Positions 1 to 64,000 of a stretch of DNA of 64,000 bases are shown here, one piece after another. Source of the DNA: Cyanophora paradoxa CCMP329. Lineage: Eukaryota; Plantae; Glaucophyta. Below the pieces are notes generated by a model. It searched no databases, had not been told where the DNA came from, and worked only from the letters and a program-made list of their open reading frames with translations. Within the stretch, counting starts at the first letter, position 1; the number at the start of each line of letters is the position of its first letter. A program made the position numbers and the translations under genes. The DNA is taken from contig QPMI01000567.1 of assembly GCA_004431415.1 (NCBI GenBank), positions 1 to 64,000 on the forward strand, read 5' to 3'.

Positions 1-228
1 TTGCCTTTTCTGTTCGCGATATTCTTCATTTTCCCTGTATTTCCTCTGGTGTCTGAGGGCAATCTTTTTGAGTTCTTCTGGTGTGTGAACTGTAGCGGCT
101 CCTTGGGATAATCGTTCCTCCTTCTTTTTATGATAGGCTTTCGCGTTTTCTTTGGGCATCTTGCTCCCTTTTCAGTCTCAGCTTCTCTGTTTTTCATCAT
201 CTGTGAGTATCTTGCGGATATTCGGCAT
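1..228 (-). CDS. Small basic hypothetical viral protein (frameshifted, runs off the window)
   Basis: ATG at 228 (MPNIRKILTDDEKQR…). Downstream frame reads ELKKIALRHQRKYRENEEYREQKRQ, resembling AIRHILAMQKRYREDPAYREYKKQQ in the adjacent ORF. Confidence 0.4.
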
Positions 229-274
229 TTCTCTTTAATAGTAGATACGAAAAATAATTTTTCCTCAATACAAC

Positions 275-625
275 CTATCTACTTTTTCTTAAGTCATTTT
301 TTGCGGTCAACACCAGTTCCTGTCTGTAAAGTTTTATAGCTGCCTCAGTGGCATACTGAGACCGCTTTTTCTCAATTATCTTATAGACCTGGGGGTCCAT
401 TGCTACTTTCAGTAGGCAATAATATTTAATCGGGTCTTCCTCTGGGTCTCTGCTCCTCTTTTTGGGCTTTTCTGCGATAATAGGATGCCAGGCTTGCTGC
501 TTTTTATACTCTCTATATGCTGGGTCCTCTCTATATCGTTTCTGCATTGCTAGAATGTGTCTAATAGCACCCTCAGTTAAAGGCTCATCACTGGTAAACT
601 CGATCAAACTAATAGTGTCCTCCAT
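275..625 (-). CDS. Hypothetical basic viral protein, 116 aa
   Basis: Intact ATG-initiated ORF in the co-oriented minus-strand viral gene run. Confidence 0.65.
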   Translation of the reverse strand: MEDTISLIEFTSDEPLTEGAIRHILAMQKRYREDPAYREYKKQQAWHPIIAEKPKKRSRDPEEDPIKYYCLLKVAMDPQVYKIIEKKRSQYATEAAIKLYRQELVLTAKNDLRKSR

Positions 626-881
626 TTATATTCCCAGAGAAAACGTTTTCACCAGGTAAAGAACTTCTCCTTGGATACTCCTGTTGCTCATATGTATACT
701 CTGTGGGGTCTGCTGGCATTGACTCCACAGAAACTGTAGACCTCCTTCTCTCTCTTGCTTCTGAGGCATTATCCTCATTATCTGACATCTCAAACTCCAC
801 TGTTGTCTCACAACATCCACTGTGGCAATTGCTCACCACATGCAGACTGAACATCTCGAAGAACTTTCGTATTATGTCCAT
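609..881 (-). CDS. Hypothetical viral protein, 90 aa (CHSGCC motif, acidic)
   Basis: ATG-initiated ORF with an AT-rich leader, co-oriented with its neighbours. Confidence 0.55.
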   Translation of the reverse strand: MDIIRKFFEMFSLHVVSNCHSGCCETTVEFEMSDNEDNASEARERRRSTVSVESMPADPTEYTYEQQEYPRRSSLPGENVFSGNINGGHY

Positions 882-903
882 ATCTCTAATAAAACAGAGA
901 TAA

Positions 904-1269
904 TTAAAGCCAAACTCGTCTTTTATATACTGTTGGGGCTCCCTTTTCTACTTCAGCTTTGGTGGCACCAGGTTCAATGGTTCCCTTTTGGGTTTTGTTT
1001 TCATTTCATCTACTGCCTGCTCATCGATTTGGTCTCTTTCTTAGCAATAAACTGTTTATCTGGGACACCAGTAATGCCCATTTTATAAACTTCCTTTCGA
1101 AGCATCTCCTTTAGCTTGGCTCTCTCTTTCTTCTCAGTAACATACTGCTCCAAGGCACTTGATTTGGCTTCCAGATCTTTGAGTTTAGCAGTCATCTCAT
1201 CCCATTGAGCCTTGGGAATTCGATGAATATTTTGAGTGGGAGCAGTCTTTATGTGACTTCACCAGCCAT
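904..1269 (-). CDS. Lys-rich coiled-coil hypothetical viral protein (frameshifted; includes ORF 1010-1195)
   Basis: ATG at 1269. Frames join as MAGEV…KTAPTQNIHRIPKAQWDEMTAKLKDLEAK…EMKTKPKREPLNLVPPKLK…RRVWL*. Confidence 0.5.
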
Positions 1270-1293
1270 AGACTGATTACCTTGTCTGATTCT

Positions 1294-1629
1294 TTACTGA
1301 ACCTCACCTTTGCGAGCCAGTGATAGATCTTGCAAGCCTAGACCTTTATCATCAGCAGCTCCAATAATTCGCCTGGCACCCTCAGCAACAGCCTTCATTT
1401 TCGAAGCTTCTGGTGATATATTGAGTTGGTCAGCAGTTGAACTTTGTGGGGCTTTGTCATCGACTGATTCCTCATAGGCAGCATTTAGGGGGTCTTCTTG
1501 GGGTTGTGAGGGTTTGATTTCGTTCATACCATTGAATTTCATTGGTTCAGTGTTAATAGATCCATTGTTTCCACCACCTGAATAGCCAACAGCCCCAGCT
1601 GGGATCCCTATTTTTCGTTTGGGAGGCAT
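1294..1629 (-). CDS. Hypothetical viral protein, 111 aa, with N-terminal NLS-like PPKRK
   Basis: Intact ORF beginning MPPKRKIG; leader AATAAAGATACA-ATG. Confidence 0.65.
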   Translation of the reverse strand: MPPKRKIGIPAGAVGYSGGGNNGSINTEPMKFNGMNEIKPSQPQEDPLNAAYEESVDDKAPQSSTADQLNISPEASKMKAVAEGARRIIGAADDKGLGLQDLSLARKGEVQ

Positions 1630-1649
1630 TGTATCTTTATTAGAATGAG

Positions 1650-2419
1650 AGATAATTTTATAAACCGCGTTTATATCGCATCAATTTATTGCTATGGACT
1701 TGGCTTTTCACTTCTTTGGGGGCTTCCTCTTTCTCTGGTGGTTTCAGTTCATCTTCTTTCTTTTTTGGCTTTCTGTGGAAGCGAGGAAATGGGAAGTCTT
1801 TACAAGCTCAGCTTTATCTACAAGTATTTAACTGAGTAGCCAGCAGAGGACCAAACGATATACTGATAGGAGTGACATACTCTTCAAACATTGTAAAAGT
1901 CCTCTTGTTTCGCATTATATTGTATTCTTCCTCTATGGCTTCAAGTTCTTTGCGATTAGCAGCACTCAGAAAAGCATAATCAGAATTAACTCGAATAGTG
2001 AAGAGACTTTCTGAGTTTGTGTGATGCAGATAATGGATATTTTCGAATGCCCCTACTGTACAGAGATGACACCACTTGTCTCTGGTTAATCAATTATCTC
2101 ATTATCAATTAAATCATCTAAAAAACACACATGTGGTTGACAGGTTCACCTTTTCGATTTTCTCCTGCCTTTCATCCAAAAGCTTTGAAATGTAACCGGC
2201 ATCCCATTTACCAAGTTCTACTGTTGCAACCTCTCTCCAGAAATGATTGAAGCTGGTCCCACTCACAACTAGACAACATCAATAACTTTGGCATCATGTA
2301 TATTGCTTTAACCAATACTTTACACATTCGCTTTTTCCCGTACAACTTTTGCCTATAAAAATGGCTCTGAAAACACCTTTAATCATTTCAGAGACATTAA
2401 ACTCTTCTAAATCTTGCAT
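1650..2419 (-). CDS. A32/FtsK-HerA family genome-packaging ATPase (several frameshifts; missing from the ORF track; 3' end approximate)
   Basis: Manual translation: MQDLEEFNVSEMIKGVFRAIFIGKSCTGKS (Walker A), then HMCVFLDDLID (Walker B), then HSKISIICITQ and IRVNSDYAFL, typical A32 motifs. Lies directly beside the capsid gene. Confidence 0.88.
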
Positions 2420-2478
2420 TGTTGTAGATCTTCCTAAATAAAGACAGATAAAAATAATGCAGGGAGACTGAATATGGT

Positions 2479-3834
2479 CTATAAATTGATTCTACGAACA
2501 CCTGAACCGTCTATAATGAGGAAATTATGCATTAAAGCGCGAACTTGAACATTGATTGTCTTATCTGTGGGCATGTAGAGTGTGAGGAATGAAGATGAGG
2601 AATTTGTCAGGTCAACAAATCCACTTTGAGCAATATTTCGAATCGCCTTCTCTCCATCAATGCAGAAACTTAAACCTGAAAGGACATATTTATCTGCAAC
2701 CTTATCCATGTTAGAGCATTGAATGCATCAGCAATTAGCTCAGCACCTTTGAGTAGGGAAATTGGCTCAGTGCATAAGTCGTTGTCCATAATTTCAACAG
2801 TGAAAGTAATATCTTTGGAGTTGGCATAGGTCTTAAGAACACTGTGGGAGCCATTGGATTTGTCAACAGTCTCATATCACGAACTGAAACAGCAGAGCAT
2901 AGACAAGACCTGAGATTTGAGAGAGGTTAATTCGATTGGGCTGGGCATTGCCCTTGGCAGGGAAAGCAATGGCATCTACAAATCCAATATCAAGGGAGGG
3001 AATAGCCATGCCAGTTGTCTTAACCTTTTCAATGACAGTAGCGAAAAGCTCATCAGAAACATTAATAGCATGCATGTAAGGCGAGGAGAAGTAATTGAAA
3101 TAGCAGGGGTTGTTGCACCAAGACTGAAAGTGTGATGTTTTGACCAACATGGCAAGTGTAGCATTAGCAGTATCACCAAGACCATCATCTTCTGTCTTAT
3201 CAGCAGCTGTCCCACCAACAACAGGGAGAGAGCGACCACCATAGGAAGTTTCAACATAACCCTTTCCAGCATCCTTAAACCAAACAGTAACAACCATTTC
3301 ACCAGATAAAGCACCAAGGGGAAGATAGTGATTTAGCCAAGGCACTGGGATCTCAACGAAAAATGAGCCACCAAGTCGGTTGGTTCCATGAGCAGGGATA
3401 CCATGAACCATGCCCATTGAGCGTTTCTTTTTAGCTAGTTGATCCTCCGAATAATAGACCAGGGGAAATGAGCAAGGAAATCAGAAGGGATGTGGTAGGT
3501 GTAAGATCCATAGGTAATTTCAAGTCGCTGAACTAAAGCACCAACTGGGCGAGTGTATCCATTGCGAACTAGATCTTCACCAGCAAAAGTGATGGCTGGA
3601 AGGTCGAAAGCAAGTTCGAGTTTTCCACAGAAATTGTAGCGAGGTAGCTGAAGGAAATGCGATTTCCAACATTATTCTCAAAAGTATTGCTGGGATTCAC
3701 AACAACTAGAACTGGCTTAGACTTGGATTCGAGACCAAGCATAGGGAGTTATCCAGGAAAAAGGCTTTCGCCTCCTCTGGGGTTGTTAGGGCTTCTTTCA
3801 GCGAAAGTCTTTGAAGAGTGGAAGTGATATCCAT
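2479..3834 (-). CDS. Double jelly-roll major capsid protein (~450 aa, split by frameshifts; includes ORFs 2872-3417 and 2479-2709)
   Basis: ATG at 3834. Motifs LPRYNFCGKLELAFDLP, VGALVQRLEITYG, FFVEIPVPW…LPLGAL…VVTVWF, SGFVDLT and VRALMHNFLIIDG parallel the conserved blocks of NCLDV/PLV capsids. Confidence 0.85.
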
Positions 3835-3887
3835 TATATTCTCTTTTATTATACTGCAACATAAAAAATCTACCAATGATCCTTAAT

Positions 3888-4897
3888 TTATGCGAAGTTT
3901 GTAATAACTGGATAGGAAGGGTGAAGCTGTGACATTCGCATCTTGAAGTATTCATAAACTGGGTCCCCAGCTGGCTCATCACCATAGCGAATTTCAAAGG
4001 TAAGATGAACAGGTTGACCCTCAAAATCAATTGGTTCATTAATAGCATTTACAATATCAACCGAGAAAGTGGATAATCCAACCTTTTTATTATAGTATTT
4101 GTAAAGTGGGTGAGCTTCTGTTGAATTGTAAACAACATGCTCACCATAGTCTTTATCAGGGACCACTATTTTGTGAAAGTAACCAGTCAGAAGACCATCC
4201 CCACATTGCACCAGATCACCCAGCTCCTTTACTCTCACAAACAAAACACTGTCCCTGGTCTTCTCAGGCTCAAAAGAAGATATAATGCCATTCACGCGAC
4301 CACCAGTAAAGATTCCATCAGTGAGAGCATCATAGACCTGTGATTGGATTGGGGAGTTACCATATCTTCCAGGATCAAGACCCAGCAGTCTAGCTGAACT
4401 CAACAGCTTTTGGATTGTTTGTTGGCTTGGGTTCACAGCTACTGAGAAAGCCAAGTAAAATGGTACTGCTGAGTGGAATATAATTCGTTTCAGTGATTCA
4501 TCCCATTTGCAGCGAATGGATGGTTGGGGATTTCTGCCTTCGAATTTAGAGTTAATTACATTCACCAGTTGCTGGTGGCTTTGGATGGGGTGTTTCGACT
4601 TATAATGAATTGTTTCCATTGTTCATAGTCAGCAGCTGGGCGAACTGTTGGAATTCCTGAGCTTCCAGCTCCAGGAGTTTGTTCAGAATAATAAATGCTA
4701 AATGCATTGTCAACTGTCACATCTCCTGCTTTGGTTTCACCACTCACCATAGGGATACTGTTATAAAATTCGGCTGAGACCAGTCTCACAGCCCTCACAT
4801 TCTCATAACTACTGGGGAGTCTAGCCACAAAGCTTGATGTGGGACCATCACCAGAGATTGTATTAAATGAGCTAACCTCGATGTAATCCACAGGCAT
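3888..4897 (-). CDS. Minor capsid (penton) protein 1, single jelly-roll (one frameshift near 4,600 joins ORFs 4562-4897 and 3888-4619)
   Basis: N-terminal YIEVSS…FVARLPSSYENVRAVRLVSAEFYNS and C-terminal LSTFSVDIVNAINEPIDFEGQPVHLTFEI match the penton consensus. Confidence 0.8.
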
Positions 4898-4926
4898 TCT
4901 TCTTTTATCTATATTTATATATTAAA

Positions 4927-5859
4927 ATGAACCGGCTCGTTAATATTGATAGCAGGGATAGAAGCCAAGGACAAAATGAAAACTCTTACAGGGTCACCCT
5001 CACAACTCCAGTAGAGAGACCAAGGGAATGTAGGGTTCTCTATGCAGAGATTCCAAACAGTATCTATAACAGTGTGGGAACTGATCATCTAACAGTTCAG
5101 TTTAATTACCAAGATGGTTCATATAACCAAGTGATCACACAACAAGTGTATCCCCTTCCCAGTGGCTACATCAATCAGGGTCATTTTGGGGTCACACACC
5201 CTTATAATTATGGGCTGAACTATTCAAGCTTCCAAACTATTGCAGGCAAAACAGTAGCTTTTGAGTTCAAGATATTCTACAACCCAACAACCTATAAAGT
5301 GGAGTTTTACAGTAACCATGAGTTTCGTTTTATTGCAAGCAACCAGAGAATAGGAAAGCTTTTGGGTGTAAGTTCTACTGAATACACTAATGGGTATTAT
5401 AGCACTCCTCCTGTTGGTGGATCTCCATATCGACCTGAGAACCTTTTAAAGTATGATGGCAAACCTATTACACCTGATCACCCAGCATGGGGAATCACCT
5501 TCTCAGGACCCAGACTCTCCTCAAAGCCCTTGCAGTATTATTTCACCAGTAATAAGATGTCTGATATGAATGCTGAGCAGTATCTGTACATGCATATTAA
5601 AGAGCTAGCCCCCTTTGCCAGCAGACACAATATAATTCCGAAATCGCAACCACACAACCAGGGGGCTATCCTTAGATTGCAATTGAGTAAAGATATAGGT
5701 GGCTATGTTTACCATAGTGGTGAACATGCAGAATTTATTCAAATCAATGACAGAAACCTGGTGATAAGGGAACTCACTGTGGAGTTTAAAGATTACTTTG
5801 GTGAACTGATTGATATGAATGGAATCGATAATTCGTTTCAGTTGGAGTTTATCGAATAA
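4927..5859 (+). CDS. Minor capsid (penton) protein 2, 310 aa
   Basis: VNIDSRDR N-terminus, AEIPNSIYN, YLYMHIKEL and C-terminal LTVEFKDYFGELIDMNGIDNSFQLEF. Confidence 0.85.
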   Translation: MNRLVNIDSRDRSQGQNENSYRVTLTTPVERPRECRVLYAEIPNSIYNSVGTDHLTVQFNYQDGSYNQVITQQVYPLPSGYINQGHFGVTHPYNYGLNYSSFQTIAGKTVAFEFKIFYNPTTYKVEFYSNHEFRFIASNQRIGKLLGVSSTEYTNGYYSTPPVGGSPYRPENLLKYDGKPITPDHPAWGITFSGPRLSSKPLQYYFTSNKMSDMNAEQYLYMHIKELAPFASRHNIIPKSQPHNQGAILRLQLSKDIGGYVYHSGEHAEFIQINDRNLVIRELTVEFKDYFGELIDMNGIDNSFQLEFIE

Positions 5860-7402
5860 AGGCACCTGTGAAATCAACTCTCATTGTGGGAGCATTCACA
5901 TACACAAGGGATAAATGCGAATATATTTGATTCTGAGAGAGAAACCTATGTAAAAAGCATCCTTGATGCTTAGAGGAAATCCACTCAATAGAGCCACATC
6001 ACCAGAGTTGTGAGCATTGTTAATGTTCTCACAGACATATATTTTGTTTTGCCCATCTGATCGAATAAAAGACCAGTTGATCCATCAGTGGATGTTGCCA
6101 CATTGAAAGTCTTAATAAAAGCATTTGTTTCCCCTGATCCATAGGCAATCACAGAAGAGAGTTCAAAAGTATATGGAAAAGCAACTTGTAGGTATTCAGT
6201 GGGGTTTCCCATATCTGTTCAGGAGCATAGGCTCCAGCTTCCCAGCCAAATGCTGAAGGTCTTGCCATGAAAGGCTCTTTACCTGTCACAGAGGATGAGG
6301 CAGTAAAGGCATCATCTGCAAGCTGATACCAATTGGCATCCAAAGGAGGTGATGTAGTGAGAGTGGATGAAATGTAAGCCTTTGAAGGGTTCTTTAGTTC
6401 ATAGTTTGCTACTAGAAGGCTGCAAAGCTTATTTATCATATCATTGTTTGCTGCTATGTATGTTTCAGTGAATGCTAGCATATCTGGGATCTTAGAAGTG
6501 TCATCAAGGGAGCTTACTATGTGATTTGGAAGTGGGACTGATAGCCTATAGTATCTCCCATAATCCTGATCATAGTTGTAGGGTAACAACTCCTCCATCT
6601 TATCAAGGGCAGAAAGCTCACTTGCAGCCATGAGCATGTTAATCAATGGGCTTCCATCTGTTGAGGCAATCCATGAGAGAATGCCCCAGCTGTTTACAGT
6701 CTCATAAGCATAACCCACATAATCAGACTCTAAATGTGGGTCCACCTCACCACAAGAGATACTTATTACTATAATATCATCATCATCACTGTAAATCTTC
6801 TTTGCATGGCTGTAACCACACACACTGGGATTATTGTTTCCCGAAATGGCACCATCAATGAGACAGACAAATACTCCCCGATTGAAATCAACAATGCTTA
6901 CAGGAGAGAAATATGTAGGAGCAGCAGAAGTAGCCCTAGCAGCAATCTTACAAGGCATAAAGTTGTAGTTGTTGTCATTTGTGATAAATATTGGTTTCAT
7001 ATTCTGAGTATCAAAGGATGTAATCACAATGTCCTTTAGGGAATCCTGTATTAGTGATTCACCAGTAACTGAATTGATTGCAGTCTCCAAGGGTCCCACA
7101 TCATACTTTGTATTAAAAAGGGCATTTTCGATTATATTTCGAGGATTTGCGAAAATCAAGGGCAGTTGAGTTAGGTAAATATTGTGTAAATCGTTTGCTG
7201 TCAGTTTAGGTTCACCTGGTTTATCAGGATGCCTGATATTCAAACCTATTGCAATGATCCCACCAGTGGAAGTTCCACTTACAAGATCCACAAGATCGAT
7301 TATTCTCCTGCCAGTTCGATTTTCGATTTCTTTTAGCAGCCTGGTTATGATAATGCCCCTTGCACCTCCCCCTGATAAAGACAGGCAGATTTTCAAGGGC
7401 AT
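5849..7402 (-). CDS. Patatin-like phospholipase fused to a C-terminal F5/8 type C (discoidin) domain (frameshifts after ~6,210)
   Basis: Patatin motifs GGGARG, GTSTG, ATSAAPTYF and DGA. C-terminal AFTASSS…ARP…W / EYLQVAF…VIAYG…FIKTFNVATSTDG / MRVDFTG fits a discoidin fold. Confidence 0.85.
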
Positions 7403-7445
7403 CTTTTACTTATCAGGAATTTTATAAATCCATATAGTAAAAGCC

Positions 7446-10400
7446 ATGAGCTTCAATTACCCACCCAATCTAGAAACCATTCAAGATGATAATGCAAGCA
7501 GCACCAAGCATGTGAACTTTGATAATATTAAAGTAAAGGGTTCAGTTTCAATTGACCACAGTTCCGATAATTCATCCAAGACTCAATCAAGGGAGCATGC
7601 TTTATCTGTGAATCAAACTGATCCAAATAAAGAAGATGTCAGTGTTGCTTTTAGTTTGGGTAATGTGAAAGCCAACCAAGTAGCAGAGATCAAAGCAACA
7701 AGAAGGAGACCTAGGAAACTGAAAACCAGTGGCACTCACCCAGATATACCTTCCAGGTTCGATAGTGGTCGATTGATTTTCAATGTTCAAGATGAGCAGG
7801 GCAAACAGAACACAGCTTTGCGAATTTACAATGAGGGCAGCACTGCAAAAGCTGAGGTCCCCCAAGTTTTGCAAGTTGGTCCTATTGCCAATACAAATCA
7901 GGTCTCCTACACAAATGATGTATACCCTAAGGATATTACATATGACTTTGCGAGGAATGAGCCTTTTGGTTTCTTTACTCCAAAAGATGTCCATCAAAAA
8001 AAGCCATCAATTACAATCAACAGTAGCCCCAGTCAACCAGTAGCAATCCATTTACATCCTGATTTAGTCGAAATGGATAGGCACCTTTTGCCTTTGTATA
8101 GCAATGTGAAAGACCTTGGAATTCGAACCAGGCAATGGCGAAATATCCATGGCAGCAATGTGTATGCAAATGGTGAGAAGCTTGTAAGTGAGAAGACCAT
8201 AAGAGAGATCTTTGAGTATTATGGACCTGTCCCAGTTCCCTTCCCTCTTCCATGGGATCCACCGGATTTAACACCGAAAAAGCAACCAGGCAGAGAGTAC
8301 ACAGCAACTGAAGATGTAGCCTTTGGGCAGCATATTGTGAGTTGGGAGCAAGTTCGCAATAAACCTATAATTGAACCCAGAAAGCAAATAGATGAGCAGT
8401 ATTTACCTCCTGAAGTCGATATATTAGAGCTTGATGAATATCAATTCGTTCCAGATGAGGAAGAGTATTTACCAGATGGTTTCGACCCACAAGAGTATGA
8501 ATATGATCAATATGACCCCAATGAGGAGGAGATACTACCAGATGGCTTAGATCCACAAGAGTTTGAGTATGAGCAGAACTATGAACCTGATGAGGAGTAT
8601 TTGCCAGATGGGCATGATCCACCAGCTGTTGATTATGAGCAACCTTATGAACCCCATGAGGAACTATTACCAGATGGATTTCGCCCAGAGATTTGGGAAT
8701 TCTTCCCTGATTGGGAGCAGATCAACAATAAACCAGCCAGATATCCACCAGAGGATCACAACCATGACTGGGATGAGATCTTAGGCAAACCTCAAAAGTA
8801 TCCACCAGAGGATCACAGGCATGATTGGGGTGATCTGGATGGGATACCAGATAAGTTTGCAGCAAGCAACCATGAACACACTTGGGATGAGATCAATGAC
8901 CAACCAGAATTCGCAAAGGTAGAGCCTCTTGATAACTTGGGGGTTTCTCTTTATCAGACTTGTAATGTCCCTGAAAGAATCTTTTTGAATGAACACTATG
9001 TTCATGTGAATGGGACACTTGCGAATTCAGCTATGAGAGGACCACTTCATATTAGGACACTACCAGGCTCTTATAATCCACCACCTGAACCAGGAGCAAC
9101 CATACCAAATATCTTTGTGTCAAGCTACATGGAGGCTGACATTCCCACAGATACATTCAGAGTCCCAACAGACCCAGCAACCTACCAAAATTTCAACTCT
9201 GCTATACAGGTTCATGTAGCAGATGTAAGCAGTTTAGATGGCTCAAGACCAATGATAGTATTCAGCAGAGATAAATATTCGTATATTCCCATAGTGGGAA
9301 CTGCAAATGATAATTATGGGAGGGCAGAGCTTGCATGGATTAAAACCGATTATGGTGGGGTCCTGGAAGCCAATCAGAGGATGGCAGCAAAAAACATACA
9401 CAATGAAAATATTTCGAGAGTAGTCACAGAGGATTATTTAGAAGAGCAAGGATATATTGATGAAGGTGAACTCACAAATATTCTTTCTCTTTTTGTGATC
9501 AAAAATGACACAAACCTTACAGTCACTTCCAATATCTACACCAGTAACCTTTATACAAGTAACATTTTCACAAGTAACCTATGGGCAAGTAACATTTGGA
9601 CAAGAAAACTATGGGCAGATGATATTTACACAAGTAATCTTACAGTGTATCGAAATATAACAATTGGAACACAAAACACTATACAAATACTTTATAGACC
9701 TTACTATGCTGTTACTACTGTCATTGATCCAGCCCCAATTATTCCAAATTGTATATTTGCATGGAAAGCATCAGGTCAACATGGTCAGTTGATATATTAT
9801 CAAGGTCAGATATATAACAGAGTTACTACACAGATACCATATCTAACAAATTATTCGAATTGGGAAACTGTTTATTATTATTTGAATGCAACCCTAAACA
9901 ATCAAATTTCGATTGGGAAAGAATTAAACATGGCTTATAGGAATAGTGTTTCAATAGATTGGTCATTAGGTCTTACATTATTCTTTATAGGTAGGATCAA
10001 TACTACAAATCCTTCTTATATGTTGAGTATAAGGGATAGTTCTTATCAAAATTGGATTGGATATGGTTGTAAAAATCAAAAGTTTGGTGTTTCACTACAA
10101 ATTCAAAACGATATAGAAAATGCAACTCCTCCATTATTCGATGCATCATATATTTATAATTCGTGGAATTATTGGGATTTCACTGTTTCCTCAGAGCAAA
10201 TTGTCGTAGGAATGGGTGGTATTGATATTGGAACATCATCGGGTGATTTTCTTCCACCTTCTAATTTTGCATCATTTGGTTCTTCTGTTGCTAATGGAGA
10301 TCTTGCCGAAATTATCGTTTTCAATCGTGCGTTATCTATTGAAGAAAAGAACGCGGTTAGATATTATATACAATTATTGTATGGATTTCCAAATACGCAG

Positions 10401-13340
10401 CCCATATTGAATAATGAAGATCTTAAAATTAATTCGAGCAATATATTTATTGAAAATCTCACAGTTACCAAAAATGCAACTCTACCACATCATCCAACAT
10501 CGAATGTTGTTTTAGATTGGTTAGCAAAACAAAAACACACAAAAGCAGATATTACGGATTTCGCCCATACTCACACAAAAGATCAAATCACAGATTTCGC
10601 CCATACACACACCAAAGATCAAATAACAGATTTCGCACATACTCACACAAAAGATCAAATAACAGATTTCGCACATACTCACACAAAAGATCAAATAACA
10701 GATTTCGCCCATACTCATTTATGGGAGCATATCACAAATCCTCCGTTAACCTTCCCACCTGATTCACACACTCATGATTATTCAGAGATTACAAATAGCA
10801 ACCACAGGCACCCATGGAGCGAAATAGACGAACAGCCAGTTTTTGCCCAATTGAATGCAATCGGAAACGTTTTTAATGGAGTCACACTTTACCAATCGAG
10901 TAATACACCTGAAAGGCTATTTTTGAATGATCATTATGTTAGTCTCAATGGTTCATTTACAGGTCAAGACGGCACACCGATGGTGGGAACTCTTGCAGTA
11001 AGATTACCCAGGGATCCAATCGTAAATGGAGTGTATAGTGGCGATTTCAATGTAGGAGTAAACGATACTTTCCCCAGTATCTATGTTACGAATTATCACC
11101 CAGGAGAAATAGGACAAGTAGCGGATTTTTCAGCAGCTATTCAAATTAACGTAACAGATCAAAGCGCATATGATGGAGCAAGACCTAAAATAGTATTCAC
11201 AAGGGAGAAAGTTGTAAACTATCTTCCCGTTGCGGGACAACCCACAGATGATCACGGGAAATGTGAGATGGCGTGGATTAAAACGACATCAGGTGGCGCC
11301 TTAGAAGTCAATCAAAGAATGGCGGCGAAAAACTTACACAATACAACCCTTTCAGGTGTCGTTACAGATGATTACCTTACCAATAAAGGATATCTTACCA
11401 CCGCAGATCTCAGCAGTTATGTAACAGAAACTGAATTAACGACGGCGTTAAATCCTTACGCAACAGATGCAGAATTAACTACGGCTCTTGCGAATTATTT
11501 ACCTCTTACAGGTGGAACCGTCACCGGAACCGTTAACGCTACCACTTTACAAATTGGCGGAACCACAATACCGAAAGGTTACGAATTCGACCAATTAGAT
11601 ACTGTTTCGACAGATAGAAGCGCTAATAATTGGACTGTAACATGGGGAGCGAGAACAGGGCAAACAGGGTGTTTTACTACACCAGCAAATGATGAAGATT
11701 GCAGCGGTTGTTTTATGCGTTGGATAGTTCCGACAGGTATGAAATCATTTTATATTCAGCATTTACCGTGGAGTAGTGGGAGATATTTTGATATCTACGG
11801 TCAAACTCTAAATGGGTTTCAGCATTTCTTAAAACGAGTTAATAATTATCAAGCAATAGCAACTACCGGAATTCAAGATGGAACACATCCGGCTATTCTC
11901 TTTATTTCAATAAATTGTGAGTTTTACAAGTATATTTATGTTCAAGGTCGAAAAGGTCGCATTCATCTTACGGGGGTTTTCGGTTGGAGTAGACAAAGAG
12001 CAACGGATAATGAGGTTGGTATGATCTCTTGGGATAATATATTTAGCAAACCGTCATTTTACTCAGCCGCAGACCTTCCACAAACCGCAACATGGGCAAC
12101 AAATACATGGTTAAAATCAGTAGATGCAGTCGAGCGAATTTGGTTTGGTAATGGCGATTGCACATATATACGAGGGAGACCGAATGGTGTCGGTGTGTCA
12201 ATTGAATTTAGAGACTCAGCAGATGGAGCAATTTTAAAGTCTTATAACAATGGTAACTTTTGGGTGAAAAACACTATTACAGCACCTACTATTAATGCAA
12301 CCACCACACTCCAAATAAACGGTAATGATGTCCCAAAGTTTCACACAGTAGATAAAGCAGTAGGAGGTATTGCATTTAATAGATGTTCTGAGGGTTGGAC
12401 ATGGGCATGGAGTTCAGAATGGGATCCATATTATAATTATGGTTCATATGTTTATAATAATCAAACGGATGATCAAACATCTACCGCTTGGATTGACTTC
12501 GATATACCCGATGGATACCACACAGGAACAGCATTTTTAACCTATTTACCTTGGACTAACTCACGAATTTTTGAAATTTGGGGACTCAATCGACAAGGGA
12601 ATGAAGTTTTTATTACATCAGTAAATAGTTATCAACCATACAGCACATCTCCTAATAGTAACCACAGCGGTTTAAATAATGTTCCTATACATCTCGGTAA
12701 TCGATTTTTGACTATTCGGATTAGACCAAAGATTGGAAGAGTTCATATTATGGGTATAAGTTACATGAAAATTTGGGTTGGACATAGTTATGGAGGTCAC
12801 ACCGGTTATATTCATTGGAATAATGTTTATAGTAAACCAAATATCTTAACAGGGGCATTGGATCTTTGGTTTAACTCTAATGATGGATATAATCGTATCT
12901 ATTTTACGAATAATAGCACCACGTATTTTAAAGGAAGAGGAACTTATCCAATAAGATTTCGAAATGAATTAGATTCTGATATTTGTTGGATCGATCATGA
13001 CGGGCGGATGTGGATAAACAATTATTTAACACAAGGAAGTGACAGAAGATACAAAACAGATATTAAAAAGATAACCGGCGCTCTTTCAGCAATCGAAAAA
13101 TTAGAAGGAGTGAGTTTTAAACGAATTGGGAGTGAAAAAGACGGAACAAAATTAGGTTTAATTGCGCAAGATGTAGAAAAGGTAATACCAGAAATTGTAA
13201 GTGTCACAAAAGAAGATGGTTACCTTTCTCTCGAATACACGGGTTTAATTCCAGTTCTCATTGAAGCTGTGAAGGAGTTGTCCCAAAAATGCAAAGATCT
13301 ACAGGATCAAATAGACCAAATTAAAAATGTCAAAGTATAA
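7446..13340 (+). CDS. 1,964-aa fibre/tail-like structural protein with C-terminal peptidase S74 intramolecular chaperone
   Basis: SDRRYKTDI…LGLIAQDVEKVIPEIV…YTGLIPVLIEAVKEL plus coiled coil (S74). Also HTHTKDQITDFA phage-tail-type repeats, a LamG-like GDLAEIIVFNRALS, acidic YLPDG repeats and internal module duplications. Confidence 0.85.
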   Translation: MSFNYPPNLETIQDDNASSTKHVNFDNIKVKGSVSIDHSSDNSSKTQSREHALSVNQTDPNKEDVSVAFSLGNVKANQVAEIKATRRRPRKLKTSGTHPDIPSRFDSGRLIFNVQDEQGKQNTALRIYNEGSTAKAEVPQVLQVGPIANTNQVSYTNDVYPKDITYDFARNEPFGFFTPKDVHQKKPSITINSSPSQPVAIHLHPDLVEMDRHLLPLYSNVKDLGIRTRQWRNIHGSNVYANGEKLVSEKTIREIFEYYGPVPVPFPLPWDPPDLTPKKQPGREYTATEDVAFGQHIVSWEQVRNKPIIEPRKQIDEQYLPPEVDILELDEYQFVPDEEEYLPDGFDPQEYEYDQYDPNEEEILPDGLDPQEFEYEQNYEPDEEYLPDGHDPPAVDYEQPYEPHEELLPDGFRPEIWEFFPDWEQINNKPARYPPEDHNHDWDEILGKPQKYPPEDHRHDWGDLDGIPDKFAASNHEHTWDEINDQPEFAKVEPLDNLGVSLYQTCNVPERIFLNEHYVHVNGTLANSAMRGPLHIRTLPGSYNPPPEPGATIPNIFVSSYMEADIPTDTFRVPTDPATYQNFNSAIQVHVADVSSLDGSRPMIVFSRDKYSYIPIVGTANDNYGRAELAWIKTDYGGVLEANQRMAAKNIHNENISRVVTEDYLEEQGYIDEGELTNILSLFVIKNDTNLTVTSNIYTSNLYTSNIFTSNLWASNIWTRKLWADDIYTSNLTVYRNITIGTQNTIQILYRPYYAVTTVIDPAPIIPNCIFAWKASGQHGQLIYYQGQIYNRVTTQIPYLTNYSNWETVYYYLNATLNNQISIGKELNMAYRNSVSIDWSLGLTLFFIGRINTTNPSYMLSIRDSSYQNWIGYGCKNQKFGVSLQIQNDIENATPPLFDASYIYNSWNYWDFTVSSEQIVVGMGGIDIGTSSGDFLPPSNFASFGSSVANGDLAEIIVFNRALSIEEKNAVRYYIQLLYGFPNTQPILNNEDLKINSSNIFIENLTVTKNATLPHHPTSNVVLDWLAKQKHTKADITDFAHTHTKDQITDFAHTHTKDQITDFAHTHTKDQITDFAHTHTKDQITDFAHTHLWEHITNPPLTFPPDSHTHDYSEITNSNHRHPWSEIDEQPVFAQLNAIGNVFNGVTLYQSSNTPERLFLNDHYVSLNGSFTGQDGTPMVGTLAVRLPRDPIVNGVYSGDFNVGVNDTFPSIYVTNYHPGEIGQVADFSAAIQINVTDQSAYDGARPKIVFTREKVVNYLPVAGQPTDDHGKCEMAWIKTTSGGALEVNQRMAAKNLHNTTLSGVVTDDYLTNKGYLTTADLSSYVTETELTTALNPYATDAELTTALANYLPLTGGTVTGTVNATTLQIGGTTIPKGYEFDQLDTVSTDRSANNWTVTWGARTGQTGCFTTPANDEDCSGCFMRWIVPTGMKSFYIQHLPWSSGRYFDIYGQTLNGFQHFLKRVNNYQAIATTGIQDGTHPAILFISINCEFYKYIYVQGRKGRIHLTGVFGWSRQRATDNEVGMISWDNIFSKPSFYSAADLPQTATWATNTWLKSVDAVERIWFGNGDCTYIRGRPNGVGVSIEFRDSADGAILKSYNNGNFWVKNTITAPTINATTTLQINGNDVPKFHTVDKAVGGIAFNRCSEGWTWAWSSEWDPYYNYGSYVYNNQTDDQTSTAWIDFDIPDGYHTGTAFLTYLPWTNSRIFEIWGLNRQGNEVFITSVNSYQPYSTSPNSNHSGLNNVPIHLGNRFLTIRIRPKIGRVHIMGISYMKIWVGHSYGGHTGYIHWNNVYSKPNILTGALDLWFNSNDGYNRIYFTNNSTTYFKGRGTYPIRFRNELDSDICWIDHDGRMWINNYLTQGSDRRYKTDIKKITGALSAIEKLEGVSFKRIGSEKDGTKLGLIAQDVEKVIPEIVSVTKEDGYLSLEYTGLIPVLIEAVKELSQKCKDLQDQIDQIKNVKV
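10536..10715 (+). repeat. Coding 36-bp tandem repeat x5 (HTKDQITDFAHT)
   Basis: cacacaaaagatcaaataacagatttcgcacatact repeated in frame, with mostly synonymous variation. Confidence 0.95.
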
Positions 13341-13343
13341 TAA

Positions 13344-13649
13344 ATGGCGACCTATCCTCTTGGTGGAACCACCTATTCTACTGAGCCTGTTGCGCTTTCT
13401 TTTGATACAATCACCCTTGTAAACGCATTACAAACAGTTGAAAAAACGATTCAGCAAACTAACAAGCTCTCACCAGTTGTCAATGAGTATAAAAACCTCT
13501 TGGTTAATGTCCTTGCCAAATCTGCATATGGTGACCCTGTTGCTAAATACACTGAGTGTGATAACAATATTAAAGCAATGACATCCAACCTTCAAACACT
13601 TTCAGTTGCCTACCAATCCCTTGGATCGAATTTAATCACTTTGGCTTGA
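13344..13649 (+). CDS. Hypothetical helical viral protein, 101 aa
   Basis: Intact ORF starting 3 nt after the fibre stop codon. Confidence 0.75.
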   Translation: MATYPLGGTTYSTEPVALSFDTITLVNALQTVEKTIQQTNKLSPVVNEYKNLLVNVLAKSAYGDPVAKYTECDNNIKAMTSNLQTLSVAYQSLGSNLITLA

Positions 13650-13688
13650 TTGCAGTTTATTTTTCTTTCCTTCTTAGTAAAAGAAGCA

Positions 13689-14543
13689 ATGGGTGAATAT
13701 AATCGAGTTCAACTGCCTATATATTCCCTTGGATCCCCTGCAATGCATTTTCGCCAGCATGAAGTAAATGATGAGGTTCGTGGTTTAGAATCCACAGAGA
13801 GACCCAATTCCAATGGCAACTCCTTTGATAAAAATTCGATTATTCGAGTTAAAGAGCTGAGAGCTGATAAGAATTCTGGTGTGGTTAAAACAACTCGACT
13901 TCTTGTCACAAATGCTAACTTCTTTCAGCCTACTAATGGAGGTCCTGATGCTTACAGTGTTGATCTGAAAGCCCTTGATTATGATAAAAACACTGCTGCT
14001 GTAACTGTGAGATCAGGAGGAGCATTTATTGGTGGTGGCTGCAGAGTTTCAGGTCAGCTATCTTCATCTGTTTCCTACAATGATGTCCCAGATACTCTCG
14101 AACAAAATGTGGAGAACCCACAACGAATTCGTTTCTACACACCTGTTGCACAGCAACCTTTTTTGCATTTCTATGTTGCATCCTCTGTAACTCTTGAGAA
14201 TTCGGAATTAGTTTCCATTACAGGAACTGATCGAGTAAGAAGAAATATTCCTCTTCCCACTGCAATGCTTTCCATGTGTAGAGCCAATAATAATCAACCA
14301 GGACACAACTACTTATTCTTTGTTCAAGCTTCGAACCATTTTGGCAGAGGATATTGTGTTTATAACAATTTGACATTTACCTATGATCTGTTTGTCACTG
14401 AGGTTGGAGTATACAATACTATGATTATGGGACTGAGAACAGATATAGCAGCTGTATCAGCACTTCGTGGGGTAAATGTTGCTGATATATTCACAACAGG
14501 ATTTTACCAAGAATTAGATGTAATTGATGACCCAACCCCATAA
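13689..14543 (+). CDS. Hypothetical spike-like viral protein A (paralog of 14567-15400)
   Basis: First ATG at 13689 behind AGTAAAAGAAGC. Shares its N-terminal ~130 aa with the next ORF (GLESTE…ELRADKNSGVVKTTRLLVTNANF…SGGAFIGGG). Confidence 0.75.
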   Translation: MGEYNRVQLPIYSLGSPAMHFRQHEVNDEVRGLESTERPNSNGNSFDKNSIIRVKELRADKNSGVVKTTRLLVTNANFFQPTNGGPDAYSVDLKALDYDKNTAAVTVRSGGAFIGGGCRVSGQLSSSVSYNDVPDTLEQNVENPQRIRFYTPVAQQPFLHFYVASSVTLENSELVSITGTDRVRRNIPLPTAMLSMCRANNNQPGHNYLFFVQASNHFGRGYCVYNNLTFTYDLFVTEVGVYNTMIMGLRTDIAAVSALRGVNVADIFTTGFYQELDVIDDPTP

Positions 14544-14566
14544 AAGATATATCCCTTTAATGTAAA

Positions 14567-15400
14567 ATGGCTGAGCAACCCCCACTTGAACGAATTATTA
14601 CACCTCAGCTATCATTAGCTGCACCAGCAAACCATGTTCTGCAGCATGCTACTTTTGATGATGTAGAGGGTCTCCAATCAACAGAGGTCCAACCTACAAT
14701 GAACACCTTTGGTTCCACCCATAAACTGAGATTACAGGAACTCAGATGTGATAAAAATAATGGAATAGTTAAGACAACTAAGCTACTTGTTACCAATGCA
14801 AACTTTTCTGCTCATTATGGAGACCCAGATAGCTATGGAGATCCTCTTTCTACTTATTCTTTTGAATCTAGGTCGGGAGCTATTAACTGCAAATCGGGGG
14901 GAGCTTATATTGGTGATGGTCTTAGGGTTGGTGGGGCTGTTGGAGCGCCTTTATTTGTGAATGATCAACCCAATCCCATTGATCCCAATACAAGAATTCG
15001 AACCTATGTCCCCAGCATGAATGCCCCCTATATAATCAAAATATTCCCCATTGTAGTAAATGAACAGACAGCAGTAGTAGATTCTCTTGTTGAGATTGGT
15101 GACCACTACAAGGTTGTTGTGGATATTCCACCAGATGTATATGCTGTATGTCAAGTGGAGGGTGGAACTCCTAATTTTGCAGTTGTGATCACCCCATATG
15201 ATAATTTTGGTATTGCTTATCATGGAGTCAATTTCGGTTTGGAAGACTATCAGTTTCTGGTTAGAGCCACCAAGTTTGGTATCTACAAGTGTGTATTATA
15301 TGCTGAGAGAACCGATTTTATTGCAAAGCAGAATACCTATGCTGAATACTATGGGACAAATCGATATTTCCCCATTTTTGGGCAGGATACTGCTCCATAA
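14567..15400 (+). CDS. Hypothetical spike-like viral protein B, 277 aa
   Basis: GLQSTE…ELRCDKNNGIVKTTKLLVTNANF…SGGAYIGDG; divergent C-terminal half. Confidence 0.75.
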   Translation: MAEQPPLERIITPQLSLAAPANHVLQHATFDDVEGLQSTEVQPTMNTFGSTHKLRLQELRCDKNNGIVKTTKLLVTNANFSAHYGDPDSYGDPLSTYSFESRSGAINCKSGGAYIGDGLRVGGAVGAPLFVNDQPNPIDPNTRIRTYVPSMNAPYIIKIFPIVVNEQTAVVDSLVEIGDHYKVVVDIPPDVYAVCQVEGGTPNFAVVITPYDNFGIAYHGVNFGLEDYQFLVRATKFGIYKCVLYAERTDFIAKQNTYAEYYGTNRYFPIFGQDTAP

Positions 15401-15422
15401 GAATATTGGTTATATATAGAGT

Positions 15423-15695
15423 ATGGATAGTAAAACAAAAAAGTTTATTGATGCTGCTATGACAGTTCATGGTAAAGATAAATTCGATTACAGTGAGACA
15501 CATTACATCAAAGCTCAAGAGAAAGTATCTGTTAGATGTTTGCAGTGTAATAAGGTGATCCTTACCTATCCCTTTAATCATGTGAAGGGATCAGGTTGCA
15601 GGGAATGCAACAAAAAACATTCTCAGGCTTACAGGAAAAGGGCTTCTTCATCAATCACAGTGGAATATAGGGATGTTTGCATTAGGTTCGATTAG
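15423..15695 (+). CDS. DUF723-like zinc-ribbon protein, 90 aa
   Basis: FIDAAMTVHGKDKFDYS…CLQC…HVKGSGCREC pattern, as seen in modules attached to phage/NCLDV endonucleases. No nuclease domain is present here. Confidence 0.7.
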   Translation: MDSKTKKFIDAAMTVHGKDKFDYSETHYIKAQEKVSVRCLQCNKVILTYPFNHVKGSGCRECNKKHSQAYRKRASSSITVEYRDVCIRFD

Positions 15696-15724
15696 GTTTA
15701 ATTAATTTTTCTAAGGTATTCTTA

Positions 15725-16123
15725 ATGGAGACTCAATACAGAGGCTTTCATGTTATGCTTGATTACAAGGCTAAATCAGCTATTGCAACAGGACATGAGC
15801 ATGTTAGCTTCCTAGGTAATTGGATTATGGGAACCCTTGAACAAGCTATATTAAGACAAGGCATAAGAATTGTTCATAAACACTGTGAGATATTTGATGG
15901 GAAACTATCACCTCCTGGATTTGCATTGGTTCTGCTATTAGATGAAAGCCATTGCACAGCTCATTGTTATTCCAATGAAGGCATGTTAGCAATTGATATA
16001 TTCAGTTGTGGTAAAGAAGCTCAGCATAAAACACAAGCAGTAGCAGATGAGATAGATAAAACAATGAATTTCCTCACATTTGAGAAGACTGAGAGAAATA
16101 AACATGAAAGATTCCCGTTTTGA
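15725..16123 (+). CDS. speD: Prokaryotic-type (short, pyruvoyl-dependent) S-adenosylmethionine decarboxylase proenzyme
   Basis: GFHVMLD, PPGFALVLLLDESHCTAHCY (ESH autocleavage site) and AIDIFSCG; 132 aa. Confidence 0.9.
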   Translation: METQYRGFHVMLDYKAKSAIATGHEHVSFLGNWIMGTLEQAILRQGIRIVHKHCEIFDGKLSPPGFALVLLLDESHCTAHCYSNEGMLAIDIFSCGKEAQHKTQAVADEIDKTMNFLTFEKTERNKHERFPF

Positions 16124-16124
16124 T

Positions 16125-17214
16125 GAGTTTCTATAATGATTTGTTAAAGGATTCCTTTGTTTTCTAACAATAACATTGATCAGCTACTGTTACAAAAGGA
16201 TATAATATATCCATTTCCTACAGTAGCTTTCTACAATGATTATTTTCCGGATTCCGGTTATTGTTTACAGTAGAAATCTAATGTATGATGTAGCCGAAAT
16301 ATGAATGCACCCTACACCTTCAGGTGTAAGATTTCGAATACTATTCGATTTCCTTACACTAAAACTCAGCATCTGCCCTAGATTCCCCCTATTATATAAT
16401 ATTTATATTAAAGTGGACTCAAGGTTGACTCATATTAATCGTAAAAGTAGTAATAGTATATGGATTTTGTTACGAATTCAATGCAAGGGTTGACTAAGTG
16501 GGTTGAGTTGACTCAAATTTCACAGGAAATATTTGGGACCTAAAGTTTTCTAAAAAGGATTTCAAAAAATGTGTCAACTCCCCCCACTTAGTCAACCCTG
16601 ACCATAAACAGTAAGGATTTGAGCTAACATGTATCACAAAGTGAACATTTTGAGTCCACTTAGAAGATCCACTTTTGAAATCCAAGTTGATTTTGCTTGA
16701 AATTTCAAAGTTGATCTAAAAGTGAGTCCACCCTGATTGATTATGGTAACAAAGTTGACTAAGTTGACTAAGTTGAGTCATCTTAAGAAATTCAAAGAGA
16801 CTAAGAGTTCAAAATGTTTATGAAAAGTGAGTCAACTTAGACCACTTCTGATAACAAAGTTAAATATTTAATTGATTTAATCGGAAAAGAACATGATTTA
16901 ATCGAATTTATTGATATAATTCCGATTAGATTCATTTAGGATTCAATTAAGATCAATCGAAGTTATTGATATAATTCCGATTAACTACAATTAAGATACA
17001 ATATCGATTAATCGAGTTTATCGATATAACATCGATTAAATTAATTGAAAATGCATATAAAAATATGAAAATTCAGGTGAAAATTCAAATAAATTAATCG
17101 ATTTTATTGATATAACATCGAATCACACATATGAATATTCATATTTTAATCCTGAGGCGGAACGCCGAGGGATTAAAATATGAATATTCATATGTGTATA
17201 GTGTTATAAAATAT
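16125..17214. repeat. Non-coding, repeat-rich viral terminus (probable TIR/origin region)
   Basis: About a dozen GTTGACT/AGTCAAC/GTCCAC-type motifs in both orientations, a ~27-bp inverted repeat (16486-16512 / 16573-16599) and four TTATYGATATAA… direct repeats (16,905-17,120). Confidence 0.7.
17125..17197. repeat. Perfect 28-bp inverted repeat (hairpin/cruciform) at the virus end
   Basis: acacatatgaatattcatattttaatcc (17125-17152) and its exact reverse complement (17170-17197). The loop contains GGCG-GAA-CGCC. Confidence 0.95.
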
Positions 17215-17464
17215 CCGAACCGAGACGGCGCCGGTCTTCGCGGCGACGGGGGCGACCGAAGCGAAGAACGTGACGAGCGAGCCAGCGGTCTGACGGGATC
17301 GGAGGCGGGCTCGAATTCAGAGCCGTTGCGTGGAAGAGGTTTTTATATTGAGCACCTTGGCATCAGCGAGGTTCACGCCAGACTTCGTGGCCTCCTGGTT
17401 AACGACCTGCAGTAAAAGGCTGCATTCAGACTGCGAAAGAGACCGAATAAAACGACGCTGGAAT

Positions 17465-20400
17465 TCAAGGGCGGACGTTCATGACGTTGGTGAGGGCGCC
17501 GGAGAGGGACGAGAGGATGTCACTGCTGGCCCCGGTGGTCTGACGCAGGGCGCGCCGCAGGCGCAGCTTCACGCCGGACGCGCTGCTGTAGTAGGACTTC
17601 AGCGTCTCGACCAGGGCGAGGATCTTCTGCAGCTTAGTCTCGAACGCGTCGTTGCTCTGCCGCAGGGCGTCAAGGTACGATCGCGGGCGAAGAAACCACT
17701 GGCTGATCATGAAAGTGTCTGAAACGCGGACCTGGGTGATCGCCGTCATCTGCGAATTGAACGTGTCGACGACGCTCTGCGATGCGTGAGCAAAGTCAGA
17801 TGACAATGCAAGAGAACGGATGCTTTCGAATTTAAGAGTGAAGCACCTTGAAAGCGGCCACGGCGTCCGCGGAGGTGTTCGTGGAGACCAACGGCTTCAC
17901 CTCCACCGCAGTGGTGATGGGGAAGGAGGCGGTCAGCCCCTTCGTGTCCTTGACGACGACCGTGAGCTTGGCGGTCTTCGTCGTGCCGTCGTTCTGCAAC
18001 ACGAAATTCATTTCCGTGCCTTGAGTGCATTAATTCTATCTAGATCTATCGAGGAAGACGCACAGAAGGGAAGAAGAAGTCGATGGTCGGCGTGGTAGAG
18101 TCGATCGCGAGCGGCGAAGCGAAGATGTCGGCGCGGACGGTGTACCTGCATCAGATATTAATGTGTGCGAAAAGCTGCAGCTGACGTGCGCGTGAATGTC
18201 GAGGTCGGGCTGCTCACACGAGGGGGGTAGAAGCGGACTGCCAGCCAGAGCACGTCACCTGCGGGCAGAGTTTCAAGTTTAATTTGAACTCGTCGTGAAT
18301 GTAAAGCTTGAGGCTAACTCACCGTGACCTTGTCGAGGGCCGCCTGGGCGGAGAGCGGGGAGACCGAGCACGAGCCTCCAGTGGGAGGAGAGCTGGAATC
18401 GACCGGGCCCGGGGTCGTGACGTCGACGACGGGGGTCGGTGTGGGCTCGGGCTCGGGCGCCGGGGTCGGAGACGGCGTGGGCGTGGGGGACGGCGAAGGC
18501 GTCTGCGACGGGGTCGGTGACGGGCTGGGCGTCTGGCTGGGCGTCGGCGTCGGCGGCCGAGTCGGCTGCGGTGCGAGCGGCCCAGTAAAGACTGCCGCGA
18601 AGGTGCAGCCATCAGCACTCGCGCGCGCGCGAGGGTAATATCTGATCAACAGAGCGGTGACCACGCACGGCGCATTCCCCAAGCCTCGGGCCGCACCCAC
18701 GCCGCCGGGCTCGTCAGAGCCGGGCAGGTGGTCGCAAAGCCGGTGGCCGAGTAGGTATAGGGGGTGAAGATGAAGTCGTCGTCGCTCTCGTCCGCCGTTC
18801 CCTTATCATCGAGGCTTTCCGCCTCGACCACCCTCGACAGCGTTTTTGCTGTGCAGGTCCGCGTGGTGTCAATTCGCCGGCTTCGGTAGCCTCCAACCAC
18901 GTATCTGCAACGTGCCGGGTGCATTGTGAGCGTGGCTTGCGCAAACAAAGAAAAGTATGTTACAAAACGCGCACATGTTGCAGTCACCGTCGTACGCACT
19001 CGCCCCGAACGCCAAGAGGGGGCGCTTCCGATGAGCACTTGTGAGCGCAGTGCTCGTCAGCGCCGCCTGCGAGGTGGCCTTATCGTTGATGAAGTCAGTG
19101 CCCGCCGTCCAGGTGACCGCCTTGTCCGTCGTGCCGAAGGTCATCTGGCCGGGGGACGGGAAGCTGGTGTCCAGGTACACCATGCTCGACGGGGCCGTCT
19201 TGAGGTTGGTCACGTTGCTGGCTGTGATCGCCGATTTCGCAATTAATTGCAAGGCAAACAGCGGAAACGGTATTCACGCAAGCGTATATAGTTATGAAAT
19301 ACAGTCTAGTCTACTACAACCCGCAACGCACTCTGTGGATCGTAAACCGCAACGGTTGCGTCTCCGGTCCATCGCCCCTCTTTGAACATAGTCTCGTTGT
19401 AATATACTCCGGACCACCCGCTGAAAGAGACGAGGCTGTACATGAAGAGCTTGTTGTTGCAAATCCCAACAAACGGCGCTTCAAGGGCCGCTGCGTAAGT
19501 GTCATCGACTTCTGTTAGCTCTACTCCTGCCGCCGCAGCTTCGCTTGATGTCAACGTTTTCGTTTCCGATGGCCTGGGCCAGACGTCAAAGTGCTCTGAC
19601 ATGTTCCGAGCTTGCAAGTCGATGACACTGCAATGCATACCCGGGGCCGTCACGCAAATGAAATGAAAGGATGTAAATATAATCAAGAACAGCTCAAACA
19701 AATTTGCGCACAAGAGGGTGTTCATTGCTGAAGACGCGACGTAACCATCGAATGCATCTTTCGTTTCGACCCCGCCAACGACGTACCAGTTCTTCCCTGT
19801 GATAATGGTGCGCATGCGTTGGCCGTCTTTTGCGCACAGCAAAAAGCAGCATCGCACCGTCGCGAGCGCAGCTCATGAAGGCGTTCTTCCGAATTTTATT
19901 GCCCAATGTGTCCTGGTTCAGTGTCCCAGCGTCATCATATTCCGGCGGGTTGGGAAAATCGAGAATCGTCTCCCACGTGCCGTTCGTGATGTTGTACCTG
20001 CACAATTTCGGTACCGTTATGAATCTTCAGAAACGTTTGCAGTAATCGATAAGCACCGCGCGCACCGGTAAATGTTGATATTTGCGCCGGAGTTCCCATC
20101 CGGAAGCCCATACACCCCGCCCACAATCTATGAGGTGCGAAAAATTGACTTCAATATAAAAAACTTGTAAGCAGTATGACTATAATAGATAATTGTACCC
20201 AGACGCCATCTTCGAAGACAGTCATGCACGCGCCGTAGACCCCACCGTTCGGAATGGGCGCGAGCTCGGTGATCGTTCCCAGGCTGGTGTCCACGCTGTA
20301 GAACTTGTCGGAGGAGAGCGGATACTGGGGAACCTTCGCCGAATTTTCATCGTTCGAATCCAACAGATCGTACTTGAAGCCCGAGACGCCGCCGCCGCAG

Positions 20401-21228
20401 TAGATCCTGCTGGACTCGCCGACGACCTCGTCCCAGGCGCAGTGCGACCAGATCGTTGCGTTCGGCGCAGTGAGCGGCGCCTTCGTGAACGACCAGACCG
20501 AGATAGGGCCGCCGCCTGCGTTTTCCCGACATCATGATTAGCTGGTTACATAAACAGCCGCATCATAGCTATCTCCAAAGACTTCTGCGCAGAAACGAAC
20601 GCATCGAAGAACAAACGCACTGATATCTGCGGACCAGAAGTCGTCTAGCAGCGCTGAAGTGACAGCCTGCATAGTTGTCACTCCCGCAACGCTCTTGTGC
20701 TTCCATATCTGGTCATAAAAGATTGCTCCATCGGGTTGCGGGTTTGGTACTTGGACACTGTCGTAAGGTCGCCACTCCTCGAACGCGTCTCCGCTGCCGC
20801 CCTTCTGGCCGCCGTGGATGAGCATCCGGGCGTTGCCCGAGGGGTCCTTGTAGTACACGCTGGCCGCCCCCGCCCGCTTGAGCGTCGGGTTGGCGGTGGC
20901 CGCCTGGTTGAGGCCGTCATTGTACAGCGTGCGGATGTGGTACTCGGCTGCCGCAGTGCGTAGCGCGTTAGCGCGCATGCGGAGCTCGAGATCTAGAGGC
21001 CGCATCGTGCATGTTTATTATGCGTATTCAAGCCCGGAAGGCCATGATCATGAGGGCACACTCAGGTCGGGAAAGCCGCGCGCTACACCTATATATCCCA
21101 TGGCCAGCAGCGTGCGCACCTGACACGCCGGAGAAGGCGGCGGCCAGGAGCGCGATTGCAAGCGCCAGGAGCGCGCCTGTGCCTGCGGCCGGACTCCCAC
21201 GACGCATCGTTATCTTCAACTTAGCCAT
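17465..21228 (-). CDS. Multi-exon host gene: secreted/cell-surface protein with Kelch-like repeats, Pro/Thr linker and a beta-rich C-terminal region (exon boundaries not resolved)
   Basis: Signal peptide ALLALAIALLAAAFSGVSG; Kelch-like MLIHGG, IYCGGG, WYVVGG and YNITNGTWE; PTPSQTPSPSPTP linker. Short GT…AG introns separate the coding patches. Confidence 0.7.
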
Positions 21229-21538
21229 ATATCCGTGGCCGCCAGGCGTCTAGAGCTAGACTCTAGATCTAGTACAGCCGCTGAACTGCGAACTGCTGCT
21301 GGCCCAGTGGCATGCGCAGCCTGCTGCTGCTCCTGAGCTCAAGATCTCAGAGTCTGTGAGGCTGTGTGCCACAGACTGGCTCACAGTGAGCAGGTCCGAC
21401 GGTCAGAGCGACCGTTGCAAAAAGCGTTATTTTTTGTCCCATATCAGAGAAGCTGATACTTCAAATACTCCATCGCCAACCTCTAGAATAGAAACTGAAA
21501 TAGTAGACTCAGTTGTACTAGGCCCCGTAACTAGGGTA

Positions 21539-21799
21539 CCGTAGAGCAGGAAAATAGTGGGCCGGAAATTAGTGGACTAGAAAACTTGGCCCTCCCTTAG
21601 GCAAAATACTGGAGCCCGAAATTAGTGGACCAAAACCTTCTCAGGCTTGTATGGGGCGGTAATTTTGGGGGGTACTGTATGGGGCAGCCTAGCAGCAGGG
21701 AAATACTGGAGCCCGAAATTAGTGGACTGAGTCAAGTTTTCGGTCCACTAATTTCGGGCTCCACTAATTTTCTGCGTCCAGTATTTTCCTGCTCTACGG
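21539..21799. mobile_element. MITE (Tc1/mariner-pogo type, non-autonomous)
   Basis: TA|CCGTAGAGCAGGAAAATA … TATTTTCCTGCTCTACGG|TA: 18-bp TIR with TA on both sides. Internal repeats of GAGCCCGAAATTAGTGGAC occur in both orientations. Confidence 0.85.
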
Positions 21800-21866
21800 T
21801 AGCAGAACTTCGGAAGCCAACTTAAGCTTGAAGGCCGGGCCTCCTCCGAGTCAGAGGCTCCGACTA

Positions 21867-22802
21867 CCGTGTATTCGGCGTGTAATACTTAATTAGTGCG
21901 CCACAAATCACTGCCGCAGTGCGCCACTCACGCGGCCGAGTCACTGAGTCCGCGGCGCGGCGGCGCCGCCGCGCCGGCCGTCCGCCGACTCGGCGCCCAG
22001 TCGGACGCGGTCGATCGGCGGACTCGGCGGCGGATCCCGGACTCCTGGACCCGGAGTCGGCGCCGACGTCGACTCGCGAGTCGCGATCGCCGCCGAGTCG
22101 GCGGCGAGACCGTGAGACTCTGATCATGCATGATGAGAGTCCGGGGCCTCCGGGATCCGGGCGGCTGTCCGGCGCCGCCGCGCCGATGATCGCGATCTCA
22201 GCCGATTCTCAGGATCTCGGCCCGGGGCCCGGGGGCCGGGGCGGCGGGGCCGGGCCGGCGACCGCGGCCCGTCCGAGCCGACTCCGAGGGCCCGTCCGGC
22301 GTCCGGTCGCCCGCCGAATCCGATGATCGCGATCGGCGCCGATGAAAATTAATTAAACTCGGCGTCCCGGCCCGGGTCCCGCCGCCGGCGCCGGGCTGCC
22401 GGGCCGATCCGGATCCGACTTCCGGATTCCGGATCGGACTCCGGGATCCGGTCCATTCGAATTCGAATTCGGAGTCCGGACTCCGGACCCGGGACTCCGG
22501 GACCGTCGGACTCGCGATCGGCCCGGATCGGGGATCGAGGCCGCGGCCGGGCGGATCCTGAATCCTGATGATGTCATCATGATCATCGATATCATGATCA
22601 TGGCATGAATTCTTTTTTATGTGAATAAATGTGCGTATAAAAACCGTATATACGTGCGTATATATATACACGCGTACGCATATATGGCAATATATGCCTT
22701 TCCGAGTTTCCCTTAAGCGCCGGCCGGGCTTGCTCGACGGCCGCATCGATATTGTCGGCGAATATAAATATATATTATAATTTGTCGCCGTCGGCGCCAC
22801 GG
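21867..22802. repeat. Palindrome-dense non-coding tract, possibly a degenerate TA-flanked element
   Basis: Packed with 6-12-bp palindromes and bounded by ACTACCGTG…CACGGTAGT. Confidence 0.45.
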
Positions 22803-22890
22803 TAGTAATCGGTACTGTACCAGCCTGACAGTGTACCCGGGTGATGCGGCACATGATCGTCGCTAGCTTCGCTCCGTTCCGAACTAAGTA

Positions 22891-22936
22891 CTGTAGGAAT
22901 GCTTTTTTAGCCGATGTTTTAAATTGCCGTATATTG
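22891..22936. mobile_element. Left end of a second MITE (TA|CTGTAGGAATGCTT), interrupted
   Basis: Its reverse complement AAGCATTCCTACAG|TA is found at 52763-52778. Confidence 0.7.
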
Positions 22937-23933
22937 AACCGTCTCATTTACCTATGGCTGGACCGTAGCTAGCCAAAAAAACTCGCAGACGCAGCTAAAA
23001 AACCCGACGCACTCATAAACTGGCGTCGCTAGAAACCTCTGTGGCCGTCGCTGGCAGGAAAATAATTAGAATGATTGCTGTCAATGGGATTCCAGCTAAC
23101 GGGTCAGGGGTCGAGCTAGCGCTTGGAAAACGGTTCGCGAGTCAATCGCGCAGTCGAGTTTTCGTCTGCGAATGAAGGGAGGGTACAGGTGGATACACCC
23201 CCCAACGAACGACGGGAGGGTACGATTCCTCCTGCGTACTACGCAGGAGGCCGCCAGCAGGCGGCTGCAGTTCCTCTTTAGCTAGTGCCAAAGCGCACGC
23301 CTGCGGCCCGAATGCGGCCCGTCAGCTTGCCGTCGCCGGCCAGCAACGGCTACTACGCCAACGACTCCCCGGAGTTCGCGGGTCCGCTGTTTCAGCGTCG
23401 GCTACGTTCAGAGAGCTCAGTAAAAGGCTGCCGAACCTCAGCCGCAGCCCCGGCGGATGCCGCACGAGAATGCAGATGCCCCGATGCGACGGCACTTTCA
23501 GGCCCGCACGGTGCCCTGCAGACTGATGCTACACTTGCTGTAGGTGCTCTCGTGCTGGCACACTGCCTGCTCACCCGGCCTCACCGCCCGCTGCCTCATC
23601 CGCCCGATGCTGACCTCTTTGACCTCGCAGTCCGAGCTCACTGAGTCAGGCGACGTGCTGAATGGATGAAGCGTTGTTTTTAGCTAGCTTTGCGTGTACT
23701 GGTGACCCCACTTGAGTCCCGAACAGTCGGCGCCCGCCACACCGTACCGTGCGCTCGGCCCTCGCGAGCCTCCAACAGCGGCACGGCGGCGCCTCTCCCG
23801 CGATGCGTGCGCGTCCCTCTGATGCCCCGCCGCCTGGGCACTGCGACGCCTCGCCGCCCCGCCTCGCTGACGGCCTTGCACAGCTCGGGGCTGTCCTCCC
23901 GCGGCCCTTGTGAGGCGAGTCTGAAGAGGAACT

Positions 23934-25300
23934 CCCGCCCCGCCTCGGCCTCGCGCAGTGCGCGCCCCGCCTCGCCCCCGGGCCCCGCCCCGGCCCCGGC
24001 CTTGCATCGCTGACTTCTCTGCGCAGCGCCGCGGGCTTTCTGCCCCGCACAAGCTCCTCCCGCCCCGCCTCGGCCTCCCGCCCCGCCTCGGCCTCGCGCA
24101 GTGCGCGCCCCGCCTCGCCCCCGGGCCCGCCCCGGCCCCGGCCTTGCATCGCTGACTTCTCTGCGCAGCGCCGCGGGCTTTCTGCCCCGCACAAGCTCCT
24201 CCCGCCCCGCCTCGCCTCCCGCCCCGCCTCGGCCTCGCGCAGTGCGCGCCCGCCTCGCCCCGGGCCCCGCCCCGGCCCCGGCCTTGCATCGCTGACTTCT
24301 CTGCGCAGCGCCGTGGGCTTTCTGCCCCGCACAAGCTCCTCCCGCCCCGTCTCGGCCTCCCGCCCCGGCCCTGGCCTCGCGCAGTGCGCGCCCCCGCCTC
24401 GCCCTGGGCCCCGCCCCGGCCCCGGCCTTGCGTCGCTGATTTCTCTGCGCAGCGCCGCGGGCTTTCTGCCCCGCACAAGCTCCTCCCGCCCCGCCTCGGC
24501 CTCCCGCCCCGCCTCGGCCTCGCGCAGTGCGCGCCCCGCCTCGCCCCGGGCCCCGCCCCGGCCCGGCCTTGCATCGCTGACTTCTCTGCGCAGCGCCGCG
24601 GGCTTTCTGCCCCGCACAAGCTCCTCCCGCCCCGCCTCGGCCTCCCGCCCCGCCTCGGCCTCGCGCAGTGCGCGCCCCGCCTCGCCCCCGGGCCCCGCCC
24701 CGGCCCCGGCCTTGCATCGCTGACTTCTCTGCGCAGCGCCGTGGGCTTTCTGCCCCGCACAAGCTCCTCCCGCCCCGTCTCGGCCTCCCGCCCCGGCCCT
24801 GGCCTCGCGCAGTGCGCGCCCCCGCCTCGCCCCTGGGCCCCGCCCCGGCCCCGGCCTTGCGTCGCTGATTTCTCTGCGCAGCGCCGCGGGCTTTCTGCCC
24901 CGCACAAGCTCCTCCCGCCCCGCCTCGGCCTCCCGCCCCGCCTCGGCCTCGCGCAGTGCGCGCCCCGCCTCGCCCCCGGGCCCCGCCCCGGCCCCGGCCT
25001 TGCGTCGCTGATTTCTCTGCGCAGCGCCGCGGGCTTTCTGCCCCGCACAAGCTCCTCCCGCCCCGCCTCGGCCTCCGCCCGCCTCGGCCTCGCGCAGTGC
25101 GCGCCCCGCCTCGCCCCGGGCCCGCCCCGGCCCCGGCCTTGCATCGCTGACTTCTCTGAGCAGCGCCGCGGGCTTTCTGCGGGTCCCCTTGAGCCAAGCG
25201 CCCGCGCAATGCGGCAAGCTCCTCCGGGATCCCGCCCCGCCTCGGCCTCGCGCAGTGCGCACCACGCCTGGCCGCCCGCACCCGGCCCCGCCCCGGCCTT
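23934..25300. repeat. GC-rich ~143-bp minisatellite, ~9 copies
   Basis: Unit …gcctcggcctcgcgcagtgcgcgccccgcctcgcc…gccttgcatcgctgacttctctgcgcagcgccgcgggctttctgccccgcacaagctcctcc… repeated tandemly. Confidence 0.95.
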
Positions 25301-26283
25301 GCGTTCTGCAAAAATTGATTGCATGATATATGTTCGAGCCCGCGCGCGGCCGAACGCCCCAGCGAGCTCGAGCGAGGGAGGCCGCACAGTACTAGTAAGA
25401 GAGGGCCCGAGATGATGCATGCAAGTGATAATATAATTCGCTGCGTGCACGCGCACTGCTGAACCGAATTCGAACCTGCAGCTGCAGCTGACTCTAGATC
25501 TCGGACTCCGCGCGCCCGGGAGCGCGGCCGCGGACTGTCACGTGCACTCACTCAGCTGCGAGCTGCCGAGGTCGCTGCGAGCGACCGTCGCTCGCGATCG
25601 TACGCGGAGTGAGACGTATAACACGTACGCGTCGTTGCGACGTGAATGTGGGGGGTACGTGTCGTTAAATAAAATTTGTACCCCAAGTCGCGAGCTCCAC
25701 GGGCTCAGCGCGAAGCCAGCGCCGTGGAACGCCAGCGACAGCGGAGCGTGAGTGTCTGGCCCAGCTGAACAACAGCGCCTTAGTCAAACACGCAAATGTA
25801 CCGCGGAAGCGTCGGCGGTCCGTCGCACCATCACGGCTGGCGTCGCCCCCCGCATCGCTGAACTCCCTATGAGTTAACTCACCGAGGCGAATGCGCAGGC
25901 ACCGATACGCTGCGGGCCGATGCGCCGCTTTCGTGTCCTGCGAGGCAGAGGCTGCGCTGTGCTGTTCCGCGAGCCAGTGACCGCGAGCCAGAGAGAAGAA
26001 TGCTCCTGTGGTCGGAGAACCACCCGTCGCCGAGGATTCCGGAGCGCGCTTGACCCACGGCAATCGGCCATAGTTTCTCCATATCTCACACGTGCCACAG
26101 TGTGCTCGGATGCTTTTGTGACTCTATTCTGCTTGTTTAATCTCGCGCAGATGCAAACGAAGCGGGGGCGCGGAGGCCGCCGAAGCGTGTACGTCCTCTT
26201 TCGCTTCCCCAGGGTGCGCGAACGCCGATCCCCAGGGTGCGCGATCTCACTGCACCACTATCTGCAAATCTATAGTCTATAGA

Positions 26284-29200
26284 TCGCCGGGCCGGCGCTC
26301 CTCGCCCAGGGCGCGTACAGACTCCGCGCATGTTCCAACGCCTTCATAGACATATATATAAGATAGAGCACCCCTGTGAAACTTCAGAATCCGGGTTCTC
26401 AATAGTAGGCGGGCCTTAGCGCGAAATTGCCTAGGGGCGGCATCGAACCCGGGTTGTTCCATTCCAACAGAATTCTTGAAGTTCGGGTACCTTTAGCTGG
26501 ACTTAACAATAGGAAGCTAGCGACTCCGTGACGGGCCGGAGGTTCCTAGCGAGCTTAGCTGGGTTTATGAGAAGGCTCTATTTCTACATGCATCATTGAA
26601 GTTGTCCTTCTAACCCAGGGCATGCGCAGAGCCGGCTCTGCCTTCGCGTACGCGTGCGCCCTCGGGCGCGTCGCCGTGACGCGACGACGTAATGGTGGCC
26701 ACTCCGCCCCGGATGCCCCGTGCGCCATCCCTTCCCCGCGCCGGGCCCCGCGGCGCTCCTCTGAGGCGGCGGGACAGGCCGCGGGCGGCTGTGGTGAGCG
26801 GGCAGGCCCTCGCGGCCTCCGCCCAGCAGATCATCGCCGCCTCCGCCTCGGGCGTCGGCGTGTGCGCGCCGGCCCCCGCCCCGGCCTCCCGCCCCCGGCG
26901 CTTGCTGAGAAACAAGCCGCAAGCCGGCGGGGCGCGGGGCGCTGCGGCTCATGGAGGTGGCGGCGCTCGTCCTCGCCGCCGCCCTCAAGGCCGGCAACGA
27001 GCGCCTGTGCGCCGGCCGCCCGCCCCCGCCCCCGCCCCGCCCCGCCGCCTCGCCCTGAGGGGCGCGGGGTGCCCAGCAGCCTGACGATGGCGGCGGACAA
27101 GTACGCGAGGCTCTTTGCGCACGCCGACGCCCCGCGGCCTCGCCCTGCAGCTCTCCACCGCCACCGCGTCGACCCCCGCTCCTCGCCGCCCCATCGCCCA
27201 CCCGCCCGCTTCTCCCTCGTCGCCCTCCTCGGCCTGCCCCGCCCCGCCCGCTCGTCCCTCGCAGGGCCTGACGGGGCGGGGCGGGGGCAGATCCCGGGGC
27301 GGCCTCCTTCACGCCCCTCTTCCGGGCGCACGCGGCCGGCGCCTGAGACCGCGCCATCGCCATGCAGGCGCCCGGACCCCTCCCGCCCCGCCCGCCCCGC
27401 CCCGCCCGCCCCGCGCCCTCTGACGGAGCCGCAGGGCGCGCCCCCGCCGCCCCTCCCTGCCCTCGTACACATCCCCGAACTCCTCTTCTCCCTCGTCTCC
27501 AGTGCGCCGTACCCCTCCCGAACCCGGCGCGGCGCCTCGTACCCCGCCCCGACGCCGGCGCCGCTCCGGCAGACGTCGACGCGCCGCTGGTGGCCGGCTC
27601 GGCGACCTCTTCCACGAGCTCCCCAGCCACGCCAGCGAGCTCCCCAGCCACGCCAGCAGGCCCGTACCCCCCCCCAACTAGACTCGGCGTACCCCCCTCA
27701 ACCCCGGGCGCGCAGGGCGATGTACAGGGCGCTGCTGGAGGTGCTGGGGGGCCCCGGTACCCCCCAGGACATCGGTCAGGCCTGCCTGGCCGCCGCCGTC
27801 GTCCTCCCGAGCCCCCATGGGCGCCCCCGCCGGCGCGCCGCTGGCGCGCTGCAGCACCGCCGGCCGGCGCCGCCGGGCTGCACGGGCGCCGCCACGGGCC
27901 CGCCGGCGCCTCCCAGCAAACACGCTGCTCAACCGTCCGTGCGAGCTTTCTTCGCCCCGCCCTCCCCCCTCCCCCCTAGCTTGCTTCGTCCGCCGTTTTT
28001 TGGAGCGGATCCAACGCTGCCGTTTTTTCGCCCCTCCCCCCCCCTCCCCCTCTGCCGTTTTTTGGAGCGGAACCAACGCTGACGCTGGCCGTGCAGCACG
28101 CATCCGCCGGCAAAGAGCTCTGACTGACTGAATTCGACTGGCGGTGCAGTGGGTTAGACGTTGCTGTAGCTGCAGCAACGGCGGCCGGGGAGGCTGATCG
28201 CGGTGCCGTCCCTGCCCCGCCCACCCGAGCATGCGCAGCGGCTTCTGACGGTGCCGCGCCTCTTGGGCCAGGAAGCTGGCGGAAGCCCGGAGCCAGTGAC
28301 CATCGCTGTTCCAGCCTGGCTAGCGGATCACACGTACGCCCGTACCCTTCCGCGGCATCAATATATAACCCTCCCCGCTCATTCGCTCCGCACTACAGGC
28401 AGGAAGCAGCGAAGCAGAGAGCAGCGCGCGCCCGAGTTCTTCTGCAGCGACGTCGACCGGCCGAGAGGAAGTCAATTTGATCCGTCATATAGGGGCAGGA
28501 AAGCATGTAGAAAGCGTTTCAGGAAGCATTTTTAGATCAGTGTAGATGCGCTACAATGTCTGAGCAGCGTTTGGTAGTCGGCAACCCGAGAAATTCGGTC
28601 TGCCAGCTGCCATACAAACCCAACCACTGGTGGTTGGGAATGTATGGCAGTTGGCAAGCGAGGGTACGGGGAAATCCGTGCAAATCGGGCGAGAATTGTG
28701 TTAATTTACGACAAAATTACGACATAAAATAGACCGAATTACCTAATTTTGGGGGGAAGAAACACGAAAATTGCGCTATTTTATCGAAATTCCGGCTCCC
28801 ACCCCCCGATCAAAATCCCCACCGTGTGGCACCAAATTAAAATATTGAGCACGAAATTGGCCACTTCCTAGCGCAAGCTCTAGGTCGCCGGGCCGGCGCT
28901 CCTCGCCCAGGGCGCGTACAGACTCCGCGCATGTTCCAACGCCTTCATAGACATATATATAAGATAGAGCACCCCTGTGAAACTTCAGAATCCGGGTTCT
29001 CAATAGTAGGCGGGCCTTAGCGCGAAATTGCCTAGGGGCGGCATCGAACCCGGGTTGTTCCATTCCAACAGAATTCTTGAAGTTCGGGTACCTTTAGCTG
29101 GACTTAACAATAGGAAGCTAGCGACTCCGTGACGGGCCGGAGGTTCCTAGCGAGCTTAGCTGGGTTTATGAGAAGGCTCTATTTCTACATGCATCATTGA

Positions 29201-32200
29201 AGTTGTCCTTCTAACCCAGGGCATGCGCAGAGCCGGCTCTGCCTTCGCGTACGCGTGCGCCCTCGGGCGCGTCGCCGTGACGCGACGACGGTAATGGTGG
29301 CCACTCCGCCCGGATGCCCCGTGCGCCATCCTTCCCCCGCGCCGGGCCCCGCGGCGCTCCTCTGAGGCGGCGGGACAGGCCGCGGGCGGCTGTGGTGAGC
29401 GGGCAGGCCCTCGCGGCCTCCGCCCAGCAGATCATCGCCGCCTCCGCCTCGGGCGTCGGCGTGTGCGCGCCGGCCCCCGCCCCGGCCTCCCGCCCCCCGG
29501 CGCTTGCTGAGAAACAAGCCGCAAGCCGGCGGGGCGCGGGGCGCTGCGGCTCATGGAGGTGGCGGCGCTCGTCCTCGCCGCCGCCCTCAAGGCCGGCAAC
29601 GAGCGCCTGTGCGCCGGCCGCCCCGCCCCGCCCCGCCCCGCCCCCGCCGCCTCGCCCTGAGGGGCGCGGGGTGCCCAGCAGCCTGACGATGGCGGCGGAC
29701 AAGTACGCGAGGCTCTTTGCGCACGCCGACGCCCCCGCGGCCCTCGCCCTGCAGCTCCTCCACCGCCACCGCGTCGACCCCCCGCTCCTCGCCGCCCCCA
29801 TCGCCCACCCCGCCCGCTTCTCCCTCGTCGCCCTCCTCGGCCTGCCCCGCCCCGCCCGCTCGTCCCTCGCAGGGCCTGACGGGGCGGGGCGGGGGCAGAT
29901 CCCGGGGCGGCCTCCTTCACGCCCCTCTTCCGGGCGCACGCGGCCGGCGCCTGAGACCGCGCCATCGCCATGCAGGCGCCCGGACCCCTCCCGCCCCGCC
30001 CCGCCCCGCCCCGCCCCGCCCCGCGCCCTCTGACGGAGCCGCAGGGCGCGCCCCCGCCGCCCCTCCCTGCCCTCGTACACATCCCCGAACTCCTCTTCTC
30101 CCTCGTCTCCAGTGCGCCGTACCCTCCCGAACCCGGCGCGGCGCCTCGTACCCCGCCCGACGCCGGCGCCGCTCCGGCAGACGTCGACGCGCCGCTGGTG
30201 GCCGGCTCGGCGACCTCTTCCACGAGCTCCCCAGCCACGCCAGCGAGCTCCCCAGCCACGCCAGCAGGCCCGTACCCCCCCCCCAACTAGACTCGGCGTA
30301 CCCCCCTCAACCCCGGGCGCGCAGGGCGATGTACAGGGCGCTGCTGGAGGTGCTGGGGGGCCCCGGTACCCCCCAGGACATCGGTCAGGCCTGCCTGGCC
30401 GCCGCCGTCGTCCTCCCCGAGCCCCCCATGGGCGCCCCCGCCGGCGCGCCGCTGGCGCGCTGCAGCACCGCCGGCCGGCGCCGCCGGGCTGCACGGGCGC
30501 CGCCACGGGCCCGCCGGCGCCTCCCAGCAAACACGCTGCTCAACCGTCCGTGCGAGCTTTCTTCGCCCCGCCCTCCCCCCTCCCCCCTAGCTTGCTTCGT
30601 CCGCCGTTTTTTGGAGCGGATCCAACGCTGCCGTTTTTTCGCCCCTCCCCCCCCTCCCCTCTGCCGTTTTTTGGAGCGGAACCAACGCTGACGCTGGCCG
30701 TGCAGCACGCATCCGCCGGCAAAGAGCTCTGACTGACTGAATTCGACTGGCGGTGCAGTGGGTTAGACGTTGCTGTAGCTGCAGCAACGGCGGCCGGGAG
30801 GCTGATCGCGGTGCCGTCCTGCCCCGCCCACCCGAGCATGCGCAGCGGCTTCTGACGGTGCCGCGCCTCTTGGGCCAGGAAGCTGGCGGAAGCCCGGAGC
30901 CAGTGACCATCGCTGTTCCAGCCTGGCTAGCGGATCACACGTACGCCCGTACCCCTTCCGCGGCATCAATATATAACCCCTCCCCGCTCATTCGCTCCGC
31001 ACTACAGGCAGGAAGCAGCGAAGCAGAGAGCAGCGCGCGCCCGAGTTCTTCTGCAGCGACGTCGACCGGCCGAGAGGAAGTCAATTTGATCCGTCATATA
31101 GGGGCAGGAAAGCATGTAGAAAGCGTTTCAGGAAGCATTTTTAGATCAGTGTAGATGCGCTACAATGTCTGAGCAGCGTTTGGTAGTCGGCAACCCGAGA
31201 AATTCGGTCTGCCAGCTGCCATACAAACCCAACCACTGGTGGTTGGGAATGTATGGCAGTTGGCAAGCGAGGGGTACGGGGAAATCCGTGCAAATCGGGC
31301 GAGAATTGTGTTAATTTACGACAAAATTACGACATAAAATAGACCGAATTACCTAATTTTGGGGGGAAGAAACACGAAAATTGCGCTATTTTATCGAAAT
31401 TCCGGCTCCCACCCCCCGATCAAAATCCCCACCGTGTGGCACCAAATTAAAATATTGAGCACGAAATTGGCCACTTCCTAGCGCAAGCTCTAGGTCGCCG
31501 GGCCGGCGCTCCTCGCCCAGGGCGCGTACAGACTCCGCGCATGTTCCAACGCCTTCATAGACATATATATAAGATAGAGCACCCCTGTGAAACTTCAGAA
31601 TCCGGGTTCTCAATAGTAGGCGGGCCTTAGCGCGAAATTGCCTAGGGGCGGCATCGAACCCGGGTTGTTCCATTCCAACAGAATTCTTGAAGTTCGGGTA
31701 CCTTTAGCTGGACTTAACAATAGGAAGCTAGCGACTCCGTGACGGGCCGGAGGTTCCTAGCGAGCTTAGCTGGGTTTATGAGAAGGCTCTATTTCTACAT
31801 GCATCATTGAAGTTGTCCTTCTAACCAGGGCATGCGCAGAGCCGGCTCTGCCTTCGCGTACGCGTGCGCCCTCGGGCGCGTCGCCGTGACGCGACGACGG
31901 TAATGGTGGCCACTCCGCCCCGGATGCCCCGTGCGCCATCCCTTCCCCCGCGCCGGGCCCCGCGGCGCTCCTCTGAGGCGGCGGGACAGGCCGCGGGCGG
32001 CTGTGGTGAGCGGGCAGGCCCTCGCGGCCTCCGCCCAGCAGATCATCGCCGCCTCCGCCTCGGGCGTCGGCGTGTGCGCGCCGGCCCCCGCCCCGGCCTC
32101 CCGCCCCCCGGCGCTTGCTGAGAAACAAGCCGCAAGCCGGCGGGGCGCGGGGCGCTGCGGCTCATGGAGGTGGCGGCGCTCGTCCTCGCCGCCGCCCTCA

Positions 32201-35200
32201 AGGCCGGCAACGAGCGCCTGTGCGCCGGCCGCCCCGCCCCCGCCCCGCCCCGCCCCCGCCGCCTCGCCCTGAGGGGCGCGGGTGCCCAGCAGCCTGACGA
32301 TGGCGGCGGACAAGTACGCGAGGCTCTTTGCGCACGCCGACGCCCCCGCGGCCCTCGCCCTGCAGCTCCTCCACCGCCACCGCGTCGACCCCCCGCTCCT
32401 CGCCGCCCCATCGCCCACCCGCCCGCTTCTCCCTCGTCGCCCTCCTCGGCCTGCCCCGCCCGCCCGCTCGTCCCTCGCAGGGCCTGACGGGGCGGGGCGG
32501 GGGCAGATCCCGGGGCGGCCTCCTTCACGCCCCTCTTCCGGGCGCACGCGGCCGGCGCCTGAGACCGCGCCATCGCCATGCAGGCGCCCGGACCCCTCCG
32601 CCCGCCCCGCCCGCCCCGCCCCGCCCGCGCCCTCTGACGGAGCCGCAGGCGCGCCCCCGCCGCCCCTCCCTGCCCTCGTACACATCCCGAACTCCTCTTC
32701 TCCCTCGTCTCCAGTGCGCCGTACCCCTCCCGAACCCGGCGCGGCGCCTCGTACCCCGCCCCGACGCCGGCGCCGCTCCGGCAGACGTCGACGCGCCGCT
32801 GGTGGCCGGCTCGGCGACCTCTTCCACGAGCTCCCCAGCCACGCCAGCGAGCTCCCCAGCCACGCCAGCAGGCCCGTACCCCCCCCCAACTAGACTCGGC
32901 GTACCCCCTCAACCCCGGGCGCGCAGGGCGATGTACAGGGCGCTGCTGGAGGTGCTGGGGGCCCCGGTACCCCCAGGACATCGGTCAGGCCTGCCTGGCC
33001 GCCGCCGTCGTCCTCCCCGAGCCCCCCATGGGCGCCCCCGCCGGCGCGCCGCTGGCGCGCTGCAGCACCGCCGGCCGGCGCCGCCGGGCTGCACGGGCGC
33101 CGCCACGGGCCCGCCGGCGCCTCCCAGCAAACACGCTGCTCAACCGTCCGTGCGAGCTTTCTTCGCCCCGCCCCCCCCCCCCCCCCCCCCTAGCTTGCTT
33201 CGTCCGCCGTTTTTTGGAGCGGATCCAACGCTGCCGTTTTTTCGCCCCTCCCCCCCCCTCCCCTCTGCCGTTTTTTGGAGCGGAACCAACGCTGACGCTG
33301 GCCGTGCAGCACGCATCCGCCGGCAAAGAGCTCTGACTGACTGAATTCGACTGGCGGTGCAGTGGGTTAGACGTTGCTGTAGCTGCAGCAACGGCGGCCG
33401 GGGAGGCTGATCGCGGTGCCGTCCCTGCCCCGCCCACCCGAGCATGCGCAGCGGCTTCTGACGGTGCCGCGCCTCTTGGGCCAGGAAGCTGGCGGAAGCC
33501 CGGAGCCAGTGACCATCGCTGTTCCAGCCTGGCTAGCGGATCACACGTACGCCCGTACCCTTCCGCGGCATCAATATATAACCCCTCCCCGCTCATTCGC
33601 TCCGCACTACAGGCAGGAAGCAGCGAAGCAGAGAGCAGCGCGCGCCCGAGTTCTTCTGCAGCGACGTCGACCGGCCGAGAGGAAGTCAATTTGATCCGTC
33701 ATATAGGGGCAGGAAAGCATGTAGAAAGCGTTTCAGGAAGCATTTTTAGATCAGTGTAGATGCGCTACAATGTCTGAGCAGCGTTTGGTAGTCGGCAACC
33801 CGAGAAATTCGGTCTGCCAGCTGCCATACAAACCCAACCACTGGTGGTTGGGAATGTATGGCAGTTGGCAAGCGAGGGGTACGGGAAATCCGTGCAAATC
33901 GGGCGAGAATTGTGTTAATTTACGACAAAATTACGACATAAAATAGACCGAATTACCTAATTTTGGGGGAAGAAACACGAAAATTGCGCTATTTTATCGA
34001 AATTCCGGCTCCCACCCCCGATCAAAATCCCCACCGTGTGGCACCAAATTAAAATATTGAGCACGAAATTGGCCACTTCCTAGCGCAAGCTCTAGGTCGC
34101 CGGGCCGGCGCTCCTCGCCCAGGCGCGTACAGACTCCGCGCATGTTCCAACGCCTTCATAGACATATATATAAGATAGAGCACCCCTGTGAAACTTCAGA
34201 ATCCGGGTTCTCAATAGTAGGCGGGCCTTAGCGCGAAATTGCCTAGGGCGGCATCGAACCCGGGTTGTTCCATTCCAACAGAATTCTTGAAGTTCGGGTA
34301 CCTTTAGCTGGACTTAACAATAGGAAGCTAGCGACTCCGTGACGGGCCGGAGGTTCCTAGCGAGCTTAGCTGGGTTTATGAGAAGGCTCTATTTCTACAT
34401 GCATCATTGAAGTTGTCCTTCTAACCCAGGGCATGCGCAGAGCCGGCTCTGCCTTCGCGTACGCGTGCGCCCTCGGGCGCGTCGCCGTGACGCGACGACG
34501 GTAATGGTGGCCACTCCGCCCCGGATGCCCCGTGCGCCATCCCTTCCCCCGCGCCGGGCCCCGCGGCGCTCCTCTGAGGCGGCGGGACAGGCCGCGGGCG
34601 GCTGTGGTGAGCGGGCAGGCCCTCGCGGCCTCCGCCCAGCAGATCATCGCCGCCTCCGCCTCGGGCGTCGGCGTGTGCGCGCCGGCCCCGCCCCGGCCTC
34701 CCGCCCCCGGCGCTTGCTGAGAAACAAGCCGCAAGCCGGCGGGGCGCGGGGCGCTGCGGCTCATGGAGGTGGCGGCGCTCGTCCTCGCCGCCGCCCTCAA
34801 GGCCGGCAACGAGCGCCTGTGCGCCGGCCGCCCCGCCCCCGCCCCCGCCCCGCCCCCGCCGCCTCGCCCTGAGGGGCGCGGGGTGCCCAGCAGCCTGACG
34901 ATGGCGGCGGACAAGTACGCGAGGCTCTTTGCGCACGCCGACGCCCCCGCGGCCCTCGCCCTGCAGCTCCTCCACCGCCACCGCGTCGACCCCCGCTCCT
35001 CGCCGCCCCATCGCCCACCCCGCCCGCTTCTCCCTCGTCGCCCTCCTCGCCTGCCCGCCCGCCCGCTCGTCCCTCGCAGGGCCTGACGGGGCGGGCGGGG
35101 GCAGATCCCGGGGCGGCCTCCTTCACGCCCCTCTTCCGGGCGCACGCGGCCGGCGCCTGAGACCGCGCCATCGCCATGCAGGCGCCCGGACCCCTCCCGC

Positions 35201-35385
35201 CCCGCCCGCCCCGCCCCGCCCCGCCCCGCGCCCTCTGACGGAGCCGCAGGGCGCGCCCCCGCCGCCCCTCCCTGCCCTCGTACACATCCCCGAACTCCTC
35301 TTCTCCCTCGTCTCCAGTGCGCCGTACCCCTCCCGAACCCGGCGCGGCGCCTCGTACCCCGCCCCGACGCCGGCGCCGCTCCGGC
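26284..35385. repeat. Array 1 of the 2.6-kb element: terminal fragment 26284-26578, full units 26579-29179, 29180-31789 and 31790-34389, truncated unit 34390-35385
   Basis: Recurring junction GAGAAGGCTC|TATTTCTACATG; units are near-identical apart from homopolymer indels. Confidence 0.95.
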
Positions 35386-35554
35386 GCCGCCCGATGGTGA
35401 CCCTGTTGCTAAATACACTGAGTGTGATAACAATATTAAAGCAATGACATCCAACCTTCAAACACTTTCAGTTGCCTACCAATCCCTTGGATCGAATTTA
35501 ATCACTTTGGCTTGATTGCAGTTTATTTTTCTTTCCTTCTTAGTAAAAGAAGCA

Positions 35555-36407
35555 ATGGGTGAATATAATCGAGTTCAACTGCCTATATATTCCCTTGGAT
35601 CCCCTGCAATGCATTTTCGCCAGCATGAAGTAAATGATGAGGTTCGTGGTTTAGAATCCACAGAGAGACCCAATTCCAATGGCAACTCCTTTGATAAAAA
35701 TTCGATTATTCGAGTTAAAGAGCTGAGAGCTGATAAGAATTCTGGTGTGGTTAAAACAACTCGACTTCTTGTCACAAATGCTAACTTCTTTCAGCCTACT
35801 AATGGAGGTCCTGATGCTTACAGTGTTGATCTGAAAGCCCTTGATTATGATAAAACACTGCTGCTGTAACTGTGAGATCAGGAGGAGCATTTATTGGTGG
35901 TGGCTGCAGAGTTTCAGGTCAGCTATCTTCATCTGTTTCCTACAATGATGTCCCAGATACTCTCGAACAAAATGTGGAGAACCCACAACGAATTCGTTTC
36001 TACACACCTGTTGCACAGCAACCTTTTTTGCATTTCTATGTTGCATCCTCTGTAACTCTTGAGAATTCGGAATTAGTTTCCATTACAGGAACTGATCGAG
36101 TAAGAAGAAATATTCCTCTTCCACTGCAATGCTTTCCATGTGTAGAGCCAATAATAATCAACCAGGACACAACTACTTATTCTTTGTTCAAGCTTCGAAC
36201 CATTTTGGCAGAGGATATTGTGTTTATAACAATTTGACATTTACCTATGATCTGTTTGTCACTGAGGTTGGAGTATACAATACTATGATTATGGGACTGA
36301 GAACAGATATAGCAGCTGTATCAGCACTTCGTGGGGTAAATGTTGCTGATATATTCACAACAGGATTTTACCAAGAATTAGATGTAATTGATGACCCAAC
36401 CCCATAA
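35555..36407 (+). CDS. Duplicate of spike-like protein A (frameshifted)
   Basis: Same sequence as 13689-14543 with 1-bp deletions. Confidence 0.7.
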
Positions 36408-36430
36408 AAGATATATCCCTTTAATGTAAA

Positions 36431-37263
36431 ATGGCTGAGCAACCCCCACTTGAACGAATTATTACACCTCAGCTATCATTAGCTGCACCAGCAAACCATG
36501 TTCTGCAGCATGCTACTTTTGATGATGTAGAGGGTCTCCAATCAACAGAGGTCCAACCTACAATGAACACCTTTGGTTCCACCCATAAACTGAGATTACA
36601 GGAACTCAGATGTGATAAAAATAATGGAATAGTTAAGACAACTAAGCTACTTGTTACCAATGCAAACTTTTCTGCTCATTATGGAGACCCAGATAGCTAT
36701 GGAGATCCTCTTTCTACTTATTCTTTTGAATCTAGGTCGGGAGCTATTAACTGCAAATCGGGGGAGCTTATATTGGTGATGGTCTTAGGGTTGGTGGGGC
36801 TGTTGGAGCGCCTTTATTTGTGAATGATCAACCCAATCCCATTGATCCCAATACAAGAATTCGAACCTATGTCCCCAGCATGAATGCCCCCTATATAATC
36901 AAAATATTCCCCATTGTAGTAAATGAACAGACAGCAGTAGTAGATTCTCTTGTTGAGATTGGTGACCACTACAAGGTTGTTGTGGATATTCCACCAGATG
37001 TATATGCTGTATGTCAAGTGGAGGGTGGAACTCCTAATTTTGCAGTTGTGATCACCCCATATGATAATTTTGGTATTGCTTATCATGGAGTCAATTTCGG
37101 TTTGGAAGACTATCAGTTTCTGGTTAGAGCCACCAAGTTTGGTATCTACAAGTGTGTATTATATGCTGAGAGAACCGATTTTATTGCAAAGCAGAATACC
37201 TATGCTGAATACTATGGGACAAATCGATATTTCCCCATTTTTGGGCAGGATACTGCTCCATAA
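36431..37263 (+). CDS. Duplicate of spike-like protein B (frameshifted)
   Basis: Same sequence as 14567-15400 with a G-run deletion. Confidence 0.7.
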
Positions 37264-37285
37264 GAATATTGGTTATATATAGAGT

Positions 37286-37556
37286 ATGGATAGTAAAACA
37301 AAAAGTTTATTGATGCTGCTATGACAGTTCATGGTAAAGATAAATTCGATTACAGTGAGACACATTACATCAAAGCTCAAGAGAAAGTATCTGTTAGATG
37401 TTTGCAGTGTAATAAGGTGATCCTTACCTATCCCTTTAATCATGTGAAGGGATCAGGTTGCAGGGAATGCAACAAAAAACATTCTCAGGCTTACAGGAAA
37501 AGGGCTTCTTCATCAATCACAGTGGAATATAGGATGTTTGCATTAGGTTCGATTAG
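37286..37556 (+). CDS. Duplicate of the DUF723-like zinc-ribbon protein (frameshifted)
   Basis: Same sequence as 15423-15695 with 1-bp deletions. Confidence 0.6.
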
Positions 37557-37585
37557 GTTTAATTAATTTTTCTAAGGTATTCTTA

Positions 37586-37984
37586 ATGGAGACTCAATAC
37601 AGAGGCTTTCATGTTATGCTTGATTACAAGGCTAAATCAGCTATTGCAACAGGACATGAGCATGTTAGCTTCCTAGGTAATTGGATTATGGGAACCCTTG
37701 AACAAGCTATATTAAGACAAGGCATAAGAATTGTTCATAAACACTGTGAGATATTTGATGGGAAACTATCACCTCCTGGATTTGCATTGGTTCTGCTATT
37801 AGATGAAAGCCATTGCACAGCTCATTGTTATTCCAATGAAGGCATGTTAGCAATTGATATATTCAGTTGTGGTAAAGAAGCTCAGCATAAAACACAAGCA
37901 GTAGCAGATGAGATAGATAAAACAATGAATTTCCTCACATTTGAGAAGACTGAGAGAAATAAACATGAAAGATTCCCGTTTTGA
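37586..37984 (+). CDS. speD: Duplicate S-adenosylmethionine decarboxylase, intact
   Basis: Protein identical to 15725-16123. Confidence 0.9.
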   Translation: METQYRGFHVMLDYKAKSAIATGHEHVSFLGNWIMGTLEQAILRQGIRIVHKHCEIFDGKLSPPGFALVLLLDESHCTAHCYSNEGMLAIDIFSCGKEAQHKTQAVADEIDKTMNFLTFEKTERNKHERFPF

Positions 37985-38982
37985 TGAGTTTCTATAATGA
38001 TTTGTTAAAGGATTCCTTTGTTTTCTAACAATAACATTGATCAGCTACTGTTACAAAAGGATATAATATATCCATTTCCTACAGTAGCTTTCTACAATGA
38101 TTATTTTCCGGATTCCGGTTATTGTTTACAGTAGAAATCTAATGTATGATGTAGCCGAAATATGAATGCACCCTACACCTTCAGGTGTAAGATTTCGAAT
38201 ACTATTCGATTTCCTTACACTAAAACTCAGCATCTGCCCTAGATTCCCCTATTATATAATATTTATATTAAAGTGGACTCAAGGTTGACTCATATTAATC
38301 GTAAAAGTAGTAATAGTATATGGATTTTGTTACGAATTCAATGCAAGGGTTGACTAAGTGGGTTGAGTTGACTCAAATTTCACAGGAAATATTTGGGACC
38401 TAAAGTTTCTAAAAAGGATTTCAAAAAATGTGTCAACTCCCCCACTTAGTCAACCCTGACCATAAACAGTAAGGATTTGAGCTAACATGTATCACAAAGT
38501 GAACATTTTGAGTCCACTTAGAAGATCCACTTTTGAAATCCAAGTTGATTTTGCTTGAAATTTCAAAGTTGATCTAAAAGTGAGTCCACCCTGATTGATT
38601 ATGGTAACAAAGTTGACTAAGTTGACTAAGTTGAGTCATCTTAAGAAATTCAAAGAGACTAAGAGTTCAAAATGTTTATGAAAAGTGAGTCAACTTAGAC
38701 CACTTCTGATAACAAAGTTAAATATTTAATTGATTTAATCGGAAAAGAACATGATTTAATCGAATTTATTGATATAATTCCGATTAGATTCATTTAGGAT
38801 TCAATTAAGATCAATCGAAGTTATTGATATAATTCCGATTAACTACAATTAAGATACAATATCGATTAATCGAGTTTATCGATATAACATCGATTAAATT
38901 AATTGAAAATGCATATAAAAATATGAAAATTCAGGTGAAAATTCAAATAAATTAATCGATTTTATTGATATAACATCGAATC

Positions 38983-39055
38983 ACACATATGAATATTCAT
39001 ATTTTAATCCTGAGGCGGAACGCCGAGGGATTAAAATATGAATATTCATATGTGT
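38983..39055. repeat. Duplicate of the viral terminal hairpin
   Basis: Same 28-bp inverted repeat as 17125-17197. Confidence 0.9.
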
Positions 39056-39321
39056 ATAGTGTTATAAAATATCCGAACCGAGACGGCGCCGGTCTTCGCG
39101 GCGACGGGGCGACCGAAGCGAAGAACGTGACGAGCGAGCCAGCGGTCTGACGGGATCGGAGGCGGGCTCGAATTCAGAGCCGTTGCGTGGAAGAGGTTTT
39201 TATATTGAGCACCTTGGCATCAGCGAGGTTCACGCCAGACTTCGTGGCCTCCTGGTTAACGACCTGCAGTAAAAGGCTGCATTCAGACTGCGAAAGAGAC
39301 CGAATAAAACGACGCTGGAAT

Positions 39322-42300
39322 TCAAGGGCGGACGTTCATGACGTTGGTGAGGGCGCCGGAGAGGGACGAGAGGATGTCACTGCTGGCCCGGTGGTCTGAC
39401 GCAGGGCGCGCCGCAGGCGCAGCTTCACGCCGGACGCGCTGCTGTAGTAGGACTTCAGCGTCTCGACCAGGGCGAGGATCTTCTGCAGCTTAGTCTCGAA
39501 CGCGTCGTTGCTCTGCCGCAGGGCGTCAAGGTACGATCGCGGGCGAAGAAACCACTGGCTGATCATGAAAGTGTCTGAAACGCGGACCTGGGTGATCGCC
39601 GTCATCTGCGAATTGAACGTGTCGACGACGCTCTGCGATGCGTGAGCAAAGTCAGATGACAATGCAAGAGAACGGATGCTTTCGAATTTAAGAGTGAAGC
39701 ACCTTGAAAGCGGCCACGGCGTCCGCGGAGGTGTTCGTGGAGACCAACGGCTTCACCTCCACCGCAGTGGTGATGGGAAGGAGGCGGTCAGCCCCTTCGT
39801 GTCCTTGACGACGACCGTGAGCTTGGCGTCTTCGTCGTGCCGTCGTTCTGCAACACGAAATTCATTTCCGTGCCTTGAGTGCATTAATTCTATCTAGATC
39901 TATCGAGGAAGACGCACAGAAGGAAGAAGAAGTCGATGGTCGGCGTGGTAGAGTCGATCGCGAGCGGCGAAGCGAAGATGTCGGCGCGGACGGTGTACCT
40001 GCATCAGATATTAATGTGTGCGAAAAGCTGCAGCTGACGTGCGCGTGAATGTCGAGGTCGGGCTGCTCACACGAGGGGGGTAGAAGCGGACTGCCAGCCA
40101 GAGCACGTCACCTGCGGGCAGAGTTTCAAGTTTAATTTGAACTCGTCGTGAATGTAAAGCTTGAGGCTAACTCACCGTGACCTTGTCGAGGGCCGCCTGG
40201 GCGGAGAGCGGGGAGACCGAGCACGAGCCTCCAGTGGGAGGAGAGCTGGAATCGACCGGGCCCGGGGTCGTGACGTCGACGACGGGGGTCGGTGTGGGCT
40301 CGGGCTCGGGCGCCGGGGTCGGAGACGGCGTGGGCGTGGGGGACGGCGAAGGCGTCTGCGACGGGGTCGGTGACGGGCTGGGCGTCTGGCTGGGCGTCGG
40401 CGTCGGCGGCCGAGTCGGCTGCGGTGCGAGCGGCCCAGTAAAGACTGCCGCGAAGGTGCAGCCATCAGCACTCGCGCGCGCGCGAGGGTAATATCTGATC
40501 AACAGAGCGGTGACCACGCACGGCGCATTCCCCAAGCCTCGGGCCGCACCCACGCCGCCGGGCTCGTCAGAGCCGGGCAGGTGGTCGCAAAGCCGGTGGC
40601 CGAGTAGGTATAGGGGGTGAAGATGAAGTCGTCGTCGCTCTCGTCCGCCGTTCCCTTATCATCGAGGCTTTCCGCCTCGACCACCCTCGACAGCGTTTTT
40701 GCTGTGCAGGTCCGCGTGGTGTCAATTCGCCGGCTTCGGTAGCCTCCAACCACGTATCTGCAACGTGCCGGGTGCATTGTGAGCGTGGCTTGCGCAAACA
40801 AAGAAAAGTATGTTACAAAACGCGCACATGTTGCAGTCACCGTCGTACGCACTCGCCCCGAACGCCAAGAGGGGGCGCTTCCGATGAGCACTTGTGAGCG
40901 CAGTGCTCGTCAGCGCCGCCTGCGAGGTGGCCTTATCGTTGATGAAGTCAGTGCCCGCCGTCCAGGTGACCGCCTTGTCCGTCGTGCCGAAGGTCATCTG
41001 GCCGGGGGACGGGAAGCTGGTGTCCAGGTACACCATGCTCGACGGGGCCGTCTTGAGGTTGGTCACGTTGCTGGCTGTGATCGCCGATTTCGCAATTAAT
41101 TGCAAGGCAAACAGCGGAAACGGTATTCACGCAAGCGTATATAGTTATGAAATACAGTCTAGTCTACTACAACCCGCAACGCACTCTGTGGATCGTAAAC
41201 CGCAACGGTTGCGTCTCCGGTCCATCGCCCCTCTTTGAACATAGTCTCGTTGTAATATACTCCGGACCACCCGCTGAAAGAGACGAGGCTGTACATGAAG
41301 AGCTTGTTGTTGCAAATCCCAACAAACGGCGCTTCAAGGGCCGCTGCGTAAGTGTCATCGACTTCTGTTAGCTCTACTCCTGCCGCCGCAGCTTCGCTTG
41401 ATGTCAACGTTTTCGTTTCCGATGGCCTGGGCCAGACGTCAAAGTGCTCTGACATGTTCCGAGCTTGCAAGTCGATGACACTGCAATGCATACCCGGGGC
41501 CGTCACGCAAATGAAATGAAAGGATGTAAATATAATCAAGAACAGCTCAAACAAATTTGCGCACAAGAGGGTGTTCATTGCTGAAGACGCGACGTAACCA
41601 TCGAATGCATCTTTCGTTTCGACCCCGCCAACGACGTACCAGTTCTTCCCTGTGATAATGGTGCGCATGCGTTGGCCGTCTTTTGCGCACAGCAAAAAGC
41701 AGCATCGCACCGTCGCGAGCGCAGCTCATGAAGGCGTTCTTCCGAATTTTATTGCCCAATGTGTCCTGGTTCAGTGTCCCAGCGTCATCATATTCCGGCG
41801 GGTTGGGAAAATCGAGAATCGTCTCCCACGTGCCGTTCGTGATGTTGTACCTGCACAATTTCGGTACCGTTATGAATCTTCAGAAACGTTTGCAGTAATC
41901 GATAAGCACCGCGCGCACCGGTAAATGTTGATATTTGCGCCGGAGTTCCCATCCGGAAGCCCATACACCCCGCCCACAATCTATGAGGTGCGAAAATTGA
42001 CTTCAATATAAAAAACTTGTAAGCAGTATGACTATAATAGATAATTGTACCCAGACGCCATCTTCGAAGACAGTCATGCACGCGCCGTAGACCCACCGTT
42101 CGGAATGGGCGCGAGCTCGGTGATCGTTCCCAGGCTGGTGTCCACGCTGTAGAACTTGTCGGAGGAGAGCGGATACTGGGGAACCTTCGCCGAATTTTCA
42201 TCGTTCGAATCCAACAGATCGTACTTGAAGCCCGAGACGCCGCCGCCGCAGTAGATCCTGCTGGACTCGCCGACGACCTCGTCCCAGGCGCAGTGCGACC

Positions 42301-43078
42301 AGATCGTTGCGTTCGGCGCAGTGAGCGGCGCCTTCGTGAACGACCAGACCGAGATAGGGCCGCCGCCTGCGTTTTCCCGACATCATGATTAGCTGGTTAC
42401 ATAAACAGCCGCATCATAGCTATCTCCAAAGACTTCTGCGCAGAAACGAACGCATCGAAGAACAAACGCACTGATATCTGCGGACCAGAAGTCGTCTAGC
42501 AGCGCTGAAGTGACAGCCTGCATAGTTGTCACTCCCGCAACGCTCTTGTGCTTCCATATCTGGTCATAAAAGATTGCTCCATCGGGTTGCGGGTTTGGTA
42601 CTTGGACACTGTCGTAAGGTCGCCACTCCTCGAACGCGTCTCCGCTGCCGCCCTTCTGGCCGCCGTGGATGAGCATCCGGGCGTTGCCCGAGGGGTCCTT
42701 GTAGTACACGCTGGCCGCCCCGCCCGCTTGAGCGTCGGGTTGGCGGTGGCCGCCTGGTTGAGGCCGTCATTGTACAGCGTGCGGATGTGGTACTCGGCTG
42801 CCGCAGTGCGTAGCGCGTTAGCGCGCATGCGGAGCTCGAGATCTAGAGGCCGCATCGTGCATGTTTATTATGCGTATTCAAGCCCGGAAGGCCATGATCA
42901 TGAGGGCACACTCAGGTCGGGAAAGCCGCGCGCTACACCTATATATCCCATGGCCAGCAGCGTGCGCACCTGACACGCCGGAGAAGGCGGCGGCCAGGAG
43001 CGCGATTGCAAGCGCCAGGAGCGCGCCTGTGCCTGCGGCCGGACTCCCACGACGCATCGTTATCTTCAACTTAGCCAT
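39322..43078 (-). CDS. Duplicate of the multi-exon Kelch-like secreted host gene
   Basis: Same ORF patches as 17465-21228. Confidence 0.65.
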
Positions 43079-43387
43079 ATATCCGTGGCCGCCAGGCGTC
43101 TAGAGCTAGACTCTAGATCTAGTACAGCCGCTGAACTGCGAACTGCTGCTGGCCCAGTGCATGCGCAGCCTGCTGCTGCTCCTGAGCTCAAGATCTCAGA
43201 GTCTGTGAGGCTGTGTGCCACAGACTGGCTCACAGTGAGCAGGTCCGACGGTCAGAGCGACCGTTGCAAAAAGCGTTATTTTTTGTCCCATATCAGAGAA
43301 GCTGATACTTCAAATACTCCATCGCCAACCTCTAGAATAGAAACTGAAATAGTAGACTCAGTTGTACTAGGCCCCGTAACTAGGGTA

Positions 43388-43648
43388 CCGTAGAGCAGGA
43401 AAATAGTGGGCCGGAAATTAGTGGACTAGAAAACTTGGCCCTCCCTTAGGCAAAATACTGGAGCCCGAAATTAGTGGACCAAAACCTTCTCAGGCTTGTA
43501 TGGGGCGGTAATTTTGGGGGGTACTGTATGGGGCAGCCTAGCAGCAGGGAAATACTGGAGCCCGAAATTAGTGGACTGAGTCAAGTTTTCGGTCCACTAA
43601 TTTCGGGCTCCACTAATTTTCTGCGTCCAGTATTTTCCTGCTCTACGG
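43388..43648. mobile_element. Duplicate of MITE 21539-21799
   Basis: Same TIRs and TA flanks. Confidence 0.85.
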
Positions 43649-44737
43649 TAGCAGAACTTCGGAAGCCAACTTAAGCTTGAAGGCCGGGCCTCCTCCGAGT
43701 CAGAGGCTCCGACTACCGTGTATTCGGCGTGTAATACTTAATTAGTGCGCCACAAATCACTGCCGCAGTGCGCCACTCACGCGGCCGAGTCACTGAGTCC
43801 GCGGCGCGGCGGCGCCGCCGCGCCGGCCGTCCGCCGACTCGGCGCCCAGTCGGACGCGGTCGATCGGCGGACTCGGCGGCGGATCCCGGACTCCTGGACC
43901 CGGAGTCGGCGCCGACGTCGACTCGCGAGTCGCGATCGCCGCCGAGTCGGCGGCGAGACCGTGAGACTCTGATCATGCATGATGAGAGTCCGGGGCCTCC
44001 GGGATCCGGGCGGCTGTCCGGCGCCGCCGCGCCGATGATCGCGATCTCAGCCGATTCTCAGGATCTCGGCCCGGGGCCCGGGGCCGGGGCGGCGGGGCCG
44101 GGCCGGCGACCGCGGCCCGTCCGAGCCGACTCCGAGGGCCCGTCCGGCGTCCGGTCGCCCGCCGAATCCGATGATCGCGATCGGCGCCGATGAAAATTAA
44201 TTAAACTCGGCGTCCCGGCCCGGGTCCCGCCGCCGGCGCCGGGCTGCCGGGCCGATCCGGATCGACTTCCGGATTCCGGATCGGACTCCGGGATCCGGTC
44301 CATTCGAATTCGAATTCGGAGTCCGGACTCCGGACCCGGGACTCCGGGACCGTCGGACTCGCGATCGGCCCGGATCGGGGATCGAGGCCGCGGCCGGGCG
44401 GATCCTGAATCCTGATGATGTCATCATGATCATCGATATCATGATCATGGCATGAATTCTTTTTTATGTGAATAAATGTGCGTATAAAAACCGTATATAC
44501 GTGCGTATATATATACACGCGTACGCATATATGGCAATATATGCCTTTCCGAGTTTCCCTTAAGCGCCGGCCGGGCTTGCTCGACGGCCGCATCGATATT
44601 GTCGGCGAATATAAATATATATTATAATTTGTCGCCGTCGGCGCCACGGTAGTAATCGGTACTGTACCAGCCTGACAGTGTACCCGGGTGATGCGGCACA
44701 TGATCGTCGCTAGCTTCGCTCCGTTCCGAACTAAGTA

Positions 44738-47700
44738 CTGTAGGAATGCTTTTTTAGCCGATGTTTTAAATTGCCGTATTATTTCTACATGCATCATTGA
44801 AGTTGTCCTTCTAACCCAGGGCATGCGCAGAGCCGGCTCTGCCTTCGCGTACGCGTGCGCCCTCGGGCGCGTCGCCGTGACGCGACGACGGTAATGGTGG
44901 CCACTCCGCCCCGGATGCCCCGTGCGCCATCCCTTCCCCCGCGCCGGGCCCCGCGGCGCTCCTCTGAGGCGGCGGGACAGGCCGCGGGCGGCTGTGGTGA
45001 GCGGGCAGGCCCTCGCGGCCTCCGCCCAGCAGATCATCGCCGCCTCCGCCTCGGGCGTCGGCGTGTGCGCGCCGGCCCCCGCCCCGGCCTCCCGCCCCCG
45101 GCGCTTGCTGAGAAACAAGCCGCAAGCCGGCGGGGCGCGGGGCGCTGCGGCTCATGGAGGTGGCGGCGCTCGTCCTCGCCGCCGCCCTCAAGGCCGGCAA
45201 CGAGCGCCTGTGCGCCGGCCGCCCCGCCCCGCCCCCGCCCCGCCCCGCCGCCTCGCCCTGAGGGGCGCGGGGTGCCCAGCAGCCTGACGATGGCGGCGGA
45301 CAAGTACGCGAGGCTCTTTGCGCACGCCGACGCCCCGCGGCCCTCGCCCTGCAGCTCCTCCACCGCCACCGCGTCGACCCCCCGCTCCTCGCCGCCCCCA
45401 TCGCCCACCCCGCCCGCTTCTCCTCGTCGCCCTCCTCGGCCTGCCCCGCCCCGCCCGCTCGTCCCTCGCAGGGCCTGACGGGGCGGGGCGGGGGCAGATC
45501 CCGGGGCGGCCTCCTTCACGCCCCTCTTCCGGGCGCACGCGGCCGGCGCCTGAGACCGCGCCATCGCCATGCAGGCGCCCGGACCCTCCCGCCCCGCCCC
45601 GCCCCGCCCGCCCCGCCCCGCGCCCTCTGACGGAGCCGCAGGGCGCGCCCCCGCCGCCCCTCCCTGCCCTCGTACACATCCCCGAACTCCTCTTCTCCCT
45701 CGTCTCCAGTGCGCCGTACCCCTCCCGAACCCGGCGCGGCGCCTCGTACCCCGCCCCGACGCCGGCGCCGCTCCGGCAGACGTCGACGCGCCGCTGGTGG
45801 CCGGCTCGGCGACCTCTTCCACGAGCTCCCAGCCACGCCAGCGAGCTCCCCAGCCACGCCAGCAGGCCCGTACCCCCCCCAACTAGACTCGGCGTACCCC
45901 CTCAACCCCGGGCGCGCAGGGCGATGTACAGGGCGCTGCTGGAGGTGCTGGGGGCCCGGTACCCCCAGGACATCGGTCAGGCCTGCCTGGCCGCCGCCGT
46001 CGTCCTCCCCGAGCCCCCATGGGCGCCCCCGCCGGCGCGCCGCTGGCGCGCTGCAGCACCGCCGGCCGGCGCCGCCGGGCTGCACGGGCGCCGCCACGGG
46101 CCCGCCGGCGCCTCCCAGCAAACACGCTGCTCAACCGTCCGTGCGAGCTTTCTTCGCCCCGCCCCTCCCCCCTCCCCCCTAGCTTGCTTCGTCCGCCGTT
46201 TTTTGGAGCGGATCCAACGCTGCCGTTTTTTCGCCCCTCCCCCCCCCTCCCCCTCTGCCGTTTTTTGGAGCGGAACCAACGCTGACGCTGGCCGTGCAGC
46301 ACGCATCCGCCGGCAAAGAGCTCTGACTGACTGAATTCGACTGGCGGTGCAGTGGGTTAGACGTTGCTGTAGCTGCAGCAACGGCGGCCGGGGAGGCTGA
46401 TCGCGGTGCCGTCCTGCCCCGCCCACCCGAGCATGCGCAGCGGCTTCTGACGGTGCCGCGCCTCTTGGGCCAGGAAGCTGGCGGAAGCCCGGAGCCAGTG
46501 ACCATCGCTGTTCCAGCCTGGCTAGCGGATCACACGTACGCCCGTACCCTTCCGCGGCATCAATATATAACCCCTCCCCGCTCATTCGCTCCGCACTACA
46601 GGCAGGAAGCAGCGAAGCAGAGAGCAGCGCGCGCCCGAGTTCTTCTGCAGCGACGTCGACCGGCCGAGAGGAAGTCAATTTGATCCGTCATATAGGGGCA
46701 GGAAAGCATGTAGAAAGCGTTTCAGGAAGCATTTTTAGATCAGTGTAGATGCGCTACAATGTCTGAGCAGCGTTTGGTAGTCGGCAACCCGAGAAATTCG
46801 GTCTGCCAGCTGCCATACAAACCCAACCACTGGTGGTTGGGAATGTATGGCAGTTGGCAAGCGAGGGGTACGGGGAAATCCGTGCAAATCGGGCGAGAAT
46901 TGTGTTAATTTACGACAAAATTACGACATAAAATAGACCGAATTACCTAATTTTGGGGGGAAGAAACACGAAAATTGCGCTATTTTATCGAAATTCCGGC
47001 TCCCACCCCCGATCAAAATCCCCACCGTGTGGCACCAAATTAAAATATTGAGCACGAAATTGGCCACTTCCTAGCGCAAGCTCTAGGTCGCCGGGCCGGC
47101 GCTCCTCGCCCAGGCGCGTACAGACTCCGCGCATGTTCCAACGCCTTCATAGACATATATATAAGATAGAGCACCCCTGTGAAACTTCAGAATCCGGGTT
47201 CTCAATAGTAGGCGGGCCTTAGCGCGAAATTGCCTAGGGGCGGCATCGAACCCGGGTTGTTCCATTCCAACAGAATTCTTGAAGTTCGGGTACCTTTAGC
47301 TGGACTTAACAATAGGAAGCTAGCGACTCCGTGACGGGCCGGAGGTTCCTAGCGAGCTTAGCTGGGTTTATGAGAAGGCTCTATTTCTACATGCATCATT
47401 GAAGTTGTCCTTCTAACCCAGGGCATGCGCAGAGCCGGCTCTGCCTTCGCGTACGCGTGCGCCCTCGGGCGCGTCGCCGTGACGCGACGACGGTAATGGT
47501 GGCCACTCCGCCCCGGATGCCCCGTGCGCCATCCCTTCCCCGCGCCGGGCCCCGCGGCGCTCCTCTGAGGCGGCGGGACAGGCCGCGGGCGGCTGTGGTG
47601 AGCGGGCAGGCCCTCGCGGCCTCCGCCCAGCAGATCATCGCCGCCTCCGCCTCGGGCGTCGGCGTGTGCGCGCCGGCCCCGCCCCGGCCTCCCGCCCCCG

Positions 47701-50700
47701 GCGCTTGCTGAGAAACAAGCCGCAAGCCGGCGGGGCGCGGGGCGCTGCGGCTCATGGAGGTGGCGGCGCTCGTCCTCGCCGCCGCCCTCAAGGCGGCAAC
47801 GAGCGCCTGTGCGCCGGCCGCCCGCCCCCGCCCCCGCCCCCGCCCCCGCCGCCTCGCCCTGAGGGGCGCGGGGTGCCCAGCAGCCTGACGATGGCGGCGG
47901 ACAAGTACGCGAGGCTCTTTGCGCACGCCGACGCCCCCGCGGCCCTCGCCCTGCAGCTCCTCCACCGCCACCGCGTCGACCCCCCGCTCCTCGCCGCCCC
48001 CATCGCCCACCCCGCCCGCTTCTCCCTCGTCGCCCTCCTCGGCCTGCCCCGCCCCGCCCGCTCGTCCCTCGCAGGGCCTGACGGGGCGGGGCGGGGGCAG
48101 ATCCCGGGGCGGCCTCCTTCACGCCCCTCTTCCGGGCGCACGCGGCCGGCGCCTGAGACCGCGCCATCGCCATGCAGGCGCCCGGACCCCTCCCGCCCCG
48201 CCCCGCCCCGCCCCGCCCCGCCCGCGCCCTCTGACGGAGCCGCAGGGCGCGCCCCCGCCGCCCCTCCCTGCCCTCGTACACATCCCCGAACTCCTCTTCT
48301 CCTCGTCTCCAGTGCGCCGTACCCCTCCCGAACCCGGCGCGGCGCCTCGTACCCCGCCCCGACGCCGGCGCCGCTCCGGCAGACGTCGACGCGCCGCTGG
48401 TGGCCGGCTCGGCGACCTCTTCCACGAGCTCCCCAGCCACGCCAGCGAGCTCCCCAGCCACGCCAGCAGGCCCGTACCCCCCCCCCAACTAGACTCGGCG
48501 TACCCCCCTCAACCCCGGGCGCGCAGGGCGATGTACAGGGCGCTGCTGGAGGTGCTGGGGGCCCCGGTACCCCCAGGACATCGGTCAGGCCTGCCTGGCC
48601 GCCGCCGTCGTCCTCCCCGAGCCCCCATGGGCGCCCCCGCCGGCGCGCCGCTGGCGCGCTGCAGCGCCGCCGGCCGGCGCCGCCGGGCTGCACGGGCGCC
48701 GCCACGGGCCCGCCGGCGCCTCCCAGCAAACACGCTGCTCAACCGTCCGTGCGAGCTTTCTTCGCCCCGCCCTCCCCCCTCCCCCCTAGCTTGCTTCGTC
48801 CGCCGTTTTTTGGAGCGGATCCAACGCTGCCGTTTTTTCGCCCCTCCCCCCCCTCCCCTCTGCCGTTTTTTGGAGCGGAACCAACGCTGACGCTGGCCGT
48901 GCAGCACGCATCCGCCGGCAAAGAGCTCTGACTGACTGAATTCGACTGGCGGTGCAGTGGGTTAGACGTTGCTGTAGCTGCAGCAACGGCGGCCGGGGAG
49001 GCTGATCGCGGTGCCGTCCCTGCCCCGCCCACCCGAGCATGCGCAGCGGCTTCTGACGGTGCCGCGCCTCTTGGGCCAGGAAGCTGGCGGAAGCCCGGAG
49101 CCAGTGACCATCGCTGTTCCAGCCTGGCTAGCGGATCACACGTACGCCCGTACCCCTTCCGCGGCATCAATATATAACCCCTCCCCGCTCATTCGCTCCG
49201 CACTACAGGCAGGAAGCAGCGAAGCAGAGAGCAGCGCGCGCCCGAGTTCTTCTGCAGCGACGTCGACCGGCCGAGAGGAAGTCAATTTGATCCGTCATAT
49301 AGGGGCAGGAAAGCATGTAGAAAGCGTTTCAGGAAGCATTTTTAGATCAGTGTAGATGCGCTACAATGTCTGAGCAGCGTTTGGTAGTCGGCAACCCGAG
49401 AAATTCGGTCTGCCAGCTGCCATACAAACCCAACCACTGGTGGTTGGGAATGTATGGCAGTTGGCAAGCGAGGGGTACGGGGAAATCCGTGCAAATCGGG
49501 CGAGAATTGTGTTAATTTACGACAAAATTACGACATAAAATAGACCGAATTACCTAATTTTGGGGGGAAGAAACACGAAAATTGCGCTATTTTATCGAAA
49601 TTCCGGCTCCCACCCCCCGATCAAAATCCCCACCGTGTGGCACCAAATTAAAATATTGAGCACGAAATTGGCCACTTCCTAGCGCAAGCTCTAGGTCGCC
49701 GGGCCGGCGCTCCTCGCCCAGGGCGCGTACAGACTCCGCGCATGTTCCAACGCCTTCATAGACATATATATAAGATAGAGCACCCCTGTGAAACTTCAGA
49801 ATCCGGGTTCTCAATAGTAGGCGGGCCTTAGCGCGAAATTGCCTAGGGGCGGCATCGAACCCGGGTTGTTCCATTCCAACAGAATTCTTGAAGTTCGGGT
49901 ACCTTTAGCTGGACTTAACAATAGGAAGCTAGCGACTCCGTGACGGGCCGGAGGTTCCTAGCGAGCTTAGCTGGGTTTATGAGAAGGCTCTATTTCTACA
50001 TGCATCATTGAAGTTGTCCTTCTAACCCAGGGCATGCGCAGAGCCGGCTCTGCCTTCGCGTACGCGTGCGCCCTCGGGCGCGTCGCCGTGACGCGACGAC
50101 GGTAATGGTGGCCACTCCGCCCCGGATGCCCCGTGCGCCATCCCTTCCCCCGCGCCGGGCCCCGCGGCGCTCCTCTGAGGCGGCGGGACAGGCCGCGGGC
50201 GGCTGTGGTGAGCGGGCAGGCCCTCGCGGCCTCCGCCCAGCAGATCATCGCCGCCTCCGCCTCGGGCGTCGGCGTGTGCGCGCCGGCCCCCGCCCCGGCC
50301 TCCCGCCCCCCGGCGCTTGCTGAGAAACAAGCCGCAAGCCGGCGGGGCGCGGGGCGCTGCGGCTCATGGAGGTGGCGGCGCTCGTCCTCGCCGCCGCCCT
50401 CAAGGCCGGCAACGAGCGCCTGTGCGCCGGCCGCCCCGCCCCCGCCCCGCCCCCGCCCCGCCGCCTCGCCCTGAGGGGCGCGGGGTGCCCAGCAGCCTGA
50501 CGATGGCGGCGGACAAGTACGCGAGGCTCTTTGCGCACGCCGACGCCCCCGCGGCCCTCGCCCTGCAGCTCCTCCACCGCCACCGCGTCGACCCCCGCTC
50601 CTCGCCGCCCCATCGCCCACCCCGCCCGCTTCTCCCTCGTCGCCCTCCTCGGCCTGCCCCGCCCCGCCCGCTCGTCCCTCGCAGGGCCTGACGGGGCGGG

Positions 50701-52776
50701 CGGGGGCAGATCCCGGGCGGCCTCCTTCACGCCCCTCTTCCGGGCGCACGCGGCCGGCGCCTGAGACCGCGCCATCGCCATGCAGGCGCCCGGACCCCTC
50801 CCGCCCCGCCCGCCCCGCCCCGCCCCGCCCGCGCCCTCTGACGGAGCCGCAGGGCGCGCCCCGCCGCCCCTCCCTGCCCTCGTACACATCCCCGAACTCC
50901 TCTTCTCCCTCGTCTCCAGTGCGCCGTACCCCTCCCGAACCCGGCGCGGCGCCTCGTACCCCGCCCGACGCCGGCGCCGCTCCGGCAGACGTCGACGCGC
51001 CGCTGGTGGCCGGCTCGGCGACCTCTTCCACGAGCTCCCCAGCCACGCCAGCGAGCTCCCCAGCCACGCCAGCAGGCCCGTACCCCCCCCCAACTAGACT
51101 CGGCGTACCCCCCTCAACCCGGGCGCGCAGGGCGATGTACAGGGCGCTGCTGGAGGTGCTGGGGGCCCCGGTACCCCCAGGACATCGGTCAGGCCTGCCT
51201 GGCCGCCGCCGTCGTCCTCCCCGAGCCCCCATGGGCGCCCCGCCGGCGCGCCGCTGGCGCGCTGCAGCGCCGCCGGCCGGCGCCGCCGGGCTGCACGGGC
51301 GCCGCCACGGGCCCGCCGGCGCCTCCCAGCAAACACGCTGCTCAACCGTCCGTGCGAGCTTTCTTCGCCCCGCCCTCCCCCCTCCCCCCTAGCTTGCTTC
51401 GTCCGCCGTTTTTTGGAGCGGATCCAACGCTGCCGTTTTTTCGCCCCTCCCCCCCCTCCCCCTCTGCCGTTTTTTGGAGCGGAACCAACGCTGACGCTGG
51501 CCGTGCAGCACGCATCCGCCGGCAAAGAGCTCTGACTGACTGAATTCGACTGGCGGTGCAGTGGGTTAGACGTTGCTGTAGCTGCAGCAACGGCGGCCGG
51601 GAGGCTGATCGCGGTGCCGTCCCTGCCCCGCCCACCCGAGCATGCGCAGCGGCTTCTGACGGTGCCGCGCCTCTTGGGCCAGGAAGCTGGCGGAAGCCCG
51701 GAGCCAGTGACCATCGCTGTTCCAGCCTGGCTAGCGGATCACACGTACGCCCGTACCCCTTCCGCGGCATCAATATATAACCCCTCCCCGCTCATTCGCT
51801 CCGCACTACAGGCAGGAAGCAGCGAAGCAGAGAGCAGCGCGCGCCCGAGTTCTTCTGCAGCGACGTCGACCGGCCGAGAGGAAGTCAATTTGATCCGTCA
51901 TATAGGGGCAGGAAAGCATGTAGAAAGCGTTTCAGGAAGCATTTTTAGATCAGTGTAGATGCGCTACAATGTCTGAGCAGCGTTTGGTAGTCGGCAACCC
52001 GAGAAATTCGGTCTGCCAGCTGCCATACAAACCCAACCACTGGTGGTTGGGAATGTATGGCAGTTGGCAAGCGAGGGGTACGGGGAAATCCGTGCAAATC
52101 GGGCGAGAATTGTGTTAATTTACGACAAAATTACGACATAAAATAGACCGAATTACCTAATTTTGGGGGGAAGAAACACGAAAATTGCGCTATTTTATCG
52201 AAATTCCGGCTCCCACCCCCCGATCAAAATCCCCACCGTGTGGCACCAAATTAAAATATTGAGCACGAAATTGGCCACTTCCTAGCGCAAGCTCTAGGTC
52301 GCCGGGCCGGCGCTCCTCGCCCAGGGCGCGTACAGACTCCGCGCATGTTCCAACGCCTTCATAGACATATATATAAGATAGAGCACCCCTGTGAAACTTC
52401 AGAATCCGGGTTCTCAATAGTAGGCGGGCCTTAGCGCGAAATTGCCTAGGGGCGGCATCGAACCCGGGTTGTTCCATTCCAACAGAATTCTTGAAGTTCG
52501 GGTACCTTTAGCTGGACTTAACAATAGGAAGCTAGCGACTCCGTGACGGGCCGGAGGTTCCTAGCGAGCTTAGCTGGGTTTATGAGAAGGCTCATTGCCG
52601 AGAGGCCGAATTCGGCAATTTAGAGCCGCGGCAATTCTCAGGGGGTAGGGCTAAAAGGCCGCTTTTGTATGGCGCCATCGAAGAAATCCAGAATATCGGC
52701 AATTTATCGCCACGGCAATTCTGGTTTTGGTCGAAATCGGCAATTTAACTACGCGGCAATTTAAGCATTCCTACAG
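44738..52776. mobile_element. MITE (~225 bp when empty; 14-bp TIR CTGTAGGAATGCTT, TA flanks) split by array 2
   Basis: TA|CTGTAGGAATGCTT at 44736-44751 and AAGCATTCCTACAG|TA at 52763-52778. Both halves carry AATTGCCG/CGGCAATT subterminal motifs. Confidence 0.8.
44780..52593. mobile_element. Array 2: exactly three head-to-tail 2.6-kb units (44780-47381, 47382-49990, 49991-52593); putative non-autonomous element
   Basis: Begins precisely at TATTTCTACATG and ends precisely at GAGAAGGCTC. The flanks rejoin to ttgccgtat|attg, the sequence seen at 22924-22936. Confidence 0.8.
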
Positions 52777-52955
52777 TAGTTCGACTCCTAGCGAATTACT
52801 AGGAGCACCATCGTATATACGTAGAGGTTTGCTTGAAGGCCCGGCCACAGGGCCACAGCTGCAGGCTGCAGCCTGCAGCTCGCGGCAGGCGCCGGCAGCT
52901 GCAGCCTCGCGCGCGTATATACAGTAAATTAAAGTTGACTCATCGATCAGTGAAG

Positions 52956-52988
52956 TTATTATTATTATTATTATTATTATTATATTAT
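52956..52988. repeat. (TTA)n microsatellite
   Basis: ttattattattattattattattattatatta. Confidence 0.9.
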
Positions 52989-53413
52989 AAACCGATCAGT
53001 GGAGTCCGTGAGCTCCCAGGCGGGCCAAGCGGCCTCCGCCCGGGCGACCTCGACGACCTAGCTCGCCCTCCCGGTGCGCCCCCCCCCCGCGGCGGCGGCG
53101 CGGCCCGCCCCCGCGCGTAACAGTCCGGCGCCCGGGGAAAAAAGCGCGGCGGGCGGGATGCAGGGGCACCGTGGAGCATGATGCGAGTCCTGCCGCCGTC
53201 GCGGCGCGGCGACTCCCAGATGTCGCCGACCATCTTCTCGAGCACGTCCTTGCGCTCGGGGCCGGAGGAGACGACGTGGTGGTCGACGAACCGCTTGTTC
53301 TGGGGCGGCTTGCGCTTCTCCTGCAGCTGCGTCACCTCCAGCCCCGTCGCTTCCGCCCACGCCTGGAACTGCTCCAGAGTCACGTTCGGAATCTGCGCGA
53401 CCTGCGGACGCAC
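52985..53413 (-). CDS. Probable exon of an unidentified host gene next to the LTR insertion
   Basis: Protein-like, GC3-rich frame QVAQIPNVTLEQFQAWAEATGLEVTQLQEKRKPPQNKRFVDHH, preceded on the minus strand by ctgac…cgcag (branch point and acceptor). Confidence 0.5.
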   Translation of the reverse strand: MRPQVAQIPNVTLEQFQAWAEATGLEVTQLQEKRKPPQNKRFVDHHVVSSGPERKDVLEKMVGDIWESPRRDGGRTRIMLHGAPASRPPRFFPRAPDCYARGRAAPPPRGGGAPGGRARSSRSPGRRPLGPPGSSRTPLIGL

Positions 53414-53633
53414 GTCAGCGGGCGCAGCGCGCGCGGGCGTGACGAGGCGAGCGGACCTGGAGACCGCTCATCGCGTTCACGCGGACGACCCGGTTGCGCA
53501 GCAGCTTCGCCATGCACTCCGAGAGGCGGACGTCGCTCGGTGTCGGATGAGAGGATTCCCACCCGGTGCAGCGTCCGTGCGGTCACGCACGGGCTGGGGC
53601 TGTAGCTGGGAGCACAAGTGGTCTATTCACAAG

Positions 53634-54291
53634 TGTACCCGTCCAGGGATCGCGTACCCCCAAACGGAGTCGCGCCCGGCGCTAAGTCAGAATACAGAGA
53701 GTGCTAGAGCTAGCTGCTCGATAGCACTAGACTAGGGCTAGCGGCTACGCATAGACTGCCGGCTAGCCTAATCCGAGGGAATCGCGGCACGCGACAACTC
53801 CTCACTCTGCATACGGTGCGTCCTCGCACCGGACCGCGCCAAGCCGAACGTCGAGTCTGCATGCTCGACGGGGCGTCCACCCCACCGCCGGGGTGTGCAC
53901 CAACCACGGCAGCGACAGGGCGGCGGCGAGTGAACTCCTCTCGAAGTAGAATGTCCGTCGTCAGCAACCAGATATGCCAGGTAGCATAGCTCGCGACCGA
54001 AATAGGAGCCGATACCAGCATAGTGCATGTACCTAGGCAACCCCAGGCCAAGCTCGAAAGATGGAAAAGCATAGAACTCGAAACCCCCAAAAGCTGGCCC
54101 AAACTCGCTCCAACGGCGAGAGCCGAAGGAGAGTGGCACGGATGGGAAGTTTCACCGCCTCGGGAAGAAACCAGCGAGGAGGTATCCGGGCCGCCCATCA
54201 GGCCCAACGAAAGGATAGGGCACGACTGAGTGCACCCCCAGCCAGCAACCTCGAGCCCCTCACGGACCCGCAGGCACCCGGGAGGCCTACA
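53634..54291 (-). repeat. Putative 3' LTR
   Basis: TGTA…TACA ends, with minus-strand purine-rich GGAGAGTGGCTGGG immediately upstream (PPT-like). The partner LTR is not in the window, so boundaries are unconfirmed. Confidence 0.4.
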
Positions 54292-54485
54292 CCCAGCCAC
54301 TCTCCACGAGCGACGGGCCCAGATCCCAGAAAATGGAACGAAAGGCCCAGATGGCGCCCCGTGATTGGCCACCAGCCAACCCACGTCCCACCTCGGAAGC
54401 CAGGGCTGAGGCAAAGCGGGCAAAGAAATCTGCCCCACGGCGCAAGCACAGCGATCGCAAAGGGAACAGCAATGGGACGAGCTTC

Positions 54486-56146
54486 TCACAGGTCGTCGAC
54501 CAAAATCGCGTCATCCATCCCAACCTCGTCGCCCTCGGCAGCCCGCTCGGGGCCCTCGGCGTCGACGTCAGGGGCGAGAGGTGGATTTTGTTCTTGAGCG
54601 GGCGAGTCCGCGAGTGCGGGGTCGATCGCCGGCTCGTCGGCGTTCACAGCAGTCTTCCGAGGCCGACCAACGCGGGGACGGGCTTGAGACTCGGAGAGAC
54701 GCGTGCGGAACGGAAGCATGCAGTCGATGTGGGCAACAGTCTCACGCAGAGGACGGGTACGGGCATCGTCCTTGGCGGAGTAGGGCTTAGCCGACCCCTT
54801 GACCGTGTAGGTGTAACCGCCAGGGTTAACACCAGTCACAGTGTAGGGCCCGACCCACGAATTGTACAGCCCTTTGTTGTGTTCGCCCATCCAGCACAAT
54901 ACCTTGTCGCCAACCTCAAAGCGGCGACGATGAGGCGGGTTGCCGGTGCGAGCAACCATGCGGTTCCGATAGAACCGACGGTACTCGCGCGAGGCAGCGT
55001 CGGCGCTCGCGGCAGCTCGCGTCATCGCGAGAAGGTAATCAGCCGGGTGCGTGTGGTCGGGGTTCACGAAGCGGACGCCGGCTCCGAAGCGCACTTCGCA
55101 GGGCAGGTGCACTTCAGAACCGCGGTGCAAGACCATCGGGAGAACCCGGTGGCGGAGTGCACGGTGGTCCGCAACGCGAGAACGATATCGGCGTTGTAAA
55201 GAGGCCAGTCAGAGAGCGGCCGCTTGTGCTCACGGCACATGGCGTAAGCGAGAGTCTTGTAGACTCCGCCCAGGCGCTCGGCGCCGCCGTTCGAGGCGTG
55301 GTGGTAGGCGGCCGCGTGCACGAACCGGGTACCCTTCTCCTTGAAGAACGCGTTCCACGCGCCCCCAACGAGTTGGGACCCGCGGTCCGTCAGGATGCGC
55401 GCGGGCACGCCCTCGTGCGTATAGAAGTCGATCGCGGTGGCGAGCAAGGCCTCGCCGGAGATACGGGAGAGCGGGTAGATATAGCAGAACTTGGTGTATG
55501 CGTCGACGTACGCGATGATGTATCGCGAACCGTCTTCGTGCATATCCAAGTGGAAGATATCCACCTGCCACAGGTCTCCCTTGCCCGAAGGCTGTATCAC
55601 CTGAATGGCGGTACGGCGGGGCTTCGCGGCCTTCGCGAACTGACAGTGCGGGCACGACCGCACAAAGCGAGCGATGGAGGCGTACATGCCAGGCCACCAG
55701 AACCGCAGGGCGATCCGACGGGCTATCACGGGCGCGCCTCGATGGGCCCAGCCCTCGTGATAGGCGTAGAGCACCCTGTCGATCCAAGCGTCCGGCAAGA
55801 CGGGTAGGAACCGGCCGGCAGGGACCAAGGGGTTGCGCTCGATGACGCCGTCGTCGGCCAGGCTGAACTCGCCGGCCAGGCGTGCAAAGCGCTCCTTGGC
55901 CCGCAGGCAGTGAGCGCAGCTGGGCGAGCAGGGATCTGCGTCGCGCCTCGAGCCGCGGGTACAGACAGTTGGATTCTCGCCCTCTGCGTGGAAGGCGAGA
56001 AGCTTCTTGCAGAAGGAATCCTCCTTCTGAGCGGCGAGCAGACGCTTGCGCTTCTCGGGCGGGAACATACGGCGCAGCGCGTCGGGGAGCGCCCCATCGA
56101 CGGCTGGCGAGGGTCCGCAGGCCCACGCGTCGAGGACGGTATCCAC
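54486..56146 (-). CDS. Gypsy integrase (HHCC zinc finger, DDE core, GPY motif)
   Basis: YHEGWAHRG…FWWPGMY…FVRSCPHCQ; WQVDIF; ILTDRGSQ; SNGGAER; WVGPYTV. Confidence 0.92.
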
Positions 56147-57449
56147 GAAGACCGGCTTGCACGGCGGGCGAACGTCCCGGCCTCTAGGGTCGAGTTCTAC
56201 CCACCGCTGCGGGGCAGCGGCCTCGGCGGCGACCGTCTCAGGCTCGAGCGGGGCGGCGTCGTCGGAAGCCTGCCCGCGGGCAGAGGGGCGACCTCGAGCC
56301 CGCGGCGCTGGCTTGGGGTCCGGGGGACCGGCCGAACGCGGATCTGGTGGCGAGCAGTCTCCGGGGAGAGCGAGCGTCGGCGCGGAGGCCCGGGAGGCGG
56401 CTCGCCCTCAGGGTCCTCCGGCTCCCACTCAATATGAATCGGCACCGGCCGATCCGAGGGGTCGACCGGGGAGCGCCAGTGGCGCGTGTTGTACTCATCT
56501 CGAGGCTGCCGCCTCAAGGCGGGGCCGCGAGGGAAGAGCGCGTCGGGATGCAGGGGCCGCGGCTCGGCAAATCCCTTGGCGCCCCACCGACGGGGCCCGG
56601 TTTCCGAGCGCTTCGGGACTCGCTCCGCAAGAGCGAGGGGAAGCCGTCAGCGTCGCAGGCGTCGGAGGGGACAGGCCCTTCCGGCAGCGACTCGTCATCG
56701 ATCTCGCCCGAGGCCTCGGCCTCTGCGTGAGCGTCCTCTAGCAGCGCGGCCGGGGCGCCCAGGTCGCCCTCAGGGGCGTCGGGCATCTCCGCGTCCGAGG
56801 GAGCCTCGCGCTCCTCGACAGCGGGCGCCGGGCCCGGCTCTCGTCGTTTCGGGGGCGGCGAGACCGACTCTGGCGCGGGAGGCGCGAAGCGCTCTGGGGC
56901 GGCCCGCGCTCGCTTGCGCGTGGCGGCGTCAGTAGCCGAGGCGGAGGCCTTGGCCTCAGCGAACCCAGCCGACGCAGCAAGCTTGGCGAGCTCGCGGGGC
57001 AGGCGTCGCGGCGCGCGCTCTGGCGGCGGGGGCTCGGCGTCGGAATCGGTTTCCGCAGCACCGCCAGCCTCACCCTCAGGCTCGGGCGCGGGCGCTTCAG
57101 GGGCGCCGGCGTCGGGCTCGGCCTCAGGAGCACTGGCTGGCACAGGGGCCGCGACTCCTCCTCTGCATAAGAGGAGCGGCCCGGCGGGGAAGAGGGGGCG
57201 CTCGCAGGCGCCGCCGGGGCGCTCGGCGTCTAGCGGCTCGGCCACCCTCGGCTGGGGCTTCCGCGCGGAAGCCGGCGGAGTTGGCGAGCTGGCGCAGGGC
57301 CCGCTCGGTCGGGCCCAGCTGCATCCTAAAGATGCCCAGCGGGACGTCGGGATCCTCAGGCTCAGCCCCTACAGCATGTTGCGGGATGCCGAAGCCTTCG
57401 GCGCCCTTGTAGGCCGCGGGCTTGGACGAGGAACCGTCTGCACCGCCTG

Positions 57450-58900
57450 GCTGCCAGACGGGGTGGTCCTTAGGGAGACGCGAGCACGCGTCGGGACCCC
57501 CGTTCTGCTTGCCAGGGCGGTAGACGATCTCAAAGTCGTAGGCCTGCAAGAGCAGGGACCAGCGACCGAGGCGGCCCGTCGTCGGGTCCAGCGTCTTCAG
57601 CCACTGGAGGCGTGGTGGTCGGTCCGCACCAGGAACTGGGGGCCGCCCAGCAGATAGTGGCGCCAATACTTAATGGCCCAGACTACTGCGAGGCACTCCA
57701 GCTCCGTAGCGGAGTAGTTCATCTCGGCCGGCAGCAGCGTGCGGCTGATGAACGCGAGCGGCCGCTCGACGCCTTTGTCGTCGGCCTGGCTCAGAATTGC
57801 GCCGATAGCGTAGGTGCTGGCGTCCGTCTGGAGAATGAAGGGCTTCGAGAAGTCCGGGAACCGCAATATAATATCGCGGCCCAGGAGTTCTTTCAGCTCC
57901 TTAAAGGCGCGGTCGGCGGGCCGTCCTCTGGCCAACTCCAGACGGCGTCCTTCAATAGAAGGCGCTGCATGGCGTGCACCACTTTGGAGAAGTTCTCGAC
58001 AAAGCGGCGGTAGTAGCCGGCGAGGCCGAGGAACGAGCGGAGCTCGTCCGCGTTCTTCGGCGTCTGCCAGTCCGTGATCACCTTGGTCTTCGCAGGGTCC
58101 TGGCGGATCCCTTCGGCGGAGATGCGGTGGCCGAGAAGGTCGATTTCAGGCACGCAGAAGCGGCACTTCGACGGCTTCAGGCGCAGGTTCGCCTTAGAGA
58201 TCGTCTCGAAGAGCGCCTTCAAGTCTAGAAGGTGCTGATCGATGGACGGTGAGAAGACCGTGATATCGTCGATGTACGCGACGACGCAGGTGGTCAGCAA
58301 GGGGCCCAGGATCGCAGTGATCGCGCGGGAGAATGCCGCGGGCCCGTTCGTGACCCCAAACGGCGTAACCTTCCACTGAAAGTGACCCCAGGGACCACAA
58401 ATGCAGTGTAGGCTCGGGAGCCGGGGTGCAGAGGCAGCTGCCAGAAGCCGGCAGTCGCGTCAGCAGTCGAGAAGACCATCGAGCCGCGGAGGCGCTCGAG
58501 CTGGTCGTCTATGCGGGGTAGGGGAAACACGTCCCGCTCGGTGATCTGATTCAGCCTCCGATAGTCGACACAGAAACGCCAAGTGCCGTCCTTTTTGGGG
58601 CCAGCACTACCGGCGAGCCATATGCCGCTTGGGAGGGCTCGATCAGCCCAAGCTCAAGGAGTTTCTGAATTTCCTTGCGGGCGTGTTCCTCGGCGTGCGG
58701 GTTCATACGCCGCGGAGGCGTGAACACCGGAAGGCGAGTCGTGAGTTTGATCACGTGCTCGTAATAGAGCAGGTTGCTGGTGCCCTCTTTGGCCTCGACC
58801 TTGTCTGCGAAGACATCCTTGTAGCGCCGCAGGAGCGCGTGAAGTTCGGCTTTCTGCGCCGTCGTGATTGACGGGTGAGAGCCGAGCTCAGGAATCTTCT
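57450..58900 (-). CDS. Gypsy reverse transcriptase and RNase H (frameshifted)
   Basis: FPLPRIDD, DATAGFWQL, YIDDI, LRSFLGLAGYYRRFV, LQTDAS, YSATELECLAVVWA, VRTDH and LGRWSLLLQAYDFEIVYRPGKQN. Confidence 0.95.
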
Positions 58901-59989
58901 TCAGCAGCTCTTGCCACTCCTCCTCTGCATTAGGCACCGGCCGCGGTGCCTCAGCGGGCTTCGCGTCGGGTGCTGCAGTCGTAGGGGTGGGGCATCGGGC
59001 CGGGCCGAAAGCGAGGCTGTGACCACACTCTGGGGTGGGGCCTCGGCGTCGGCGACCGGTGCGGCCTTGCGGACCGTAACGTCGCCGCGCATGGCGCGGA
59101 CTGCATCGAGCAAGTCGCGCTCCGCTTTTTCGGAGAGACCGGGAAGGTCGAGCGCAGGGTGGCGTCTCTGGGGACGGACACTGCCTCGACTGCGGCGACG
59201 AACTCGTCGACCGAGGGCCTGTGATCGGGGCCGGCGTTGGGGACGCGCTTCGTGACGACGTGCTCATAGCATCGTCGTCGAGGCTAATGATGCTCATAGC
59301 ATCAAGGTCCTGCAACGGCCGGTCGGCTGTGTCGAAGGGCAGCTCGCCAAACGTGACGACTATATCGTCGACGTCGTAGGCGGTGCGCGGGGTGGGTCGG
59401 CGGGCTCAGCAGGCGCTGCGCTAGACAGAGCGCGCTGCTTTTCCGCCTCATCTACGACAGAACGTAGGGTGGAGATTATTTTCTCAACGTCTTTGGCGGG
59501 CTCATATGCCGCGCCAAGCATGCGTGCTTTTCTATTAAAGTGGCGGAGTCCAGTGCGGCGTTTGGCAGGCACGATTCGCAGCCGGCGAATCAAGAGGTCT
59601 GTCAATGCACTCGCACTACAAGGCATTTGCTCAGGTTCGTACTCAAAATCACCAGGCGGTAGGGCGACCGCCGAAGCGACCGCTACTACCGATCCTAGCG
59701 GCAGGGTTACCGGCTGCCGGCCAGGATTGCACAACCGCACGTGAAACATTTTGTCTCCCGGGTGATTATGCAGCTGGTAAGGGCAGAGTACGCCCAAGGC
59801 TTGCGGGGACTCCGGCGACGGCTCGACGTAGAGGTGCGGCAACTCACGCGTTGCCGGGCCCTGCCCATTGAGCGTGCATGGGACGAGGGCCTCTCCGACG
59901 GGGAGCTTTACTGGTCCCAGGACTCGGACCAGGATCCCAAGCTGGTCCGGAGCCGAAAAGGACGACGACTTCGCGGTGCAGGTGGTCAC

Positions 59990-60370
59990 GGGCCCGGAGG
60001 CACCACCCGGACAGCGTCGTGTCGATCTGGCCGTGGACGGCCTGGATCGCGTCCAGGCCGAGCAGAATGTCCGGCTCAACGCCCATGGCGCCGCGCGGGA
60101 CGACGAAGACGCGGCGGCAGAAGCGGAGCGAGCCCAGAACGAAGACTACGTCGGCGCGGCGACAACGAATTTTGTCCCGGTCCATGAAACCGCGGACTAT
60201 CGTGTGGCCCTCGACGTAATTGACTTCGTCGGGCGGCAGGCGGTCGAGGACTTCCTGGGGAACTACAGTTCCCTGGGCGCCCGTGTCGACAACAATGCGA
60301 GCGGGCCGTTCAGCGCCGGAGCGGCCGTTCGGCAGGCGCATAGCAATGCTGCCGTGAATGTGCAGTGTCT
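59990..60370 (-). CDS. Retropepsin-type aspartic protease
   Basis: IVVDTGAQ catalytic motif and DILLGLD. Confidence 0.85.
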
Positions 60371-60745
60371 TTGGCCGGAAGAATTCCAGGGCCCGGTCGC
60401 GCGGGAAGCTAGGTCGGGCGCGGCGGACGTGGAATTCTGGTTCCGGCGGCGCGGGTGGACCCGACAGGTCCGTTGCGCTTGCGGTTGGGATGGGGCCGGG
60501 ACTGGCGAGCCGCGGCTCGCTCGGCGACTCGGCGCTGCTCTGCCTGGTCGGCCAACGGCGAGGGCTTGGTCCGCTTGCGCGGGCCCGGGCCGTGGCGGTT
60601 GGCGTAGAGCAACTCGTCGCTGGGCGGGTCATAGCCGGCGCGCGTTCCCAGCGGCGTCTCCTCTGCCGGGCGGGGCACGGCGAGGGACGGGCGGTTTTTG
60701 GAGCCCAGGGCGTGGCCCGCGGCATGAGAGCTTCCTCGTCGGAGG

Positions 60746-63700
60746 TCAGGCCTCGGGGTAAATGATCGCGGCGGCCTCGAGCGCGTTCTGCGGGGCGAAC
60801 GCCGCTGTCGGCGCTGAACCCGAGAACCACGCGCGAGTCGGCCGTGGCGGGGCCTTGTAGCCCGTTTTGCGCATCGAGATGCCGTAGCGGTCCATGATCG
60901 CCTGATGCACCGCGCGTAAGGCGGGCTCCAGGGTCTTTGGATCGACCTGCAGCATTTGCGCGGGTTCGACAGCCAGTTGAAGACCAGCACGGTCGAGCGC
61001 GGCCCGAGCTTGTGCAGCAGGCGGCGGGCCCAGGCCGGCGCAGGCTCGCGGCTCTTTGGTGGGGCCGGGCGGGCGGCGCGGCTGGCGCCGCGGCGCGACT
61101 GTTTGAGCGGGCGGCTCGTGGACGACCGTCTGGACGCGGCGGATCGAGATGTACTTCTCGTCCGCCGGCACCGGCACAGCGGCCCGGACCGACGCCGGCG
61201 TATGCAAGTGGGCGGGAAGGTCACAGGGCGCGCGGGCCTCGTGCCCGCGGGGTGACGACGCTTCTGCGACGGTGTATACCGCGAAGAAGGGCTTTGGGTT
61301 GGCTTTTGCCGCGGCCTGCATTGCCACGCGAGCCTCGTGCTGGCGCTCGCGCTCAAGCAAGGCTCGCCAGTCTTTGGTGCGATCGAGCGTGGCCCGCAGA
61401 GCCTCGAGATCGGCACGGGGCCCGTCTGGGAGGAGCGAGATCATCATGCCCGTCTCCCCAGCGGAGAGGCTGATCTGCATATCGATGCCGGCCCGGAGGG
61501 CGCGGCAGACGTCTTCCAGGGCCCGCCGAGCGGCCTGCTTTGCCTGGGCGAAGGCTTCGTCTGAGACCTTCTGAGCGCCGCCGGGCTTGGCGCGCGTCTC
61601 GGCGTGGCTAGCGGCGGTGCGGATCTGGCGCTCGACTGTTTGAAGCCAAAGCCCCAATTCCGTGACCCCTTGGCCCCGGATCTTCACGTCGCGGCAGCTC
61701 GAGCACTCGCGCACAAACTGCAGGAGGCCCCCTGCTGGGACGTCAGCCTGGGGGTTGAAAGTCGTGGCGGCGGAGGCGCGCGGCGCGGCCACTGAGGCGC
61801 GCGGCTGCTCCGGCGTCGACTGGTCTGCGCGCGGCGGCTCGGCCTGGCTCGCACGCGATGACCGCTCCTGGGCCTGAGAGATGGAGGCGCGACCCTCCGC
61901 AGGCTTGGACGGCGCCGCCGACTGCGGACCGGCCTCGCTCTGCCCCTCAGGCCCCTCTAGAAAGGGCTGCTGGCGCTCGTTGCGTCCGCCCGTCGGCGGC
62001 TGCCCACCCGATGGTGGCGCGGCGGCGCGGGCCGAGGACGACGCGGACTGAGCGTCCATCTGGTTCTGGAGCTTGATCAGGACCAGCGCGGTGGCCTGCT
62101 CAGCTCGCGCGGACGCCGAGAGCGAGTCTGGCATCTCAGCGTACTGCGCCTTCCAGACCATGTCGAAGAGCTCGCGCAATGTGGGCGGGCAGCCTCGCAG
62201 GCGGGCGTCGTTCTCGTGCCGCTTGTACGCAGCGTCTACGGCGCCGCGCGGCGGGTCCGGCGGGCGGCGAGAGGACTGGCTGCTGCGAGGGCTGCGGCGG
62301 TCTCGCGGCGAGGCGCGGTCGCGCGAGCCCTTCTTCGAGCTTTTGCGCCGCTTATCGTCATGGCGGGGCTCCGGCTCGGGCTCCGATCGCGCGAGCGCGA
62401 GCGGGAGCTAGAGCGGGACGGTGTTCGGCTCCGGCGGCGTTCCCGCGAGCCTCGGCGAGGGCTCCGCCTGTCGCGAGTGTCGCGAGCCGTGGACCGTCGG
62501 CTCGGCGGGCTGCGGTCGCGGCGCGGCGGCGAGCGATCACGGCGGTCCGGGGAGCGGCGGCGGGAGGCCTCGCGGTCCCGGCGGTCCGGCGAAGGGCGTC
62601 GGAGCCTCGCGATCGCGGCGTTCCAACGAACGGCGGGACGGCGGCGGCGCCCGGGATTGCCGGTGGGGCTCCGGGAGCGCTCGCGGCGCGTGGAGGGGCC
62701 CCGCGTCTCGCGCCTGTCTGGGGTGCGAGAGCGGCGACTGGACGGGGCTCGGCGCGGCTCGGGTGTGCGCGAGCGGCGCTGAGACGAGGCCCGCTCAGGG
62801 GTCCGGCGGGCCTGCGACGCGCGACTGGCCGTGTCGTCCCTGCGGCTCGAGCTTGCCTCGGCCTGGCGGCTCGAGCTGGGCGCGGCATCAAGGTCCGGGA
62901 GGGAGTCTCAGCCGGCGGGGCTTGGTCTGGCGGAGCGCTCTCGGCGATCCGCTCGACCTTCACCTTCCCGTCCGAGACGGTTACGCGCATGGTCTTGGGG
63001 TCATACCCCTGCTGCCGCGCGAGGAACGCATCCAGCCCGAACGGGTCGTTCGGGTCGACAGCGGGTTGTGCGGGTTGCGCCTGGCCACCGCCGCGGTCGC
63101 CGCCACGGTCACGGTGGCCTCGGCCGTCGCGACCGCGGTGCCGGCCGCCCCGCTGGTGACCCTGCCCGCGGCCGCCTCGGCCAACGGCCTGGCCCGCGTT
63201 GCGCCGGGCCGCGCCTGCTGCGGCGCCGTCGGCGGCGCGGCGGTCTGCGCAGCGGCCTGCGCCGGCGCGGGCGCCGACGGGGTGGCGGATGGCGCCGCCT
63301 CGGCGGGGTCGTCCGCGAGCCCGCCGACGATGGTTGAGGGCGGCTGGAACCGCACGCCCGCCCACGTCGCGCGGACCGCTCCTTCGTAGATCGGCTGGTA
63401 CGGCGTGCGAACCAGAAGGCTTTCGGCCTCCTTATCGACAGCCGCCGTCGCAGTCAGGCTGCGCCGGGCCGAGGGCGCGGCGCCCTTGTTCTGGACCGCG
63501 TCCCACATCAGCGCCGGGCGCAGAGCCTCAACGTCCCAGTCGGGAGCACGGGTCGTCCGTCTCCCAGTCGATCGGGCGCGCGAGGCGGATCGCGACATTC
63601 AGATCGGCGTAGAGCGAACGGAGCATCGTCTCGAACTGAGGCCGCAGGGGTATAGCCTCATCGGTAAAGATGAGCCCCAGCGGGAAGTTCCCGGGACAGT

Positions 63701-64000
63701 TCTCCAGCTCCTCGGCGGCGCGGGCGGCCTCGAGGTGGCGCTGTATCCCACTCTTGCCCCGGCGCCAAGGTCATCGCCGGCGGGCCACGCGTCCTCGGCG
63801 CCGGCCATCGGGGGCGAGCCGAGCTCAAGACGCTGGTACCCGAGACCGTGCGGCATGTTTGTGAGGTACGCGCGGATGCCGTCCGCCAGCGCGCGGGCAT
63901 CCGAGTCGGCGCACTCATCCCTCGTCATAGTGCGCAAGAGGGCCCTGAAGACCTCGGCCACGTTCTGGGGCATGGCGGCGTTCAGGGCGCACAGTTGTCC
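60746..64000 (-). CDS. Long gag/ORF1-like region including an Arg/Ser-rich tract (frameshifted)
   Basis: Protein-like minus-strand frames continue for >3 kb upstream of the protease; no canonical CCHC knuckle was recognised. Confidence 0.45.

Follow-up and report, generated by a model that had tools for sequence, protein, structure and literature searches.

Right arm of an integrated small DNA virus, probably of a multi-copy PLV family of Cyanophora paradoxa

In the current study, a small DNA virus was found at positions 1 to 17,197 of a 64,000-nucleotide stretch of DNA (the window), which contain its right-hand ~17 kb; the left part lies beyond the window edge. We conclude, with a probability of about 0.78, that the sequence belongs to a multi-copy family of Polinton-like viruses (PLVs) and covers the right arm of a single integrated copy; the family, whose host is likely C. 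paradoxa, is predicted to form fibre-bearing icosahedral virions and likely spreads by integrase activity at its hairpin end. This conclusion is built on the capsid fold, an A32 ATPase and the genes that accompany them, and on the many host flanks joined to one fixed end at 17,197. The capsid fold and the flanks bear out a preliminary description, made from the sequence alone, which had proposed an integrated small double-jelly-roll virus; the toolkit that it had listed within 17 kb was likewise recovered, save for a second penton and a 'spike-like' label, for both of which the likeness is weak.

Terminal hairpin and genomic flanks

The GC content of the element is 0.39 over positions 1-17,197 versus 0.58-0.69 in three host stretches, in agreement with the earlier view that it abuts GC-rich host DNA, and the border, previously placed at ~17,214, is here corrected to 17,197. 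Repeat analysis of the AT-rich non-coding end (16124..17197) revealed short repeats together with an internal inverted repeat at 16,486-16,599, while folding and contig joins define a 73-nt terminal hairpin (17125..17197; arms of 35 nt, loop of 3 nt), the final base of which is the end of the element. The 136-nt stretch containing it folds at -37 kcal/mol (z -10.65), which none of 200 shuffles equalled; the hairpin of the preliminary description is thus upheld, at 17,197 rather than 17,214. No terminal hairpin is reported for C. paradoxa elements in the accessible parts of Bellas 2023 (PMC10120064) and Bulzu 2025 (PMC12220804), to which parts all statements on these two papers refer. Integrated elements that terminate in a palindrome, as here, are known among the virophages and the subtype 4 PLVs of Halocafeteria seosinensis, where the palindrome is proposed to act as a hairpin primer of replication, and terminal palindromes in the PLVs and virophages of Halocafeteria accompany non-pPolB replicases and rve (bioRxiv 10.64898/2026.07.28.741278); the palindrome figured for that other host measures 52 nt as opposed to 73 nt. 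The element is cut at the left edge of the window, which contains neither its left end nor a TIR partner, a target-site duplication, an integrase or a replicase.

In public short-read contigs, at least eight other flanks, mostly GC-rich, are joined to the element end at 17,197-17,201 or to its mirror arm, and depth falls at these same positions, where many differing flanks attach; the terminus itself is almost invariant between copies. Summed contig depth in three DNA or unlabelled runs was 430-40,540 for the element versus 51-373 for the flank, and single contigs of run X10 had depths of 1,907-1,950 and 40-51, respectively, depth not being equivalent to copy number in either case. Since at least eight other flanks are present and depth lies far above that of the host, the element belongs to an expanded integrated family. 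One X10 contig at a depth of ~1,950 spans 16,852-17,149, and terminal and internal contigs of this run are of equal depth, the doubling expected with two identical TIRs being absent.

Gene content of the right arm

The leftmost region (1..1630, reverse strand) holds four to five short ORFs without assigned function, which are frame-broken and cut by the window edge; four ORF pieces scanned from it gave no Pfam match above cut-off and no PHROG match. It is followed by an A32-like genome-packaging ATPase (1664..2419, reverse strand; Walker A GKSCTGKS) carrying several frameshifts, to which 260 of the 261 residues of the unbroken paralog P0007 could be aligned by tblastn (58% across the breaks, E 1e-75). 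P0007 in turn matches Pfam Pox_A32 (E 3e-11).

The major capsid protein (2482..3834, reverse strand), also with several frameshifts, aligned over 456/456 residues with P0001 (EukProt C. paradoxa P015758; tblastn E 4e-77), a 183-aa capsid piece being 47% identical over 99% of its length. The model of P0001, the unbroken paralog, is a double jelly-roll (Foldseek E 4e-17, mean pLDDT 59.6) that superimposes on a PBCV-1 capsid chain with VIA Z 25.9 (rmsd 4.1, 346 aligned). P0001 has no match to any Pfam family at E up to 1, and a search of 1.84 billion representatives returned six matches, including the query itself and one that was spurious; at the level of sequence, the capsid has no relatives beyond a handful.

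Penton 1, a minor capsid protein of 310 aa in an intact frame (4927..5859, forward strand), scored 0.97 to viral clusters of the ESM Atlas, with a recognition value of 1877 that is below the tool's bar of 2300. Sputnik V18/19 occurs in 44% of the members of one of these clusters and DUF5901 in 12% of another's, and Pfam DUF5901 matches penton 1 directly at E 0.015. The region 3888..4897 (reverse strand, two frame pieces) likely encodes a second penton, as suggested by an N-terminal sequence likeness to penton 1 that was equalled by 13 of 2000 shuffles in a comparison stretch picked post hoc; three further comparisons were not significant, and neither was BLASTP. Of the two pentons proposed previously, the first is supported and the second is likely. 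The motifs LPLGAL (3324-3307), HNFLII (2529-2512) and IDSRDR (4945-4962) are indeed present, but they are not diagnostic of the NCLDV-like affinity that had been read from them.

The region 5862..7402 (reverse strand) encodes a patatin-like phospholipase whose C-terminal discoidin-like domain is split among several frames. The patatin motifs GGGARG, GTSTG and DGA are all present and the domain matches Pfam Patatin at E 1e-20; the discoidin-like domain was detected on one frame piece (F5_F8_type_C, E 0.0017, below the Pfam cut-off), and the product also resembles NCBIfam CBASS_lipase (E 3e-36, below that model's cut-off). The adjacent ORF (7446..13340, forward strand) encodes a modular fibre of 1,964 aa consisting of acidic repeats, two copies of a ~260-aa module, HTHT repeats of 12 aa, two copies of a ~250-aa module and, at the C-terminus, an S74 chaperone (Pfam S74, E 1e-15), with PHROG tail-fibre matches and PTR at E 0.0024. 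The distal segment of the fibre (10001..13340, forward strand) is free of the CpG depletion seen elsewhere in the element, its observed/expected ratio being 0.96 versus 0.29 (Fisher p 1e-20, with the boundary picked from the profile), and contig depth is reduced within the fibre region at 9751-10400 and 11701-13000. This CpG-rich tip is likely a recent acquisition or swap.

Five forward-strand ORFs follow the fibre, beginning with a 101-aa ORF of unassigned function (13344..13649) for which Pfam, PHROG and NCBIfam scans gave nothing above cut-off. Two paralogs of 284 aa (13689..14543) and 277 aa (14567..15400) are 33% identical (E 2e-41). The first, which had no usable ESM Atlas match, is possibly a short lectin-tipped spike. 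The second has two homologs at 63-64% and, in a low-confidence model (pLDDT 42.6), a C-terminal beta-sandwich weakly resembling H-type lectins and fibre tips (best Z 5.0, Foldseek E 0.12). Paralogy as first proposed thus holds, and the 'spike-like' character is backed weakly by fold. A Cys-rich protein of 90 aa (15423..15695) resembles zinc-finger repeats of phage HNH/endonuclease proteins (PHROG 4605, 681 and 559, E 3e-9 to 2e-8), and a small prokaryotic-type AdoMet decarboxylase homolog (15725..16123; Pfam AdoMet_dc E 5e-11, TIGR03330 E 2e-11, the latter below cut-off) carries the ESH self-cleavage site and an FSCG motif. The non-coding end described above lies beyond it.

Relationship to catalogued elements and other small viruses

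The family has already been counted in surveys. Bellas 2023 (PMC10120064) records 366 endogenous-virus capsids in C. paradoxa, estimates in Table S4 that such elements occupy ~7% of the genome, and flags the capsid clusters of this alga as 'new' in the same table. P0001 shares contig name, length and visible sequence with a capsid of Table S2 of that study, another Table S2 capsid is identical to the window at 57 of 64 positions of one stretch (counted by eye), and the 47% identity to P0001 lies above the 25% or more to a member that defines the C. paradoxa capsid clusters there. Judged by sequence, the closest capsid found is a published C. paradoxa endogenous-virus capsid, and the window and these elements share one capsid family (PMC10120064, PMC12220804). 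Among the 156 glaucophyte elements of Table S6 in Bulzu 2025 (PMC12220804), A32 is counted 139 times, lipase 89, rve 85, AdoMetDC 66, pPolB 49, D5-type primase 40, S74 37 and Pif1 34, with tyrosine recombinase and protease at 0; these counts combine two capsid clusters without a breakdown by element, such that the 89 and the 66 need not overlap. Outside glaucophytes, the Table S6 rows examined give AdoMetDC for three cryptophyte species only.

The A32 ATPase, pentons, lipase, patatin-discoidin fusion, S74 fibre and AdoMetDC are shared with glaucophyte elements, no protease being seen in the 17 kb here or counted among those elements (PMC10120064, PMC12220804). The view that the accessory set was undescribed is not supported, as Bulzu 2025 (PMC12220804) tabulates lipase, S74 and AdoMetDC for glaucophyte elements and mentions the patatin-discoidin fusion by name; the observation that was to count against the preliminary description, namely a capsid within a described set having the same genes, largely applies to the catalogued C. 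paradoxa elements. Its suggestion of a poorly described lineage fares better, given the 'new' capsid clusters of Bellas 2023 and the only two of 156 glaucophyte elements that match the standard PLV capsid model (Table S6; Bulzu 2025, PMC12220804). In the accessible parts of both papers we found no name, tree position or per-element gene map for the family and no mention of the two paralogs, and the literature as far as accessible did not yield its terminal hairpin, the CpG-rich fibre tip or its distant environmental capsid relatives.

The features by which a PLV in the broad sense was recognised were present: a double-jelly-roll major capsid (on the fold of paralog P0001), an A32-like packaging ATPase, a penton (4927-5859, on ESM Atlas 0.97 and DUF5901) and integration at many sites with a fixed end (the eight other flanks). 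Capsid, penton and ATPase, with no visible protease, are shared with Aquintoviricetes and related PLVs such as Gezel-14T and TSV, as are a small genome, a GC content below that of the host, many-copy integration and S74 fibres; the element here differs in its near-relativeless capsid, likely two pentons and the AdoMetDC. Virophages (Sputnik, mavirus, EMALEs) resemble it as AT-rich elements inserted many times into a GC-rich protist genome and in the V18/19 likeness of the penton, but their capsid folds score Z 15.4 (Sputnik) and 13.7 (mavirus) against 25.9 for NCLDV, more than 10 below the top match, and MCP-VIR matches none of the 156 glaucophyte elements (Bulzu 2025, PMC12220804), which agrees with the original suggestion that this is not a classic virophage. 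Pfam, PHROG and NCBIfam scans of the ORFs of this incomplete element detected no maturation protease, the cysteine type of which is a mark of Maverick-Polintons (Polintoviricetes), as are pPolB and an rve integrase together.

It is unlikely that the family falls among the small viruses related to Nucleocytoviricota (Zora-, Zephyr-, VC40- or Mriyavirus-like) and not among Aquinto- or Polinto-type PLVs; if it did, it would represent a 'dwarf' lineage that integrates and whose algal host is known. The small genome and NCLDV-nearest capsid structure are shared with Mriyaviricetes and NCLDV-dwarf-like viruses (PMC11253617) and with Zora, Zephyr and VC40 (bioRxiv 10.64898/2026.06.19.733378), and some Zephyr members, whose host is not known, also possess lipase ORFs (same source). 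In the fold ranking of P0001, eight NCLDV chains (VIA Z 25.9-20.2) precede PRD1 (18.4) and both virophages, the best BFVD matches that carry a name are to NCLDV capsids, a MELD virus following at rank 48, and HHpred gives 98.5% to an iridovirus capsid (Bellas 2023 Table S2, PMC10120064); yet identity to NCLDV capsids is just 10-14%, the PDB matches listed offer no PLV or Polinton capsid for comparison, no Pfam family is matched, and most Polinton/PLV capsids likewise rank NCLDV capsids first by structure (Bellas 2023, PMC10120064). Glaucophyte pentons have 15 matches to the NCLDV model and none to that of PLVs, whereas the ATPases favour the PLV model by 107 matches to 1 (Bulzu 2025, PMC12220804). 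Mriyaviruses, furthermore, have genomes of 35-45 kb without integrases and with HUH, VLTF2/3 and RuvC (Yutin 2024, PMC11253617); the present element is integrated at many sites, and the scanned ORFs of its 17 kb, a partial genome with frame-broken left ORFs, gave no match to HUH, VLTF or RuvC. The fuller version, an unnamed Nucleocytoviricota-side lineage with terminal-hairpin replication, fibre-tip swaps with outside donors, its own polyamine enzyme, mobility in glaucophytes and distant metagenome relatives, is equally doubtful. If it were true, this would be the first described glaucophyte virus lineage and would connect PLVs to giant viruses in a system open to culture, and should trees favour the giant-virus side, a small-virus group with mostly metagenomic relatives would gain a host.

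Predicted life cycle and integrity of the analysed copy

As a PLV, the element is predicted to use its ATPase to package DNA into the double-jelly-roll capsid with pentons, and trimeric folding of the fibre would depend on the S74 domain, which would then release itself by self-cleavage. Attachment to the cell surface may be the task of the fibre and both paralogs, glycan binding and the breaching of a membrane at entry would fall to the patatin-discoidin protein, and the pyruvoyl-type decarboxylase, for which AdoMet, ornithine and arginine are possible substrates, may raise polyamine supply. The missing left arm likely encodes an rve integrase and a replicase; to judge by the terminal hairpin, the latter is more likely a primase-helicase than a protein-primed polymerase. 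Host CpG methylation likely silences copies in the intervals between active phases and would account for the CpG depletion of the element, and published data for C. paradoxa indicate 32% CpG methylation with viral genes methylated. The element represents a worked example of a family counted in surveys yet undescribed, providing gene order, an exact end and a replication hypothesis, and since C. paradoxa is cultured, virion production by an unplaced PLV lineage and the role of the decarboxylase are testable.

The frameshifts in positions 1-6,200 are likely sequencing errors. Bases 13,528-22,935, virus-host junction included, recur at 35,394-44,783, and these two copies show 0 substitutions and 20 single-base gaps over 9,409 aligned bases, all 20 of which fall in runs of identical bases. 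At 12 listed places in 1,032-6,200, short-read contigs have one-base insertions relative to the window, these contigs deriving from many element copies, such that the window copy may be truly broken. That it is a decayed relic, immobile and with a pseudogenised capsid module, is nevertheless improbable, more so than the giant-virus placement: the breaks in the ATPase, capsid, second penton and discoidin domain coincide with those insertions and are of the error type seen in the duplicated stretch, and although CpG depletion is compatible with long residence under methylation and this copy has many private or minority substitutions versus the contigs, the 5.9-kb fibre ORF and the next five ORFs are intact and the terminus is near-invariant across copies. 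It is far less probable again that the assembler joined free or contaminating virus to host DNA, as the abrupt 9.4-kb duplication and the many homopolymer errors might suggest. At the window's own junction, short-read contigs with just 28 and 27 virus-side bases fall below the 31-base bar, but in two runs the stretch 17,170-17,245 is spanned by difference-free contigs whose depth matches that of the host, the same end is joined to the other flanks described above, and 63-67% of sequence words are present in 14 runs under a single organism label from 2012 to 2024 (11 studies and three rows without study). The duplication, which takes in host flank as well and was absent from the preliminary description, places a second copy of the terminal 3.67 kb of the element at 35394..39055 (forward strand), as identified by self-alignment.

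Gene complement and its place among published surveys

The viral element at bases 1–17,197 of the window is real and well formed. Two surveys (available portions of PMC10120064 and PMC12220804) have already counted its family and most of the accessory genes; beyond these, what is left is a capsid lineage without name or placement, a precisely located hairpin end and a probably swapped fibre tip. The gene calls of the preliminary description largely hold, and the GC content of the element is 39% versus 58–69% in three host stretches. On the reverse strand lie the ATPase (2419–1664), the capsid gene (3834–2482), a likely penton (penton 2; 4897–3888) and a patatin-discoidin gene (7402 to about 5862), each frame-broken. 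The forward strand carries, as open frames, penton 1 (4927–5859), a fibre of 1,964 aa (7446–13,340), a 101-aa ORF between the fibre and two paralogs, the paralogs themselves (13,689–14,543 and 14,567–15,400), a zinc-finger-like ORF of 90 aa and an AdoMet decarboxylase homolog (15,725–16,123). Pfam matches were obtained to Patatin (E 1e-20), Peptidase_S74 (E 1e-15) and AdoMet_dc (E 5e-11), and to F5_F8_type_C (discoidin) at E 0.0017, which is under the family cut-off. The patatin contains GGGARG, GTSTG and DGA, and the decarboxylase ESH and FSCG, motifs to which we presume a catalytic role. The best NCBIfam match of the patatin (6149–7402, reverse strand) was a CBASS cGAMP-activated phospholipase (E 3e-36, 125 bits; cut-off 200). 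An exact-sequence look-up of seven window proteins in a protein collection found none of them, and an Rfam scan of 1–23,000 gave no match.

Table S6 of Bulzu 2025 (PMC12220804, available portions) tabulates 156 Glaucocystophyceae elements, for which it counts A32 (139), minor capsid (97), rve (85), pPolB (49), D5-type primase (40), Pif1 (34), S74 (37), lipases (89) and AdoMetDC (66), with zero for both tyrosine recombinase and protease; elsewhere, among the taxon rows listed, AdoMetDC is confined to three species of cryptophytes (10, 17 and 45). The same source terms S74 fibres ubiquitous in PLVs and places discoidin, which is sometimes joined to patatin in one protein, chiefly in PLVs of Rhizaria (n = 23) and glaucophytes (n = 11), with a suggested role in entry. 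On this record the reading of the gene set as undescribed, which had been proposed from the sequence, was rejected: lipase, S74, AdoMetDC and patatin-discoidin were already on record, and the accessory set is mostly not new. Since the survey counts are pooled, co-occurrence in one element is shown here rather than in the available portions of PMC12220804, in which no mention of the two paralogs or of a second penton was found.

From the protein families involved, the ATPase would fill a penton-bearing capsid, the fibre would trimerise via S74 and bind the cell, and the patatin-discoidin protein may aid membrane crossing. The decarboxylase is a small, prokaryotic-type protein of the kind found in some algal giant viruses and many phages (PMC9992855, available portions); some phage homologs use ornithine or arginine instead (PMC9992855), so AdoMet, ornithine and arginine are all candidate substrates.

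Virion proteins, capsid lineage and host

Because the window's own genes are broken, unbroken natural paralogs were used as test proteins in their place, namely P0007 (261 aa), which covers the window ATPase end to end and has Pox_A32 as its Pfam match, and P0001 (456 aa), which likewise covers the window capsid. The P0001 model is a double jelly-roll (5 sequences; mean pLDDT 59.6, pTM 0.65) that matches the PBCV-1 capsid at a Foldseek E of 4e-17, with VIA Z scores of 25.9 for PBCV-1, 24.4 for faustovirus, 18.4 for PRD1, 15.4 for Sputnik and 13.7 for mavirus at 6–14% identity. For penton 1, ESM Atlas matches at 0.97 to viral clusters, Sputnik V18/19 and DUF5901 among them, whose recognition value is below the tool's bar, support a putative assignment as a penton; penton 2 is likely one on weak motif likeness. 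The two paralogs share 33% identity and have two homologs at 63–64%, one each in Logan and ENA. Paralog 2 gave a low-quality model (pLDDT 42.6), and its C-terminal part ranked closest to an H-type lectin and to four fibre tips of phages or pyocins, at Z scores of 4.3–5.0, within the common-fold range, so that "spike-like" may serve as a lead only. A PDB sequence search with the capsid, the ATPase, penton 1, the paralogs and fibre segment 9741–10442 found no relative, and the ATPase had no match to phage records.

The evidence on whether the element is an NCLDV-like dwarf, as first suggested, points both ways. The fold ranking of the P0001 model places NCLDV capsids first and an HHpred match to an iridovirus capsid is on record (PMC10120064), although most Polinton/PLV capsids are structurally closer to NCLDV capsids (Bellas 2023, PMC10120064, available portions) and P0001 has no Pfam match at E up to 1. 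The survey models are divided: in the available portions of PMC12220804 the standard PLV capsid model matches only 2 of 156 glaucophyte elements and glaucophyte pentons give 15 matches to the NCLDV model and none to the PLV model, whereas for the ATPases the PLV model has 107 against 1 on the NCLDV side. The motifs LPLGAL, HNFLII and IDSRDR are indeed present, at 3324, 2529 and 4945; their reading as proof of NCLDV ancestry was rejected. The Mriyavirus hallmarks HUH, VLTF2/3 and RuvC (PMC11253617, available portions) had no match among the scanned ORFs of the element, whose left arm lies outside the window. NCLDV-related PLV groups are defined in a 2026 framework preprint (available portions).

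P0001 is EukProt Cyanophora paradoxa P015758 and agrees in contig name, length and visible sequence with a Table S2 capsid of Bellas 2023 (PMC10120064), for which HHpred gives 98.47% to the capsid of an iridovirus. Another C. paradoxa entry of that table agrees with the window at 57 of 64 positions, counted by eye over one stretch. Table S4 of the same source lists 366 C. paradoxa capsids, 272 in one cluster and 94 in a second, both labelled "new", and puts the elements at about 7% of the genome; a column count makes the two clusters 20 and 28, the latter possibly headed by a "Mavpol" label, and the capsid here may belong to either. We infer C. paradoxa as the host species from this capsid family, from the GC-rich flank and from an organism label shared by all 24 listed runs.

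Outside C. paradoxa the capsid family appears thin: among 1.84 billion representatives there were six matches at E ≤0.001, comprising P0001 itself, one Logan paralog, three ENA proteins at 27–30% and one spurious hit, P0003, a bacterial cadherin-repeat protein rejected as a relative. The ENA proteins would point to relatives of the lineage in other samples. Among the ENA relatives P0004, P0005, P0006, P0009 and P0011, those related to the capsid are 24–30% identical to P0001 and that related to paralog 2 is at 63%; contigs carrying the capsid relatives reach 11.9 kb. A viral-contig scan with a capsid piece gave one weak match, L001, which has no match to P0001, and nothing usable came from viral-contig scans with P0009, P0007, AdoMetDC, penton 1, alignment A3 and the distal fibre or from metagenome-contig scans with P0001 and alignment A4; such scans rely on exact matches of short words, and their negatives carry little weight. 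Literature searches turned up no paper dedicated to this Cyanophora virus family. The name "Cyanophora" does not occur in the main text of PMC11071308, in the available main text of Bellas 2023 (PMC10120064), or in the main texts of the 2026 PLV framework (available portions) and the 2026 mosaicism preprint, the supplements of which may place these capsids.

Hairpin terminus, copy number and frame breaks

Fourteen runs each contain 63–67% of the words of 7,500–17,400, and contigs matching 1–19,500 numbered 8,415, 4,419 and 3,281 in runs X1, X5 and X10, many of them only 85–99% alike. Summed contig depth in these three runs was 430–40,540 on the element versus 51–373 on the flank, and single-contig depth in X10 was 1,907–1,950 inside versus 40–51 outside. 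These depths suggest that nearly identical copies number in the tens, though the tool warns that depth does not equal copy number. At 17,197–17,204 depth drops from thousands to tens or hundreds, and at least eight different flanks adjoin the terminus (six behind 17,197–17,201, two more on the mirror arm); the element therefore ends at the last base of the hairpin, 17,197, and the end at 17,214 given in the preliminary description is ruled out. The window's own junction is crossed by difference-free contigs of host-level depth at 17,170–17,245 (X10, depth 60) and 17,171–17,245 (X9, depth 225), short-read contigs whose virus sides of 28 and 27 bases fall below the 31-base bar. The hairpin (fold z -10.65) stands at the very end of the element. 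In this it resembles Halocafeteria elements, whose terminal palindromes are proposed to prime replication and accompany non-pPolB replicases and rve integrases (bioRxiv 10.64898/2026.07.28.741278, available portions); on that association the missing left arm would be predicted to carry a primase-helicase and rve. A rival pointer is the mention in PMC8502044 (available portions) of divergent protein variants, of unassigned family, in C. paradoxa contigs; the virus whose proteins they vary from is adintovirus-like and bears PolB and an integrase. Terminal contigs of X10 (2,092 and 1,950 deep) are no deeper than an internal one (1,907), which speaks against a simple two-TIR picture.

At 17,162, contigs of two runs join unlike sequence before it with only the outer hairpin arm in common, possibly a left end or a second family, and at 17,216 contigs of three runs join other sequence before it, possibly an empty or paralogous host site. 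None of the listed runs containing element words is an RNA run; in X16 and X15, RNA by guess and possibly DNA, contigs match the tail of the lipase, paralog 2, AdoMetDC and the element end, and these do not count as evidence of expression.

The frame breaks of the element are likely errors. The stretch 13,528–22,935 is repeated at 35,394–44,783; the two copies show no substitutions and differ by 20 gaps of a single base, all 20 in runs of at least two identical bases and 19 of them losses in the second copy. Among the matches listed for 1,032–6,200, contigs from short reads have one extra base compared with the window at 12 of 12 places. Real decay of this copy may still account for the breaks, given that the contigs pool many copies, but the confinement of the gaps to identical-base runs and the one-base insertions argue for error, and for protist EVEs Bellas 2023 (PMC10120064) reports breaks of this kind to be artefactual in many cases. 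The 9.4-kb duplication, which begins inside a viral ORF and lies within an array of 2.6-kb GC-rich repeats, is either very recent or an assembly artefact.

Distal fibre and host flank

In C. paradoxa, CpG methylation is 32% and extends to virus-derived genes (PMC12344493, available portions). CpG observed/expected is 0.29 for the rest of the element and 0.96 for the fibre at 10,001–13,340 (Fisher p 1e-20, the boundary being chosen from the profile), and contig depth is strongly reduced over parts of that fibre stretch; the distal fibre is probably a variable module for host binding that was acquired recently. The fibre matches phages only in its HTHT repeat region, and so neither the phage search nor the viral-contig scan found a donor for the CpG-rich part. 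By eye we take segment 9741–10442 to resemble a LamG/concanavalin domain, a likeness not confirmed by Pfam.

The virus end lies near the 3' end of a likely intron-containing host gene (about 17,300–20,200, reverse strand) that has a linker rich in Pro and Thr and matches kelch weakly. Further into the flank are a cluster of 36–37-nt inverted repeats at 21,603–21,775 and 43,452–43,624 that resembles a DNA transposon end, a satellite at 23,932–25,180 (143-nt unit, 8.8 copies) and a tandem array at 26,277–35,385 and 44,780–52,596 with a GC-rich unit of ~2.6 kb (about 3.5 and 3 copies, ~99% alike). An LTR retrotransposon lies at about 54,500–62,400 on the reverse strand (RVT_1 E 9e-22, rve E 1e-12, integrase zinc finger E 6e-14), which by domain order we take to be likely Ty3/gypsy-type; the rve here is the retrotransposon's and not the virus's.
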